A stretch of 64,000 nt of DNA from Candidatus Bathyarchaeota archaeon (GCA_963767735.1 CAVYES010000006.1:512001-576000), one strand, 5' to 3'. Numbered from the stretch's first letter, positions 1 through 64,000 are shown. Notes: generated by a model from the sequence alone, not told the origin. Numbers and translations are program-made.

Positions 1-108
1 TAAACAAACGACGTTGCGATTGGTTAGTTTGGTCAGTGCGAGAGCGGTTACTAGTTGCCCAGGGCGAAAGGAAAAATAGGTTAAAAACTTACCGAAGATG
101 AGATAGGC

Positions 109-930
109 TTACTGTATCCCTATGTTTAACTCTCCGCTGGTGAAGGCCGCACCATTGCCACCGTTAGATGTTTGAAGTTGCACAAGGGGTTCAAAAACAT
201 TGTTAAATGAATAACTTCCCAAGTAATTTACAGTGTAATATTGGCCTGCCCCGCTGCCTATGAATTCTATGTATGCGTTGGTAACAACAACGTTAACAAC
301 TCCGTCAACGCAATTTAGGTGACCTTGTGGTCCATTGCCTGCTCCCGTGTTTACCCAATAATAAAAGAACGTGCTGTTCACAAAGTTTACATTCCAAATC
401 CACAGGTTAGAATTGACATCATTCAACGAGCTTTCAGCCATTATGCCTAGTTGATCTGGTTGAGCCCCAACCGACATAGTGTCCGTAAGAGTAACTGTGT
501 AGCTGGCTGGAACACTTAAACTCCAGTAATCAATCTCGTTTCCTGTCGTCATTGTTGTGTAACCAACTGTGTGTGTGTCAGAAAATGGAGGCGGAGTCGG
601 CGTTGGTACTGGCGTAGGAGTTGGTGCTGGTGTCGCTGTAGGTGTTGGAGTGGCAGTTGGTGCTGCGGTGGGTATTGCTGTGGGAGCAGAAGTTGGTGAT
701 GGCGTGGGGTTTGCTACTTTTATGAGAGTTGGAGTCGGGGAGGGTGAAGGCGTAGGCGTGGCTGTAGGCATGGGCGTAGGATTCGGTGTTGCCAAAGACG
801 ACGATGAATGTAACTTAATCGCTGCGACGGCTGCCACAACACCACTAATAACGATAATAACAACCAACGCAATAACAACCATTCTTGTAACGCCTGATTT
901 CGACGAAACAACGCGCATCTTATTTCGCAA
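109..930 (-). CDS. Membrane-anchored surface protein with Pro/Thr-rich linker
   Basis: N-terminal hydrophobic helix, long PT/PS repeat stalk, beta-rich C-terminal domain. Confidence 0.7.
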
Positions 931-1261
931 AATTTTTTTTCCCCTTTAAGTGTTTTTTGATCAGGAGAGAGTAATCGCTAAGTTCTTCTCTCCAGTTGAA
1001 GCTAGGTAAGTTTGAGATGTATATAAGAATCCATGGAGGATTGTTCCACAACCAAACAAGCGCCGTGACCAACTGCACATAAGCTGACATATGGTGTGCA
1101 TTAACAATTAATTTTGAAGAAAGAAATGAGTTGCTGTTTTTCGATACGGGTTTATGGGGCCATATTACAGAATCAGATATAATGAGACAAATGAAACATG
1201 ACTTATAACACGAAACAGCTTAACTCAATTATAGAAAATAACTCTAGACGAGGAGATTAAA

Positions 1262-1597
1262 TTGACGTTAACTCTAATCGAAAATTATCCTAAAAGACGT
1301 GACAAACTCGTAATTATGGCGGAAATCGTAAGCATCGCAAAAAAAGGCACATCGAAAACCCACATAATGTTTAAAGCCAACCTCAGTTTCAGCCAACTCA
1401 ACCAATTCCTCACGCTGCTCTCGCAGACCAGTCTTCTCGAAAAATCAGCATGCGACGGCAGAGTAATCTATAGGGCCACACAAAAAGGCTTAGACTTTAT
1501 GGAGAGACAACAACAAATAATGGATCTGCTAAACGAAGATGTACGTGCCTACAGAAACGGTGTTAAAACTCCACTATTCTGCATTAACAATTTCTAA
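1262..1597 (+). CDS. Winged-helix transcriptional regulator (archaeal HTH_45-like)
   Basis: KRRDKLVIMAEI..KTHIMFKANLSFSQL..YRATQKG pattern; GGAG RBS upstream. Confidence 0.8.
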   Translation: MTLTLIENYPKRRDKLVIMAEIVSIAKKGTSKTHIMFKANLSFSQLNQFLTLLSQTSLLEKSACDGRVIYRATQKGLDFMERQQQIMDLLNEDVRAYRNGVKTPLFCINNF

Positions 1598-1835
1598 AGA
1601 AGTTAACCTTTCCCTCACTAACCGCACAAAAAAATTTTCAAATTTCTAACTTGCGTTGCTGAGACGAAAAATTTTCGTTTTTTTGGTGAGGAAGAAATTC
1701 CATCGCGCGCTGGTTTGTCCCTAAAATGCTACGAGCAAAGTCAGAAGATTAGAAAAAGTTGCAGCGCACGCTTAAACATAAAGTTAAAAATTCAGATATT
1801 CTTCTAGAAAGAGCGGTGCAATAGGCTGGTTAAGC

Positions 1836-2198
1836 ATGAAAAGATTCGAACCTAGGAGAACAGTTATCAAATGTGAGAAATGCGGCGGACGCATAAAAAG
1901 TGGAGAAGAAATTAAAATTGGAGGTATCAGGAAGAAATACTATCACCCTAAATGTTACGAACAAGTTGAAAAAGTCATAACAACCATGCACACGCCGCGC
2001 GATAATACCGGTGCTTCTGTTAAGAATCTGGTCAAGAGTAATCAAACGTTGACTTATTATTGTCCACATTGTGGGGCACCGCTGAAAATCGAGACAAACT
2101 CGCCTCAAATCCAAAAGTTCTGCAAACGCTGCAGAGGCGACTTGGGCGTCCTCGACATGGGCAAGCTAATGCGCGAATTGGACGGCAAAAGTAAGTGA
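1836..2198 (+). CDS. Small zinc-finger protein
   Basis: CEKC, HPKC, CPHC and CKRC pairs. Confidence 0.65.
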   Translation: MKRFEPRRTVIKCEKCGGRIKSGEEIKIGGIRKKYYHPKCYEQVEKVITTMHTPRDNTGASVKNLVKSNQTLTYYCPHCGAPLKIETNSPQIQKFCKRCRGDLGVLDMGKLMRELDGKSK

Positions 2199-2350
2199 AA
2201 TTGTAGCCCGCGCACTCAAATCATTCTTTTTCTCAGTTGCTCAGTTTTTATGCAGACTAAGGCTTTAATGGAACAGCGAGCCGCGCTGCCTTGTCACGTA
2301 CGCGCGCTAAAATGACTCTTTGTGTTAACGGCAAACAAACAACATCCACA

Positions 2351-2450
2351 TAGGATATTCTAGGATATTTTAGGATATTTTAATATACAACCTGCAAACG
2401 ATTTAGGTTTTGCTTCAAAAAAGCAACCCAAACCAGCCTGAACAGAAATG
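2351..2450 (+). repeat. Decamer-array + CAACCTGCAAAC repeat, copy 1 (unit TAGGATATTY x3)
   Basis: 10 bp tandem units at 2351, 2361, 2371; conserved block starts at 2388. Confidence 0.8.
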
Positions 2451-2555
2451 GCAACACCACTGTTGTTGTTCTATCAGACAAAGAAACAATAAAAGCAGTC
2501 ACCAACGCCAAAAAAACAACAAGTTAAACATCCCAAACTAGCGCGGCGCGCAATA

Positions 2556-2996
2556 TCAAGTTCTGTTCTTTTTTTGCTCAATTGCTTTCTTTGCTAAAAC
2601 AACAGCGTCTTCTCTTGTTTTGCCAAACAGTGCGCCGATTTTGTCTGCGTCTTCTTTAGTTACTGCTGCACCCCCAATCATGATTACAGTTTTGCCCTTT
2701 AGGCCTTCATGTTCAATAGCTGAAATTAGCTTTGGAAGATTCTCCTTAGCGGCTGTGAGCAAAACAGATACTACAATTATGTCGGCATTTACCTCTTTAG
2801 CTTTTGAAGCAAAAGTTTCTGGAGAGACCCCTTTCCCAACATCAACAGTTTTGAACTGCGCGAGTTTAAGAGATCTTCTAACCATGTCTTTAGCAGTGTC
2901 CATTACTTCAGGGTGAAGAGTGCCTATCACAACGGTTCCAATTGGATTGACTGGTTCAGGTGGTTCTTTCTCTCTCATAGCTTTAAGCCAAGACAT
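2556..2996 (-). CDS. Stand-alone cobalamin-binding (corrinoid protein-like) domain
   Basis: VVIGT..DVGKGVSPETF..ADIIVVS..IMIGGAAVT pattern; canonical DxHxxG absent. Confidence 0.75.
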   Translation of the reverse strand: MSWLKAMREKEPPEPVNPIGTVVIGTLHPEVMDTAKDMVRRSLKLAQFKTVDVGKGVSPETFASKAKEVNADIIVVSVLLTAAKENLPKLISAIEHEGLKGKTVIMIGGAAVTKEDADKIGALFGKTREDAVVLAKKAIEQKKNRT

Positions 2997-3116
2997 TTCA
3001 AAACTAACTCCTATTTCTTTACTAATTTATATTCAGAGACTCTCTTAATGTTGCTGTTAATTTGCGCGTAATCTGGCACAAAAATAATTGTTGATGAAAG
3101 CCTGTCTCTTGATAGC

Positions 3117-4799
3117 TCATACAACAACACCATTGACATAATCGAGAATTGCTTTTAAATCCTCGTCCGGGGTTTTTAGAGGCTTTATTTTTAGCCTTTC
3201 TATTATTTTTGGGGTCATGAATGCGGGAAGAGTAGGTCCTAAACGAATGTTTACACCTAAATAGAAAAGAGACAACAGAATGGCTACAGCCTTTTGCTCA
3301 TACCACGAAAGTATAAAAAACAACGGCAATTCACTCATCCGAACTTTGAATATTTCTTCAAAAGCTTGGGCTACCTTAACAGCTGAGTAGGCATCGTTGC
3401 ATTGTCCAATATCTAGCAATCTAGGGATGCCGTCGATCTGACCTATGTCCTTGTCGAAAAACCGAAATTTCCCACAAGCCAAAGTCAGTACAAGGGAGTC
3501 ATTAGGGCTCTTCTCAACGAACTCAGTGTAGTAATTGCGTCCTGGTTTGGCACCGTCGCAGCCAGCTACGAGGAAGAAAGAATTGATGTGTCCCTTCATT
3601 ACTGATTCAGTTATGTTTTCTACCAATGAAAGAAAAGATTTTCTGGCATAACCGACAGTCACTTTTTTGTCCGTTTTGTCTTGTGTGAATCCTGGCATTT
3701 CCAATGCTTTTTCTATGACAGGTGAGAAGTCGCCGCACCTAAGGTCAGAACACTCTAAGTGAGTTACCCCTGGCCAGCCTACAGGACCGGAAGTGAATAG
3801 GTTTCCTTTGTAGTTTTCTGCGGGCTTTTGAAGACAGTTCGTGGTCATCAGAATTGCTCCAGGAAAATTCGCGAATTCTTTTTGTTGATTTTGCCATGCA
3901 GTCCCATAGTGGCCGAAAAAGTGAGAATACTTCTTTAACTTGGGATAGCCATGTGATGGGAGCATCTCTCCGTGTGAGTAAACATAGATGCCTTTGCCTT
4001 GGCTTTGCTTTAGAATTTCGTCTAAATCTTTTAAGTCGTGACCTGACACCAGAATTGCCTTGCCTTTCCTATGGCCTAGCGGAACCTGCGTAGGAACTGG
4101 ATGACCGTAGGCTTCTGTGTTTCCACTGTCCAAGAGTTCCATAGCTCTTATGTTGATTTCTCCACATTTCAAAGCGAGATCAAAAAAGTCATCAACACCT
4201 AACGAGTTGTCCAGAGTTGCTGCGAGGCCTTGCTGAATGAACTCGAAGACTTTATCATCCTTTTTTCCAAGGCGATAAGCATGATAGGTGTAAGCTGCTA
4301 CTCCTTTTATCCCGTAAATGAGCAGCCAATGAAGCCCATGCAAGTCAGGGTCGTTTGAGGAATCAAGGTTAATTCCAACATCTTTTCCTTGTCTAATCAG
4401 GCCTTCTTCAGTCTTTTCAAGCAGCATATCGACTGGACCATGAAATTCGACATCTCCTCCGGCTGTTCGCACTTTTTCACGGAGAGCGTCACGAAGCCGC
4501 ACTGACTTGTTAATGTATTCGATTAGTGTGTTTGGGTCAAAGTTAACATTAGTTAATGTGGCGAAAGCCGACTCGCAAATGAACAGGTTTAACTGCTCAT
4601 CTTTAACCCCCATTTTTTGTCCTTCTAACGCTAACTGCGACAATCCTCTCAGCATGTAGATCAATAAATCTTGAAGCGCACTCACTTCGGGATTTTTCCC
4701 GCAAACACCAAAAGTTGTGCAGCCTTTCCCTTCAGCAGTTTGCTCGCATTGATAACAAAACATTTGACTTTTGTTCACCACATTACACCTATTATTCAA
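3117..4799 (-). CDS. hcp: Hybrid cluster protein (hydroxylamine reductase)
   Basis: MFCYQCEQTA..GCT..GVCGK, SGHDL, HGEMLP, GCDG, GQCND and LSWYEQKA motifs; true start may be at MFCYQC. Confidence 0.95.
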   Translation of the reverse strand: MNNRCNVVNKSQMFCYQCEQTAEGKGCTTFGVCGKNPEVSALQDLLIYMLRGLSQLALEGQKMGVKDEQLNLFICESAFATLTNVNFDPNTLIEYINKSVRLRDALREKVRTAGGDVEFHGPVDMLLEKTEEGLIRQGKDVGINLDSSNDPDLHGLHWLLIYGIKGVAAYTYHAYRLGKKDDKVFEFIQQGLAATLDNSLGVDDFFDLALKCGEINIRAMELLDSGNTEAYGHPVPTQVPLGHRKGKAILVSGHDLKDLDEILKQSQGKGIYVYSHGEMLPSHGYPKLKKYSHFFGHYGTAWQNQQKEFANFPGAILMTTNCLQKPAENYKGNLFTSGPVGWPGVTHLECSDLRCGDFSPVIEKALEMPGFTQDKTDKKVTVGYARKSFLSLVENITESVMKGHINSFFLVAGCDGAKPGRNYYTEFVEKSPNDSLVLTLACGKFRFFDKDIGQIDGIPRLLDIGQCNDAYSAVKVAQAFEEIFKVRMSELPLFFILSWYEQKAVAILLSLFYLGVNIRLGPTLPAFMTPKIIERLKIKPLKTPDEDLKAILDYVNGVVV

Positions 4800-5047
4800 T
4801 TAATCGCCCAACGTAAATATCTCTTCCCTCATTAGTAAGGGCTCCAACGGTTTGGACTGGGTAGCGCGCCGCCTTGTCCCGATATTATGTGTTGAAGAAA
4901 GTAGATGAGACTCTTTGTCGTGTCTGCCGATGTTTTCTGCGGCCTCTGTTCAGAACCAAGCACAATATGCTGTGCAAGGCGTAGCATGCAACGTTTTCTA
5001 AGCTTCGGACTTTGTTCGTGGCATTTTAGGGACAAACCAGCGCGCTG

Positions 5048-5190
5048 TTGACTTTTATTGACGTTTTTTGACTTTTCTTGACGTCTATTGACTTTTTTTG
5101 ACTTTTATTGACGCAACCTGCAAACAATTCAAACCCTAAACCAAAAAAACAACCCAAAACAAACAGAACAAAAATTTGCGACAAAATAAC
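5048..5190 (+). repeat. Decamer-array + CAACCTGCAAAC repeat, copy 2 (TTGAC every 10 bp x7)
   Basis: TTGAC at 5048, 5058 ... 5108; conserved block starts at 5114. Confidence 0.85.
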
Positions 5191-5402
5191 TGTATTCTGC
5201 ACAAACAATAACACACCAAAAATTAGAGACAGAGCAGCGCGCTTAAACGCAGAACCTTGAAATTTAATGCTTTAGCCGTCGAGTTTGGGCTGAGCTTGGC
5301 GAGTTTAAAAAAGTTGGTTATTGGGAATTCATAAATCAATTATAGCGTCTGCATCAAAAAGATGGTTCACTTCAGGCTCCAGAAAGAAACGGTGAATGGC
5401 TT

Positions 5403-6929
5403 ATGAAAAAAGTTTGGAATACCCGTATCGGAAATATAACATTAAGTAAAATTTTGCCCATTTCAGTTCTTTGTCTCATATTACTATTTCCAAGTTTTAT
5501 TGATTGCAAAGCGGTAACCGCGACGAGCTCTAGTCCACTCACCTTCGAGAGCATCGCTCAGCCCTTTCAAGCTATTGACAATAACAACTGGTACACAGGC
5601 TCGAATGAGTCAACTCCACTGGTGGATGTGAACTATACGGAAATGATGCCTCAGGCTGATACGCTTGACCGGAGCATGGTGCTAACCTACGGAAAGGATG
5701 CAACTTCCCTCCCAACTACGGTGTCTATGCATCTTATTTACTGGTTCAATCCGGGTGGCATGAACGACTCATTTTCAAGTTACCCAAACTATAACTCGCA
5801 AGTGTTGAACTGGACGCAACTGAACGGCATAGGACTTGTGCTATCTGATACTGGAAGCTTTGGTAGCACTGCAACATGGGATACGACGTATTCGTTCAAT
5901 GGATTCGATATCATTAACGGAACTGCACAACAGTTAAGTCTTAGCCAAATTGGAAATTCAACGGATTACGCGTATATGCTCAACAATCAAGTTGGCAGCA
6001 TCTCGTATGCTAACTGTAGTGCGGCGTCAATCAGTCCCGTAACGTTATCCACTGAAAAAACTAGCTATAATGGTGACGCTGTAACCGACAGTATAGCAAC
6101 ATTCAACGTGACCATGGAAGCGCAGATAATCAACTGTCAACTGACTGCAGGAGGACCAAATACCCCTCCACTTCCACCACATCAAACTTTAAGCAACGTC
6201 CCAGTTACTCTTATGTTTCAAATTACAGAGAACTCCGCTTATACGGCGTACAAGTACGGCGTGAACGTTGATTGGAGCGCAGATAACGCTTTCCCAACTA
6301 CGGGATTGAATAATGGAGACAGCTTCAGTTTAGTATCAGCTGATAGTTTAGGTTTCACAATAATCCAAAATGCCATCGCTTCGACGCCAGTCTCCTTCTT
6401 CCCCACGGATGCTAAGAATGACAGTGCCATCTATTCGATCAACGGCACAGAAATCTGCCAAGAACTCTTCCCATTAAACTACACGATAAATGGGAGCTCA
6501 CAAACGTACAACACCACACGTTTCTACGTTCCAACCCAGAATTACGTTCAAAGCCCAGACCCCAGCCTAGCTAGGAACTCTTCCACGATGTATGTCTGCT
6601 TTGACGGATTCTACTACAATCAAAGCACAGGATTCTCATTTGACCCAACCGTAATCACCTACAACTCAGCTAATAGCACCGGTACCCCCTCTCCCACAAA
6701 TAATCCAAGTCCAAGTCCGACGCCCTCAACCACAGGTTCACAATCAAACCCAAGCCCATCAACTTTCCCAACAACGACAACAGGCACACAGGAACCTTCA
6801 CCAACGATTGCAGAGTTTCCATCGTCACTTGTAATCCTAACAATATTCATGGGAATATCACTATCTATTTCAATACTTGTAGCGTCAAGGAAAAGTAAAA
6901 TAATTCAGGCTCAGAATGCAAAAACGTAA
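5403..6929 (+). CDS. Secreted surface glycoprotein with C-terminal PEF-like sorting signal
   Basis: Signal peptide, many NxS/T sequons, S/P/T linker, PTIAEFP + TM helix + RKSK tail. Confidence 0.8.
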   Translation: MKKVWNTRIGNITLSKILPISVLCLILLFPSFIDCKAVTATSSSPLTFESIAQPFQAIDNNNWYTGSNESTPLVDVNYTEMMPQADTLDRSMVLTYGKDATSLPTTVSMHLIYWFNPGGMNDSFSSYPNYNSQVLNWTQLNGIGLVLSDTGSFGSTATWDTTYSFNGFDIINGTAQQLSLSQIGNSTDYAYMLNNQVGSISYANCSAASISPVTLSTEKTSYNGDAVTDSIATFNVTMEAQIINCQLTAGGPNTPPLPPHQTLSNVPVTLMFQITENSAYTAYKYGVNVDWSADNAFPTTGLNNGDSFSLVSADSLGFTIIQNAIASTPVSFFPTDAKNDSAIYSINGTEICQELFPLNYTINGSSQTYNTTRFYVPTQNYVQSPDPSLARNSSTMYVCFDGFYYNQSTGFSFDPTVITYNSANSTGTPSPTNNPSPSPTPSTTGSQSNPSPSTFPTTTTGTQEPSPTIAEFPSSLVILTIFMGISLSISILVASRKSKIIQAQNAKT

Positions 6930-7252
6930 AAAAGATACCAGAGGTTCCTTCTGCTAATCCTTGCGACCTTGAACCTTTCACCGGCTATCATTTACAACCG
7001 TCAGAATAGCCCTTGTTAGTGAAGGCTCATAGAGGGACTTGGACAATTTTATAAACGAAACTCGGATAGGACTCCATACCTCAGCTAACTATGTGGATTT
7101 TGACTCAATGGAGTCAGATTTGATTTTGGGCAACGTTAATAAAAAAATGCCCAACCTTTTCGGAAAGTGAGTTGTGGGAATTGGGTTTCATCTGTGAGCT
7201 CGATAACTTTGGTAACAGTGCTAACTTAGAAACTTTATCCAGAGTAAAAAAC

Positions 7253-10241
7253 TCATTGTACACTTTGGTGGTTTTCTTGTTCGTTCTTGTTCTGTTTTGG
7301 AATAGCTATGGTGAATTTTGCACCTTGGCCCGGCTCGCCCTCTTCTGCTATTACCCAACCGTAGATACCCATCATTTTCTTTATGAAGAACAGCCCTAAG
7401 CCAGTATTGCTCCCGGTGCTAAAACCCTCAGTAAAAAGCTTTGGTTTGTTCTCTGCCGGAATGCCGACTCCATCATCCTCATAGACCAAGATCAACCCAC
7501 CCGACTTTTCCCGTTCGCAATGCACTTTTATGGTTGTGGCTTTTTCGCCGTATTTTCTTGTGTTATCGATGAAATTGTAGAACATTTGTCTAAGGAACGA
7601 ATCCGCCAGAACTCGCACGCCGTGGCAGTTGTTAACCACCTTGATTGTTAAGCCTGAGAAAAGAGCTACAGCCTCATCCACAGACTTTCCAACATCAACG
7701 TAACTTAACTCTTCAACACCCAGTTGCTCGTACATTTTGGCGAACTCAAAAATCTTTACCGAATCCTTAACTGCCAACTCAATCTTGCTCAATCCCTCAG
7801 CAATGTCTGCCTGATCCGCATGTTTCTTCTTGAGCAAATACGCGTAACCATTCGCCGCTGAAAGCTTGTTTCGGACATCATGTCTAGTTAGGCTGCCAAC
7901 CACACGCAACTTCTCATTCATCAACTCAATTCTAACGTTGTTTTCTTTCAGTTTCTTCTCTGCCTCCTTTCTTTCAGTGACATCTCGCTACACTGAGGAT
8001 TAGTTTTTTGCCTCCTAACTCAATTAGGCGTACATGGAGTTCTACCGGCAACAAGGATTTGGCCTTGCACACCTCCACAGACTCGAAAACTGCACTACCA
8101 TTTCTAAGTAACTCGCTAATTCTGGACTTAACTAATTTTGCAGATTCCGGGGTATCTAAATCTTGAATTTTCATTTTTGCCATTTCTTCTTTGGTGTAGC
8201 CGCGCAGCTTGTAAGCTGCCTCATTAAATTTAACAATGTTTCCATCCATATCATGCACAAAAATCGAGTCAGAAGCTAAATCAAAAATGCTGGCAGCTAT
8301 TTTCAGTTCCACTTCAGCTTTCTTGCGTTCCGTAATATCTATGACCAAACCTCTAACCCCTGTTACTCTGTTTTCAGAAAAGATAGGGCTGATCCTAACA
8401 AGCGAAGAATATGTGGCACCCTTTTTTGTAAAAAGAGTATACTCATGAGTGCCGATGTCTTCTCCTGTCAGTATCTTCTTCAGGTTTTCACTCGCTATTT
8501 CTAACTCTTCAGGAACAACAAAAGACAACATATTCAAACCCTTTTCGAACTCTTCTCGCGTAAAGCCTGTTATCTCAAAACCTTGTCTATTCAAGAATGT
8601 TATCCTACCAGTCAAGTCTGCCTCAAAAACAATCTCTGGCAAAAAATTGGCGAGTTCCCTGTACCTCACCTCACTTTTTCTCATTATCTCTTCGGCTTTC
8701 TTGAGTTCAGAGATATCGGTTACTATTCCCATAATAGCCCTATCGCCGTTGTATTCTATGAGTGCTGTGTTGATTATTGCATTAATTCTCTTGCCATCTC
8801 GCGTGATGAGCACGTATTCATATGGAGGAACGATTTCGCCTCTCATATGCTTTGAATAAGCTAACTTTAATGTTTCAACATATTCGGGGGGATTGAGAGA
8901 AAGAAAATTAAAGTTAGGAGAATAAAAGTCCTCTCTACTGTATCCCGTTATTTCTTCGCTTTTCTTGTTAGCGTAAACTACTCTGCCTTGTTTGTTTATG
9001 AAGATTATATTAGGTGATTCCTCTGCAAGTTTTTTGAATTTTTCCTCGCTTTCTTTTAATGACTCTTCAATTTTCTTGCGTTCAGTGATGTCTTCGCAGA
9101 ATGCAACTAGTTTTCCATCTGGGAGTCTTTTGGAGTTCAAACTGACTTCGATTATTGTACCGTCTCTTTTTCTAAGTCTCATTTCTCCAGCAAAATGTCC
9201 CTTTTCCTTAAGTTTGTTAAACCTGCTTCGGCTATAATGGTCTTCTTTGGGAACAGCTTGATCAGTGGTCATATTCAATAATTCTTCCCTTGAATAACCG
9301 AGCATAGTGCAGGCAGCATCATTTACATACTCATATTTTGCCTCATTATCCGCAACAAAAACAGAAACAGGAGAACTCTCCAAATAAGCCCTAAGAGTCT
9401 TCTCAGAAAGAGAAAGAGCTAACTCAGCGTTTTTGCGTTCAGTAATGTCAATTATTGATCCTTCCACAATTTCTTCTTCAGTATAAATCTTGGATGACAG
9501 TAAGCAGTTCTTGATCTCACCCTGCTTGCTAACCAGCTTTATTTCGACATCAACCAATTGCCCCATAGCTTGAAGAACTTTTACCAACTTTTCTCGCTCC
9601 GCAGCGTCTTTATAGTAAAACGTTGCCGGAGTACCCTTCATTTCTTCACGACTGTAACCGAGAATCTGAAGCAGCTTTTCATTAATATCTAAAATTTCCG
9701 AACTATGCAACCTAGTTCTAAACATTCCCACTTCAGCGGAGTTGAAAAGTCTGAGGTATTTTGCCTCTGACTCTGCAAGACGCCTTATTGAGTTCTTTCG
9801 TTCTGTTGCTTTTGCAATTGTATGGGATAGTTCAGCGTAAACTGTTTCTGGGTCACCCTGCTTGTTAATGTACGCGTCAGCGCCGAGGTTTAGAGCTTTT
9901 ATGGCTACTTCTTCTCTGCCCTTTCCAGTAAACAAGATAAAAGGAATTTCATTAGTTTGTGCACGCAGCTCTTTTAGAAACTGTAAGCCGTCCTTTTGAG
10001 GCATCTCATAATCAGAAATCACAACATCATAGTTGCCATTTGGTATTTTCTTGAAGGCTTCATCCACGCAACAAGCGTGGTCAATTTCGAAGTTGCCCAT
10101 ATCCATCAGAAGCAGCTTTGAGATTTCGAGAACGGTTGGATCATCATCTACATGCAAAATATGAATTATGTTCTTTTCGTTTGAAGGCTTTAAATTGGCC
10201 CCTTCGACGGTGACTCTGCACTCTTGTTCATACGTTTGCAA
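7253..10241 (-). pseudogene. REC-multiPAS histidine kinase split by one frameshift near 7980
   Basis: ORF 7974..10241 (REC + PAS repeats) and ORF 7253..7924 (RHDVRN H-box, HATPase) rejoin as ..SVARDVTERKEAEKK.. if 2 bp are restored; could be a sequencing error. Confidence 0.8.
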
Positions 10242-10510
10242 TAGCCAAAGCTCCAGGTTACCTATGCTTGATTAAATTTGTAATAAATCAGTTATGAATC
10301 TCAAATACTGATTGCAGGTTGCTTCAATTTTCATCAAATGAAAAATGCTCGTTGTTTGCGTTTTGATTTGTTGAGTTGATTTTACGCTCTTTTATGAAAA
10401 CTCAGACATAATCCACTTTACTGGTAAAAACTTGTGGGCTGATTTTCAGAAATATTGGTAAATAAGCTACGACTGCGCCTATTTAGCAAAAATAACCTCG
10501 AAAATGGCTT
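10153..10510. repeat. 358 bp apparently identical direct repeat, copy 1 (partner 16466..16823)
   Basis: By-eye alignment at offset 6313; covers kinase 5' end, promoter and att arm. Confidence 0.85.
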
Positions 10511-10559
10511 GCGAAAAAGCGGCGGGAGGGCGATAATAGCCCCAATTTATTAGTAAAAA
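10417..10559 (-). repeat. tRNA-Ser att-like repeat A
   Basis: TTTACTGGTAAAAA box, arm, eroded core GCGGCGGGAGGGCGAT (10519-10534), eroded right box TTTATTAGTAAAA. Confidence 0.75.
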
Positions 10560-10676
10560 GCTTTTGAAGCCATTGCTAGCATACAGTCAACAAGCGCTAT
10601 AGGTACAAATCCCAGCGGCCTACCACTACACCAGAAGCTTTACAACTTTAACTTAGCAAGCAGCCTAAAACGAAAG

Positions 10677-11081
10677 CTACTTTATCTTTTCAATAGTTAC
10701 TTTGTCATCGTACTCTTGGAATGAAATTTTGAATAACTTAAAAAAATCGTATCTTCCTAATATATAGGGCACCTCATTGATCAAAGCCACTGCGATTTTC
10801 ACTTTTACCACGTTATCTTCAAGTCTAAAGCTAACATCCTGTAATGACAGTGGGACTATTGCTTCTCCTATGCCTCTGATTTGGCCTAAACAAGAGGAAA
10901 GGTCTAAGCCTAAAAGTGCCCCGAAATTCCTTGGAACAAGCGATATGTCTGCTCCCGAATCAATATACATAATCACTGGAAACCAATCACAATTTTCAGT
11001 TCCGATCTCCAACTGAGCAACAGGTCTGAGAATGTCTCCTAGAAGCCCTGATTTCTCTTTTCTGTAGACAAATTCAACCAA
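10677..11081 (-). CDS. Retropepsin-like aspartyl protease
   Basis: YIDSGADISL catalytic motif and ILGRYDF. Confidence 0.8.
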   Translation of the reverse strand: MVEFVYRKEKSGLLGDILRPVAQLEIGTENCDWFPVIMYIDSGADISLVPRNFGALLGLDLSSCLGQIRGIGEAIVPLSLQDVSFRLEDNVVKVKIAVALINEVPYILGRYDFFKLFKISFQEYDDKVTIEKIK

Positions 11082-11283
11082 TCAAGAGCACCAATGTATC
11101 TTCTCTCGGCACGAAAGCTAGAACAGGACGTTTCCCTGGACATTTCTTTTTGGCGCTTTCCCAAACTTCCTTTGGGTCGTATCCACTCGCCACCACTTTG
11201 TCTTCGACTATAGCAATATGTTTTCCACTGTACTTCTTGTTGATTTTATCTGCATTTGTCAGGTAGAAACTGAGTTCTTTCAT
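11074..11283 (-). CDS. DUF5678-like small protein coupled to the aspartyl protease gene
   Basis: KKYSGKHIAIVEDKVVASG pattern; overlaps the downstream start. Confidence 0.7.
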   Translation of the reverse strand: MKELSFYLTNADKINKKYSGKHIAIVEDKVVASGYDPKEVWESAKKKCPGKRPVLAFVPREDTLVLLIG

Positions 11284-11582
11284 AATGATACTTGAAGTAC
11301 AGGGATATATAAATCACTTTTTTGCAGGATCGTGCGTAACCTGAGCTGGAGCAATTTAGTAATACAAACCTTGGAGGGTCTTACGATCAGATATTCTCTT
11401 CCATGTTAACAGTACTGAAGGGGGTAAGGTAAACGTTAAAGGTTAATTCGCGCTACCCAGAATGAACCACTCTCCCATTGAATGTCTCTACTAAGAAGAA
11501 AATGGAAATGGCTTGATAGAAGAAGCAGAATTAGCGAAATCCCCCATATCTTGGTTTAAATTCCAGCAGCCTCTGTTGCTTG

Positions 11583-11726
11583 TTTTTACTGGTAAAAACT
11601 TTGCGCTGATTTCAGAAATTTCGTTGAACAAGCATAAATTGTGCTTATTTAGTAAAAATAACATCAAAACAGCCTGAAAAATTGGCGCCGGGAGGAGGCC
11701 CCCAGCACCTTTTTACCAGTAAAAAA
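11583..11726 (-). repeat. tRNA-Ser att-like repeat B
   Basis: TTTTTACTGGTAAAAA ... TGGCGCCGGGAGGAGG (11683-11698) CCCCCAGCAC CTTTTTACCAGTAAAAA. Confidence 0.85.
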
Positions 11727-12219
11727 TGGTTAGAGTGAGCTAGAACAGACTTGCCTCCAAACCAGGTTATGATTCCCTATCGTTAACTTACTTGCTTTTA
11801 GGTAAAAGAGGCTTTAGGCAAGTTCGCCGAGTTGCCGACCTGAACAGGTTCAAATCCACAATATATATGCAACGCTTTTTCAAAAATCAGCATTTCTTTT
11901 GCTTAACCCGGGTCCGAAAGGACTTGCGCTTCCAAAAGCACATTTACACTGTATCTTTTCTTTTTTTGATAAGTTAATTTATTTTTTTGTCATAAATTTT
12001 TCATAGACTAGTTTAGTCTAGCATTCCGCTGTCGACATTCACACTACAATTTTTGCGTTTTAGCGCTCCCTCTTTTATTGTTCAGTCAGGTTTTTACGCA
12101 TAATGGTTGTTACGCACAAGTTGTTAATACTGAATTTAGTCTTCCTGTAAAGCGGATTAAGTATGAGGCGTTCCAAAATAAAAAGTGGTGGATGTTAAGG
12201 CATAAGTTGGTGTACTTTC

Positions 12220-12588
12220 ATGGAGCTAATCCAGACAGTTAAAGACTTCGATAATCTTTTAGTTCAGGTTACCGAAGAAACAATCAAATACTGTTTAGGA
12301 GACGCAAATGCCACTATTATTTGGAATTATCTTGAAAAACGAAACTGCCCGATAACCGAAGTTCCAATCAGACCTGAAATTTTTTCGGAGGAACTTAGAA
12401 ATATAATGGGTTTTGGGAGACGACAGATTCTTGGGGCGGCGGCAATACTTGAGGAAACAATACTTGAAATATTTTATAAAAAGCTGGGAATCAACTTTGA
12501 ATGTGAAAAACCAATCAATTTTTCATACCAAGTTAGAAAATTACGTAATCAATACAAAACCGGAGACATACGGAGGTGGGAATTATGA
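12220..12588 (+). CDS. Small helical protein of the kind found beside archaeal receiver genes (DUF3227/NitrOD5-like)
   Basis: IKYCLGD..IWNYLE..PEIFSEELRNIMG..AAILEETI pattern; overlaps a REC gene. Confidence 0.55.
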   Translation: MELIQTVKDFDNLLVQVTEETIKYCLGDANATIIWNYLEKRNCPITEVPIRPEIFSEELRNIMGFGRRQILGAAAILEETILEIFYKKLGINFECEKPINFSYQVRKLRNQYKTGDIRRWEL

Positions 12589-13037
12589 CAATTGAAAAAT
12601 CCCGAATCCTAATTGTAGATGATGACAATGAGATAACCGAGTCTCTAAGTAGAGTGTTGGAATCTGAAGGGTACCGAACCGATGTAGCTCACACCGTAAA
12701 AGAGGCGATTGAAAAGTCTTACGAAAACGATTACAATTTGACAATTCTAGACATCAAGCTCCCGGATGGGGAAGGCACATGCATTCTAAAGTTGCTGGAG
12801 GAGATTTCGCCGAAGACGATGAAGATCATGCTAACTGGACACCCGATATTAGAAAACGCCGTTAATTCTTTGAATTATGGTGCAAATGCCTACATGATTA
12901 AGCCCGTAGATTTAGATTCCCTTTTAAAGACAATAAAAGACAAAATTGAAGAGCAGAGAGCTGCTGAAACAGCTACTGAAGAAAGTATCGCCATCTTTTT
13001 GCAAACCAGAACAAAAAAACTATTAACGATGAAATAG
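12576..13037 (+). CDS. Response regulator (receiver domain)
   Basis: ILIVDDD, LDIKLPD, LTG, KP motifs. Confidence 0.9.
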   Translation: MGIMTIEKSRILIVDDDNEITESLSRVLESEGYRTDVAHTVKEAIEKSYENDYNLTILDIKLPDGEGTCILKLLEEISPKTMKIMLTGHPILENAVNSLNYGANAYMIKPVDLDSLLKTIKDKIEEQRAAETATEESIAIFLQTRTKKLLTMK

Positions 13038-13053
13038 GCTATCCGCCAGAGAT

Positions 13054-13656
13054 TTGGAGTTGCATAAGAAAATGACTCAAGTAATTGGAAAAGAGGATAA
13101 ACCAACCAGAATATTAGTTGAAGAGGACATAAACATGAGAGCAACAGTAGATGCTGTCCTCAAGAAGAATGGGTACTGCATCAATCTTGCTGCTATCCAA
13201 AGCGAAACAGCAACGCGAACCGTTGATGTCCCATTTAATTCGGCTGTAAAAGATGATCGGTTTCCAGACGTGGAACGCATAACGCACTCGCTTCTAAAAG
13301 TTCAAGAAATCACGGAGGCTACTCACTTGCTTTGGCCAAACGAAAAAACCGCAACAAAAATAACCACTGATACCGTCGAAATCATAAATCAAGCTTGCAA
13401 GAAAAATTTCTCATTTTGCAACGGAAAAAGCTTAAAATGCCTAATGGGCGGATTATTCTATCTTCTAGGCTTCAGGTATGATGATCCAAAGAAACAAATA
13501 GAAATAGCATTCGTTCTTCAAATAACGGATGTCTCAGTAAGATCATCTTACAAAAGGTGGTTTAGAGAGTTTCCAGAGTTGTTTCAAAGCGCAATAACAA
13601 AGCTTCCGGAACAAGAGTTTCGTTGTCGTCGTTATCCTATTTCGCGTTCGCAATAG
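13054..13656 (+). CDS. Degenerate receiver fused to a TFB C-terminal cyclin-like domain
   Basis: N-terminal RILVEEDINMRATVDAVLKKNGY; C-terminal GKSLKCLMGGLFY..QIEIA..ITDVSVRSSYK resembles TFB GKDPMGLAAAALY..QKDIA..VTEVTVRNRYK. Confidence 0.55.
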   Translation: MELHKKMTQVIGKEDKPTRILVEEDINMRATVDAVLKKNGYCINLAAIQSETATRTVDVPFNSAVKDDRFPDVERITHSLLKVQEITEATHLLWPNEKTATKITTDTVEIINQACKKNFSFCNGKSLKCLMGGLFYLLGFRYDDPKKQIEIAFVLQITDVSVRSSYKRWFREFPELFQSAITKLPEQEFRCRRYPISRSQ

Positions 13657-13875
13657 CGGACTTCGCATAATGGACGGCTGGAAAAACGAAGTTAGTAAAT
13701 TAAATAACCAAGGGCCGATTCAAGACTTTTGATTAAATTTTGCACAAGCTACAGACGACGCGTTATTAAGTTTGTCCAATCAAACCGTGGCGGGTCATTT
13801 CAAGAAAGTGGCTCCTGGAATGGGTTTCATCCTTGAGTTTAGTAACTTTGGCAACTTAAAAAATATGGGAAAAAC

Positions 13876-16554
13876 TTATTGTGCAATTTGGTAGTTTTCT
13901 TTTCCATTATTGTTTAATTTTGGAATGATTATTGTGAATTTTGCTCCTTTACCCGGTGTACCGTTCTCTTGAATTTGCCAGCCGTAAACATCCATCATTT
14001 TTTTAGTCAAAAATAGCCCAAAGCCTGTGCTGCCTCCAGTGCTGAAACCCCCCGAGAAAAGACGCGGCTTATTCTCAAAAGGCACGCCTACTCCATCATC
14101 CTCATAAACCAACTTCAGGCTTTCTTGATCACCCCTTTCAAAGTACACTCTGATAGTTGTGGTTTTTTCACCGTATTTTCTTGTATTATCAATAAAATTA
14201 TAGAACATCTGCCTAAGAAAAGAATCCGCAAGCAATGTTAATCCGTGACATTCATTAATCATCTTTGGGACGGGCGCTGAAAAAAGAGCAGTTGCTTCCT
14301 TTAGTTTCTGTTCTGCATCAATGTAAGTTATTTCTTCCTCACCCATTTGTTCGTACATTTTGGCGAAATCGAAAATCCTAACAGTCTCTTTAATAGCGTT
14401 CTCTATCTTGCCTAAATCATCAACAATATCAGCCTGGTCACTATGCTTTTTCTTAAGCAAATAAGCATAACCATTTATCCCTGAAAGCTTGTTGCGGACG
14501 TCGTGCCTAGTTAAACTTCCAACCACTCGAAGTTTTTCATTTAATAGCCCGATTTTATCCAAACTATTCGACAACGATTCTAAAGAAAACGTCAAGTCAG
14601 CCTCTGTATTTTTTTGGTTGATAATGTCTGTAGCAATACTGGCCGCCCCAACAAATCCCCCGTCTTCATTGAAAATAGGTGTTCGATTTAAAATTACTGG
14701 CACCACTGACCCGTCTATGTTCTTATGTGAAATTTCAGTTGACCAGCTTTCACCCGCCCTTAACCTTTTAGTGGCTCCCTCTGCTTCTTCTGGTGAAGTA
14801 CCAAATAGATCAGTAACTTCGCGACCCAGTGCTTGTTCTTCTGACCAACCATAGAGTTTTTCTGCTGCTTTATTCCAAAAGCGAATTGTTCTGTTACTAT
14901 CCGCCATTATGACAGCTTGCCCAACGTGATTTAGCAAATCAGCCTGAAATTTAACGGATTCTTCAGTTTTCTTGCGTTCAGTAATGTCTTCGAATACGGC
15001 TGCAAAAAAACCTTTTCTCGGTGAATAAACTGAGACATTCAGCCAAATATTTAGGGGTTTGAAGAAAATTTCAAACTTTTCTTTTTGACCGGTGACTGCA
15101 ACTCGTCCGTAAATTTCAAAAAGCTCTGGAGTAGTCTCTTTAATTCCTGGTATTGCAAGAGTTACTTTTTTTCCGATAACTTTGTCTTTTTTCAAACCTG
15201 TTATTTGTTCAAATGCCTCATTAATTTGAAGATATACAAAATCATCAGGCTTTCCAGATGCGTCAAATATCATTTGGCAAAATGCAAAACCATCGATCAT
15301 GTTCGAGAAAAGAGAACTATAGTCTTCTTCACTTTTTCTTAACGTTCCCTCAAATTTCTTGAGTTCAGTAATGTCGCGTACAGTAGCCTGCAACACTTCT
15401 CGACCTTTCAGCGGCATTCTTGTTAAAAGTACGTCTGCAGGAAAAGTTGCACCATCCACTCGCTTGTGAATCCAGAAAAAGTGATCGGTACCTGCCTGAA
15501 AACCCTTTTTGATGTGACTCATGGCGGCGTCCATGGATGGTGTGCCGTCTGGTTGAGTTGGAGGAGACAAATCTGATGGATGAAACTTTGTAAACTCCTG
15601 CAATGACTTGCAGCCAAACAATCCGAGCGTAGCTTTGTTGCAGTCAAAAAAACCCTTCTCGTCAAGCAACATTAAAGCATCCATTGATGACTCGAACGTT
15701 GTTTGGTATTTCTCTTCGCTCTCCTTTAGCTTCTCTTCAGCTTCCTTGCGTTCACTGATGTCGATGATTGTTCCTTCTATTATTCCTTGTTCAGGGTAGA
15801 GCTTGAGTGAGGTTAGACAATTTCTGATTCCGTGATGTTTATGTAGCATTTTGCATTCGAAATCTTTAACATACCCGTTGGCTTGGAGCAGGCGAACCAT
15901 CTCTTGTCGCTTAAGTGGGTCAGCCCAAAAACTCGTCGAATGCTTTCCCCGCATTTCTTCACGGGTAAGACCAAAAATACTTAGATATTTCTCGTTGAAG
16001 TCAAGAATTTCAGACCCATCCAGCTTAGTTCTGAACATTCCCACTTCGGAGTTATTAAAAATATTCTGGTACTTTAACTCTTTATCAGTTAGCTCTCGTT
16101 TGGATTTCCAGTGTTCCACGCCTAGTTTCATGCCGTGGACAAGTTCGCCATAGACAGTCTCGGGATTGCCTTGCTTGTTGAAGTAACCGTCTGCGCCAAG
16201 GTTTAGTGCTTTTATGGCTACTTCTTCTCTTCCTTTTCCGGTGAACAAGATGAAAGGGATGTTATTGTTCTGTTTACGCAACTCAGTTAGGAACTCGAGG
16301 CCGTTTTTTTGGGGCATTTCATAATCAGAAATGACAACATCATATTGCCCCGTTGACAGTTTCTTGAGGGCTTCATCTACGCAACAAGCGTGGTCAATTT
16401 CGAAGTTGCCCATATCCATTAGGATTAGCTTTGAGATTTCGAGAATAGTTGGGTCATCGTCAACGTGCAAAATATGAATTATGTTCTTTTCGTTTGAAGG
16501 CTTTAAATTGGCCCCTTCGACGGTGACTCTGCACTCTTGTTCATACGTTTGCAA
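13876..16554 (-). CDS. REC-multiPAS histidine kinase
   Basis: Receiver, four PAS/PAC units (DITERK), RHDVRN H-box, EDDGVG and GFGL ATPase motifs. Confidence 0.92.
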   Translation of the reverse strand: MQTYEQECRVTVEGANLKPSNEKNIIHILHVDDDPTILEISKLILMDMGNFEIDHACCVDEALKKLSTGQYDVVISDYEMPQKNGLEFLTELRKQNNNIPFILFTGKGREEVAIKALNLGADGYFNKQGNPETVYGELVHGMKLGVEHWKSKRELTDKELKYQNIFNNSEVGMFRTKLDGSEILDFNEKYLSIFGLTREEMRGKHSTSFWADPLKRQEMVRLLQANGYVKDFECKMLHKHHGIRNCLTSLKLYPEQGIIEGTIIDISERKEAEEKLKESEEKYQTTFESSMDALMLLDEKGFFDCNKATLGLFGCKSLQEFTKFHPSDLSPPTQPDGTPSMDAAMSHIKKGFQAGTDHFFWIHKRVDGATFPADVLLTRMPLKGREVLQATVRDITELKKFEGTLRKSEEDYSSLFSNMIDGFAFCQMIFDASGKPDDFVYLQINEAFEQITGLKKDKVIGKKVTLAIPGIKETTPELFEIYGRVAVTGQKEKFEIFFKPLNIWLNVSVYSPRKGFFAAVFEDITERKKTEESVKFQADLLNHVGQAVIMADSNRTIRFWNKAAEKLYGWSEEQALGREVTDLFGTSPEEAEGATKRLRAGESWSTEISHKNIDGSVVPVILNRTPIFNEDGGFVGAASIATDIINQKNTEADLTFSLESLSNSLDKIGLLNEKLRVVGSLTRHDVRNKLSGINGYAYLLKKKHSDQADIVDDLGKIENAIKETVRIFDFAKMYEQMGEEEITYIDAEQKLKEATALFSAPVPKMINECHGLTLLADSFLRQMFYNFIDNTRKYGEKTTTIRVYFERGDQESLKLVYEDDGVGVPFENKPRLFSGGFSTGGSTGFGLFLTKKMMDVYGWQIQENGTPGKGAKFTIIIPKLNNNGKENYQIAQ

Positions 16555-16823
16555 TAGCCAAAGCTCCAGGTTACCTATGCTTGATTAAATTTGTAATAAA
16601 TCAGTTATGAATCTCAAATACTGATTGCAGGTTGCTTCAATTTTCATCAAATGAAAAATGCTCGTTGTTTGCGTTTTGATTTGTTGAGTTGATTTTACGC
16701 TCTTTTATGAAAACTCAGACATAATCCACTTTACTGGTAAAAACTTGTGGGCTGATTTTCAGAAATATTGGTAAATAAGCTACGACTGCGCCTATTTAGC
16801 AAAAATAACCTCGAAAATGGCTT
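16466..16823. repeat. 358 bp direct repeat, copy 2 (partner 10153..10510)
   Basis: By-eye identity, ending just before the tRNA-derived core. Confidence 0.85.
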
Positions 16824-16874
16824 ACAAAAAATGGCGACGGGAGGGGGATCCCAGCACCTTTTTACCAGTAAAAA
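16730..16874 (-). repeat. tRNA-Ser att-like repeat C
   Basis: TTTACTGGTAAAAA ... ATGGCGACGGGAGGGGGAT (16831-16849) CCCAGCAC CTTTTTACCAGTAAAAA. Confidence 0.88.
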
Positions 16875-17295
16875 TGAATTTTTGAATGTGTTTCTTGAAG
16901 GAGCGGGTTCGATGGGACCAAACTAGGTGTTAAGCTTAGTACTGCCCGCCTAATTTTGGAAGAGCACAGTGATTTATTTCATTTCTTTTTTATCTCTGCT
17001 TCCAGTCCTTTTTACTTTTGTTTTTCGTTTGGTTTTCTTTTTTCTCGTTAGCAGGTTTGTTTTTCGTTTTGCTTTTTATTTTTATTTCCCTCCTTATTAT
17101 AACTCTCCTCCATGCTTATCCGCTTTGCCTTCCGCCCCCGATTCGTTGACCGCTCAAGTGAGTAATGCTGAGAATGCAGTAGTTTATCTCTTAAGAAAGT
17201 GGAAAGCTTTAAGGAAAACTGCCCATAATATTTATTGCGGAATTTGCACAGAAACTTCATTAGTTTCTTATGTTAAAGGCGCTATAATCTTATTC

Positions 17296-17946
17296 ATGCC
17301 CAATTATTCCAAGAAGTCATTGCTAACTGCTAGCGACGAAGAATACTCAATGTTAATTGAGGTTAGTGAAGAATTTGAAAAACAAAAAACCGACAAAACA
17401 GCCCTCGAAAAATCTGGAACTGCAACAGAATTAGTCATACGCAATCACCTCATTAAGAGAAACCTTAATCTTTCAATGATTCCAAACGTCACAATTCAAG
17501 GATCAAAGATAAAAAATGATCTGCTTCTTTTAAAAGGCGACATAGACCCAAACCAAAAAAACTTCCCGACTACCAGTGTGAAGATGATAATAGAGATTAA
17601 GAACAACGCTGTCGGTGGTAAAATTTTGAAGAACGGAAAGCGGGAAGACCCTAACAAGGTGCTGCGCGCTAAATTCAGTGAGCTTGAAGGAACTACCAAT
17701 GTGAGGAATTTTGGTGTTATCGTTCTTTCTGAAACGCTACTTCCACCAAGAGGTCCTTACAAATGGCGATTTAAAGAAGAGGCGATAGGAAAAGAAAACT
17801 GCAAAGTCTTTACCTTAGTTGCCCGTCAGCTTTATCCTCCTGGCGGACTCTACATCAAGTCCAGCATAATAGAAATGCTTCAAAATGAGCAGATGAAAAA
17901 AACCGGAGAATTTCAACAGCTGATCAATTATCTTCAGAATTTGTAG
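17296..17946 (+). CDS. Putative PD-(D/E)xK nuclease-fold protein
   Basis: E..KNDLLL..MIIEIKNN motif; likely start MPNYSKK at 17296, as the upstream part of the ORF call is low-complexity. Confidence 0.5.
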   Translation: MPNYSKKSLLTASDEEYSMLIEVSEEFEKQKTDKTALEKSGTATELVIRNHLIKRNLNLSMIPNVTIQGSKIKNDLLLLKGDIDPNQKNFPTTSVKMIIEIKNNAVGGKILKNGKREDPNKVLRAKFSELEGTTNVRNFGVIVLSETLLPPRGPYKWRFKEEAIGKENCKVFTLVARQLYPPGGLYIKSSIIEMLQNEQMKKTGEFQQLINYLQNL

Positions 17947-18319
17947 CCGTAAAAAGGGCAGTCTTAAGCGCGTTTGGGAATAGCTAAGCTTCACAAGCTC
18001 CCTCAGAGTTTCATGATTGACTGTAGAAAGAACCCAAAGTAGAAGGATATAAAAAGAAACGATTTCAGGTTTAACTTGCTTGCTTGTTTGATAGACAAAA
18101 ATGTAATAGAGTAAGTCTATGTCATTCAAGCCATGGTAATCGAAATCTCAACTACATCTCTCCAAGAAATTCTTTCTAAGAAGCGTTTTCTTTCTTTAAC
18201 GAGCCATTGTCCAAGAGTTTTATGATGTTAAAAATAATAAAAACAGAAAACCAAGCAAGAAGGAAAGATAGCTTCAAGAATGAGAATGAGCCATTTCTTT
18301 TGTAAGAAGGAGAGCTTAA

Positions 18320-18445
18320 ATGTCAAAGAAAGGAGAAACCGGAGAACAAGATAGAGGAAAACCTCAGCCTCAGAAGAAGAAGGATAGAGATGCTAAACGC
18401 AAAGATAAAAAGTCCGCCAGACTTGAAAGACAAAAGTCCAGATAG
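18320..18445 (+). CDS. 41 aa basic peptide (MSKKGETGEQDRGKPQPQKKKDRDAKRKDKKSARLERQKSR)
   Basis: GGAG RBS upstream; purine-rich open frame. Confidence 0.45.
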   Translation: MSKKGETGEQDRGKPQPQKKKDRDAKRKDKKSARLERQKSR

Positions 18446-19480
18446 TATAATAGCTACATAATTTCATTTCAAATTTTCTAATTTCTAAACGGATAAACAA
18501 AAGGGAGTAAAGGAAAACATAAAATAGGAAACTAAACCCATTGGCGACTACTGCTATTAGTTCTTTAACTCATTTCCTAATTTGCTGGTCGTCTAAATTA
18601 CCAATTTTACTCAATTTATGAGTTTGTAGACGAGAAGATTATCCCATATTATTTTGCGTGAGGTTTTGAACCCTTTTGGGTCAGGACGGACAGCTTCAAC
18701 CTTGGTCAAAATATGGGAAATATCCTTTTAGTTAGCGAGGTTATAGCAGAGGGGTAAGCTTTCTAAAATCAAAATTCCTCAGAATCTTTGCGTATTTATT
18801 TTTAAATAATTTAAAGCACTGTTCATAGTCACATATCTTAGAGTTATCAATATCAACGTAACTTTTCAATTCGGTTTTAGTCAAAATATCAAATTTCGTT
18901 ATATATAATTTATCACCATAATTACTTAATTACTCTGCTCTATCGCCTATGAAATTTACGATTATGCCGATTGCTTTTTACATAGGCGTTTTTAGGTTTA
19001 GGTTTATTTTCTTCATTAGGTTTAATTTTATTTTCTTCATTTTGGTTACTCAATTTACTTCGACCTCAAACTATTATTAAACATTCGACATGATTACTGT
19101 GACAATTCAGAGGTTAAAAATAAAGGCGTTTAGGGCTATTAAGACAATAGCTAATTTAGAGAATAGTGGCTATTGTTAAACTTTTTGTCTTTTTAAAATT
19201 TCGTTTTCTAGCAACTTTTTTGCATAAGTTGATACTCTCGATGAATACCGATAGTGGTGGTAACGTAACTGCTGAACTTGCAGAGGGCTCTGATAAGGTG
19301 AAAGTCGAAAAATACGGTTTAAATAAGACTTTTGAATTAACGCAAAATGACAGAGTTCTCTTTATTGAACCGAAAAAGCATTGGTGGCAATAAGTCTTAA
19401 ATCTAAAGCTGGCTTAGCGCCAAAACCAAGTTAAAGCGTACTGCATTTGAGTGTTAACTGAATTTAAAGTCCTAATTAGG

Positions 19481-19777
19481 TCATGGAATATACTCTTTAA
19501 CAAGCTCCTCTGCTTGTTCCTTAGACAGGTAATCTGACAGAAATATCTGAATAAGTTCTCTCAAAGCGGTTCTTCGCAGTTCCTTGTTGTATTGGGTATT
19601 AGATGCATCGTTGATTCTGCTATTTTGATTGTTGATCCCGCTACATGGATTGTTGATGTCATAATTTGGATTGTAGAAGTCACTATTTGGGTTATTTAAA
19701 TAGCTATTTGGATTGTCGTCTTGAGCCTTCAACTTTTTGACAATTTGTCTGAATATACAACCGATTGTTACAGGCAT
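19481..19777 (-). CDS. Hypothetical Asn-rich protein
   Basis: ATG start with AGGT upstream; NPN repeats. Confidence 0.45.
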   Translation of the reverse strand: MPVTIGCIFRQIVKKLKAQDDNPNSYLNNPNSDFYNPNYDINNPCSGINNQNSRINDASNTQYNKELRRTALRELIQIFLSDYLSKEQAEELVKEYIP

Positions 19778-20241
19778 ACAATTACTACCTTTTAAACTGG
19801 TCTATTTCTAAGGGAAAACATTCTTATTAGTCTATAAGGTTCAATGCCAGATCCTTATCTTTCTATGGCAACCGCGCGCTTTCTCGAGTAGCATACTACC
19901 TAGCTCTCATTGGTGGAATACTGCTGGTAATCTTCGGGTTGCTATCACTTGTCGGATATGCTTCCTCATACATTGGATCGTTTTTGGATTATAGCATCAA
20001 TTTATTGGTAAAAAAAAATTTTGTTTTACTGCTTCATCTTTTTTGTTCTAATTATTTACCACTGCAAGCCAAACTGGGCAATAATCCATGACATTTACAC
20101 ACTTAAACACATATACTTATAAGCATGTATATGTATATATGTTTATGTAAATAAGCGAACTCCAAAGGAACAAAAAACGGTCAAACAAGCTGCTATTAAT
20201 CGTAACTCGCTTATTTCAAAAATAGGGACAAGTGACTAAAA

Positions 20242-20385
20242 TTGGGCCGAATAAACGTTGACATCTCAGACGAATTAGAAAAACAGCTGAGATTGAAAAC
20301 TGTGGAGCAATTCGGCGGCAAAAAAGGCGACTTATCTAAAGCCGTCCAAGAAGCCGTAAGAGCATGGATCAACATCAAACAATAA
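20242..20385 (+). CDS. 47 aa ribbon-helix-helix protein
   Basis: Translates as MGRINVDISDELEKQLRLKTVEQFGGKKGDLSKAVQEAVRAWINIKQ. Confidence 0.7.
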   Translation: MGRINVDISDELEKQLRLKTVEQFGGKKGDLSKAVQEAVRAWINIKQ

Positions 20386-20612
20386 AGTTGCTCCTCAAAA
20401 TACTGATACCTAAATTATACGACGCCTAAATAAAAGGCAAGGGCAAGCCAGCTAGCCTGGAACATCCTCGTATGAGGGTTAGGGGCAATCTAGCTGGAAA
20501 GATCCCTTTGAAAAATATCCCAAGCAAAGCTGCGACGCTGTTGCTCGCCAGCTCAGAAAGAAAATTCGAAAATGTTCCTGCAGATTAATAGAAAGATAAT
20601 GGAGTCAGAAAA

Positions 20613-21590
20613 ATGAGTATAACCCAAATGAGTACAAGTAATGAAGTCCCAAAAATTAATCAGCGCTTAGTTGATAAGTGCCCTGAATGTGCAAGCAAAA
20701 ATCTAGTTCATGATTATGACTCGGGCGAAACCATCTGTGGTGACTGCGGTCTAGTTTTGTATGAACAAATGATGGATAAAGGGCCTGAGTGGCGTGCGTT
20801 TACCCAAGAGGAGAAAGCGTCAAGAAGCCGCGTCGGCATGCCCACATCTTATTCAATTCATGATAAAGGCTTATCCACAGCCATCAGCCAAGTGGACCGA
20901 GATGCCTTCGGAAGAAAACTCCCATTATCCACAAGGCTGCAAATGTGGCGTCTTAGGAAATGGCAAATACGCAGCCGAGTACATTCATCCGTCGACCGAA
21001 ACCTCGCTCAAGCAATGGCTGAACTTGAACGTTTGTCGAGCAAAGTTTCTATTTCAGCGCCAATAAAAGAAAAAGCTGCCGTCGCTTACAGAAAAGCACT
21101 CGACAAAGGCTTAGTTCGAGGAAGATCAATCAACGCCATCGCCGCAGCTTCACTTTATGCTGCTTGCCGAAAAAGCGGATCACCAAGAAGCCTTCGCGAA
21201 ATCGCTGAAGCTAGTCTTGTTGCTAAGAAAGATGTTGCAAGATGCTATAGACTTCTGCTGCAAGAGTTAGATTTTCACATGCCAACTTCTGACCCATTGA
21301 CGTATGTATCAAAAATTGCAGAAAAAACTGGAATATCAGGCAAAACACAGGGCGCCGCCATCGCAATACTAAGGATGGCTAGACAAAAACGAGTTTCAGC
21401 AGGAAAAGACCCTATGGGTTTAGCTGCTGCCGCACTCTATATCGCCTGTTTACAGAACGTCGAAAAAGAAACACAAAAAGACATTGCAGAAGCAGCTGGA
21501 GTCACAGAAGTTACAGTTAGAAACAGATACAAGGACCTAATGAAGCGACTGAACCTCGAAACCCCTGATACGCTAAAAATTCGCTTATAG
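20613..21590 (+). CDS. tfb: Transcription initiation factor IIB
   Basis: CPEC..CGDCG Zn ribbon, GPEWRAF B-reader, two cyclin repeats. Confidence 0.97.
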   Translation: MSITQMSTSNEVPKINQRLVDKCPECASKNLVHDYDSGETICGDCGLVLYEQMMDKGPEWRAFTQEEKASRSRVGMPTSYSIHDKGLSTAISQVDRDAFGRKLPLSTRLQMWRLRKWQIRSRVHSSVDRNLAQAMAELERLSSKVSISAPIKEKAAVAYRKALDKGLVRGRSINAIAAASLYAACRKSGSPRSLREIAEASLVAKKDVARCYRLLLQELDFHMPTSDPLTYVSKIAEKTGISGKTQGAAIAILRMARQKRVSAGKDPMGLAAAALYIACLQNVEKETQKDIAEAAGVTEVTVRNRYKDLMKRLNLETPDTLKIRL

Positions 21591-21604
21591 GCAATATCGA
21601 CTAA

Positions 21605-21840
21605 ATGATCTGCCGATTAAGACTATCGCTTATGACAACGTTGGGAATCGCGACATTTCTGGGGGTAATCGGGGTATTCTCTTCCTTTGGAATTCTCTAC
21701 ATCGGGTTAGTTGTCTTGAAGTTAAACCTACTTGTGCTCCAATCTTTCATATACCTGAAGCGATCAGCGGCGGGAAATTTGACCGTGTTTGCGCGGGGAC
21801 TAAGGGTCATTTTTGGTCTGTTAAACCTGCAAAGCCTCTC
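21605..21840 (+). pseudogene. C-terminal fragment of a P-type H+-ATPase
   Basis: LGVIGVFSSFGILYIG..LQSFIYLKRSAAGNLTVF resembles the QSxIYLKLSVAGHLTxF segment; no N-terminal part. Confidence 0.55.
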
Positions 21841-22004
21841 AACCCCAAAAGGGGGCGCGGAACCATATATCAAAATAAGAAACTTTTAAGAAAAATCTGG
21901 AAAAATAACTTACAGAAACCAAGCGGGCACCTATAACATAAGGTAACGCCATCCAACGGTAGCTGTCAGACATGTTGAAGGTGAAAAAGTAGTGCGTAAA
22001 GAAG

Positions 22005-22751
22005 CTACATTCGTTTTCCTTTTTCCCAGTAGTAAAGGAACAAGTCTTTAACCCAGTTGTGGAAGGCGGGGTCGGTGCCGAAGAAGCCAGCATAGTCTAT
22101 CCTGCCTCCAAGTTGCATAAAGCATATGCCAGCCGCTTTCTCGGTAAGAGTGACTATTGCGGGAAGCTCCGATAGTCCACTGTATTCCACGTTTTTCGGC
22201 ATTTCAGAAATGCTTTCAACGGCTGGAAGGCGTTCTTTTGAAATGAGCATTTTCATTTGTATTCCCTGCTTAACGCGTTGATTCATAATTGGAATCATGT
22301 GTTCTGGAATGGTACCTTCGGCGATACCCCAAGCATACTGCTTAGCCTCAGCGAACGCTTGCGCGCCAAAATTCAAGTTCTTAATGCTATCCATCTCAAG
22401 CTCTGCACCTGCAAGCTCGCCTAATCTATTCACGAGTTGACAGGGAAGCCTCATCAAATCATGCGTTGAAAAATACTCCTTGTGCTTGGAGATAAAATCT
22501 AAAGAAGTGGAAATCTGAAGAACCAGCTTGCCATATTCAGCAAGAGCGAAGGTGCCATCAGGCTGACGCTGAATCAACGAAGCAGCACTCAACCGTTCAA
22601 GCTGCCGAAAAGCCTCCGTGGGAGAAATATTAATTCGGCGGGCGATTTCCTGCATTTTAAGAGTTTCAACCCGTAATTCCTTCAAAATGCTCAGTCGACT
22701 CTCACTCGCCAACTCAAAAAATAACTTATCCAATCCTGCGTTATTGCTCAT
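22005..22751 (-). CDS. ArsR-like HTH regulator with C-terminal DUF1724-type domain
   Basis: LFFELASESRLSIL..RQLERL HTH; C-terminal WVKDLFLYYW. Confidence 0.8.
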   Translation of the reverse strand: MSNNAGLDKLFFELASESRLSILKELRVETLKMQEIARRINISPTEAFRQLERLSAASLIQRQPDGTFALAEYGKLVLQISTSLDFISKHKEYFSTHDLMRLPCQLVNRLGELAGAELEMDSIKNLNFGAQAFAEAKQYAWGIAEGTIPEHMIPIMNQRVKQGIQMKMLISKERLPAVESISEMPKNVEYSGLSELPAIVTLTEKAAGICFMQLGGRIDYAGFFGTDPAFHNWVKDLFLYYWEKGKRM

Positions 22752-22859
22752 TTTTTTCGCCCTTTACTAAACTTTTGATTCCACTTATTACTTCTTAGCA
22801 TCGGTATCAAATAAAACTAATCACACTCTGCGACTCTTTAGTGACTGAGGAAGACAAAA

Positions 22860-23165
22860 ATGGAAAAAGTCAAGGAACGAATCTTCTCTGTTGAACTTAA
22901 ATCAAAAAGAAACATTCAAAACGTCACTCTAACCAACGGCTCGAGCGCGCGTTGGATTGGTGGTATAGGGCTCTGTGTATTAGCAGTTCTGTTAGGGTTT
23001 TATGGACTTGAAGTTCTGTTAAAAGTCTTTAAATTCGTTGCAACAAGCTTTGTTGCCCCAGTAGGAATAGGTAGTTCAGTGGTAGCGCTCTTCATGTTCC
23101 TATTTGGATGGTATTTATACAAATCGGCAAAGCCACGAGGAACATTAAACGTACATAATCAATAA
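22860..23165 (+). CDS. Hypothetical membrane protein, possibly chimeric
   Basis: GAGG RBS; soluble N-terminus joined abruptly to two TM helices. Confidence 0.45.
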   Translation: MEKVKERIFSVELKSKRNIQNVTLTNGSSARWIGGIGLCVLAVLLGFYGLEVLLKVFKFVATSFVAPVGIGSSVVALFMFLFGWYLYKSAKPRGTLNVHNQ

Positions 23166-23177
23166 GATTTCAAGGAA

Positions 23178-23663
23178 TTGAATTACATGAAGATTCTGAT
23201 TATTTATGATACAGCTTCAGTTAATAGGAACACGGATAAAGTTGCCAAGGCGATGAAGGAGGTTCTCAAAGAAAAAGGGTTTGAAGTTGACTGTCTCTAC
23301 GTTAAGGATGTTGACCCTGCAAGTGTGAAGAATTATGATTGTGTCTTGGCTGGGTCACCTACACATTGGCATAGGGCGACTGGACCAGTAATGCAATTTC
23401 TTGACAGGCTTGGCGAAGGCGCGTTTTCTGGAAAACTTGCCGCGGCATTCGACACGCAGTTTCAAATGCCCCTCAGTGGAAACGCTGCAAGCGGGATAGA
23501 GAAAAAGCTCGAAAAACTCGGTTTTAAAATAGTCATGCCATCTTTGGTTACCTACGTTCAAAGCAAGAAGGACGTTGACGGCAAGAGCGGAATGCACCTG
23601 AAAGACGGAGAACTTGAGAAAGCGAAGAAATATGCGGAAGACCTAGCACACAAACTTCACTAA
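23178..23663 (+). CDS. Flavodoxin family protein
   Basis: ILIIYDT..NTDKVA, AGSPT, AAAFDT. Confidence 0.85.
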   Translation: MNYMKILIIYDTASVNRNTDKVAKAMKEVLKEKGFEVDCLYVKDVDPASVKNYDCVLAGSPTHWHRATGPVMQFLDRLGEGAFSGKLAAAFDTQFQMPLSGNAASGIEKKLEKLGFKIVMPSLVTYVQSKKDVDGKSGMHLKDGELEKAKKYAEDLAHKLH

Positions 23664-23817
23664 CAACGTTTATTGAATAAGAGCAACCCGTTCTGCGCCA
23701 ACCGTCAGCTTTCGTTAAATTTGAGATTTCAATGCTGATGGTTACGGAAAAGAACAATCTTTATTTCTCTGGTGTGACCTTACTTACGAATTCATATTCG
23801 AGTAGTGGGGTGTAAAA

Positions 23818-23949
23818 ATGTTATCTCGTGATTGTGACGGATGCGAAAGACAACTATCTGAGTGTAAACGTCGTTTTTCTCAGGTTTGTTTAGGTGAGAA
23901 AGTCTTTTGTCCAGACGGCACAGCTCATCTCGTTGACTGCAAAAGTTAA
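23818..23949 (+). CDS. 43 aa Cys-rich protein (MLSRDCDGCERQLSECKRRFSQVCLGEKVFCPDGTAHLVDCKS)
   Basis: GGGGTG RBS; six Cys; below the ORF-track length cutoff. Confidence 0.6.
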   Translation: MLSRDCDGCERQLSECKRRFSQVCLGEKVFCPDGTAHLVDCKS

Positions 23950-24155
23950 TGTCAATAAGTGACGCAGTTTCTTTGCAGGTACCATCAATGAAAGTACCTT
24001 TTCTTGTTTGGGCTGGGATGCGCTTAATTATTTAAGTGTCCTCAATTCAGAAGTAGTGTCCTAACTTGAATAAATAACCAGAAAAACAGTTTAGAGCAAA
24101 CGTCTTTGCACAAAAAAAGGGGGGAATTGGTCCAATCGCCCACGAACTGCGAGTG

Positions 24156-24935
24156 TTAAATTGTTGTGTTTGTGTTGGTAAGGATCTTTTCTTCGTGTCG
24201 TCCTATCTGATAGAGCTTTATGCCTGTCAGAACCCACCATATGAACGTTAGAAAAACACCTCCGACAAGAAATACATTTGGCCAAATAGTTGATCCATAA
24301 AAATTACCGTAAGCCCCATTGTAACCCGCAGGCGCGAGAGCCCAGTAAATGTAAAAACCGATAATGAGTATGTTTCCCAGAGTTCCCACGAGCGCAAGCA
24401 CTTTGTGGAAGACATGGCTTCGCAACATGGCAAATGAAATCATCAAGCCTGCAATAGCTATGAAGAGATACCCCACGCTATAGAACAAGCCTGGGTTCGC
24501 GGCGACCAACGCCTGGCCTTGTTGCAAGAATATGGTGCGTTGTGCGTCTGTTGTTGCAGCTGCGTATTGGTCGCTAACGGCAAGCATCGAGTAGGAGGTA
24601 TTCGTTGCCCAATACGCTGCCATGCCAGCAAAGGCTAAGGGTGTTGCGATTGTAACCCAAGTATTCTTTGCTCGTCTTAGGACAAAGTAGATGGCCAGAA
24701 ACATCGGGCCAAGCAGAGCTACGGCGACTGCGTCGAAGAACGCACTTTCTATGAATGCTAGAACCCTGTTAGTCTGAAAGAGCATGAACCAACCGATGGC
24801 GGTTGTAGGCGAAGGCTTAATGACATAAATGATGGCTTCGATTATGTATATCAGTAATGCAATTTGAGGTGCTATACCGCCGATCTTACATAAATCCTTC
24901 CACTTTGAATCAGCAGCTTCTTGAGAGTTGCTCAA
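24156..24935 (-). CDS. Multi-pass membrane protein (DUF4386-like)
   Basis: Several TM helices; SMLAVSDQYAAA motif. Confidence 0.7.
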   Translation of the reverse strand: MSNSQEAADSKWKDLCKIGGIAPQIALLIYIIEAIIYVIKPSPTTAIGWFMLFQTNRVLAFIESAFFDAVAVALLGPMFLAIYFVLRRAKNTWVTIATPLAFAGMAAYWATNTSYSMLAVSDQYAAATTDAQRTIFLQQGQALVAANPGLFYSVGYLFIAIAGLMISFAMLRSHVFHKVLALVGTLGNILIIGFYIYWALAPAGYNGAYGNFYGSTIWPNVFLVGGVFLTFIWWVLTGIKLYQIGRHEEKILTNTNTTI

Positions 24936-25304
24936 AACGCTCTGCCCTCAAAAGCCCTATATGTGCAGATTTATTCTTAAATTTTTTCTTTTTTGTAGAA
25001 GCCTCAATTTAGGAACAACCATGTGCGCTCTAGCATACGTAATTCCCTGTTAATTTCCAGTCGATAATCCCGCTTATAAAAATGAGCCTGATATTCCACG
25101 CGCACTGATAAACAGTAAATATGTTCTTTTTATGTGGCTTAAGCTTTCACGACCTATCGCAAGAGGTTAATTGGCGTCAATAAGTTGGTTGAGCAAATGT
25201 ATGTGTGATGTTGCAGTAACAAATGTTTAAACATCAGCGATTGTCAATAATGATTTGAGTGTTTTTCTACAGACGAATAATCTTTGGAGGAGCTTGTTTG
25301 ATTC

Positions 25305-25700
25305 ATGGCTGAGAATAAGCGTAGCATACTGATAATTGATGATAACTCTTCTATTCTGAGAACTATGACTCGACTCTTGAGTAGAGAAAGTTACGATGTT
25401 TATACTGCGCAAACGGGCAAAGAGGCTTCAGAAAAACTGTCGACTAAAAAGTTTGATGCAGCTTTGATTGATGTTGGTTTAGGCGAAACATTGGGGACCG
25501 ATCTGTTGCCTCTGATGAATAAAGTAGCCCCCAACATGTTGAAGATTGTATTCACAGGTACGCCTATGTCAAAGGGTACGCTCGACGAGGTAAATAGAGG
25601 AGCCGACGTATTTCTGCTTAAGCCTGTTAAACCAGACACCCTCATTGGAATTCTCGAAGAAAAACTTAAAGGGAAAACAAGTACCGTTTCAACACACTGA
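25305..25700 (+). CDS. Single-domain response regulator
   Basis: ILIIDD, LIDV, FTG, LKP. Confidence 0.9.
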   Translation: MAENKRSILIIDDNSSILRTMTRLLSRESYDVYTAQTGKEASEKLSTKKFDAALIDVGLGETLGTDLLPLMNKVAPNMLKIVFTGTPMSKGTLDEVNRGADVFLLKPVKPDTLIGILEEKLKGKTSTVSTH

Positions 25701-25924
25701 GATTATACTCGTGCATCAGCTGGCGCCAGTATGGGTTTATGCTAAAAGCTGGAGATGGGTTCTGATTTTAAGTGCGCTTCTCTACCCCGTTTAGGGTGCA
25801 AAGAAGTGGCTTGCATATCCAATTACCTTGGATACTCTAATTAACATGAACTATTCGCCATCATGCTTTTGCGAAATTTAAATGAAGCAAATTACTAATT
25901 CAAATGAACCTCAACTGTGTAGAT

Positions 25925-26011
25925 TTTTGACAAAATAAACTCAAAAACAATACAGAAAACCATAAAATGGCGCAGGGAGGGGGATCCCAGCCCCATTTTA
26001 CCAGTAAAAAA
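25925..26011 (-). repeat. tRNA-Ser att-like repeat D
   Basis: TAAAATGGCGCAGGGAGGGGGAT (25963-25985) matches 61011-61033 at 22/23, followed by CCCAGC and TTTTACCAGTAAAAA; left arm resembles 60975-61000. Confidence 0.88.
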
Positions 26012-26222
26012 GATGTTGAGGGTGCGCGCTCCATTAGAAATGATTATTTAAAATTCCTTCAAGCTTAAAAGTTTTGAGATTCCTCTGGAGTAAGGGATCC
26101 TATTGTATTGGTAGCTGTCAATCAGAACTGATTTTTTTTATCGCTGTTTGCGCTGATAGGTTGGCTTCTTTGTTTTTTCGGCAGAAAGCGCAGAAACGGA
26201 GGAATGCTTAGATGTTAACTAA

Positions 26223-26642
26223 TCAAGGTTTGGTTCTGACTTGCCAAAGACCCATAACATTCCCTTCAGAATCACTGAAGTATGCTGTGTAGCCTCTATC
26301 GCCAAATTCAGTTTTGCCAACAAGTACCTTGCCGCCCTCTTTTGCAATTCTTTTCAATGTATCATCCATGTCTGTCACGGTTACGGTGACAACGGGCGTG
26401 GTTACCTCTTTGGTTCTCTTGATTATTGCACCATTCACTTCAAATGGCCTTGGCAAGACAACCTTATCGTCTACTCTTATTGTCAGCAGCCGGGTGTACT
26501 TGACGCCTGGAACAGGATTTAGCTCCCATTTGAAAACCTTCATATAGAAATTAGTTGCGCGTTCAACATTATCCGCTGGGATTTCAAAATGTTCAACTTT
26601 ATCCATAAAAATCAACTGTAATAGTAAATAAAATAATTGCAT
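26223..26642 (-). CDS. VOC/glyoxalase family protein
   Basis: HFEIPADNVERA..FY; DSEGNVMGLW; likely start at MDKVEH. Confidence 0.88.
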   Translation of the reverse strand: MQLFYLLLQLIFMDKVEHFEIPADNVERATNFYMKVFKWELNPVPGVKYTRLLTIRVDDKVVLPRPFEVNGAIIKRTKEVTTPVVTVTVTDMDDTLKRIAKEGGKVLVGKTEFGDRGYTAYFSDSEGNVMGLWQVRTKP

Positions 26643-26728
26643 AAAAAAGTAACGGCAAGATGCCTCAGATGGGCCTATTCCAGTTTTTGAAGTTTTATTG
26701 TTTTGGCAGAAAGTGGAGGAAATCTTAG

Positions 26729-27165
26729 ATGGCGATTAATCAAGCCTAGCGGTTTCGGAGTTGCTGCAGGGCAATTGGGAGCTATCAAGTCCGGCGGCTG
26801 CCGCAAATATCTTGTGGCCTACAACTCGAACGGATGCGATTGGAGTGACTCAGGGAAAAGGATCCTTACAAGTAGCTGTCTACAACGCGAGCCCCAGCAT
26901 GCAGGTTGATGCGCTAAGTCGCGAATGTTACCTGGTTACTGAAAAACTTGTCGTCGACATAATTGTTGTTAACGCTAGCCAAAGCACAGCAGATTTGGCG
27001 GCTGCAGAATCTGCTTTGGAGTCCTTGCAGTCTGAAGTTATCCGCATTATACACTTGCAAGATCCAAACTATGTGGTAACCGGAGAACCGATTCATAGTA
27101 ATGCAACTGAGGTAACCCGCGTTATGATCAATGTTGACGCCGTGTACTTCAGCATTTCAAGTTAG
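26729..27165 (+). pseudogene. Probable viral head-tail/tail-completion gene remnant
   Basis: GGAGG then ATG at 26729 that is out of frame with ORF 26761..27165; context of gp10-like and tail-tube-like fragments; function inferred. Confidence 0.35.
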
Positions 27166-27310
27166 TAGGCAGGTGAAACGAATGGCAGAACAAAAAAAGG
27201 CAGCAAACCAGAAGTTCAAGACCAAATTTAGCACTTGGGTTGTAACTTACAAAAATGGAGCTCAGGTTTTAGTTGAGCACAGAGTAACGAAAATAGCTTA
27301 GAAAATTGGT

Positions 27311-27850
27311 TTATGTTTTAACTGGCTCAGGATATTTGTATTCGTATTCATCTTTTTTCCGTTGGCTCTTGGGCTTTCGGAATGCTCCTAGAATTGCAAG
27401 AATAATTCCAATAATGATGAAGACTGCGCCTGCAAGCGTTAGCAACCCTAATGCAGCTGTTGTTCCAAGTGACCCACTAGTAATCGCTAATCTTGTGTTT
27501 GGTTGAGTAGAGGAAAAGATCACGTAGTAATAATTGCCTGTGATTGAAGTGTAGGCTTCGGTTCCTGCAACAGATGTGGTACTTGATAGAGCATAAGAGC
27601 TGATATTATTCGAATTAACTAAAGTTATGTCTTGAGCAGGAACTAACCCCCCGACACTCGGAGGAGATCTTACAATGATCGATGAAGATGAGTTCAAAAG
27701 AATCTCGCTAGACACGTATTCGCCCGGATTAGATTGATTAAAAACTTTTATTGTACTTGTGGATCCTCGAAGACCAATCACTCCGGACGCAAAAAGTGCA
27801 ATTCCTATGATTAATAAAACTACACCTATCGTTACCATGCGCTTTCTCAT
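27311..27850 (-). CDS. Two-TM membrane protein
   Basis: N- and C-terminal TM helices, basic tail. Confidence 0.7.
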   Translation of the reverse strand: MRKRMVTIGVVLLIIGIALFASGVIGLRGSTSTIKVFNQSNPGEYVSSEILLNSSSSIIVRSPPSVGGLVPAQDITLVNSNNISSYALSSTTSVAGTEAYTSITGNYYYVIFSSTQPNTRLAITSGSLGTTAALGLLTLAGAVFIIIGIILAILGAFRKPKSQRKKDEYEYKYPEPVKT

Positions 27851-28217
27851 ATTTCATGCCTTAGCTTACTCTTTCAGGCAAATTATTTAAACGTGCTGAG
27901 CGCCGTGGTGCTTTCGCTCTTTTAACGCAAAGTCAATAACAAAAATAATTGACAAAATTGCCCCCCAATGATTAGTCCTACCAAATATAGGTTACTAGGC
28001 TGCTGCTTAAACGATTGAAATGCCTGAATTTACTAACCAAAGCAATAACAATTCCGGTAAGAAGAAGAATAATGCCAATTCTGCCAACAATCGTTCCATA
28101 CCTCAAATTTTTCACCTACTGGATACCCATTTGGCGCTAGGTATTTAAATAAAATTGAAGAAAGCGGGACAAAACGTCGCGCATGGATTAGACGGTTGCA
28201 GCATCGAGGTGAAAGGA

Positions 28218-28274
28218 ATGAGTATTTCTGTTCAGGTTAATTTGTCAAATTTTGATATGCTTAGCCGCTGCTAA
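28218..28274 (+). pseudogene. 5' stub paralogous to the gp10-like gene at 29338
   Basis: MSISVQVNLSNFDMLSRC* versus MSVQISVNLTNFDVLSRC; GAGGTGA RBS. Confidence 0.7.
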
Positions 28275-28346
28275 ATGTCAAAAATAAAAACACCCGATGA
28301 AAAACTGAAGTACAAAAACCTAAAGAGCAGCTAGACCCTCAGTGGC

Positions 28347-29087
28347 CTAACCAATTACCATTCTGTGCATGAACGTGCCGAGCCATGAGCAGTATAAGAC
28401 TTGCCCAGTTTGACCGTTGACAGTTGTCATTCCATAGTAGTTGGTTCCTTCGAGCACTTGCATCATGTAGTATCCGTAGAACGTTGTCACTTGTCCGACT
28501 GTGGTTCCTGGGTAGTTGGTGTTTAGGTATTGTTGTGCCGTAGTTTTAGCTTGATCCATTGTAACTGACATCGCTGTGGTTGGTGTTCCTCTAAGCCAGG
28601 TCATCATACCGCCTGAGCCCATCATGCCGCCAGTTGTTGTTCCCGTTTCCAAATAGGCCATCACGCCGGTGCTGCTTGAGATTCCGTATTTGGTGTTCCA
28701 TTCCATCATTGCGCCTTGTTCGGCTGTGACTGCTCCTGTAAAGTTGTTTATGGTTAGCTCGAATGCGCCTGCGCCCGTGTTTGTCTCTACGACTAGTGCG
28801 TAGAAGCAATTTGAGTATTGGTCAACTTCTGCGACTGAAAGATTTGAGTTGCCTAGTTGTGTCACATAGTTTTGGGCGATAGTTGTTGCATTATCGATTG
28901 TTATTGCAGTTGTGGTTGTTGATGGTGCTGTAGGAGTGGCTTGGGTTCCAATTCCTGCGGTTGAAGGTGGCGTTGCGTTCGAGTTTGTGGTCATGGGTAT
29001 GAATAGGAATACGAATGCTGAGGCGGTTACTAACGCTGCTGCGATTACCGCGACGGTTAAAATGATTACTATTTTCTTTGTGTTCAT
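28347..29087 (-). CDS. Membrane-anchored protein with two PepSY-like repeats and a Met/Gly-rich linker
   Basis: ITIDNATTIAQNYV and VTMDQAKTTAQQYL repeats; GGMMGSGGMM. Confidence 0.7.
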   Translation of the reverse strand: MNTKKIVIILTVAVIAAALVTASAFVFLFIPMTTNSNATPPSTAGIGTQATPTAPSTTTTAITIDNATTIAQNYVTQLGNSNLSVAEVDQYSNCFYALVVETNTGAGAFELTINNFTGAVTAEQGAMMEWNTKYGISSSTGVMAYLETGTTTGGMMGSGGMMTWLRGTPTTAMSVTMDQAKTTAQQYLNTNYPGTTVGQVTTFYGYYMMQVLEGTNYYGMTTVNGQTGQVLYCSWLGTFMHRMVIG

Positions 29088-29337
29088 TTTTTACTTCTCC
29101 TTGATGTTTACTTAAAGGGCTTTGAGTGATTTGATAGTTGGCTGAAACGGTTGTGAAACAGTTTTGAAAAGTGATGGCTACGTCTGCCCTTAAAGTTGGG
29201 GTATATCTATTTGCGACATACCTAATATGACACGCGTCATAACGCGTTTATAGGCGTTTTCACGCCAAAAACCAAATCCCATGGAAAACAACCCGAAATT
29301 CGTTAAAGTATTACTTCCACCTTGAGGACGGATTTAG

Positions 29338-29686
29338 TTGAGCGTTCAAATTTCAGTTAACTTGACAAATTTCGATGTGCTGAGCAGATGCTTTGATTGT
29401 CTTTGTGAGCAGTACCCGGAGGCGGTGGGGCAAGCTATGAGGAATGTTGCCCAGAATATTTTGGCGACTGCAAACATTTTGGTTCCGGTGCGGACGGGTT
29501 ATTTTAAAAAGTACCTTAACGGCAGAGCAGCTTCTAAGTCATTTTCAAATTAAACTGAAGGCTACGGCGCCATACGCATATTATGTTGAGTTTGGCACCC
29601 GGAAGATGTCAGCGAAACTTTTCCTTACTAACTCGGTTAATCAGCATCTTGGCGATTTCGCGCCGGAAATTGAGCAGCAAATCTAA
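29338..29686 (+). pseudogene. HK97 gp10-like viral tail/neck component, frameshifted
   Basis: LVPVRTGY in one frame and ATAPYAYYVEFGTRKM in another are hallmark gp10-family motifs. Confidence 0.7.
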
Positions 29687-29919
29687 GATTTGTTACTGGG
29701 CTACAATAGAAAATAAGTAAAATCTTGCGTTCAAAATTCTCAAGAGGGCAGAGGGAGATTCTGAGAAGGGTTCTGTTTGTTACATCCAATTCATCCAAGA
29801 GAAAACAACCAAGTTTGCTTGTCATTGTCAGATGACAGGAGTGTGATATTTATTCCTTTTTTCCAGTTTGGTTACTCAGGATCAACGAGGAGATATTAAG
29901 ATCGCTGCATTACAAAAAA

Positions 29920-30930
29920 GTGGTGAAGAAATATATGACCAAAGACAAAGCGATGCGCGCTGTAGTTATAGATCGCTTCGGCGGTCCTGAAGTCATGTCA
30001 GTAAGGAACGTTTCCGTCCCCGAACCTGAGCCAGATCAGATTTTAGTCCAGGTTGAATCAGCGGGGGTTGCAATATGGGATGCCACTGAAAGAGAGGGTC
30101 TTCTTGCAAAGAGATCAGGAGTTCAACCCAAGTTCCCATGGATACTAGGTTCAGAGGGCGCCGGTAAGATCGTGGCTGTCGGAGACAAAGTTAGCGAGTT
30201 TCGGAATGGCGATCTAGTTTACGGAGGCGTATGGACGACAAATCCAAAGGCAGGATTTTACGCTGACTACACCGCCCTAAACGCCGAGAAGGCATGGCCA
30301 ATTCCATCTACGGTAACGACAAAGCAGGCAGGAACCTTGCTGATCGCCGGAGCAACCGCACTAACAGGGTTAGACACGCTCGGTCTGAAGCAAGACGAAA
30401 AACTTATGATCTTTGGCGCCAGCGGTGGTCTGGGGCATTTAGCAATACAACTTGCTAAACGACTCGGGGCACAGGTGTTTGCAGTAGCGTCAGGGGAAGA
30501 CGGAGTGGAGCTTGCCTTAAGGTTGGGAGCCAATACTGCGGTGGATGGACATCATGATGAGATAGCTGCTTCAGCCCGCGAGTTTGCCCCGACTGGTTTT
30601 GATGCAGCACTGCTAACAGTTTCTGGAACGAACCCTGAAGCTTTCAAGGCATCCGAAAATGCATTGACTGCTATGCGCGAAGGAGGACGAGTCGCGTACC
30701 CGTGGATAAGTAGCATCATGTCGGCTCCCAGGGCACCTTCTAACGTTCGCCTACTTGGCTATATGGGCAACACAGGCCGAGATTTTGTGAAGAAGCTCAA
30801 CAAACTAGTCGAAGCCGGTGCGTTCGAAGTGCATCTTGACAAGACCTTCAAGCTTGATCAGGTGGTGGACGCATTCGAATCTTTAAACTCACATCATCTA
30901 GGCAAGTTAGCTCTGCTTCCGAATACTTAA
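29920..30930 (+). CDS. NADPH:quinone oxidoreductase-like MDR family enzyme
   Basis: MRAVVIDRFGGPEV, GSEGAG, IFGASGGLGHLAIQLA. Confidence 0.9.
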   Translation: MVKKYMTKDKAMRAVVIDRFGGPEVMSVRNVSVPEPEPDQILVQVESAGVAIWDATEREGLLAKRSGVQPKFPWILGSEGAGKIVAVGDKVSEFRNGDLVYGGVWTTNPKAGFYADYTALNAEKAWPIPSTVTTKQAGTLLIAGATALTGLDTLGLKQDEKLMIFGASGGLGHLAIQLAKRLGAQVFAVASGEDGVELALRLGANTAVDGHHDEIAASAREFAPTGFDAALLTVSGTNPEAFKASENALTAMREGGRVAYPWISSIMSAPRAPSNVRLLGYMGNTGRDFVKKLNKLVEAGAFEVHLDKTFKLDQVVDAFESLNSHHLGKLALLPNT

Positions 30931-31304
30931 AGTGTTGAAGCACAGCAATCGGTTTCCTCACTGACTCCACCATGGATGTCAAAGCGGAAATGATTAAGGA
31001 ATACGTTTGCTCCTCAGGCGGATCGCCATCGCCAGCTTTCACCGCAAGCGGCAACCAATCCTATACGTTCAAAGCCTCAGCGCTCTACGTTCCAGCAAAC
31101 TATGCAGCATTACTTACCGATGTTCTCAATGGCTCATTGGTGATGGTTATTTGGGGTCATAGGGCACCACTACAGGTTCGGGACTCCAAAAATCACTTTG
31201 AGCAACGTTGTCTTGACGGCCTTTAGCGTGAAGAACGGGCAGAAAGGCACAATTGCGAACGATATTAGCGGTGAAGTGCAGTCTGTGGCCACAAGCACTT
31301 TCTA
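30931..31304 (+). pseudogene. Possible tail-tube gene remnant (5'-truncated, frameshifted)
   Basis: Small-residue beta-rich frames GNQSYTFKASALY.. and ..LSNVVLTAFSVKNGQKGTIANDISGEVQSVATSTF*; identity inferred. Confidence 0.35.
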
Positions 31305-31657
31305 GTGCTTTTTACGTTCTTTTCTTTGTTTTTCCAAGTTTCTTAGCCAAAATTAACAATTAGCACGCGTCAGCTTGTTGTTAAATCGATTTCTTTATGT
31401 TAATTTCTGCTTTATCTTGCAAGCATGGTGATGCATCTGGTTTTTTTTGGGACTGTTCAGCATTAAGCTATCTCTGCCGTCAGAAGCATGGCGATCATGC
31501 AGACAGCGCGTGTATTGAGATGTCTCCGAGGCCACACACTTCTTAATCTTGGTTTTTAACATTAGTACGGAGACAATTTTTCAGTAATTTTGGGAAAAGA
31601 TGCCCTGAATCGCAGGTCAAAGTGGTAAGTGAGGCGCAAACCGTTTCTTCATGAGTG

Positions 31658-31771
31658 CTAGTTAAGTTGGATTTTTCCGGTTATTCTCTTCTTTGCAATG
31701 ATAACCACGGACAAGACTATGATCATAGAGACAACTAGCGTAATTATTGACAATTGGGCTGGAAATTCTGG
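31658..31771 (-). pseudogene. Detached 3' end (PEF sorting signal + TM + basic tail) of the YVTN gene at 39334..40494
   Basis: Translates as PEFPAQLSIITLVVSMIIVLSVVIIAKKRITGKIQLN*; in frame with ..SPTVPE if 31774..39368 is removed. Confidence 0.9.
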
Positions 31772-31800
31772 AAATTGCGTTACAGGGGCGAAAGCATGGT

Positions 31801-31980
31801 AAAGTGTGCAATATAGGTGTGCAATAAGCACGGTGAAGTGTGCATTAACCGTTTAACTCTAATTTCATGGTATTCCTTACGGTATTCCACAGCATGGACT
31901 TATGGTATTCCATGCGCACTTTTTGGAATACCGTGAAACTTTAATCGGTTTCAGTGGTTTTCAGTGCTTTTTCGGTTTCG
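31801..31980. repeat. Short iterated motifs in the left arm of the element
   Basis: GTGTGCA at 31804, 31817, 31838 (also 39345); GGTATTCC at 31869, 31881, 31904 with inverted GGAATACC at 31925; TTTCAGTG repeats. Confidence 0.75.
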
Positions 31981-32343
31981 GGTTGTTAAATCGCTGTGCA
32001 CAGCCGCATAAGGGTTTTTTGGGCTTGTTTTAGTTAATTTTTGGGCTTTTTCTCCATTGAAAAAGACGGTTAAAAGGCTGTGTATTAGCTGTGTAATTTT
32101 AAAACTCGGTGTAAATCATAAACTTGGTTTACAAACTAAAATTACTTAAGCGAAACTTTGGTAACTAGTTAATGGGAAAATATGCCCGTTTTTAACTAAA
32201 ATTCACCGTTTTGTCTTTTATCGGTGAAAAGGTTATTTTTTCTTAATAATTTTGTAATTATCACATGATTTTGAGTTTTAGCTGTAATTTTTACAAAGCG
32301 ATAAGCCCTTCTCACCCTTTCAATTATCGCTAACCGTTTCCGA

Positions 32344-32493
32344 TTACCCTTTTACTAAGACAAGCTTTCCGTCTTCTTCAATGAAGAGTAGTAAATCTCC
32401 AACGGTCAATTGAAAACGCTTTCTCGCGTCAGAGGGAATTGTCACTTGTCCTTTTGTACTGAGCTTGCAAGCGCCCAGGGTTTTTCCTACCAA
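32344..32493 (-). CDS. AbrB/MazE/SpoVT family DNA-binding protein
   Basis: KLSTKGQVTIPSDARKRFQL..GD motif; TTG start after AGGTGA. Confidence 0.85.
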   Translation of the reverse strand: MVGKTLGACKLSTKGQVTIPSDARKRFQLTVGDLLLFIEEDGKLVLVKG

Positions 32494-32557
32494 ATGAGTT
32501 TCACCTGTTAGTAGGTAATGACAGGAAAGTCTTATATGTATTACCTTTGAATTACTA

Positions 32558-32780
32558 AGCCAGCGGTTGGTGTCCTTTAGCAGACTAGGCAAAAACGCCG
32601 TTTGAGGCGGCGTTGGAACATGACCCTTCAGAGATGAAGGTCATGGAATGCGCTCGGCACCCGAAGACATAATCGGTTCACCCGAAGGATGTCAGGGAGT
32701 CCCAGTGAGCCAGCCATGAACTATCGCGCATGGTGTGACTGGAGAAGGTATGAAGCTTAAGGGCTACAATCTCCCTTTTC
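32558..32780 (+). ncRNA. Candidate structured ncRNA (or structured ssDNA origin)
   Basis: GC-rich stretch with five consecutive stem-loops, a TATA-like CTTATAT at 32531 and a T-run at the end; strand inferred. Confidence 0.5.
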
Positions 32781-33100
32781 AAAACATCAAAAAATAATTG
32801 TTTTTCGCTACGTTTCCCCTTATTTTTGTGTGGAAAACGTATTTAAGCAGTGTCTTTTAACGTTTTCAGTAACTCTGACTCCTAAAAGGAGAAAACAAAA
32901 TGCCTATATTTAGTTTTGTTTTTGAGTGTTCGGGGGAACTTGCACGGCAAGCATGAGCCTAAAACGGTTCGACCCCGACAACCCATTAACCCAAAAACAG
33001 TACAGCCCGCAAAAGATAGCCCAGCTTAAACGGATGAAGGAAAAGCAAAAAAACGGTCAAAGTCAAAGATGGAAAAACCGACCGTGCTATGAACATTGGT

Positions 33101-34000
33101 CTATCGACCATCGACACACTGATTAGCGATTGAGAGACATTCTTTTTCAAATTTTGAATAATTTATAGCTTCCGTCTCAATGACTTTTTCTTTTTTCTCT
33201 ATGTCCTTCATATTCAGTTGTATTGCAACGTCGATAGCATCTCGCGCTTCCAGTTTTGCTTCTGCCAACCTGTTCATGCAACCGTCACTTGCGTTTTCAC
33301 ATAAGCAGTTACCCTTACAAGGCAAGCCGTCAAGCTGCTCTTTCTCTCTTTTCTTTTTTATTTCTTTATTTGTTCCTTTTTGCACTAAAATCATAGTGCC
33401 ATAGCGCGTGCTCACAACATATTCCCGTGAGTCAAGTTTTCTCCACAAGTTCCAATCTGAGGACTCGACATTTGGTTCTTGCTTTGGATTATCGCTTAAC
33501 TCCTTAGGCAAACGTAAATTGCTCAAGTTAATGTAGTTTCCAATCATCGGTAGAACTGTGTTTAAAATTTCTGACGCTTCAGACCAATCGTAACTTTTCA
33601 AAACGTATGCTACTAAACTTCCCAAGCACCTGTTGAACTCGGAAATTGACTTAGCCCTATCAGTTGAGGCGTTAATTTTTTCCAATTCATCATGTAAAAA
33701 ACTACAGCTTAAAACCTTTAGAACTTGACTATTGACGATTTTAGACACTGTATATGATGAATGCTTGCCCTCGACGCTAATCTCGACGACCTTTTCTTCG
33801 TCTAACAATTCCGTTAAAAGTTTATTAAAATAGCTTTTTGCTAACCCGCTTTTCGTTTTTAAAACGGTGAATGAAGAGGGAACTTGCAACTCAATAAGGG
33901 CATCAATAATTTTATTCTTGGAAGCGGTTTTCGCCAATTCATCCTTTCTACATTTCTTTTCTTTTCTGATTTGCTTCTTAGTGAGTTTTTGCGTAATCAA
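33101..34000 (-). CDS. Winged-helix domain protein of the element
   Basis: KNKIIDAL..FTVLKTKSGLAKSYFNKLLTELLDEEKV wHTH pattern. Confidence 0.6.
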   Translation of the reverse strand: MITQKLTKKQIRKEKKCRKDELAKTASKNKIIDALIELQVPSSFTVLKTKSGLAKSYFNKLLTELLDEEKVVEISVEGKHSSYTVSKIVNSQVLKVLSCSFLHDELEKINASTDRAKSISEFNRCLGSLVAYVLKSYDWSEASEILNTVLPMIGNYINLSNLRLPKELSDNPKQEPNVESSDWNLWRKLDSREYVVSTRYGTMILVQKGTNKEIKKKREKEQLDGLPCKGNCLCENASDGCMNRLAEAKLEARDAIDVAIQLNMKDIEKKEKVIETEAINYSKFEKECLSIANQCVDGR

Positions 34001-34071
34001 CGTACCAACCTCTTATTTTAGTTCTGTCAACGTACTAATACTATTGCCTGTCCTTTAAGGCTATTGCTGTT

Positions 34072-34734
34072 GTGATAAATATGGGTAAAAAAGAACTTGA
34101 AAATGATAAACAAAAAACCACTGTTGACCTAATTGGTGAGCAGGGGTTACCATCAACAAACAACCTAAAACGAAGACACCTGGAAGGACTGACAAAAGAA
34201 GCAAAAGCCAGAAACACACCGCGCATAAACGTGATAAATGAAGCCTTTGACGATTTCCTTAGAAAAGTCAACGACGTTGCCGACATTGACCAAATGGATG
34301 CGGAAACAAGAAACTACTGGATAGAACGCGACCTTGCAATCGTAAAAGCAAGATTCCCACTTGAGAAATGCAAAGCGATGAATGCCTACAAAAAAGCCTA
34401 TTTGTACAAGAAACTTAAAGACAAAGCTGACCGTGAACGAGTAGGTTCCACACTTGGTTTAGCGAAAGACTGGGATGAATTAGACTTAACTATGGACATA
34501 CTTGGCAAAGCGGCGAATCGCAACAAAGACGGCGCAGTAATCGATTATTCATTACCTAAAATCGCTAATGAAATCCGCATTGAACTCTCGCAAATTCAGA
34601 TTGAATTTTTGGAGTTAATGTTAGGGCAGAAAGCAGTAGACGACATAAGAGCACGTGCAATAAGCAAATTTCCCTCTCTAAAGCTTGACGAAGAAGCAGA
34701 CGCAGATTTTCCAGTTGACGAAGAAACCAAATAA
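34072..34734 (+). CDS. Hypothetical protein, first of the element operon
   Basis: Long ORF closely followed by co-oriented ORFs. Confidence 0.65.
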   Translation: MINMGKKELENDKQKTTVDLIGEQGLPSTNNLKRRHLEGLTKEAKARNTPRINVINEAFDDFLRKVNDVADIDQMDAETRNYWIERDLAIVKARFPLEKCKAMNAYKKAYLYKKLKDKADRERVGSTLGLAKDWDELDLTMDILGKAANRNKDGAVIDYSLPKIANEIRIELSQIQIEFLELMLGQKAVDDIRARAISKFPSLKLDEEADADFPVDEETK

Positions 34735-34745
34735 GCTGTGATACC

Positions 34746-34970
34746 ATGCCTCAGCAAGACATAGCCAAACTAGGCAAAGCTGTTACTCAAAAAGTGACAA
34801 ACGGCTTGAAAGAAACAGCCATGACATACATCAAAGCCAATAAAACGGTCGTTATTCTTGCGGTAGCTGTCATTTTAGCCCTAATCCTAATTTGCTTATT
34901 GATGAGCAAACCACAGCCTAACCAAGAAATAGCGCCCTCTTTGGGAAAAGTCATCACTCAAACAAACTAA
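34746..34970 (+). CDS. Small single-TM protein
   Basis: VVILAVAVILALILICLL helix. Confidence 0.6.
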   Translation: MPQQDIAKLGKAVTQKVTNGLKETAMTYIKANKTVVILAVAVILALILICLLMSKPQPNQEIAPSLGKVITQTN

Positions 34971-34972
34971 AG

Positions 34973-36562
34973 GTGTCACTTACGAGTAACCGACAACTTG
35001 CAAGCCCAAAGACAAGACGAAGCGCAATAAAAACTGATGAAGACGTTGAACGCCTTTTTAAACCTCTACGAAAAGAGAAGCCAGAGCCAGCCAACGCACA
35101 AACTAACCCGTGGATGGTAAAACCATTCTTTGGCATAATTCGCGGAGATTTTCACCAAAGCAGTTTACCCCATGACCAACAAGTCGAAATAAAAAACGGA
35201 ATGCAGTTCGCTGACTACCTAAATATTTCAAAAAGAGAGTACATAAACTTAATTTATACGGACTTTCCCAATGGAGTTCCGAAAAGCTCCAAGACCCTTG
35301 CAGACGCAAAAGTAGCAGAATATAATAAAACACTTTGTCATCAATTCCTTCTCAAACATAAAGACTACGTTAACATAAAGACAGGCGAATGGTCAGAGCA
35401 AGGCGCAAGAATCGATAAGATGGGAAAATACCTATACAACAAATTTAAGCAAAAAGACCCCGCACTCTTTACTTTGGAAGACTTCGAACAAGCCAAAGCT
35501 GACCCGCACTTTTACACGACGCAGGGAAAACTGAAGTTTAGCCCCTTATCTGCTCTCCGATGCATCATGGCATACACAGCTTTGCAAGTTGAGGATTCAC
35601 CGCTATCTAAGAAGCATTTTCAGTTTGTTGACGGCGACCAATGGGATACAACAGGGCTAAAAAACATCGGCGGTAAAAAAGGCGAATATCTACAAGAAGA
35701 GGAATTAAGGCGCTTTGTTCAAGCAATCAACGAACCCGATGCCCTCGTTATGCACCGAGTAGCTTTAGAAGGCGGCGGCAGAATAAGCAGCGAACTATTG
35801 ATTGGAACCCGCCTACCTAACGGCTATCGATGCGAACCCAACTTTGAACAAAACTATCTGAACATGTTCGAGCCAAAGGTTGAGAAAAGCAAGACAGGAG
35901 GCAAAGTTCAACGGTACTTTGTACCTAAAACAATGCTGTTCTTCATGCGGTACACAAAAGATTTTTCTAAGAAAATAGAAGAGAACGGCGGACAATGGTT
36001 TAAACGCTGGGCTTCAGAGGAGCACAACTACAGCAGCTATAATAGCAGCATCAAAGCAGCGGGGTTACGAGCGGGGCTTTGGCATTTTAAAACAGCGAAT
36101 AAAGGGCAAGCACTTGGAGACGGGGAACACTTAGCACCTGACAGTCGAGTTTACACGCTTGAAGAAGTCGCCAACAACGAAAAAGGCACTATTGACTATC
36201 GCAAAAAATGGGTAATAGAAGGCAAATTGACGACATCGCACACGGTAGGCAAACATACGTTCGTTAGTCTCGCGGGGCTTCACGGCATAAGCCTTGACGA
36301 ATGTTCCGACCAATGCGGCACTGACCCAACAACAATCAAAGACTTCTATCATGGCACGCTGGGGGATAAACGTCGAGCATCAATCTTAGGCGAAAAAACC
36401 TTTGAAACTTGGCGGGATTGGATAGAAAAGGAAGGCGGAATCGATGAGCTATACAATAAACGCTATGACGAATTGCTGAAGCAAAACAAAGCAGCCGTTG
36501 ACCTCAACGCAGTCGCACAAGAAGAGGCAGCCATGACAGAGCTTGCAGAGGATGAAGAGTAA
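34973..36562 (+). CDS. Divergent tyrosine recombinase/integrase
   Basis: LEGGGRISSEL (Arg box), KVEK, SHTVGKHTFVS (HxxR-like), QCGTDPTTIKDFY (Tyr box). Confidence 0.7.
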   Translation: MSLTSNRQLASPKTRRSAIKTDEDVERLFKPLRKEKPEPANAQTNPWMVKPFFGIIRGDFHQSSLPHDQQVEIKNGMQFADYLNISKREYINLIYTDFPNGVPKSSKTLADAKVAEYNKTLCHQFLLKHKDYVNIKTGEWSEQGARIDKMGKYLYNKFKQKDPALFTLEDFEQAKADPHFYTTQGKLKFSPLSALRCIMAYTALQVEDSPLSKKHFQFVDGDQWDTTGLKNIGGKKGEYLQEEELRRFVQAINEPDALVMHRVALEGGGRISSELLIGTRLPNGYRCEPNFEQNYLNMFEPKVEKSKTGGKVQRYFVPKTMLFFMRYTKDFSKKIEENGGQWFKRWASEEHNYSSYNSSIKAAGLRAGLWHFKTANKGQALGDGEHLAPDSRVYTLEEVANNEKGTIDYRKKWVIEGKLTTSHTVGKHTFVSLAGLHGISLDECSDQCGTDPTTIKDFYHGTLGDKRRASILGEKTFETWRDWIEKEGGIDELYNKRYDELLKQNKAAVDLNAVAQEEAAMTELAEDEE

Positions 36563-36635
36563 TGTGCAGCCTTCAATGGGTAACAACAAAGAAAAAACGG
36601 GTTGGATTGCCAACCTACCCTTTTTCTAATCAACG

Positions 36636-37346
36636 GTGATTTTCATGGTTGAAAAGAACCCACAGCCAAAACCTACTAAGCTGGGAATAAGCCTCCGCCC
36701 CGAAGATGCTGAGCTATTAGACCAAGTAAAAACCGACAAGAACCTGTTTAGCCGAAAAGACGCCCTGCATGTGATTTTCGATAAATGGCGAGGTACCGCC
36801 AAAGACGAAGCAAAACAAGAAACCCCAGAGATAGATTGCGAGTTTTTCCTTTCCGCAAATAAAAAATTGTACTGCGTTTATGAATCCTATGGTCGCCATC
36901 GCCCATTAATTTCAGCCGAAGAATGCAGCAAATGTAAAATTCACTTATGGAAACTTCCCCAGAAAACTAAGGTCATTCCACGGTGCCCGAAAACAACAGG
37001 ACTCTATAACCCTGACCTCTGTAATGCTTGTTTCCAACAAGAACCGACAACCTTCGCAAACTGTGAGACACAACAATTTTTCAGGTCAAAAGAACCGAAA
37101 GCAGAAACCCGCAAAATCGAAAAAGAGCAGCCTTCACCAAAAACTGACGAAATCGAAAGACTCACGGAAAAGGAAAGAATAAAGACTGAAGCACTTAAGG
37201 AACGAACAAGCATCGCGCTTGAAGCTAAAAAAGAAGAGGCGAAACTAAAGCGTACTCAGCATTCTTTCAGTGGAAAACCGAGAGTTGATTGGGGCGATTC
37301 TTACGCTGATACCTCTTCTCTTGGCGACGGCTACAGAGGGTACTAA
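36636..37346 (+). CDS. RHH-like N-terminus plus Cys-rich region
   Basis: KLGISLRPEDAELLDQVK; several Cys residues including CxxC. Confidence 0.55.
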   Translation: MIFMVEKNPQPKPTKLGISLRPEDAELLDQVKTDKNLFSRKDALHVIFDKWRGTAKDEAKQETPEIDCEFFLSANKKLYCVYESYGRHRPLISAEECSKCKIHLWKLPQKTKVIPRCPKTTGLYNPDLCNACFQQEPTTFANCETQQFFRSKEPKAETRKIEKEQPSPKTDEIERLTEKERIKTEALKERTSIALEAKKEEAKLKRTQHSFSGKPRVDWGDSYADTSSLGDGYRGY

Positions 37347-37348
37347 GC

Positions 37349-37981
37349 ATGACTGAAGAACCCAGCGCCCAGCCCATAGAACCCGAAGCCGAAACCGAGC
37401 CAAAAACCGTGTCAATGGGAATACGTTTCACTAAAGCCGACTTAGATGTTATAGACGCTGTCAGAGGAGAGCGAACAAAAACTCAATACGCACACGACGC
37501 AGTTGTTATGTGGAGCGCGCTTGAAAGATTATTAGCGCCGTATTTGCCGACAATGGCAATAGACCCCAAAGGCAGAACAGCACCGCTTTTAATTTGCGAC
37601 GCATTGGAGTTTTATCTCCAACCCGTAACCAACCCGCCAACATGGAACGTGAGAAAAGGCACTGAGACCATTGAACAGCTTAAAGACCTTAACGAATTAG
37701 CTAAGCTATTTGTTGACCCCGCAGAGGCAGACAAATATCGCGGAAACTCCACTTTAGCGGAATTTGTTAGCGAAAGCGTAACCGCCCAGCTTAAGGTTGC
37801 TAAGATGCTTGAAACCGAGAAGAAAAAACGGGCAGTAGTTTTAAAGCATGATTGCGGCGAAAAATACGACGTACTCCATAGCGGCAATGACGTGTTTTTG
37901 ACTTGCGTCAAGTGCCATAAAAGCGAGAAGTTGACGAAAGAAGCCTATGAGCAGTGGCTAACCGAGGCGGCGAAAGCATGA
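37349..37981 (+). CDS. RHH-like protein with C-terminal Zn ribbon
   Basis: SMGIRFTKADLDVIDAVRGERTKTQYAHDAV; HDCG..CVKC. Confidence 0.55.
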   Translation: MTEEPSAQPIEPEAETEPKTVSMGIRFTKADLDVIDAVRGERTKTQYAHDAVVMWSALERLLAPYLPTMAIDPKGRTAPLLICDALEFYLQPVTNPPTWNVRKGTETIEQLKDLNELAKLFVDPAEADKYRGNSTLAEFVSESVTAQLKVAKMLETEKKKRAVVLKHDCGEKYDVLHSGNDVFLTCVKCHKSEKLTKEAYEQWLTEAAKA

Positions 37982-38793
37982 CTACCCAAGAGAACCCAAT
38001 GAAATATCTGCTCTTAGTTCCCCTTCACAACAGCGCGCATCTTTTGCCCTTTTTCTTCGCATCGCTTAGAAGCATGAACCCGAAACCCGACTATATCGTA
38101 TGGTATCCCAACAACAACATAGACGACACAGTTCAAACGCTAAAGACCTTCCAAGATATTCCGTCAGAAATCATTGAATACCCTGATTTTCCGAGTGATT
38201 TCGCCAAAAAAAACGGTGCATTTGAAGCTATAAGCGTTGTTCGTCAGCGTCTTTGGGAACGTGCCCGAGAACTCAATAGCGAATGGACTTTTATGTGCGA
38301 CCAAGACCACTTTACCGTTTCACCTGACCTAATCGACATACTAAGCACTTGGAACGTTGACTTTGTAGTTACTCCCCAGATGCGTTATTGCCTTAATACT
38401 AACCCGCCAGAAATAAGTTTAGACGCATGGTATTCTCTGAATGGAAAGGTAATGAAAGCGCATCCCAAGTTTTACAGTCATGACCTAATTCCTCAAAAAC
38501 TAACAGTTTGTCGCATCGCGGAAGTACCAAGAATGCCTCTTATGCCAAACATGAAATTAGTGCATGGATTTTACTGTTTCAGCCGTCGATTTGTACAAGA
38601 CCGTCGTCAAAATTGGAATCCTATGCTACCGACCGACTCGATTTATTATAGTGACGATACAGCATTTGCTTACAGCGCCCGAAAACTCGGTTATAACATT
38701 CACATGGATGGCATTGGCATTATCGACCATCTTATCTATGACGGAATTAGAGGGAAAGAAGTTTGGGAGCATCGATATTGTCTAAAACAATGA
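37978..38793 (+). CDS. GT-A fold (GT2-like) glycosyltransferase
   Basis: LLLVPLHN, NNNIDDT, FMCDQD (DxD), SDDTAF; ATG overlaps the upstream TGA. Confidence 0.7.
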   Translation: MTTQENPMKYLLLVPLHNSAHLLPFFFASLRSMNPKPDYIVWYPNNNIDDTVQTLKTFQDIPSEIIEYPDFPSDFAKKNGAFEAISVVRQRLWERARELNSEWTFMCDQDHFTVSPDLIDILSTWNVDFVVTPQMRYCLNTNPPEISLDAWYSLNGKVMKAHPKFYSHDLIPQKLTVCRIAEVPRMPLMPNMKLVHGFYCFSRRFVQDRRQNWNPMLPTDSIYYSDDTAFAYSARKLGYNIHMDGIGIIDHLIYDGIRGKEVWEHRYCLKQ

Positions 38794-38843
38794 CCCCGAT
38801 AGTTTCCCAAAGGCTTTAAAGCCCAAACAACCTATTTCTTTTT

Positions 38844-39230
38844 ATGGTTCAAGAAGAAAACGAGTTTAAAGAAGTAGTTTTTGAAGTATGCTCTAAGTGT
38901 AGTCAATGTGGTTCCGTGTTGAGAGCTTACGATAAAAATTCAAAGCAAACTCGCTGTTATAAATGCAATAAAAAACAACCTAATTCTCGCATTGACATCG
39001 AGAGCCTTCCCTTTGAGCCTAACCCACCTGACTTATCGTATCTTGAAGAAAAAATAACTTTGACAAATTTACATCCGTTTCGCCGTCAAGGTTTATCATG
39101 CCGTTGTTGTGGTAGCAAAAACGAGATGCTTTGGATTGAAGGAAAAACTGTTTATTTAATCTGCGCTGATTGCAAAAAGGATAAGGGAAAAGAGCCTTTC
39201 ATTGAAGGCAAACTATTGATTGAAAAATGA
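38844..39230 (+). CDS. Zinc-finger protein
   Basis: Multiple CxxC pairs. Confidence 0.55.
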   Translation: MVQEENEFKEVVFEVCSKCSQCGSVLRAYDKNSKQTRCYKCNKKQPNSRIDIESLPFEPNPPDLSYLEEKITLTNLHPFRRQGLSCRCCGSKNEMLWIEGKTVYLICADCKKDKGKEPFIEGKLLIEK

Positions 39231-39333
39231 GGGGATACCCTTTAAGCCCTGCGGGGCACTTCTTTTGAAATGTTTAAGAAAGTGTTCACCCTCCCGAAAA
39301 AAAGCTAAAAAATACGCAACAACAAAATAGGCT

Positions 39334-40494
39334 TTAGAATAAAAGTGTGCAATAAGCTACTTCTGGAACTGTTGGGGATGGGGAAGCAGTTGTAGCAGTG
39401 TTTATCACCGAGACCGTACCGCTGCCTACATTTGTGACATAGGCATATGCGCCGTCAGGCGTTATGGCCACACCACTAGGAGCATTTAAACCGGTTACAT
39501 TCGCCGTCACCGTATTAGTCGCAGTGCTGATCACTGAGACCGTAGTGCCGCCGGAATTTGGGACATAGGCGTATGCGCCGTCAAGCGTTATAGCCACACC
39601 AGTAGGAATGCTTCCTACGGTTACTGTCGTCGTCACTGTATTCGTTGCAGTGTTTATCACCGAGACCGAACCGCCTCCGGAGTTTGCAACATAAACGTAT
39701 GCTCCGTTGGGTGTTACAGCCAAACCAACAGGAGTGCTTCCAACGGTTACTGTCGCCGTTACCGTGTTCGTAGCTGTGTTTATCACCGAGACCGTGCCGC
39801 TGCCTACATTTGTAACATAGGCGTATGCGTCGTCAGGCGTTACACGAACACCACTAGGACTGCTTAAACCGGTTATCGTCGCAGTCACCGAATTCGACGA
39901 GGTGTTTATCACCGAGACCGTGCCGCTGCCGTAATTTGCAACATAAACATAATCGCTGTTGGGCGTTACAGCGACACCATGAGGACTGGTTCCAACGGTT
40001 ACTGTCGCCGTTACCGTGTTCGTAGCTGTGTTTATCACCGAGACCGTGCCGCTGCCGTAATTTGCAACATAAACATAATCGCCGTTGGGCGTCACAACAA
40101 CACCCGTAGGACTGGTTCCAACGGTTACTGTCGCCGTTACCGTGTTCGTAGCAGTACTTATCACCGAGACCGTATCACTGCCTCCGGAGTTTGCAACATA
40201 AACGTATGCTCCGTTAGGCGTTACAGCCATACCAGTTGGACCGTTTAAACCGGTTACTGTCGCCGTCACCGTATTAATAGCTTGAACTGGCTGAGGCAAC
40301 AAAACGAAAGCACAGATTAAGAAGGAGATGAGGAGAAGGACGCAGCTAACCCTCAGAGTCTTGGTTATCCCTTTCGCCATTCTTTCATTTAGCGCGTGCG
40401 CTGTGCTGTTTTTATTTATTATTTTTCCGTTCATCTTTTTCACCTCCCTTCGGTGGTGCATAGAATAGTCTTGCGTAATCCACTTCTGATTCAC
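39334..40494 (-). CDS. YVTN beta-propeller surface protein, C-terminally truncated by the insertion
   Basis: Signal peptide, seven YVxN..TVSVINTATNTV repeats; ends PTVPE then VAYCTLLF read from element DNA. Confidence 0.9.
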   Translation of the reverse strand: MNQKWITQDYSMHHRREVKKMNGKIINKNSTAHALNERMAKGITKTLRVSCVLLLISFLICAFVLLPQPVQAINTVTATVTGLNGPTGMAVTPNGAYVYVANSGGSDTVSVISTATNTVTATVTVGTSPTGVVVTPNGDYVYVANYGSGTVSVINTATNTVTATVTVGTSPHGVAVTPNSDYVYVANYGSGTVSVINTSSNSVTATITGLSSPSGVRVTPDDAYAYVTNVGSGTVSVINTATNTVTATVTVGSTPVGLAVTPNGAYVYVANSGGGSVSVINTATNTVTTTVTVGSIPTGVAITLDGAYAYVPNSGGTTVSVISTATNTVTANVTGLNAPSGVAITPDGAYAYVTNVGSGTVSVINTATTASPSPTVPEVAYCTLLF

Positions 40495-40661
40495 TTATGA
40501 GCTAAATTAGAAAACAACTTGGTCTGATAAAGAATTTGCGTGAAACGTTTCTGTCAAAAACCAAAATGTTCCTCTTGGCTTGAACCATACGTTTAGCATG
40601 CAATTTGGAAAAATCCATAAATAACGGCAATTATATAAATTCATGCTTAAGCTGAGTTTCA

Positions 40662-40835
40662 ATGACCAAGAACAACAACCAAGAAAACTATGTTACTCTC
40701 AAGGTGCCTAAAGCATTGGCAGACGAAATAGACCAACTTATCGCGTCTGGTACGCTTGGTTACAGAAGCCGAGCTGAAATGGTAAATGACGCCATAAGAC
40801 ATAGAATAGAAGAACTTTTAGTTCAAAAGAAATAG
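40662..40835 (+). CDS. CopG/RHH regulator, 57 aa
   Basis: YVTLKVPKALADEIDQLI..GYRSRAEMVNDAIR; TTATATA promoter box upstream. Confidence 0.8.
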   Translation: MTKNNNQENYVTLKVPKALADEIDQLIASGTLGYRSRAEMVNDAIRHRIEELLVQKK

Positions 40836-41354
40836 AATATGATTAGCTAAGTTTATTTCTATTCTGTAAAATCATTAAACGGTAGGGCTTTTGCCGAGTA
40901 CGTTCTAAGGTCTAGTTCTCTTCTATTGTCTAATTAATATCGATACTGCTTATCTGGTTACTTTAAGGCAAAAAAGCATTTACTGAGGTGATTTGATTAG
41001 TGAAGAAAAATTTGATAGCGAAGGTTTCGAGAAACTTAAAGCTGCATTCAACGAGTACGAGGCAGAGCAAAAAGAGCGTTTCAAAAACTCCAGCGTAGGC
41101 CTCCTAAAAAGTAGCAAAGCTCCGCAGGAGGCTAATGCACGCATTCATTGACGCGGTGAGGAATGGATTGAATGTTTGATTACAATTAATTTCATTCGAA
41201 TAAAGAGGCGAGCCCACTTGGACTTGAACTCAAGTGGGGTCTCAGTCTAATAGGACATTTCGGTAAAATGTTTAGGCGCGCACTTTCATAGAGGGCCAAA
41301 TTTCGCGTTTATTTTCTTGCTGCCAAAAAAATGTTGACCTAAGGCAAAGCTTAT

Positions 41355-41978
41355 TTGTCGGTCACTACTTTTTCCAAAAGCATGATTTTACAAAGAACAT
41401 TTTATGAAAGAGACGTCATAACAGTTGCGAAAGAGTTGTTAGGAAAAATAATAGTGCATGAACAGCCTGAAGCTGTGACTGCTGGCAGAATAGTTGAGAC
41501 TGAAGCGTACATGGGTCCTGAAGATCAGGCTGCGCATAGTTATGGTGGTCGCAGAACGGCAAGGAACGAGGTTATGTATGGAGAGAAAGGACATGCCTAC
41601 GTTTATTTTGTTTATGGAATGTATTTCTGCATTAATATTACTGCTGGGAATTCGCCTGGGAAGCCTGAGGCAGTTCTACTGCGAGCCCTTGAGCCAGTGG
41701 CTGGTGAGGAAGTAATGGCTAAACGCAGGCGAGTTGTTCCAGGAAAAATTGCTAACCTGACCAATGGTCCCGGACGGCTTTGCATGGCGATGGGCATAAC
41801 GAAGGAGCACAACAAAATGGAGGTCACAACTCCACCTTTGTACGTTAAAGATGCCACACCTGTTCCTCAAGAGGAAATTGTTCAAACAACTCGTATAGGC
41901 GTGGCATATGCGGGAAAATGGAAGGAAGAGCCATGGCGATTTTACATGAGAGGAAACGAGTATGTCTCAGTGAAGTAA
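41355..41978 (+). CDS. mpg: DNA-3-methyladenine glycosylase
   Basis: GRIVETEAY, AYVYFVYGMY, AVLLRALEP, NGPGRLC, RIGV..PWRF. Confidence 0.93.
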   Translation: MSVTTFSKSMILQRTFYERDVITVAKELLGKIIVHEQPEAVTAGRIVETEAYMGPEDQAAHSYGGRRTARNEVMYGEKGHAYVYFVYGMYFCINITAGNSPGKPEAVLLRALEPVAGEEVMAKRRRVVPGKIANLTNGPGRLCMAMGITKEHNKMEVTTPPLYVKDATPVPQEEIVQTTRIGVAYAGKWKEEPWRFYMRGNEYVSVK

Positions 41979-42195
41979 TCGCTTTGAACTCTTTCCTTCA
42001 CCATTGGGCAACTACAAGTTCACCGTTAGAAGCAGGATTTAATTTCATGCGCATCCCACACAAAAATTTGGAATATTCACATCAGTTTATTCGGAAACCA
42101 ATATTTTTTCTTTAGACCACCATACTTGTCTGTCACAAAGCTTAAGAGAAATCGTCTCTTCATAAATGTATCAACCTATCATGGGGAGGTTGTTT

Positions 42196-42552
42196 ATGCC
42201 TATTCTTTTGAAACGCGCTTACATAAAACCAGATGTTGATGATGGCGAACGGATTCTGGTGGAACGGCTTTGGCCTAGGGGTTTAAAGAAGGAGAACGCT
42301 AAGGTTGATGAGTGGTTGAAGGATGCGGCGCCGAGCAGCGAGTTGAGAAAGTGGTATGGGCATGACCCAGCTAAATGGCTTGAATTTAAGACGCGGTACT
42401 GGTCTGAGCTAAAAGAGAAAAAGGATGTTGTTGAAAAGCTAAGGGTTGAATCTGCCAGCCACACGGTGACGTTTCTTTTCGGTTCTAGGGAAGAGAAACT
42501 AAACAGTGCAGCCGCCTTAAAAGAATACATAGAAGCTAAGTTTTCCAAATAA
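42196..42552 (+). CDS. DUF488 (YeaO-like) protein
   Basis: KRAY..DDGERILVERLWPRGL..APSSELRKWYGHD; GGAGG RBS before 42196. Confidence 0.88.
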   Translation: MPILLKRAYIKPDVDDGERILVERLWPRGLKKENAKVDEWLKDAAPSSELRKWYGHDPAKWLEFKTRYWSELKEKKDVVEKLRVESASHTVTFLFGSREEKLNSAAALKEYIEAKFSK

Positions 42553-42714
42553 TTTGTGCCCTTAGAAATCGATTAGGCCGGGAGCCTTACCGTCACGTTT
42601 GAAGGTGTTGTAGTTGGTAGGTAATTAAAACAAACTGTAGCTTTGGAGAGGGGCAATTAATTTTTGGTCATCGTTAATAATGTTTATCTGTGTATGTGTA
42701 CACATACATTGAGT

Positions 42715-42954
42715 ATGGGTACCAAAACCATTTCCATAACAGAAGAGGCATATAATGCGTTGTTGCGTGAAAAAATATACGGGGAAAGCTTCACAGAAAC
42801 CATACTCCGCATTACAAAAAAAACTGGCAAAATTGAAGATTGTTTCGGGTCGTGGAAGATGACAGATACTGAGGAAGAAGCCATCTATAGCGAGCTTTCG
42901 AAAGGATGGCAATTAACACAAGAGCGAATAACCAATGAGATGCCTCGACACTGA
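42715..42954 (+). CDS. VapB-type antitoxin (DUF217-like)
   Basis: MGTKTISITEEAYNAL..GESFTETILRI; overlaps a PIN gene. Confidence 0.85.
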   Translation: MGTKTISITEEAYNALLREKIYGESFTETILRITKKTGKIEDCFGSWKMTDTEEEAIYSELSKGWQLTQERITNEMPRH

Positions 42955-43327
42955 CTTGCTTGTCTCTATCTTGCGCGGTGAGGACGAAGCACGAAAAATA
43001 GTTGTCGAACTCGACGAAGAAGCTAAAGGCGCAACGACATCAATCAACGCCTTTGAAATCTTTTTCGGCGCGTACAAATCGGAGAGAAAAGACGAAAACG
43101 TAAAGGAAACCACAAAACTACTCAAAAGACTAATGGTTTTTTCCTTGGACCTTTCATCCGCTCAACGAGTCGCTCAAATATCTGCGACACTTGCCGCAAG
43201 CGGAGAAACAATTGACTTTAGAGACGCAATGATAGCTGCAATAGCCTTGGATAACAACTTGACACTTATTACTCGTAACAAAGCCCACTTCAAAAGAGTA
43301 AAAAACTTGAAGATAGAAGAATGGTAA
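42935..43327 (+). CDS. vapC: VapC PIN-domain toxin
   Basis: LDTD, E, DAMIAAIA, LITRNKAHF. Confidence 0.9.
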   Translation: MRCLDTDLLVSILRGEDEARKIVVELDEEAKGATTSINAFEIFFGAYKSERKDENVKETTKLLKRLMVFSLDLSSAQRVAQISATLAASGETIDFRDAMIAAIALDNNLTLITRNKAHFKRVKNLKIEEW

Positions 43328-43641
43328 GCTCCACCTTTCCTGTATCGAGGAAAACTACAATTAAGCGATTGTAAGCAGCGGAATCCAAGTTTAGGGACAC
43401 TTTTATTCAAATGACCTCAAAAATACCTTCCAAAAATTCGCTGAAATGGACGCTACCCTAAATTTACTAATGAGACAAATCGAGGATGATTCTGACTGGA
43501 CTTACCCACCTCCCCACGGGGATCAGAATCTTGCGGAAAAAGGCGACTTTAAGCAAAAAGTGCAGGGGGTTAGGTTTACACCCACGTTTAAATTTCACGC
43601 AAGAAAGCAAAGCCTTCTGAAATTGGTAGATAAAGAATATT

Positions 43642-44226
43642 TCAGGCACTATGCAGCTTAATCATCAAGGAGTTTTCTGTCGTTTCAATTTCAGGCGGAG
43701 TACCAATTGCACTTTTTGCTGCTTCCTCTATGAAAATAGAAAGGAATTTTGATCCTTTTTTTCCGAGCTCGTGTCTGGCAACTAAAATGTGTTTTCCTTT
43801 TTCGTCGAACTCTTCCTCTAGCTCGGCAATTTTTCCATATCTGAAGATGTTAGAGACTGCAGAAAGAAAACTGCTTGCGTTAACTTGTTTGAACCAAAAT
43901 ATCATTGCCTCTTTTGGCAAGGTCGAACCCAGCTTACGTGCGATGTTTTCCAACTGTTCATCGTTCAACGCTTCTATCATCGATCGAAGGATTTCACGTT
44001 GTATCGACACTATGCCAAATTTGTCAGTGAATCTGCCCCAATCGATGTATTGTATCAAAACGTTAGAGATTAGTGTGTTGAGACTAACCTGTTTTTCCAG
44101 CGCAGTCTTTTGAAGAAGTTGATCTACCTCTTCAGAAATTCGAACTGTTCTGAGTATTGTTTTTCTCTTCTTTTTCGCTTTTTTATTTATTCCCTGAAAC
44201 ATTGCCCCTAATTCTCCTTGTTTCAT
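43642..44226 (-). CDS. RHH-domain protein with V4R-like C-terminus
   Basis: RTVRISEEV..SLNTLISNVL; HELGKKGS. Confidence 0.6.
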   Translation of the reverse strand: MKQGELGAMFQGINKKAKKKRKTILRTVRISEEVDQLLQKTALEKQVSLNTLISNVLIQYIDWGRFTDKFGIVSIQREILRSMIEALNDEQLENIARKLGSTLPKEAMIFWFKQVNASSFLSAVSNIFRYGKIAELEEEFDEKGKHILVARHELGKKGSKFLSIFIEEAAKSAIGTPPEIETTENSLMIKLHSA

Positions 44227-44300
44227 GGTTTAATAAAATATTTAATTTGTTACACAATGTGCACACTAAAGATATATGTCCTTTCCAAAATATCTAGTCC

Positions 44301-44792
44301 GTGAGGCAGTTGATTATTGTGCTATCGTTTTTTGAGTCTGCTTTGATGGTTACGGCAGTTGCCATAAATGGGATACTTGCAGGGATTAGTATTGAGCGTT
44401 CCATTATTGAACTACCAGCTTGGAGTAGCGTCAATTTGTCGGGTTTTCATGATTACAGTCTAGCAGCAGATTTAGACAGGGGACTGATATTTTATCCAGC
44501 AATAGAGGTGATTGCTGCTGCTCTAGTGATTGCAGCGGCGGTGGCGGGCGCTGCGGCGGGATTATCATTTAACGGCCTGATGTTGCTATATGTTTCAGCA
44601 GTTTTGTCAGTTCTGCACAGCCTTATTACTACAAGGGCTGCTCCCAACATGTTGAGCCTTCGCAATAAGGCATTGAACAAAGACGAAGTGAAAGCGAGGT
44701 TTGACCGATTCAAGAAGTGGCAGGATAGACGTGCTACACTGCAACTCTTGACATTTCTCAGCATTCTTCTAGCGTTCGCAGCCTTTGTTTGA
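44301..44792 (+). CDS. DUF1772-like membrane protein
   Basis: Four TM helices; ELPAW and KKWQDRRATL. Confidence 0.6.
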   Translation: MRQLIIVLSFFESALMVTAVAINGILAGISIERSIIELPAWSSVNLSGFHDYSLAADLDRGLIFYPAIEVIAAALVIAAAVAGAAAGLSFNGLMLLYVSAVLSVLHSLITTRAAPNMLSLRNKALNKDEVKARFDRFKKWQDRRATLQLLTFLSILLAFAAFV

Positions 44793-44868
44793 ACATTGCG
44801 GCCTGATGAGATGCGGTTAATTATTTAATCGAATCCGTTCGCTGTGAACAAAAAGCGAGAGTCCTTTC

Positions 44869-44910
44869 TGGCGCTTTGAGGGGGTAATTGCACCTTTTTA
44901 CCAGTAAAAA
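44869..44910 (-). repeat. tRNA-Ser att-like repeat E (core and right box only)
   Basis: TGGCGCTTTGAGGGGGT..GCACCTTTTTACCAGTAAAAA; downstream flank resembles that of copy A (TTTTGAAGCCAT..CAAATCCCAGC). Confidence 0.7.
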
Positions 44911-45138
44911 ACATTTTTGAAGCCATCATTGACATGTGACCAGCCAACAGTCTGTGTTCAAATCCCAGCAGTACACCACGATAATCCAGCCCCTGTTTAT
45001 ACGGAGTCTACTTGCATTTTTTAAGAAGTAACATGACAAACCTGTAGACATTTCAGCGGTTTTGTGGTAGCAGAATGGAATTTTGCATGCACGAGTTTAA
45101 TAAGAACCATATACAGTTATGATTTTAAGGCATCTCCT

Positions 45139-45354
45139 ATGAAAATCGGTGTTACTGTACACAAAGAAGGGAAATTGTATGTCGCAGCCGATCCGGTAAC
45201 CGGCGTAACTAGTCAAGGGAAAACTTGTGATGAAGCTTTAAAAAGTTTCCAAGAGGCTTTCGAGCTTTGGTTTGAATGTGCTGAAGACTGGGAGAAGGAA
45301 CGGGCGTTGAACGGTGAGCCAGTGGCTACCTTGGTTTTGGATTTAAAAATTTAG
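45139..45354 (+). CDS. hicB: HicB family antitoxin
   Basis: YVAADPVTGVTSQGKTCDEALKSFQEAFELW. Confidence 0.85.
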   Translation: MKIGVTVHKEGKLYVAADPVTGVTSQGKTCDEALKSFQEAFELWFECAEDWEKERALNGEPVATLVLDLKI

Positions 45355-45574
45355 TTACCAACCAAGTTAAGAAATTCTTCATCTGGAATCCCTGCTTGGA
45401 ACAAAATGCCTTTGAGCGTACCAATGGCAATCTTTTGGTGCTTTGGAACCACAACTGTCTCATTTTTCCATTGTAGAAGCCTTTTAGAATTATATGGCTT
45501 CCTCGTTGTCTGACAACTTGAAAACCAAATTTACTTAACGTCTTAATTACTATTCGGTGTGAGTACGGCTTCAT
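45351..45574 (-). pseudogene. hicA: HicA toxin, one frameshift, convergent with hicB
   Basis: GFQVVRQRGSHIIL, then in a shifted frame TVVVPKHQKIAIGTLKGILFQAGI. Confidence 0.8.
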
Positions 45575-45675
45575 CCTCAAATGGATCCTCACTAATCAGT
45601 TCAAAATGCTAACAGAAATAACTTGCCCCACCTGAGAGGTCTAGATTCAAATCCAAGCGGTCCCACTTTCGCTTA

Positions 45676-45819
45676 TTTTTACCAGTAAAAACTTTTTGCC
45701 TTCATTTCAGAGATTTCACAAATAAGTGCAATTATGGCTTATTTATGTGAGATAAGCTCAAAAACAGCCTTAAAAAAAGCGCTGGGAGGGGGATCCCAGC
45801 ACTTTTTTACCAGTAAAAA
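45676..45819 (-). repeat. tRNA-Ser att-like repeat F
   Basis: TTTTTACCAGTAAAAA ... GCGCTGGGAGGGGGAT (45779-45794) CCCAGCAC TTTTTTACCAGTAAAAA. Confidence 0.88.
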
Positions 45820-46342
45820 TGAGTTTTGACCAATTTCTTAAGCGAGCGGGCCCTATGGGATGCGCTTAAACTTTTAAGCAAATCCTGAGACCTAAAGCTA
45901 AATATTAAAAATGTATTTATTACGAACAACAAATTGAGGCGCACTACGGTTTAATTGGAGACGCCATTGTTGAAATGTTAACTCAATAACTTTTGTCCTC
46001 TGATTAAAATAGAGAAAAAAATGGGACGTTCTTGCTTAAATATTCGTCTCAACGGAGAAACTTTGTCTCTTCTTCTAACGCGCTCTTCTTTTTTCACCTC
46101 TAATTTGTTTATATATGAGTGAAGTAACAGGGTTCTTCGTTAACGGCACGTTGAGATAGTTTGCTTATTTCGAGTTCTGAAACGGCTCGGTTATTCTGGC
46201 TTCTAGTCAGACTTGCGGAATCCTTATTTTTTAGGAGCAGTTTGCGGTAAATCTCTTTTGTTTCCGACTTTTCCATCCCTGATGTCACTAAGCCCATTTT
46301 TGCTTCACTCATTTTTCCTTGATTGCTAATACGTGAAAAAGA

Positions 46343-46474
46343 ATATAAGGATGGTTGTGATTTGTTCATATTTATTATGAAATATTGAACGTGTTATAAC
46401 AATTCTAGGTCAACTTTTGAATATTTATCGCATATTTAAGAAAAATTCTTAACAAATCATAACCAGATTTAAAT
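46343..46474. promoter_or_regulatory. Divergent pair of box-N9-TATA promoters
   Basis: Box 46359-46370 (-) with TATA 46343-46349; variant box 46447-46458 (+) with TTTAAAT 46468-46474. Confidence 0.65.
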
Positions 46475-46737
46475 AATATGCTGCCGCGTTGTCAAATCAG
46501 AAATTGAAAGAGTGAAACCGTAACAATGTTTGACCCAACCCAACTTTTCTGTGCGGGAGTTGGTTTTGCTTCCTTAACATCGACTTTTGGTTACTTCATG
46601 ATCTGTTTTAAAAAGAGTCTCAAAGTGCAGACTAATGATAGCGTAAAGTACAGAAAAGGTAGTGATAATGCCCGTTTAAAGAAATCGAAACAATCCCGAC
46701 CGATTCTGAAAAACGGATCAAATAGCATAATATTGAG

Positions 46738-47229
46738 GTGCTCACGAGGTGGCAGGTACTGAAAAACAATGTTGCTGAAAAATTGGATAACATAGACATT
46801 AATATTCTTCATTTGCTTCAGGAAGATTGCCGGCTAAGTTGTCACAAGATCGCGATAAGACTCAAAATATCTGTAGGCACCGTTCTGAAACATGTAGAAG
46901 ACATGCAGAATAGGGGGCTCTTGAAAGGATATTCTGCAGTTCTGGACTCGGTCAAGCTTGGGTACATGATGACAACGGTTATTTTCGTTCAAACTGAAGG
47001 TGGGCATCACGATTACATCAAAAACATAATTGTAAATGAGACCAATGTAACGTCTAGCTACGATATTACTGGAAACTTCGACTTAGTTCTAATCGCCAAG
47101 TTTAAAGAAAGTTCCGACTTGATTTCTTTCATAAAACGATTACTGTTGATTCCCCATGTTCGACGAACCGCTACAGACATAGTCCTCAACATAATTAAAG
47201 AAGACGCCTCTTCACTAGTGATTGGGTAA
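46738..47229 (+). CDS. Lrp/AsnC family transcriptional regulator
   Basis: LDNIDINILHLLQEDCR..HTH; YDITGNFD. Confidence 0.9.
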   Translation: MLTRWQVLKNNVAEKLDNIDINILHLLQEDCRLSCHKIAIRLKISVGTVLKHVEDMQNRGLLKGYSAVLDSVKLGYMMTTVIFVQTEGGHHDYIKNIIVNETNVTSSYDITGNFDLVLIAKFKESSDLISFIKRLLLIPHVRRTATDIVLNIIKEDASSLVIG

Positions 47230-47480
47230 AATGAACATTCAAAATAGATGCTTAACAAAGTGAGGGAAACGACGTGAAAAAAACTTTAGGAATAATTGCA
47301 GCCTTTAACTCTACCGGACTTTACCACAGAACCGGGCAGGGTCAGTTAAATCTTCAACTAAATCTTTTCCTGAATTAATATCGATTTGCAGTCGTTGCGC
47401 GCGGTGGTGGTTTTTCGTTTTTTCACTAGTTTAATTTTTGAAAGAAACTACGCTTTTCTTAAAAAAAGTAAAAGGGGGAG

Positions 47481-49040
47481 CTAATCTTTTTTCCAGAACT
47501 TGAAGGTTCTGGATTTAGTGCTTGCAGTCTTGATTTCGTCCTCGTCTTTGCCTGGGAATGGGAACAAGCCGGAGGGCTTCGATTTTGAGTTGACGCGGAA
47601 ATAGATTAAACCTATTGTCAACCATATTGCGGTGCCGGCTATAGCGAAGATTCCTTCCGTTGCTGAAGCCCCTCCGCCTGCAAAGCTGAGGTACACGATT
47701 GTAGCCATCATAACGGCGTTGGCGGCGAAGCCTGCGATTGGAACTACCCTGCGTTTTAGTATGTTACTGCGTTCTTTAGTGAATGCTATTAGGGCTACGA
47801 TGTTTGTTATTCCATACAGTAGGAAGGTACCGAAGTTTGATAGTAATGTTATTGAGGTTAGGTTTGTGATTGTTAGTACTCCGAAAGATCCTATAACCGC
47901 TGCAACAGCTGTCATTACCCAGATTCCAATCGCTGGAGTTGAGTATTTTGGGTTTAGCTTACTGAGGTGATAAGGCACTTCGGTGTCTCGGCTGATTGCG
48001 TAAGTTACTCTAACGCCGGTGTTCATGCATGCGAGGGTAGTGCCTAATATTGCAGCAGCTACAATTGCAGCTATTATTAATTCTAATGTGAAACCGTTGC
48101 CTCCGAGGAATACGTTTCCCAGGTTGTGAACCATATCGCCGATGGGGGCGCTTGAAACTGCAGCTGCGCTAAATCCTGTAAATGTCTTGCCACTTTGTGT
48201 TATAGTATAGCTGGAGTTCATCCATGCTTCGGCTCCGAAGTATTCAAATAGGTACGCGAAGGCGCCTTGAATGATCAAAGATAAAATGATTGCTTTTGGA
48301 ACAACCTTTGGATCTTTGGCTTCTCCGGTATATGCCGTTGCCGATTCGAAGCCGACTAGTACTAAGATGGCGATGGTCGCTTGAAATAACACAGTACTGA
48401 TATCGTGAGGTGTGACTATTCCGCCTAAGCTAGTGAACGTAAAGGATACGTGTTGAGGGTTCAGGAAACGGAATGCCAAGGCCATTCCGGTGATTATGAC
48501 CAGCATTCCGATTTGAACTATGTTGAGGAGAAGGTTTGTTTTTGTTGATCCTTGAATTCCGCGGTAAGCTATCGCGCCTGTGACGACTGCAAATAAGCAG
48601 GCGATGCCGATTTCTCCTAAGGGTGAAATGCTGAATCCTAGTACAGATAAAATCCATGTTAGCAGGATGGACATTGCTGCAACCATGACTCCTGGATACA
48701 CCCAGTAGTATAGGTGTGATATCCAGCCGACGCCGAACTTTGCGTTTCTGGCTGAGGTGTTGCTGCTTCCGTTGTCTAGTAAGGCTCTTTGAGCAAAGTA
48801 ATATGAACTACCTGGACCAGCATCGGGATAACGCCGGGCTAGCCACGAGTAAGAAGCGGCAGTTAGGAACGCCAAAATTAATGCTAGTGTGAGGCCAAAA
48901 AATATGTCGTTGGCTGTTGAAGCGCCAGACGGAGTGGTCTGGGCTGCGTTTATCTGAAAAGTAAGCCACAAGAAAGCCCCTGGAGCGATTAGGGCCATGG
49001 CGTTTATTGTAATGCCTCCTAGACCGAGGGTTTTTTTCAA
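47481..49040 (-). CDS. APC family amino acid permease
   Basis: NAMALIAPGAF, GSSYYF, VGFESAT..EAKDP; about 12 TM helices. Confidence 0.9.
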   Translation of the reverse strand: MKKTLGLGGITINAMALIAPGAFLWLTFQINAAQTTPSGASTANDIFFGLTLALILAFLTAASYSWLARRYPDAGPGSSYYFAQRALLDNGSSNTSARNAKFGVGWISHLYYWVYPGVMVAAMSILLTWILSVLGFSISPLGEIGIACLFAVVTGAIAYRGIQGSTKTNLLLNIVQIGMLVIITGMALAFRFLNPQHVSFTFTSLGGIVTPHDISTVLFQATIAILVLVGFESATAYTGEAKDPKVVPKAIILSLIIQGAFAYLFEYFGAEAWMNSSYTITQSGKTFTGFSAAAVSSAPIGDMVHNLGNVFLGGNGFTLELIIAAIVAAAILGTTLACMNTGVRVTYAISRDTEVPYHLSKLNPKYSTPAIGIWVMTAVAAVIGSFGVLTITNLTSITLLSNFGTFLLYGITNIVALIAFTKERSNILKRRVVPIAGFAANAVMMATIVYLSFAGGGASATEGIFAIAGTAIWLTIGLIYFRVNSKSKPSGLFPFPGKDEDEIKTASTKSRTFKFWKKD

Positions 49041-49251
49041 TTGTGTCTTTTGCGGCTGTGAACCTGTTGAGTCAGCTATTCTATTTTCCCTCCTCTAAGT
49101 GGCAAGCTCAAAATAGCGGAAAGTAGTGTGTTGCCTTTTTTAACGAGTAGCGTATCGTGCTTTCTGCTTGATTTTTTTATATTTGGAGATTTCATTCTCT
49201 TTTTCATCTAGTAACACCGAAACTTTTAGTCAATAAAGCAAGTCTAGCGAA

Positions 49252-49290
49252 ATATAAACCTGATTAAGATTTGTTCATAACTTTTATGAT
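49252..49290 (-). promoter_or_regulatory. Box-N9-TATA promoter upstream of the permease
   Basis: TATGAACAAATC (49268-49279), 9 bp, TTTATAT. Confidence 0.7.
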
Positions 49291-49590
49291 AAACAGAAAT
49301 AATGTTCAATTAAAATAAATTAAATTAGACATTTGACTGGACAATTGCTATTTGGTTGAGCATCAGTTTGACCAAGTTCCGAAAGACACCCATCACTAAT
49401 TTAACATAATCCCTGATTAAGTTATTTGAAAGTTAACGAATTGCCAAGTCCAAAGATAGTGGAGATTCATCCGGAGACTTGGGGACGTGCATATGACTAT
49501 TCCAGCTTTTCAAGAAGTGAAAAAGGACTTATGCTAAAGTTACAATTAACTACTAATTGGCTTAAACTACAGAGCTGTATACATGTCCTT

Positions 49591-52371
49591 TTAAGTGTGG
49601 TCGTGGATTTTAAGCGCTTCAGTACTTGTTTTAGTGAATTTACGGCTGAAGAACTTTCTAATTTCCTCCGCGAAAACAACGATTATAGCCAGTGAAACCA
49701 GAAATGCCCAGTTGCTTAAAGAGAGGCTTGTTGTTGTGAAGATGTGCTGCATAAATGGAACATAGACAATTAATGATAGGATTCCGATTTGTGATGCGAT
49801 CCCAAAGATTATCCACTTATTTGTTTTCAAGCTTGTTTTGAAGATTGATTGCTTACTGGTTCGACATGCTAAGACGTTACCTGCTTGAGCTACTACTATG
49901 CCAGCAAAAGTCATAGTTACACCTTTGGCGTAAACTCCGCTAGTATAAAATGAACTGGTACTTGTTAATGCCATTCCGAAGTGCCATCCACCCGCCGCCC
50001 AAGCATTGAGACACCCAATCATAGCTCCTGCGGCAATGATAACCCCGACGAACACTGAGCGGAGTAGAACCTTGCGGGTAAAAAGCCTCTCCTTGATGCT
50101 TCTGGGTGGCTCTTGCATAATTCCTGCTTCAGGAGGCTCACGGCTTAAAGCCAATGAAGGAATAACGTCAATCGCAAGGTCAATTGCTAACACTTGCGGC
50201 ACAAGCAATGGCAAAGGAATACCTAAAACGGCGTACAATATGAACGGAATCAGTTCAGCCCAGTTATGCGAAAACACGTAAACAATAAATTTGCGAATAT
50301 TTTCATAAATTGCCCTGCCAGACTCAATAGCTTTTACAATGGATGCAAAGCTATCATTGAGCAAAACAATATCGGCGGCTTCACGAGCAACATCAGTGCC
50401 CGACGCGCCCATGGCAACGCCGATGTCAGCTTCCTTAAGCGAAGGTGCATCGTTTGCTCCGTCGCCAGTTACTGCTACGATTTCTCCGGTCTTTTTGAGC
50501 ACTGTAACTATGCGTAGTTTCTGTTCAGGTGAAACACGAGCAAAAATCACGTTGCCTTTGCGAACTTCATCTATGATTGCTTGGTCGCTTAATTCTTCCA
50601 AGTCCACGCCGCGAATAATCTGGCGGTTTTCCCGCTCGACAATTCCAACCTCTTGGGCAATAGCCTGAGCGGTTGGACCATAGTCCCCAGTGATTATAAC
50701 GGTTTTTACTCCTGCTTGCCTTGCCTCTAAAACGGCATCTTTGACTTCTGTTCTTGGAGGATCACGCATTGCAGCCAAGCCCACAAAAATTAGGTCTTTT
50801 TCTGCTTCGTCTTTGTTGTAGGTGCTTTTGGGTATTTCCTTGTATGCAGCAGCTATGACGCGCAAGCCCTGAGTGGCAAACTCGTGAATCTTTGATTCAA
50901 TAATCTTAATGTTTTCTTGGTTCAATTCTTCAGCGTTACTGTCAATAAGCACTTTGCTGCAGATGTCCAAGATGTTCCTGGGAGCACCTTTTGTGTAAAT
51001 GCAAACGTCTCCGTTCAACTTGTGAACTGTACTCATGCGCTTTCGCTCAAAACTGAACGGTAAAACATGTACAATCGGTTTCGCCTCTAAAGCATTTTGA
51101 ACATTCACATTCGATTTGAGTGCGGCAACAAGTAAAGCACCGTCAGTCGGGTCGCCTATCACACCCCAATTTCTGTTTCTGTCCGAAGGAGGATCAAGCT
51201 TTGCGCCATTGCAGAGTGCCGTAATCTCAATAAGCTTCTCCAGAGATCCAATTTGGCCCTCCTGCAATAGCTGACCTTTTATAGTGAAATCGCCTTCGGG
51301 CTTATAGCCTAAGCCCGAAACATCCACAACAGAATCGTAAACCCACAGATTGTTCACAGTCATTTCGCCTTTTGTTATTGTGCCTGTCTTGTCCGTGCAG
51401 ATTACCGTGACACTGCCCAAGGTTTGAACAGCTGATAACCGTTTTACCAAAACGTTCTGTTTTACCATTTTTAGAACGTTGATGGCTAAGGCGCTGGAAA
51501 CGGTGACTTGCAACCCTTCAGGAACGCAAGCCACCATTACACCAATCATGAAGAAAATGCCTGTCGCCAATGTGACATGTAAGAAAAGAAAACTAAAGGC
51601 AAAAAATATTGCGCCAACGGCAACGGCAATTATAAAATCATACTTTGCGGTTAAAGCAATTTCTCTTTGAAGCGGGCTATCTTCTTCATGAATTGTCTGA
51701 GTTAAATTAGCTATTCTTCCAAACTGGGTATTCATTCCTGTTGAGTAAACAACTGCTTTTCCTTGACCCTTAGCGACGCTTGTGCTCATGAAAACGAGGT
51801 TTGGAGAATACAAATAGGCTTTCTCAGGAGTTTTCACGACGTCTGCAACGCGAGGTTGTGGTTCCGACTCGCCTGTTAAGGGAACATTATTGGTCCATAA
51901 GTCAAAAGCTTCAATTAAGCGTCCGTCTGCTGGTACGCGGTCGCCTTCCTCCAGCGATATGATGTCTCCGGGGACAATTTCTCTGACTGAGATTTTTTTG
52001 TGTTCTCCATCTCGGATTACTTTGGCAAACTCGGGCATCCAGCTTTTGAGGGTTGCAATTGCTTTTTCCGCACGGGACTCTTGGAACATGCTTACAAAAA
52101 TGTTTACGAAAACGACTGCAAGTATGATTAGGGCAAGTTCTGGACTGCCGCTTATGTAAGATAAGATGCTTGCGACAAGCAATAAGATGCCGAATAGGTC
52201 TCGAAGATGTCTGATAAATTTGTGAATAAACGGTATTTGCCTTTTTTCGGAAAGTTGGTTGTAGCCGTATTTTGTTAAGCGGAGTTTTGCCTCTTCGCTT
52301 GTCAAACCATTTGGTGATGTCTTGAGTTCGTCGAAGACCTCGGTAATTGGTAAAGAAGCAGCTTTTTCCAA
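49591..52371 (-). CDS. Cation-transporting P-type ATPase (type II)
   Basis: TGES, VPEGL, DKTGT, KGAP, DPPR, TGD, GDGANDAP. Confidence 0.95.
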   Translation of the reverse strand: MEKAASLPITEVFDELKTSPNGLTSEEAKLRLTKYGYNQLSEKRQIPFIHKFIRHLRDLFGILLLVASILSYISGSPELALIILAVVFVNIFVSMFQESRAEKAIATLKSWMPEFAKVIRDGEHKKISVREIVPGDIISLEEGDRVPADGRLIEAFDLWTNNVPLTGESEPQPRVADVVKTPEKAYLYSPNLVFMSTSVAKGQGKAVVYSTGMNTQFGRIANLTQTIHEEDSPLQREIALTAKYDFIIAVAVGAIFFAFSFLFLHVTLATGIFFMIGVMVACVPEGLQVTVSSALAINVLKMVKQNVLVKRLSAVQTLGSVTVICTDKTGTITKGEMTVNNLWVYDSVVDVSGLGYKPEGDFTIKGQLLQEGQIGSLEKLIEITALCNGAKLDPPSDRNRNWGVIGDPTDGALLVAALKSNVNVQNALEAKPIVHVLPFSFERKRMSTVHKLNGDVCIYTKGAPRNILDICSKVLIDSNAEELNQENIKIIESKIHEFATQGLRVIAAAYKEIPKSTYNKDEAEKDLIFVGLAAMRDPPRTEVKDAVLEARQAGVKTVIITGDYGPTAQAIAQEVGIVERENRQIIRGVDLEELSDQAIIDEVRKGNVIFARVSPEQKLRIVTVLKKTGEIVAVTGDGANDAPSLKEADIGVAMGASGTDVAREAADIVLLNDSFASIVKAIESGRAIYENIRKFIVYVFSHNWAELIPFILYAVLGIPLPLLVPQVLAIDLAIDVIPSLALSREPPEAGIMQEPPRSIKERLFTRKVLLRSVFVGVIIAAGAMIGCLNAWAAGGWHFGMALTSTSSFYTSGVYAKGVTMTFAGIVVAQAGNVLACRTSKQSIFKTSLKTNKWIIFGIASQIGILSLIVYVPFMQHIFTTTSLSLSNWAFLVSLAIIVVFAEEIRKFFSRKFTKTSTEALKIHDHT

Positions 52372-52938
52372 ATAAATTCCGCCAACCTCACGATTGACTA
52401 ATATTTACTACACTTAAATCATTGGGTAATTTTTTAGCGGTTGGCCTTTGTTGGTTCAAGCCAATGGAGCAGCAACTTTGTTCTATTTCTCGCGCTATGA
52501 TTTGTCCTGATGTTATGTTCTTCAGAAAATCCATAAAGAGTCTGTCTTTTATCTTCGAGTTTATCGATTCTTTCAGATCAGCATAGTAAGAGTAGGACAT
52601 CTAATGTTGCTATTTCTCCTTTCTGTTTAAAACAATCTTTTAGATAATAATGTTTGGGCATCTTAGGGGGTAGCCTCACGGTTTCAGAAAAACAAAAAAG
52701 CTTAATGCAAAGCTACGCTGCCGCCTTCATGATGAACATTATAGGCAGCCTGTAGTAAGCGATTTACACGACAAAGCTCAGGATAGATTTTTTTGTATTC
52801 TTCCGATGCATAGTAATCTATTTCGCATCGGATAAGCTTTTGCTTGACGATTTATTTATTTCAATGCTTCGTGTATGTTTTTGAATTTCATGTTTTCATC
52901 TTCGCTAATTTAGAGGATGTACAAATGGGTTTCTTTTG

Positions 52939-53112
52939 TTACACTTTGATTTTGAGTTCTAACTTGATGCTGTACACTATGAAGGCAAATGACCCGATGA
53001 TTGTCGCCTATCGATAGCTAAATCAATTATTCCAAACATATTTTCACCATTTTACATCTCTCTCAAAGAGATGCTCAGTTAAATATAAATATATTTATGA
53101 TTTGTTCATAAT
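52939..53112 (-). repeat. Inverted copy of the 58200..58372 promoter + peptide unit; peptide frame broken by two 1 bp insertions
   Basis: Reverse complement nearly identical to 58273..58371; box 53099-53110 and TATA 53083-53089. Confidence 0.85.
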
Positions 53113-53336
53113 ATTCCTTAAAATATTGACAGCTGTCTAAACTGCAGCAGGAAAATTTATGTGAAATAAAGCATTAAAGCCCGTTTATGTGATGCACAAA
53201 AATTTGATCACTCTTTGAACAATGGAAGTATTCTAGCCCGAGCAGTCAAGCTAAAAAAACAGTTAGCTAACTGTGTGGTCATATTATAGGTTATATGTCC
53301 ATATTATTACAGTATTACGTTACAAATTTTTTATTT

Positions 53337-53375
53337 TTCATAATTTTTATGAACAAATCTCAATTACGTTTAAAT
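53337..53375 (+). promoter_or_regulatory. glnA promoter: TTCATA-N5-TATGAA palindrome/box, 9 bp, TTTAAAT
   Basis: Box 53348-53359, TATA 53369-53375. Confidence 0.7.
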
Positions 53376-53427
53376 GTATTCATCTCTCATTTTGCTAAAC
53401 AAATAATCTGAATAAATGGTGAAATAA

Positions 53428-54894
53428 ATGGAAAAAAATGATTCAGTGAAAAAAGCTAAAGAGAGCCTAAAAAGCAACAACATAAGGTGGGTGCATTCTG
53501 CCTTCGTTGATATTCGTGGAATACTGCAAGACATGGTGCTTCCAGCAAGGGATTATCTTAGCGGCGAAGCATTTACTGCAGGAATAGGTTTTGACGGTTC
53601 TTCTGTTAGAGGATTTAAATCCATTGAAGAATCAGACATGATTTTCATGCCTGACGCAAAAACACTATCTATAATGCCTTGGGTCACAGACGAAAAACAA
53701 AAAAGCGCCATAATTCTCGGAGACGTCTACGAAGCCTTCGGAGGAAAAGAGCCATCAGTCGTTGACCCGAGAAGTTTCGTTGCAAAAAGAGCGGTAGCAG
53801 AAGCCAAAGCAATGGGTTACACAGGATTCTTTGCGCCTGAACTCGAGTTCTTCGTCTTTTCCTCAATCGATCCAACTAAGCTAACTTGGGATCTTTGGGC
53901 CGCCCCAAAAAGCGGTGAAGGAGACGCATGGGGAGCACCAAGAGTCGTACCAAACTCGCCAGAAATCACTCCAGGCGGATTTGTCATGCGACCCAAAGAA
54001 GCATACTACCGAACCCCGCCAGAAGACACCACTGTTGAGTTCAGAAACGAAGTTTGCCAAGTTCTAGACGACAACTTTGGCTTAACTATTGAGAAACATC
54101 ACCACGAAGTAGCTACAGTTGGTCAAGTAGAAATCGACTACAAATACGGCCAACTCGTGGAAACTGCAGACAGGGCGCTTTACTATAAATTCGTAGCAAA
54201 AAACATAGCTCATAATCGCGGATTAATAGCCACATTCATGCCTAAGCCAATCTACTTAGACAACGCTAGTGGTATGCACGTTCATCAATCAATTTGGTCA
54301 GGTGGAAAAACTGCCATGTATGATGAAGCTGACGACTACGCTGAACTGAGCCAAATCGGCAGATACTATATTGGTGGATTGCTTGAACACGCCCGAGCTC
54401 TAACAGCCGTTTGTTGTCCAACCGTAAGCTCCTACAAACGTTTAGTGCCCGGTTTCGAAGCTCCAATCTACGTGCTATGGTCTCGACGCAACCGCTCCGC
54501 TTTAGTCCGCGTACCATTGTATTACAAAGGACCGGAATTTGCTGCTCAAAAACGTGTCGAATATCGAGGTGCTGATCCATCATCCAACCCGTACCTGGCA
54601 TTTGCCTGCCTTTTAGCGGCTGGGCTCGATGGTGTTAAAAAGAAACTTGATCCTGGCGACCCTGTGGACGAAGACGTTTACAAACTCTCTGCCGGAAAAC
54701 GCAAAGAACTTGGTATAAAAGAGTTGCCTACAACACTAAAAGAAGCGTTAGAGGAACTCAAAACCGATGAAGTCCTTCAGCGAACACTTGGAAGCCACAT
54801 TTTCGACGCATTTATCGAGCTTAAAACAAACGATTGGAACCAGTACTGCCTCTACGTGTCACCTTGGGAAATAATGAAATACCTCGACTACTAA
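53428..54894 (+). CDS. glnA: Glutamine synthetase type I
   Basis: FDGSSVRGF, PELEFF, HHHEVA, ATFMPKP, SGMHVHQS, YKRLVPGFEAP, NRSALVRVP, NPYLA. Confidence 0.97.
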   Translation: MEKNDSVKKAKESLKSNNIRWVHSAFVDIRGILQDMVLPARDYLSGEAFTAGIGFDGSSVRGFKSIEESDMIFMPDAKTLSIMPWVTDEKQKSAIILGDVYEAFGGKEPSVVDPRSFVAKRAVAEAKAMGYTGFFAPELEFFVFSSIDPTKLTWDLWAAPKSGEGDAWGAPRVVPNSPEITPGGFVMRPKEAYYRTPPEDTTVEFRNEVCQVLDDNFGLTIEKHHHEVATVGQVEIDYKYGQLVETADRALYYKFVAKNIAHNRGLIATFMPKPIYLDNASGMHVHQSIWSGGKTAMYDEADDYAELSQIGRYYIGGLLEHARALTAVCCPTVSSYKRLVPGFEAPIYVLWSRRNRSALVRVPLYYKGPEFAAQKRVEYRGADPSSNPYLAFACLLAAGLDGVKKKLDPGDPVDEDVYKLSAGKRKELGIKELPTTLKEALEELKTDEVLQRTLGSHIFDAFIELKTNDWNQYCLYVSPWEIMKYLDY

Positions 54895-54921
54895 GCATCA
54901 AAGCAAAAAGCAGGATTAAAC

Positions 54922-55908
54922 ATGGCACCAGATACATCATGAATATGAGAAGCTACTGCCAGAAATCCGAACGACTAACAGATGAAGTCGTCAAACAAAA
55001 CATGGCTGACGGAATCCTGTTCTCAGCTGGAATACGACACAAGCATAATTGCCTACCATGCAGTCAAATACAAACCCAAAATCCCCGCTTTGACCATGGC
55101 TTTTAAGCATGGCCACCCAAAAGACACCGAATACGTTAAAAAAATGGTGGATTTCCTTCACCTTCAACATGAATTCCACACTTTTGACCGCGAAGACGTA
55201 CTGACTTCAGCTGAAAAAATCGTTCAGGTTCTTAAGATTTTTGATCCCATGGAAATAAGGAATGCTGTTTCAGTTTACATCGGCTTAACTATCGCAAAGA
55301 AAAAAGGAATTAAAAGCGTTTTCACCGGAGACGGAGTGGATGAGCTATTTGGTTATCCTTGGATGTGGAGTCTATCTGAAGCTGAATTAACCAAAAAATT
55401 CAAAGACATGTGGGGAGAAATGGGTTTCTCTTCAATTCCCATGGGCAAATCCTTAGGTGTTGAAGTAAAGCCGCCTTTTCTAGACCCATTGTTCATGGAT
55501 TACGCAAAGAAGCTGCCCAACAAACTGAAAATCAACGAAGAAAACGGCGTAAAATACAGCAAATGGATCCTTCGCAAAGCATATGAAGATTTGATTCCTA
55601 AAGAAGTGATTTGGCGACCCAAAGCACCTTTGGAGCAAGGAACTGGCACCACGGCTCTTCAGCATTACTTCGATAAGCAACTTTCCGACAAAGATTTTGC
55701 AGAGCGCAAAAAACAAATCCTTGAGAAAGACGACGTTGTAATAACCAGCAAAGAGCAACTGATTTTACTATGACTTCTTCCGAAAACACTTCGCAAAACC
55801 ATCAAGCGTCTACAAGGAAAAGATAGGCAGGCAATGTCCCAACTGTAAAAGCTACGTGAAAACAGAGCTTGGGATTCTGCAAAGTATGCGGAAACATATC
55901 CCATCTAA
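54922..55908 (+). pseudogene. Asparagine synthetase C-terminal-domain protein with Zn-ribbon tail; several frameshifts
   Basis: GILFSAG / DTSIIA split across frames, TGDGVDELFGY, KWILRKA; CPNC..CKVCG tail in other frames. Confidence 0.75.
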
Positions 55909-55966
55909 TTTCCTTTTTTCATATTTACTTAAAATAATGGTTTAAGGTATTTTGCGGTTGGAGATT

Positions 55967-57637
55967 ATGTGCGGAATAGTTGGGATTTTTAACATAATCT
56001 GAGCCAGTGCCTCAAGCAAGAGACAAAGCACTGCGAATGGCAACTAAAATAAGGCATAGAGGACCCGACTGGAGCGGCATCTACAGCGACGACAAAGCAA
56101 TTCTTGCACATGAACGGCTCTCCATCGTTGACGTTGAACATGGAGCACAACCATTATTTGACAAAATCAACGGCAACGTTCTTGCTGTAAACGGCGAAAT
56201 TTACAACCACATGCTTCTTCGAAGCGAACTTAAGAAGGAGCATTTGTGGCAGACAAAATCAGACTGCGAAGTAATCCTGTACCTCTACGATGAGTACGGT
56301 CCAGACTTCCTAAACATGCTAAACGGCATGTTCGCCTTCATACTATACGATAAGAAAAAAGGACAGTACTTCATTGCAAGAGACCACATCGGGATCATTC
56401 CGCTGTATGTCGGCTGGGATGACAAAGGAACTTTTTATGTCGCCAGCGAAATGAAAGCCCTAAATGACTATTGTACGACTGTCAAAGAGTTCCCTCCAGG
56501 ACATTATCTACTGGGCAATGGGAAAGATTTCGTTAGATGGTATAAGCCTGAGTGGGCGGAGAAAATTCCAACAAAGAAACTAGTTCTCGCAGACCTGAGA
56601 AAGGCATTGGAGAAATCTGTAAAGGGACAAATGATGTCTGACGTTCCCTATGGTGTTCTTATCTCGGGAGGATTGGATTCTTCGTTGATAGCTGCTATCG
56701 CTTCGAAGTTCAGGAAGAAAAGGGTTGAATCTGGCGACAAAGAAGAGGCATGGTGGCCACGTTTGCACTCATTCGCTGTAGGCTTAGCAGATTCGCCTGA
56801 TTTGAAATACGCCAATAAGGTTGCCGACTACATTGGAACTGTGCATCATGAAATAATTTTCACTATACAGGAAGGTTTTGACGCGATACGGGATGTCATT
56901 TATCATTTGGAAACATTTGATGTTACCACTATTCGTGCCGCTACTCCCATGTATTTGATGGCTAGAAAAATAAAATCCATGGGCATCAAAATGGTCTTAT
57001 CCGGTGAAGGCGCAGACGAAGTCTTCGGCGGATACCTTTATTTCCACAAAGCACCAAATAAACAGGAATTCTACGAAGAAACCGTAAGGAAGCTATTCTT
57101 GCTAAGCAAATACGATTGCCTTCGAGCAAACAAAGCAACTGCTGCTTGGGGTGTTGAAACCCGAGTGCCATTTTTAGATAAGGAGTTTTTGGATTTTGCC
57201 ATGGGCTTTGACCCTCAAGAGAAAATGTGCTCGGGTGACAAAATCGAAAAGTATGTATTAAGAAAGGCGTTTGAAGGCTACATTCCTGAAGAGATTCTTT
57301 GGAGGCAAAAAGAACAGTTCTCCGACGGGGTCGGTTACGGATGGATAGATTATCTCAAAAAATACGTTGAAAGCGCGGTAACAGATGAAATGATGGCGAA
57401 CGCTAAAAGTAAGTTCCCTCTCAAACTCCGTCATCAAAAGAGGAGTATTATTACAGGCAGATATTTGACGGCTACTTCACCTGCCCCACTGCAGCATTAA
57501 CCGTTCCGGTAGGTCCAACAATTGCCTGTTCCACCCCTACAGCCTTTAGATGGAGCAAAGAATTTGCAAAAATGGCTGACCCTTCAGGCAGATCCGTTAA
57601 AGAACACAACCAAACGTTAAACGAAAGCAAGAAATAA
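55967..57637 (+). pseudogene. asnB: Asparagine synthetase B, frameshifted near both ends (possibly sequencing errors)
   Basis: MCGIVG at 55967 is out of frame with HRGPDWSG; SGGLDSS, SGEGADE; IACSTP..DPSGR continues in another frame after ~57420. Confidence 0.85.
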
Positions 57638-57842
57638 TAATCCAAACTTTAATTGGTACATGCATGGTTGATTCAGATTTTCCTTTCGAATTAATTGCTT
57701 CTAGAAACTATAAACTCCTAAGAATCGCATGTATTTCGTTTTTTCTGATTTTTCCATAGAATCTAATTTCATTTTGTCGACCAATAGTTAAAAAACAAAA
57801 AATGGTTTGAAAGATTTTGTTCTAGGCAACTGGCCTTTGAAA

Positions 57843-58085
57843 CTACATTGGTGATAGTACAATGGAGGTTTCTGTTCGGATTACGCTGGGGTCTTTTTCA
57901 ATTATCTTGTAAACAACTTGGTTTATGTCTTCAAGTGCTGGAGCTTCTAAAACTATTATTGCATCGTATCGACCGAAGATTGCGTCGGCAGATACTATGC
58001 AGGTCTCCTTGACTTTTTCTTTTATTTTCTTAACAACGTCCAAGGATGTGCCGGGTTTAGTGCTTAAGAGTATATAGGCTTTCAA
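57843..58085 (-). CDS. Stand-alone Lrp/AsnC ligand-binding (RAM) domain
   Basis: KAYILL..PG..ADAIFGRYDAI..RTETSIV. Confidence 0.85.
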   Translation of the reverse strand: MKAYILLSTKPGTSLDVVKKIKEKVKETCIVSADAIFGRYDAIIVLEAPALEDINQVVYKIIEKDPSVIRTETSIVLSPM

Positions 58086-58201
58086 TTTTTTTTCCTCTTT
58101 TTCTTTTTGCTTGTTTAGGTTTAAGCTTAACAGTATTAACGTGTTATTGCATATAAATTTTCTGTTTTGATTTAGACGTATGTCGAGTATTTATGAAAAA
58201 T

Positions 58202-58229
58202 TATGAACAAATCATAACTATATTTATAT
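58202..58229 (+). promoter_or_regulatory. Box-N9-TATA promoter of the 32 aa peptide gene
   Basis: TATGAACAAATC ATAACTATA TTTATAT. Confidence 0.7.
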
Positions 58230-58272
58230 TTAGCTGAGCAAGTAAATAAGTATACAATAAAATGGTGAAAAT

Positions 58273-58371
58273 ATGTTTGGAATAATTGATTTAGTATCGA
58301 TAGCGACAATCATCGGGTCATTTGCCTTCATAGGGTACAGCATCAAGTTAGAACTCAAAATCAAAGTGTAA
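58273..58371 (+). CDS. 32 aa single-TM peptide (MFGIIDLVSIATIIGSFAFIGYSIKLELKIKV)
   Basis: GGTGA RBS, promoter, and a duplicated copy at 52939..53039. Confidence 0.65.
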   Translation: MFGIIDLVSIATIIGSFAFIGYSIKLELKIKV

Positions 58372-58598
58372 CACAAAACTCGGGCAACAGCGCGGCTAGT
58401 CTTCGGTGATGAGGTTCTTATCACATTACTGATAACCTAATACACGCTTCCTAAAATGACGCACAAATGAATATCCCACTGATTCTGTTATTTTAATAAT
58501 AACGCGGCTGTGGGATACAACCGCTATTTTTTTGGTTCTTAATCTTGCAGATTCCTCAAAAGGAAAGAAAAGAGAAGGAGAAATGATTTTTCCATGAT

Positions 58599-58760
58599 CT
58601 ATATTTTCTTTTTTCCCAATGTTGTTCTGAAGGTTTTGCCGCAGCATTCGCAAAGACCGATTGTCAGTTCTGTTCTTTTTCCTGTTTTGTCTGGTCTACC
58701 CGCCATCTTCCAAGTCTTTTTTGGAGCAACTTCTTTTCCACATTTGGGACATTTCGCCAT
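58599..58760 (-). CDS. Cren7-like chromatin protein with Cys pairs
   Basis: PKKTWKMA..TIGL..GKTFR aligns with Cren7 PEKVWALA..KIGLF..GKYFR; GAGG RBS. Confidence 0.7.
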   Translation of the reverse strand: MAKCPKCGKEVAPKKTWKMAGRPDKTGKRTELTIGLCECCGKTFRTTLGKKKI

Positions 58761-59025
58761 TTTACATTCCTCATCAGAGCATTGAAACCATGCTCTATAA
58801 ACGCTTTTTGTAGAAAAGTGCAATTCTCATAAAGATCGATAAGCTTCAATCAATGGTTGCTAGTCAGTTATTTTGTATTTTTTTAATCAATCATGCTCTT
58901 CGCTTTTGTTCCAAAATCGACGACATATTCGTGGGTCCAAACCCGAAAATACATAGGTCTCTATGGTACTTGAACCAGAAACGGTTCAGAACCTTTATTG
59001 GGTTGCCCAGGTCCACTTTCGCTTA

Positions 59026-59171
59026 TTTTTTACTTGTAAAAATTTTCGCTGAGATTTCAGAAATTTTCGACAAATAAGGTGTAATTGAGACTATATAGCT
59101 AAACTAGCCTCAAAAACTGCCCTAAAAAAAGCGCCGGGAGGAGGATACTAGCACCAATTTACCAGTAAAAA
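59026..59171 (-). repeat. tRNA-Ser att-like repeat G
   Basis: TTTTTTACTTGTAAAAA ... GCGCCGGGAGGAGGAT (59131-59146) ..GCAC.. TTTACCAGTAAAAA. Confidence 0.85.
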
Positions 59172-59289
59172 TAGAGAGAAAAAGTAAGTCGTTGTATCTT
59201 TGTTTTTGTGCTTTCCAAAAGCTATTTAGAGTATAGCGAGACATAATTAAATCAGTATTTTCTCTTTAATTACAGTTGGTTACCCGACT

Positions 59290-60741
59290 ATGCGCAAGAA
59301 AAATAGTGTTGGGCGGAATCTTGTTGATAAATACCGTACTTATGTAGAAAGCTCGCCTGTTGCTTTTTTCATTATTAATCCCGAAAGTAAATATGTCGAG
59401 GTAAATGATGCTGCTTGTAGATTGGTTGGTTATTCCAAAGAAGAACTTTTAGAAAAAACTGCTTCAAATCTTGTGTTTGAAGAAGACATTCCATTAGCGC
59501 GAAAACATCATTCCAAGTTAAAAGAAACGGGAAAGTCTGTTACAGAGTTTAGGCTAAAGAGAAAAGATAGGCAACCTGTATATGTTATTTTAAACGCAAC
59601 GCAGTTGCCTGATGGAAATTTAATGGCTTTCTGTGAAAACATAACTGAACGCAAGAAAGCTGAAGACGCTCTTTTGGAAAGTGAGGTGAAATATGAGCAG
59701 CTTGTTGATAGGTTACCTGAAATGGTTTTTGAAATCGACCTCACTGGGCATGTTTCTTTTGCTAATTTGAGGGCAGTTGAGATTTTGGGTTATTCGAAGG
59801 CTGAGCTTGAGGATGATTTTGATGCTAATCGTCTTGTCGCGGCTGATGATGTCGCGCGTTCGAAGGAAAATATGAGATTAATGTTTGATAGAGGCATACG
59901 CCAGAGTTATGAATACATTTTCGTTAAAAGGAATGGGGAGCGTTTTCCTGTTTTATTGAATAGTGAGCCGATTATAAAAAATAACAAGATTGTTGGGGCT
60001 AGGGGAATTGTCATTGACATAAGTGAACGTAAGGATATGGAGAAGAGGCTTCAAGAACAAGAACGTTTGGCCGCTATAGGCACTACGGCAGGCATGGTTG
60101 GACATGATATTCGTAATCCCTTGCAAGCTATGACTGGCGACGTTTACTTAGCCAGGGCGGAATTAGTTCATACTCCTCAAAGTAAAGAGAGAAAAAATGC
60201 GTTGGAGAATTTGCAAGAGATTGAACAAAACATTGATTACATCGATAAGATTGTCGCTGACCTCCAAGATTTTGCTAGAATTATCTATCCGAGCGGTAAA
60301 AAAACAGACTTAGTGAGCCTTTTCAAAGAAATTCTACTGAAAAACAACTTACCAGCCAGCATCAAGGTTTTTTGCAAAGTAGACAAAGCTGCCAAACTTG
60401 TGTTTGTTGACCCTGAGTTACTAAAAAGAGTTTTAAGTAATTTAGTGCTAAACGCGGTTCAAGCGATGCCTGAGGGCGGAGAACTTTCTGTTAGGGCTAT
60501 TATCAAAGATGGAGGCTTTGTTATTGAAGTTAAAGACACAGGTGTGGGAATACCTGAAGATGTTAAAACTAAAATATTTACTCCTATGTTCACCACCAAA
60601 GCTAAGGGTCAAGGATTCGGATTGGCAGTTGTGAAACGGTTAACTGAAGCGATGAATGGAACTGTGGCTTTTGAAAGTGAACAAGGTAAAGGAACCAAAT
60701 TCACGGTACGATTGCCCAATAAGAAGATAAATGGCGACTAA
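59290..60741 (+). CDS. PAS-PAS histidine kinase
   Basis: GHDIRNPL H-box, NLVLNAVQA, DTGVGI, GFGL. Confidence 0.93.
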   Translation: MRKKNSVGRNLVDKYRTYVESSPVAFFIINPESKYVEVNDAACRLVGYSKEELLEKTASNLVFEEDIPLARKHHSKLKETGKSVTEFRLKRKDRQPVYVILNATQLPDGNLMAFCENITERKKAEDALLESEVKYEQLVDRLPEMVFEIDLTGHVSFANLRAVEILGYSKAELEDDFDANRLVAADDVARSKENMRLMFDRGIRQSYEYIFVKRNGERFPVLLNSEPIIKNNKIVGARGIVIDISERKDMEKRLQEQERLAAIGTTAGMVGHDIRNPLQAMTGDVYLARAELVHTPQSKERKNALENLQEIEQNIDYIDKIVADLQDFARIIYPSGKKTDLVSLFKEILLKNNLPASIKVFCKVDKAAKLVFVDPELLKRVLSNLVLNAVQAMPEGGELSVRAIIKDGGFVIEVKDTGVGIPEDVKTKIFTPMFTTKAKGQGFGLAVVKRLTEAMNGTVAFESEQGKGTKFTVRLPNKKINGD

Positions 60742-61015
60742 ACCCCATAGCTGGCGACCCCGTTTGGAAACCGAACTCTAAACATGATATCAGAAATTGA
60801 ACTGGAGATAGGCATCCAACTCGAAGTAAAATTTCCTACATGTCTGCGGGCAAAAAAGTTGCTCGCATTCAAATTTCTTGGATTCCTCTTATTGTCGATG
60901 AACTAATGGCCTCTGCTTTTGCAAGATTTCAAATGTAGCAAAAGACTAATTTAAATAGAGTTTAGCTATTTAATTTTAGACAAAATAAGCTCAAAAATAG
61001 CTCCAACTGGTAAAA

Positions 61016-61130
61016 TGGCGCCGGGAGGGGGATTTGAACCCCCGAGGCCCCGAGAGGCCACAAGCTGCTTGGTGCTTGCCTTAGGCAAACATCTCCAGGC
61101 TTGCTCCCTGCCTGGCTAGGAGACCCCGGC
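61016..61130 (-). tRNA. tRNA-Ser(GGA) with 26 nt intron at 37/38 (61067..61092) and encoded CCA
   Basis: GCCGGGG/TCCCGGC acceptor stem, CAAGC/GCTTG anticodon stem, long variable arm, GGTTCAAATCC T loop, relaxed BHB motif. Confidence 0.93.
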
Positions 61131-61250
61131 ACAAATGAAACCAAGGGGAATTGAGGTGTTTTGCAACCTTTCTCTGACTTAAGCATAATTTAAAGCTTTA
61201 TCGAAATATTGCTTCAAAGGTATTTTTAAAATCAGCCGCAACGAGAATTT

Positions 61251-61750
61251 CTAAGCAACTTTCCTTCACTTTTTCTCACTTCTCTTCACTTTTCTTCACT
61301 TTCTATTACTTTTCCTCACTCAACCTGCAAACGAATCAAGCCCTAAACGAAAAAAGCAGCCAGAAGCAGACAGAGCAAAAACGGCGTAGAAGTAAGCTGA
61401 TGCCAATTATGTCACTTTGAGGGAGGCGTTGGAGGGCGCAAAAATACATTTTGCAACATTTCACTACGTTCTGCTACATTCCGCTACATTTGTGTACGCA
61501 GCCTGCAAACGATTAAAAATCTGATTGAAAAAAGCAACCCAAAAAACAAAGAACAAAAAATTAGAAAAGAACTAAACACTTGAAAATCCACCCTCCTTAA
61601 GAAAATCTGACTAGCAATCTTTCGTGACTTTCCTTTACTTTTCGTTATTTCTGTTACTTTTCTTTACTCAACCAGCAAACAAATTGAATCCTAAACTAAA
61701 AAAGCACCCCCAAAACAAAAGAACAACATTCCAAGAAAACAGAATTAACT
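61251..61750 (+). repeat. Three tandem decamer-array + CAACCTGCAAAC units (copies 3-5)
   Basis: Conserved blocks at 61321, 61499, 61669, each preceded by 5-6 units of ~10 bp (TTYYYTCACT; nnGCTACATT; TnnTTACTT). Confidence 0.85.
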
Positions 61751-61886
61751 AGATAGCTAAACTGTTTTTCAACGAATTTTAATTTTTAGTTATGCGCCAG
61801 TTTCTGATTGTAACGTTTTTGTTAGACAAAGTTTTTATTTGCGTTTGAAACTTAAATTCGACCGTTAAGATAAAGGATGATTCAAG

Positions 61887-62720
61887 ATGGCCCTACAAAA
61901 AGGAGATTTCATACTAATCAGTTATACAGCAAAAGTTAAGGAAACAAACGAAGTTTTCGATACAACACAGGAAGATGTAGCTAAGAAAGAGCACCTCTTT
62001 AAAGAAGGAAAAATGTATGAGCCTAAACTGGTAGTTGTAGGCGAAAGCTGGGTTCTCAAAGCATTAGATGACGGTTTAACCACAATGGAGATAAACAAGC
62101 CTGCAACCGTTGAAATTTCACCTGACAAAGGCTTCGGACAAAGAGACCCAGAAAAAATAAGACGCGTTCCACTTAAACAGTTGCTGGCAAAAGAAATTAA
62201 CCCAGTTGTTGGAGCACAAATAGAATTTCAAGGAAAAGACGCAGTTGTCCGTTCAACGGGCGCGGGTAGAGTGCTTTTAGATTTTAACCCTCCTTTAGCT
62301 GGAAAAACCTTAGTCTACGATGTCACGGTCAGCAAGAAACTTGAAAGCAACGAGGAAAAAATCGGTGCCCTCATCCACCGCAGAGTACCTGTAGTTGAAG
62401 AAAACCAGTTCAAACTAACTATACAAGACAAAAACTTAACTATCGACATGCCTGAGGTAGCTTTCTATATTGAAGGCATCCAAATCGCTAAACGCGGTGT
62501 AGCCTTGGACATTCAGAAATTCATCCCTGACTTGGCTGAGACAAAATTCGTTGAAACCTTCAAAGCTGAACCCAAACCAATACCAGCAACACCGACACCA
62601 GCAGCAGCAACGACACCGGCGCCAGAAACGCCAGCGGCAGAAGAACCAGCAGCACTGCCAACTTCGGCTCCAGCGGAAGCACCTGCACCATCACCAGAAG
62701 CTGAAACTAAAGCGCCCTAA
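61887..62720 (+). CDS. Long-type archaeal FKBP peptidyl-prolyl isomerase
   Basis: KGDFILISYT..VFDTT, FGQRDP, DFNPPLAGKTLVY; Pro/Ala-rich tail. Confidence 0.92.
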   Translation: MALQKGDFILISYTAKVKETNEVFDTTQEDVAKKEHLFKEGKMYEPKLVVVGESWVLKALDDGLTTMEINKPATVEISPDKGFGQRDPEKIRRVPLKQLLAKEINPVVGAQIEFQGKDAVVRSTGAGRVLLDFNPPLAGKTLVYDVTVSKKLESNEEKIGALIHRRVPVVEENQFKLTIQDKNLTIDMPEVAFYIEGIQIAKRGVALDIQKFIPDLAETKFVETFKAEPKPIPATPTPAAATTPAPETPAAEEPAALPTSAPAEAPAPSPEAETKAP

Positions 62721-62879
62721 AAAGACGTCAACAAACCTTTCTATTTTTATAGTCAAATTTTATCTTGTGCTCAAAGCTAAGAATAAAGATAAATCCGTCA
62801 TTCAGCTATAATTACAGTGAAGCACTTATGTTCACAATTTTTCTTACGTAATTGCTAGCAGGGAGGTGAGAAAGGAGAG

Positions 62880-63263
62880 ATGGACCATACGATAGTTCAC
62901 TTTGAAATTCCCGCTCAAGATGTAGAAAAACTTAAGCAGTTTTATGAAGAAGTTTTTGGCTGGAAAATAATCCAGTACGCTTCACCAGAAGATTATTGGG
63001 TTATACAAACTGTTCCTGTCGACTCAAATGGTTTGCCGCTGAGGCCAGGCGTAAACGGGGGCATGTTTAGGAAGCAACAGTCTGAAATTAAACCTATCAA
63101 CTATTTTGCTGTTGAGTCCATAAACGATTATTTAGCTAAAATTCAAAAGCTAGGAGGCAAAGTGATTTCGCCCAAGCAGGAAGTTCCTAATGTTGGTTGG
63201 ATCGCTGCGGCAGAGGATCCTGAAGGAAACAAGTTTGCGCTTATTCAGCCCTTACGCGTTTAG
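62880..63263 (+). CDS. VOC/glyoxalase family protein
   Basis: VHFEIPA..FYEEVFGW, GVNGG, DPEGNKFAL. Confidence 0.9.
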   Translation: MDHTIVHFEIPAQDVEKLKQFYEEVFGWKIIQYASPEDYWVIQTVPVDSNGLPLRPGVNGGMFRKQQSEIKPINYFAVESINDYLAKIQKLGGKVISPKQEVPNVGWIAAAEDPEGNKFALIQPLRV

Positions 63264-63274
63264 AACTCAAATGA

Positions 63275-64000
63275 TTAATTAATTACTCCCGTTGCCTTCG
63301 CTGTTTTCTCGCAGGCTTCAAAATTAAGGTTTAACTTTTGAAGGATTGTGTAGCGTTCAGGTCTTATTTTCGCTGCTGCCTCCAACGCTTTGACTAAATC
63401 AACGTCTTTAACGCCTAATTCGCTGGCAGTTGTTGGTGCACCTATAAGCTTGAGCGTTTTTCTTATTTTTTGCCAGTTTGCCCCGTAAAGATAAGCCGCC
63501 AATATTGAGCCTACGCCGCATTGTTCGCCGTGCATGGCATGATTTGAATTCAACATGTCTAAGGCGTGGCTAAACAGGTGTTCGGAACCGCTGCAGGGTC
63601 GGCTGCTTCCAGCGATGCTCATGGCAACGCCGCAGCTTATCAAAGCCTCAAGAAGAACGTGTAATCCTTCGTCTTTGTGGGAGACAATTAACTTTGCGTT
63701 TTCAATAACCAGTTTTGAACTCATTAAGGCTAAGCTGGCCGCGTATTCGCCGTAATACTCATTTTGTTCCAGATGTGCCAGTTTCCAATCTTTAACTGCT
63801 GTAATTTTGGCAACGACGTCTCCGCAGCCGCTTATTACAAAACGCCATGGTGCTTGGGCAATTACTTCTGTGTCAGCAATTATCGCCAGCGGTGCTTGTG
63901 CTAGTACTGAGTATGGTTTGTCTGAACCTTTAATGGAAGCTAACGGGCTTGCGATGCCATCATGAGAAACAGTTGTGGGCACGCTGATGAAGGGGACGTT
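63275..64000 (-). CDS. egsA: Glycerol-1-phosphate dehydrogenase (3' part; 5' end outside window)
   Basis: [50 protein letters not shown]. Confidence 0.93.

Follow-up and report, generated by a model that had tools for sequence, protein, structure and literature searches.

Organization of the tRNA-Ser(GGA) locus

The window analyzed here is a DNA stretch of 64,000 nucleotides from a soil Bathyarchaeia archaeon with a genome of 3.04 Mb. On the minus strand is a gene for tRNA-Ser(GGA), which contains a 26-nt intron and encodes the CCA; the array described below lies on the side of its 3′ end, at 61016. The gene scores 34.4 bits with Rfam in E-value mode and is also called by ARAGORN with option -i, while the 26-nt intron causes it to be missed by default ARAGORN and by Rfam at the gathering threshold. 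The last 18 nt of the gene are found in seven further copies, upstream in window coordinates, all in the orientation of the tRNA, and in no other part of the genome. As the gene is on the minus strand, the 18-mer on the plus strand is the reverse complement of the tRNA 3′ end, including the CCA. The features of the region, in order of position, are:

10395-10563, plus strand: unit A, full (left box, arm, decayed core at 10519-10536, decayed right box; profile)
10564-11562: cassette A-B, two small minus-strand genes (DUF5678 and an aspartyl-protease-like protein)
10566-10626, plus strand: degenerate tRNA-Pro-like pseudogene, opposite in orientation to the Ser core (printed sequence read directly)
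11563-11729, plus strand: unit B, full, core at 11683-11700 (18-mer search, profile)
11730-16707: cassette B-C, 122-aa protein, response regulator, TFB-like C-terminal protein, hybrid PAS kinase
16708-16877, plus strand: unit C, full, core at 16832-16849 (18-mer search, profile)
16878-25902: cassette C-D, nuclease-like 325-aa protein, TFB, HTH regulator, flavodoxin-like protein, membrane protein, response regulator
25903-26012, plus strand: unit D, core at 25968-25985, right half-site and box; left arm of the tRNA-flank type
26013-44868: cassette D-E, glyoxalase, ADH, nested 7.5-kb element, beta-propeller protein, MPG glycosylase, DUF488, VapBC, Arc/HicB-like protein
31810-39357, plus strand: nested integrated element between direct repeats of 20 nt (31810-31829 and 39338-39357; 13 nt exact), carrying a tyrosine recombinase
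44869-44912, plus strand: unit E, without left arm; core decayed, right half-site present, right box perfect (profile, adjoining box)
44913-45655: cassette E-F, HicB-like/DUF7387 gene and HicA
about 44919-44979: tRNA-Pro-like pseudogene after unit E
45638-45666: Pro-like 3′ fragment ahead of unit F
45656-45823, plus strand: unit F, full, core at 45777-45794, without the CCA complement (18-mer search, profile)
45824-59005: cassette F-G, Lrp/AsnC, amino-acid permease, P-type ATPase, glnA, asnB pieces, AsnC-like protein
59006-59174, plus strand: unit G, full, core at 59129-59146 (18-mer search, profile)
59175-60855: cassette G-tRNA, PAS-HisKA-HATPase kinase
60856-61015, plus strand: 3′ flank of tRNA-Ser(GGA), left arm of type 2, with homology to the arm of copy D
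61016-61130, minus strand: tRNA-Ser(GGA) gene (Rfam in E-value mode; ARAGORN -i)

With up to 3 mismatches, the 18-mer is found at six places on the plus strand (11683, 16832, 25968, 45777, 59129 and the tRNA itself), compared to a chance expectation of 0.01, and none of 100 shuffled sequences reaches six. Two copies are weaker, that at 10519 with 4 mismatches over the 18 nt and 2 over the inner 16, and that at 44869 with 5, and both are backed by an adjoining box and by the profile search. A profile of the unit of roughly 170 nt matches copies A, B, C, F and G at full length (E values of 1e-43 to 1e-47), and all five lie in this window when the whole genome is scanned; partial copies are found at D, E and the tRNA-Ser(GGA) flank. 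An earlier note on this DNA had proposed seven co-oriented repeats of the tRNA-Ser end, and the 18-mer search, the shuffles and the profile agree that they are real. Its positions hold as well, except that 45779 and 59131 become 45777 and 59129. The core spacings (1.2, 5.1, 9.1, 18.9, 0.9, 13.4 and 1.9 kb) are those that it had listed.

Most of the cassettes in the window are unrelated to one another. Their genes lie on both strands, and the cassettes of 5-19 kb hold several genes. Cassettes of 0.75-1.1 kb that contain a single gene or a single toxin-antitoxin (TA) pair are bounded on each side by a complete site. The cargo recognized by Pfam includes kinases, TA modules, TFB and the nitrogen genes glnA/asnB, as had been claimed. 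Cassette A-B is 87% identical to a segment adjoining a full unit in another genome (L107), the gene set of B-C is that of the single tRNA-adjoining cassette in the relative G052, and D-E is partly common to the relative G057.

Architecture of the repeated site

The site reads, on the plus strand, half-site GGCGCCGGGA, a 7-bp overlap GGGGGAT, inverted half-site CCCAGCACC and box TTTTTACCAGTAAAAA. The first half-site corresponds to the acceptor strand and part of the CCA of the tRNA, and the overlap to the T stem. The inverted half-sites are imperfect, and their arrangement around a spacer of 6-7 nt is legible directly from the sequence. The junctions of two cassettes found in several genomes (the DnaJ and VapBC cassettes, see below) map to GGGGGAT. 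These sequence features support a reading of the copies as putative tyrosine-recombinase-type sites, derived from the 3′ end of tRNA-Ser(GGA). The copies behave as tRNA-3′-end recombination sites that partition the region, as the earlier note had it.

The box is palindromic and 16 bp long. The left arm, of about 110 nt, is present in five copies in the window and in many copies overall, and carries a second, inverted box as well as an internal palindrome. The arms are AT-rich and non-coding. In the window, the left arm with its box is seen in A, B, C, F and G, exactly the copies for which it had been noted before. Copy D and the tRNA-Ser(GGA) flank have a second type of arm in common; the homology of D to this flank begins near 25744, and the flank has a half box ACTGGTAAAA that abuts the core directly. 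The boxes would serve as arm-binding sites for the recombinase.

Several copies show the box between two divergent tRNA-like pieces. The Pro-like pseudogene at 10566-10626 is located just to the right of the right box of A, and the 3′ part of the pseudogene occurs again at 11550-11574, which places this second repeat on both sides of cassette A-B.

The runs of T and the palindromes in the unit, together with the box between tRNA-like pieces, would also suit units that function in cis or encode small RNAs (as terminators, promoters, origins or tRNA-like RNAs) and that selection maintains between blocks of genes. The units have no matches in Rfam, however, and no consensus fold was obtained with RNAalifold from 16 units (-1.64 kcal/mol, 3 pairs). 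The palindrome of the arm is kept without covariation, and the units hold no fixed position relative to the neighboring genes. Such a function is therefore very unlikely to account for them. A folded attC site was likewise rejected, as there is no conserved fold and the inverted half-sites are of the double-strand type.

Comparison with relatives and metagenomes

The 5′ flank of tRNA-Ser(GGA) is conserved in the relatives, with an Fe-ADH-like gene at 8 of 8 loci and FKBP26 at 7 of 8 (78-94% amino acid identity). In contrast, the 3′ side is hypervariable, from 0 to about 73 kb: nothing is inserted in G018, one 5.2-kb cassette is found in G052, and other arrays are present in G013, G019 and G057. 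Inserted DNA is thus present or absent between relatives while the flanks stay conserved. The 3′ end of tRNA-Ser(GGA) acts as the primary attachment site of the array. Arrays that do not adjoin this tRNA are found in G001, G002 and G010.

A query with unit F has matches in 11 of 24 congeners. Co-oriented arrays are seen in about half of the congeners searched and also in metagenome contigs, the pattern being matched by 14 genome and 54 metagenome stretches. Among adjacent units on 27 sequence pieces, 37 of 39 pairs are co-oriented.

The same cassettes recur elsewhere, cut at the core. The DnaJ cassette (1.08 kb) is found in six contexts with 95-98% identity, and the DNA outside the shared ends is unrelated. 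Its homology starts at one and the same base (|GGGGGAT...) in all six contexts and ends at ...GGGGAT| in four of them. The VapBC cassette (0.85 kb, 87-89% identity) has the same end structure in 3-4 of its 5 contexts. The left partner of the DnaJ cassette lacks an acceptor-like half-site in 4 of 6 contexts, which is unexpected for strict site-by-site recombination and could reflect secondary sites, later deletions or a one-ended mechanism. Of 212 unique ends of internal homology, 30 are located within 60 nt of a core, compared to 0.97% of the bases. Moreover, a pirin block of 1.16 kb is 96% identical between the arrays of G010 and G057, while the core genes of G010 are 67-78% identical to those of G000, a close relative of G057. 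Array content moves between distant species. Among the Logan contigs, low-share ones only, no core-to-core joints were found.

Not all synteny breakpoints coincide with the cores, which is a point against accretion by site-specific recombination. In the comparison of the window with G057, only about 4 of 10 breakpoints are at units and the rest are elsewhere, and two of the four are at the center of the left box rather than at the core.

These two breakpoints, the mutually inverted boxes at the ends of the unit and the four DnaJ left junctions that abut DNA unlike the site are what a MITE or other transposon-derived repeat of about 170 bp might show, with the boxes as terminal inverted repeats and the tRNA fragment present by chance. 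Against this, full units occur nowhere in the genome outside one 50-kb stretch and are not scattered in both orientations, the printed flanks of the units show no target-site duplications, no transposase was found in the window, and the core is the 3′ end of the neighboring tRNA. A transposon origin was rejected on these grounds, and we regard it as most improbable.

A different question is raised by units A and C, the left sides of which are 100% identical over about 370 nt. The adjoining kinase genes are paralogues with 71-89% identity. The identity between A and C shows that duplication or conversion has built part of the array as well. The repeated accretion of cassettes that the earlier note proposed is supported in part by the site-derived, variable and recurrent cassettes, but a part of the array has to be assigned to this other process. 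It is quite improbable, on the other hand, that the array arose mainly by segmental duplication and homologous recombination between existing repeats, with no site-specific enzyme. The A/C identity halts about 8 nt short of the core, most cassettes have no relationship to each other, and cassettes shared with other arrays end at one base in a 7-nt stretch with unrelated DNA beyond.

Search for the recombinase

No integrase was found within the array by Pfam on 78 ORFs of the window or by a six-frame search with PF00589. The window has a single recombinase, a divergent tyrosine recombinase encoded at 34973-36559 within the nested 7.5-kb element; that it belongs to a nested element had been recognized before. 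The direct repeats of this element differ from the core of the array, and the element is absent at the same place in G057.

The search was extended with tblastn, using 14 own integrases and the P0002 family against 107 loci (1.14 Mb). There is one full-length match outside the nested element, and it is of the 5′-end-targeting type. The earlier note had suggested looking for an integrase gene next to the same box, and no intact one stands beside a unit in the 107 loci; near units in L024, L038 and L103 there are only integrase remnants of 25-64 aa. Among the PF00589 matches listed for congeners with both features on one contig, none is within 60 kb of tRNA-Ser(GGA), several of the tRNA-Ser contigs being very short. 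The search linked no recombinase to the site. Two candidate families do not co-occur with the units. P0002 is present in 6 of 40 congeners. A family of 481-508 aa is present in 26 of 40, and the unit-bearing G002, G010, G013 and G018 are without it.

The remnants raise the possibility of ordinary decay. Each interval would descend from an autonomous plasmid, virus or island that joined a tandem at tRNA-Ser(GGA) and has since lost its integrase, possibly one of the self-splitting SSV type, and the repeats would be leftover attL/attR hybrids with no ongoing traffic. Archaeal and bacterial elements are known to reuse a tRNA site in tandem and to leave decayed remnants (PMC6563490; bioRxiv 10.1101/2020.12.28.424599). 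In G002, a 64-aa C-terminal integrase remnant is located 115 nt from a unit, on the side of the left arm, and its reading frame runs across a tRNA-Pro-like fragment, as is characteristic of a split integrase. The short fragments near units in L038 and L103 point the same way, as do the two deletion-like breakpoints at the left box, the expected place of an integrase gene. However, no unit in the 107 loci has an intact integrase beside it, and the judgeable congeners have none adjoining tRNA-Ser(GGA) among the matches listed. The cassettes of 0.75-1.1 kb with one gene or TA pair are complete at both ends, and base-exact ends in 5-6 contexts are not a product of independent decay. Decay on its own is accordingly an unlikely history for the array.

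Proposed mechanism

The array probably arose by site-specific accretion and exchange of integrase-less cassettes at tRNA-Ser(GGA), with a recombinase acting in trans and with later remodeling. The repeats, their orientation and confinement to the locus, the architecture of the site, the variability of the locus, the base-exact ends of cassettes elsewhere and the passage of array content between distant species are direct observations. The class of the enzyme, a circular intermediate, the action in trans and the part played by the boxes are what we infer from them.

Each cassette starts on its left with the right half-site and box, and closes on its right with the left arm and acceptor half-site. 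In the proposed mechanism, this layout would result when a circle with one complete site crosses over, within the overlap, with the tRNA or a site already resident in the array. Fresh cassettes would enter at the tRNA and older ones would be pushed outward. The recombinase, most likely a tyrosine recombinase, would be encoded outside the array and act in trans. Remodeling would follow through decay and deletions, through duplication or conversion as in A and C, and through the nested insertion of other elements.

A stronger version is conceivable, and we offer it tentatively. This genus of Bathyarchaeia may have a dedicated integron-like cassette system built on a tRNA, in which small integrase-less circles each carry a mimic of 45-170 bp of the tRNA-Ser(GGA) 3′ end, and in many cases a pseudo-tRNA 'landing pad' next to it. 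The circles would be captured at the tRNA or at resident sites by a tyrosine recombinase encoded elsewhere. They would move about within arrays and pass from species to species, and TA pairs would stabilize the arrays.

Comparison with known systems

CALINs are clusters of attC sites without an integrase. CIMEs (cis-mobilizable elements) are products of site-specific accretion next to ICEs of streptococci. IMEX elements rely on the Xer recombinase of their host, XerA, and integrate at the chromosomal dif site. IMEs are reviewed in PMC5704250. CIMEs and IMEX resemble the present cassettes in being att-flanked segments that lack a recombinase of their own, stacked in tandem and served by an enzyme in trans (which would apply here by inference). 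The site here is a tRNA end, in contrast to dif or an ICE att site.

Gene capture by a self-splitting integrase of the SSV type (She et al. 2001) would account for integrated DNA at tRNA genes with no working integrase, and one split-integrase remnant is found by a unit in G002. In contrast, no int(N)/int(C) halves were found at the seven copies in the window, and the arms are AT-rich, palindrome-bearing and non-coding. Capture by such 'suicidal' archaeal integrases is treated in PMC7253208.

The tycheposon islands of Prochlorococcus are tandem tyrosine-recombinase elements at tRNA genes (bioRxiv 10.1101/2020.12.28.424599), and arrays of archaeal integrated elements are noted in PMC6563490. 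As in tandem arrays of the tycheposon type, partial tRNA repeats stand at the junctions, the newest insertion is by the intact tRNA with older ones outward, and the island varies between relatives and contains decayed remnants. In contrast, no element of the arrays examined has an integrase, the units are as small as one gene or TA pair, and each junction has a complete conserved site, with the same cassette found base-exact in several genomes.

Integrons have been reported in Archaea (bioRxiv 10.1101/2022.02.06.479319; PMC9668308), and CALINs are named in PMC7923331. Integrons and CALINs share with this locus the arrays of small cassettes, each bringing a recombination site along, a crossover that falls within a short conserved core, the TA cassettes, the arrays with no neighboring integrase and, here, the presence of the same cassette in different arrays. 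On the other hand, the site is of the double-strand type, with inverted half-sites copied from a tRNA end, rather than a folded attC. No intI is found by the entry site in the array and the judgeable congeners, among the PF00589 matches listed. The genes run both ways, many cassettes have several genes, and no common promoter is evident. A classical integron was rejected, with no integrase at the primary site and no hairpin attC, and the 'integron-like system' of the earlier note is not established by these comparisons, which show no integrase by the tRNA in the relatives examined and no conserved fold.

Implications

Bathyarchaeia are abundant and uncultured, and their acquisition of genes is almost uncharted. 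This locus is a sequence-defined entry point, with a candidate recombination site of about 48 bp and a mapped 7-bp crossover. It also offers natural cassettes that recur between genomes, including DnaJ, VapBC, HicAB, kinases and genes for nitrogen assimilation. If the trans recombinase is found, the system would be a second, independently evolved route to cassette arrays besides integrons, and a possible genetic tool for archaea. Otherwise, it is a well-resolved tRNA integration hot spot that has shaped about 2% of the genome.

The tRNA-Ser gene and its repeated copies

The genome (G000) has 3.04 Mb in 10 contigs, with 43% G+C; the window covers 512001-576000 of its contig C6. No tRNA was found in the window by ARAGORN at default settings or by Rfam at the gathering threshold. 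Once introns are allowed, ARAGORN places a minus-strand tRNA-Ser(GGA) gene at 61016-61130, interrupted by an intron of 26 nt, and Rfam in E-value mode calls it too (34.4 bits). The 18-mer that recurs across the window therefore corresponds, as the reverse complement, to the last 18 nt of this tRNA, including the CCA.

The earlier note had described these repeats as lying in the orientation of the tRNA, and the search bears this out. With at most three mismatches, the 18-mer is found at 11683, 16832, 25968, 45777, 59129 and 61016, all on the plus strand, against a chance expectation of 0.01. Two decayed copies, at 10519 (4 of 18 positions mismatched) and 44869 (5 of 18), both have an adjacent box, a palindromic motif. 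The copies other than the tRNA end itself mark seven units, labeled A to G by position, and cassettes are named by the units that bound them.

A profile built from units A, B, C, F and G was searched against the whole genome. The full units of ~170 nt are these same five (E values 1e-43 to 1e-47), while D, E and the flank of the tRNA-Ser(GGA) gene itself are partial. Three further pieces with a core (the mimic of the tRNA 3′ end) and a box are located elsewhere in the genome.

Core-plus-box pieces elsewhere in the genome
Contig C4, 201904: beside a tRNA-Arg(TCG) fragment
Contig C6, 413567: 1.7 kb from tRNA-Pro(TGG)
Contig C8, 247226: a 27-nt fragment of the other serine tRNA, Ser(CGA), then a box-like motif

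Organization of the unit

The full unit consists of two boxes, an arm and two half-sites around a central overlap.

Elements of the full unit, in order on the plus strand
1: left box TTTTTACTGGTAAAAAC
2: AT-rich arm, ~105 nt
3: half-site GGCGCCGGGA
4: GGGGGAT
5: half-site CCCAGCACC
6: right box TTTTTACCAGTAAAAA

The 10-nt stretches on either side of GGGGGA(T) are imperfect inverted repeats, and the left and right boxes are mutually inverted. The arm contains an internal palindrome, AAATAAGC..GCTTATTT. A second type of arm is present in D, in the tRNA flank and in some units of relatives, where a half box abuts the core to give a nearly symmetric site of ~48 bp.

No consensus fold was obtained for 16 units from seven genomes or contigs (-1.64 kcal/mol, 3 pairs), which favors a putative double-strand protein-binding site over an RNA or an attC-like hairpin. 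A structured RNA or attC-like fold also has no Rfam support, and the arm palindrome, kept in 81% of cells compared with 31-52% for shifted partner columns, shows no covariation.

In many units, a tRNA-Pro/Arg-like 3′ fragment precedes the left box, and the right box is followed by ~65 nt of degenerate tRNA-Pro-like sequence directed away from the Ser core. Imperfect direct repeats of the Pro-like end flank the small cassettes A-B and E-F. These repeats suggest that some of the cargo may have entered at a neighboring pseudo-tRNA, through a different recombinase.

Arrays in other genomes

Unit F, used as a DNA query, matches 11 of 24 congeners and one of 16 genomes of other families. The core-plus-box pattern is found in 14 stretches of one-genome-per-species contigs and in 54 of metagenome contigs. 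Among the 27 pieces with at least two units, the intervals between units range from 0.74 to 18.9 kb, and 37 of 39 neighboring pairs are co-oriented. This co-orientation, together with the confinement of full units in the whole genome to the window, speaks against a MITE. Two pattern scans of viral contigs gave no matches, and no episome bearing the site was found there. The small intervals each hold a single gene or a TA pair.

Small cassettes (L numbers are examined loci, G numbers other genomes)
G057 and G013: PIN and antitoxin
L066: VapB and a downstream ORF, by eye a probable PIN protein
Window E-F: HicA and a HicB-like gene
Window A-B: DUF5678 and an aspartyl-protease-like gene
L025: DnaJ

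The tRNA-Ser locus in relatives

A search for the tRNA-Ser(GGA) gene succeeded in 38 of the 40 congeners. In eight fetched loci its 5′ side is conserved, with an Fe-ADH-like gene in all eight and FKBP26 in seven (78-94% amino acid identity); there is no conservation on the 3′ side.

In G018, DNA homologous to 499296-499786 of contig C6 in G000 comes within 12 nt of the tRNA, cutting short a small pilin-like ORF, and G000 therefore has up to ~73 kb that is absent from G018. The cut ORF (~19700-19806 in L019/L020, contig C13 of G018) resembles the result of a deletion, one of whose ends is next to the core. The encoded CCA is missing from the G018 tRNA-Ser gene, and likewise from copies F and G of the window.

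The closest genome of the fetched set, G052, has a single cassette of 5.2 kb with the gene set of B-C. Its proteins are 49-80% identical to those of B-C, and those of the flanking genes ~90%. The stretches that G057 has in common with the window are 89-94% identical in nucleotide sequence. This genome retains the DNA left of the array as far as the left box of unit A, as well as parts of cassette D-E. Missing are 16 kb between A and D and a nested 7.5-kb element, and other cassettes adjoin the tRNA. About four of the ten breakpoints between the window and G057 are at units, two of them at the center of the left box.

Cassette ends and transfer between species

A DnaJ cassette of 1.08 kb is found with 95-98% identity in six contexts (L025, L048, L026, L065, L092 and L023). 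At its left end, homology starts at the first G of GGGGGATCCCAGC in all six. Beyond this base the flanking DNA is unrelated, with an acceptor-like half-site in only two of the six left flanks. At the right end, the sequence is common up to ...GGGGAT in four, beyond which right half-site, box and flank vary; the remaining two diverge 75 nt sooner and have no unit there. A VapBC cassette of 0.85 kb (87-89% identity in L066, L025, L031, L107 and L027) follows the same logic, with the right half-site and box traveling at its left end and the right end closed by its own flank plus TGGCGCC.

In a survey of megablast matches over all pieces (at least 85% identity over at least 400 nt), 212 unique internal ends were counted. 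Of these, 30 are no farther than 60 nt from a core; the share of bases that close to a core is 0.97%. DNA beside a full unit in contig C16 of G057 matches cassette A-B at 87% identity. The arrays of G010 and G057 have in common a pirin-containing block (96% identity), compared with only 67-78% identity between the neighboring core genes of G010 and those of G000. The ends of this block are gene borders with no core; it is evidence of transfer and not of a precise cassette. Together, these comparisons place the putative crossover in the 7-bp GGGGGAT and show that the content of the array moves between species.

The nested element

The nested element (31810-39357, ~7.5 kb) is bounded by a 20-nt direct repeat, with the copies 7528 nt apart, and is absent from the same place in G057. 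Repeated GTGTGCAAT motifs are located at its left end. Its cargo includes the gene for P0002 (529 aa, 34973-36559), a MazE-like gene, and unknown plus-strand genes with strong AT skew. The protein encoded at 33101-33997 has no match in Pfam, NCBIfam, PHROGs, PDB sequences or the Atlas.

No Pfam match of its own was found for P0002. One of 12 aligned relatives matches PF00589 (E value 4e-6), and R270, H423, K427, H428 and Y459 are invariant in the alignment. The predicted structure (mean pLDDT 74) matches the integron integrase 2a3v (E value 3.5e-5), XerA 5hxy and other tyrosine recombinases. These three lines of evidence identify P0002 as a divergent tyrosine recombinase. As the earlier note had proposed, the only recombinase of the window thus lies inside an element with different bounding repeats. 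The record of an identical P0002 protein on a contig of 7576 bp suggests that the element also has a free circular form; several relatives are on contigs of ~7-7.7 kb.

Search for the integrase

No integrase was found in the window by Pfam (78 ORFs) or by a six-frame PF00589 search. No intact integrase is located beside any unit in 107 loci (1.14 Mb, tblastn with 14 integrases of the genome and the P0002 family). Among the 150 PF00589 matches listed for 40 congeners, none is within 60 kb of tRNA-Ser(GGA), several of the tRNA contigs being short and 36 further matches unlisted.

Beyond P0002, the genome has two further groups of integrases and a type associated with tRNA 5′ ends. The first group has a common KLFRKRK-like tail, and its genes face a tRNA 3′ end in convergent orientation. 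In G002, a 64-aa remnant of such an integrase is found 115 nt from a unit, on the side of the left arm, and reads through a tRNA-Pro-like fragment; the stretch contains a stop codon. In L024 (contig C6 of G002, 9300-9790), a terminase-like ORF ends ahead of a tRNA-Pro-like fragment, after which comes an in-frame C-terminal integrase remnant; the arrangement resembles a split-integrase provirus junction.

The second group (481-508 aa) has a tRNA-Pro-like 3′ fragment 45-55 nt downstream, and in one case a box-like motif as well. It is present in 26 of 40 congeners and was not found in the unit-bearing genomes G002, G010, G013 and G018. Relatives of P0002 are present in only six of 40 congeners, and their distribution does not track the units. 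Both families were candidates for the enzyme of the units; neither co-occurs with the unit-bearing genomes. A 505-aa integrase (G000:C5:137933-139366) is 99% identical to that at G052:C5:949677-951110, with flanking core proteins at ~90%, suggesting a recently shared mobile element.

The third type, located at tRNA 5′ ends, belongs to other elements. Its genes are directly upstream of the tRNA on the same strand (G000:C4:206549-208272, G000:C7:305904-307286, and L021 14903-16426), the tRNAs being Arg-TCG, Arg-TCT and, in G022, Pro-GGG. In C4, a 20-nt copy of the tRNA 5′ end is present 31.8 kb away (C4:238406-238425), suggesting elements directed to this end of tRNA genes. Nothing in G000 is closely related to the single integrases of G018, G043 and G004 (at most 38% identity).

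Other repeats and genes in the window

A ~124-nt repeat family is found on both sides of the array (2377-2448, 5051-5174 and 61258-61729). Most of the 29 matches of a tRNA-to-FKBP query to G057 fall on the part that holds this repeat, which may be a dispersed intergenic element. The glnA-asnB block lies between inverted repeats of ~220-300 bp (52934-53157 and 58155-58376), parts of which are 97-100% complementary, with shorter related motifs at 46342, 49251 and 53329. These repeats could be a shared regulatory region or bound an invertible segment. A fragment of asparagine synthase (54982-55773) adjoins a full-length copy (56007-57500). The beta-propeller gene (39334-40494) has tandem 126-nt repeats at 39392-40282, read as probable blade repeats of an NHL/YNCE-like protein. 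A PAS histidine kinase is apparently split into two ORFs (7253-7921 and 7974-10238); G052 and G013 have a single ORF of ~1000 aa.

Relation to known systems and proposed mechanism

Logan contigs of four runs, compared with 42001-62000, are short and have no core-to-core joint. Such runs cover no more than 0.18 of the sampled words, and the missing joint does not count against mobility. A limited literature search gave no account of cassette arrays derived from a tRNA in Bathyarchaeia, which is no proof of absence.

At the level of cassettes, the array resembles integrons and CALINs. However, an adjacent integrase, a folded attC, and co-oriented promoterless cassettes were each tested for and not found, and the array is therefore not a member of the integron family. 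In its mode of working, it is like the tandem tRNA islands described in PMC6563490 and bioRxiv 10.1101/2020.12.28.424599.

Duplication or conversion contributed to the array as well, as shown by the 100% identity of units A and C along ~370 nt, which stops ~8 nt from the core. Deletions and nested elements have changed it further. The best-supported reading is that site-specific recombination at a tRNA-Ser-derived site would have built the array, by accretion of cassettes that have no integrase of their own.
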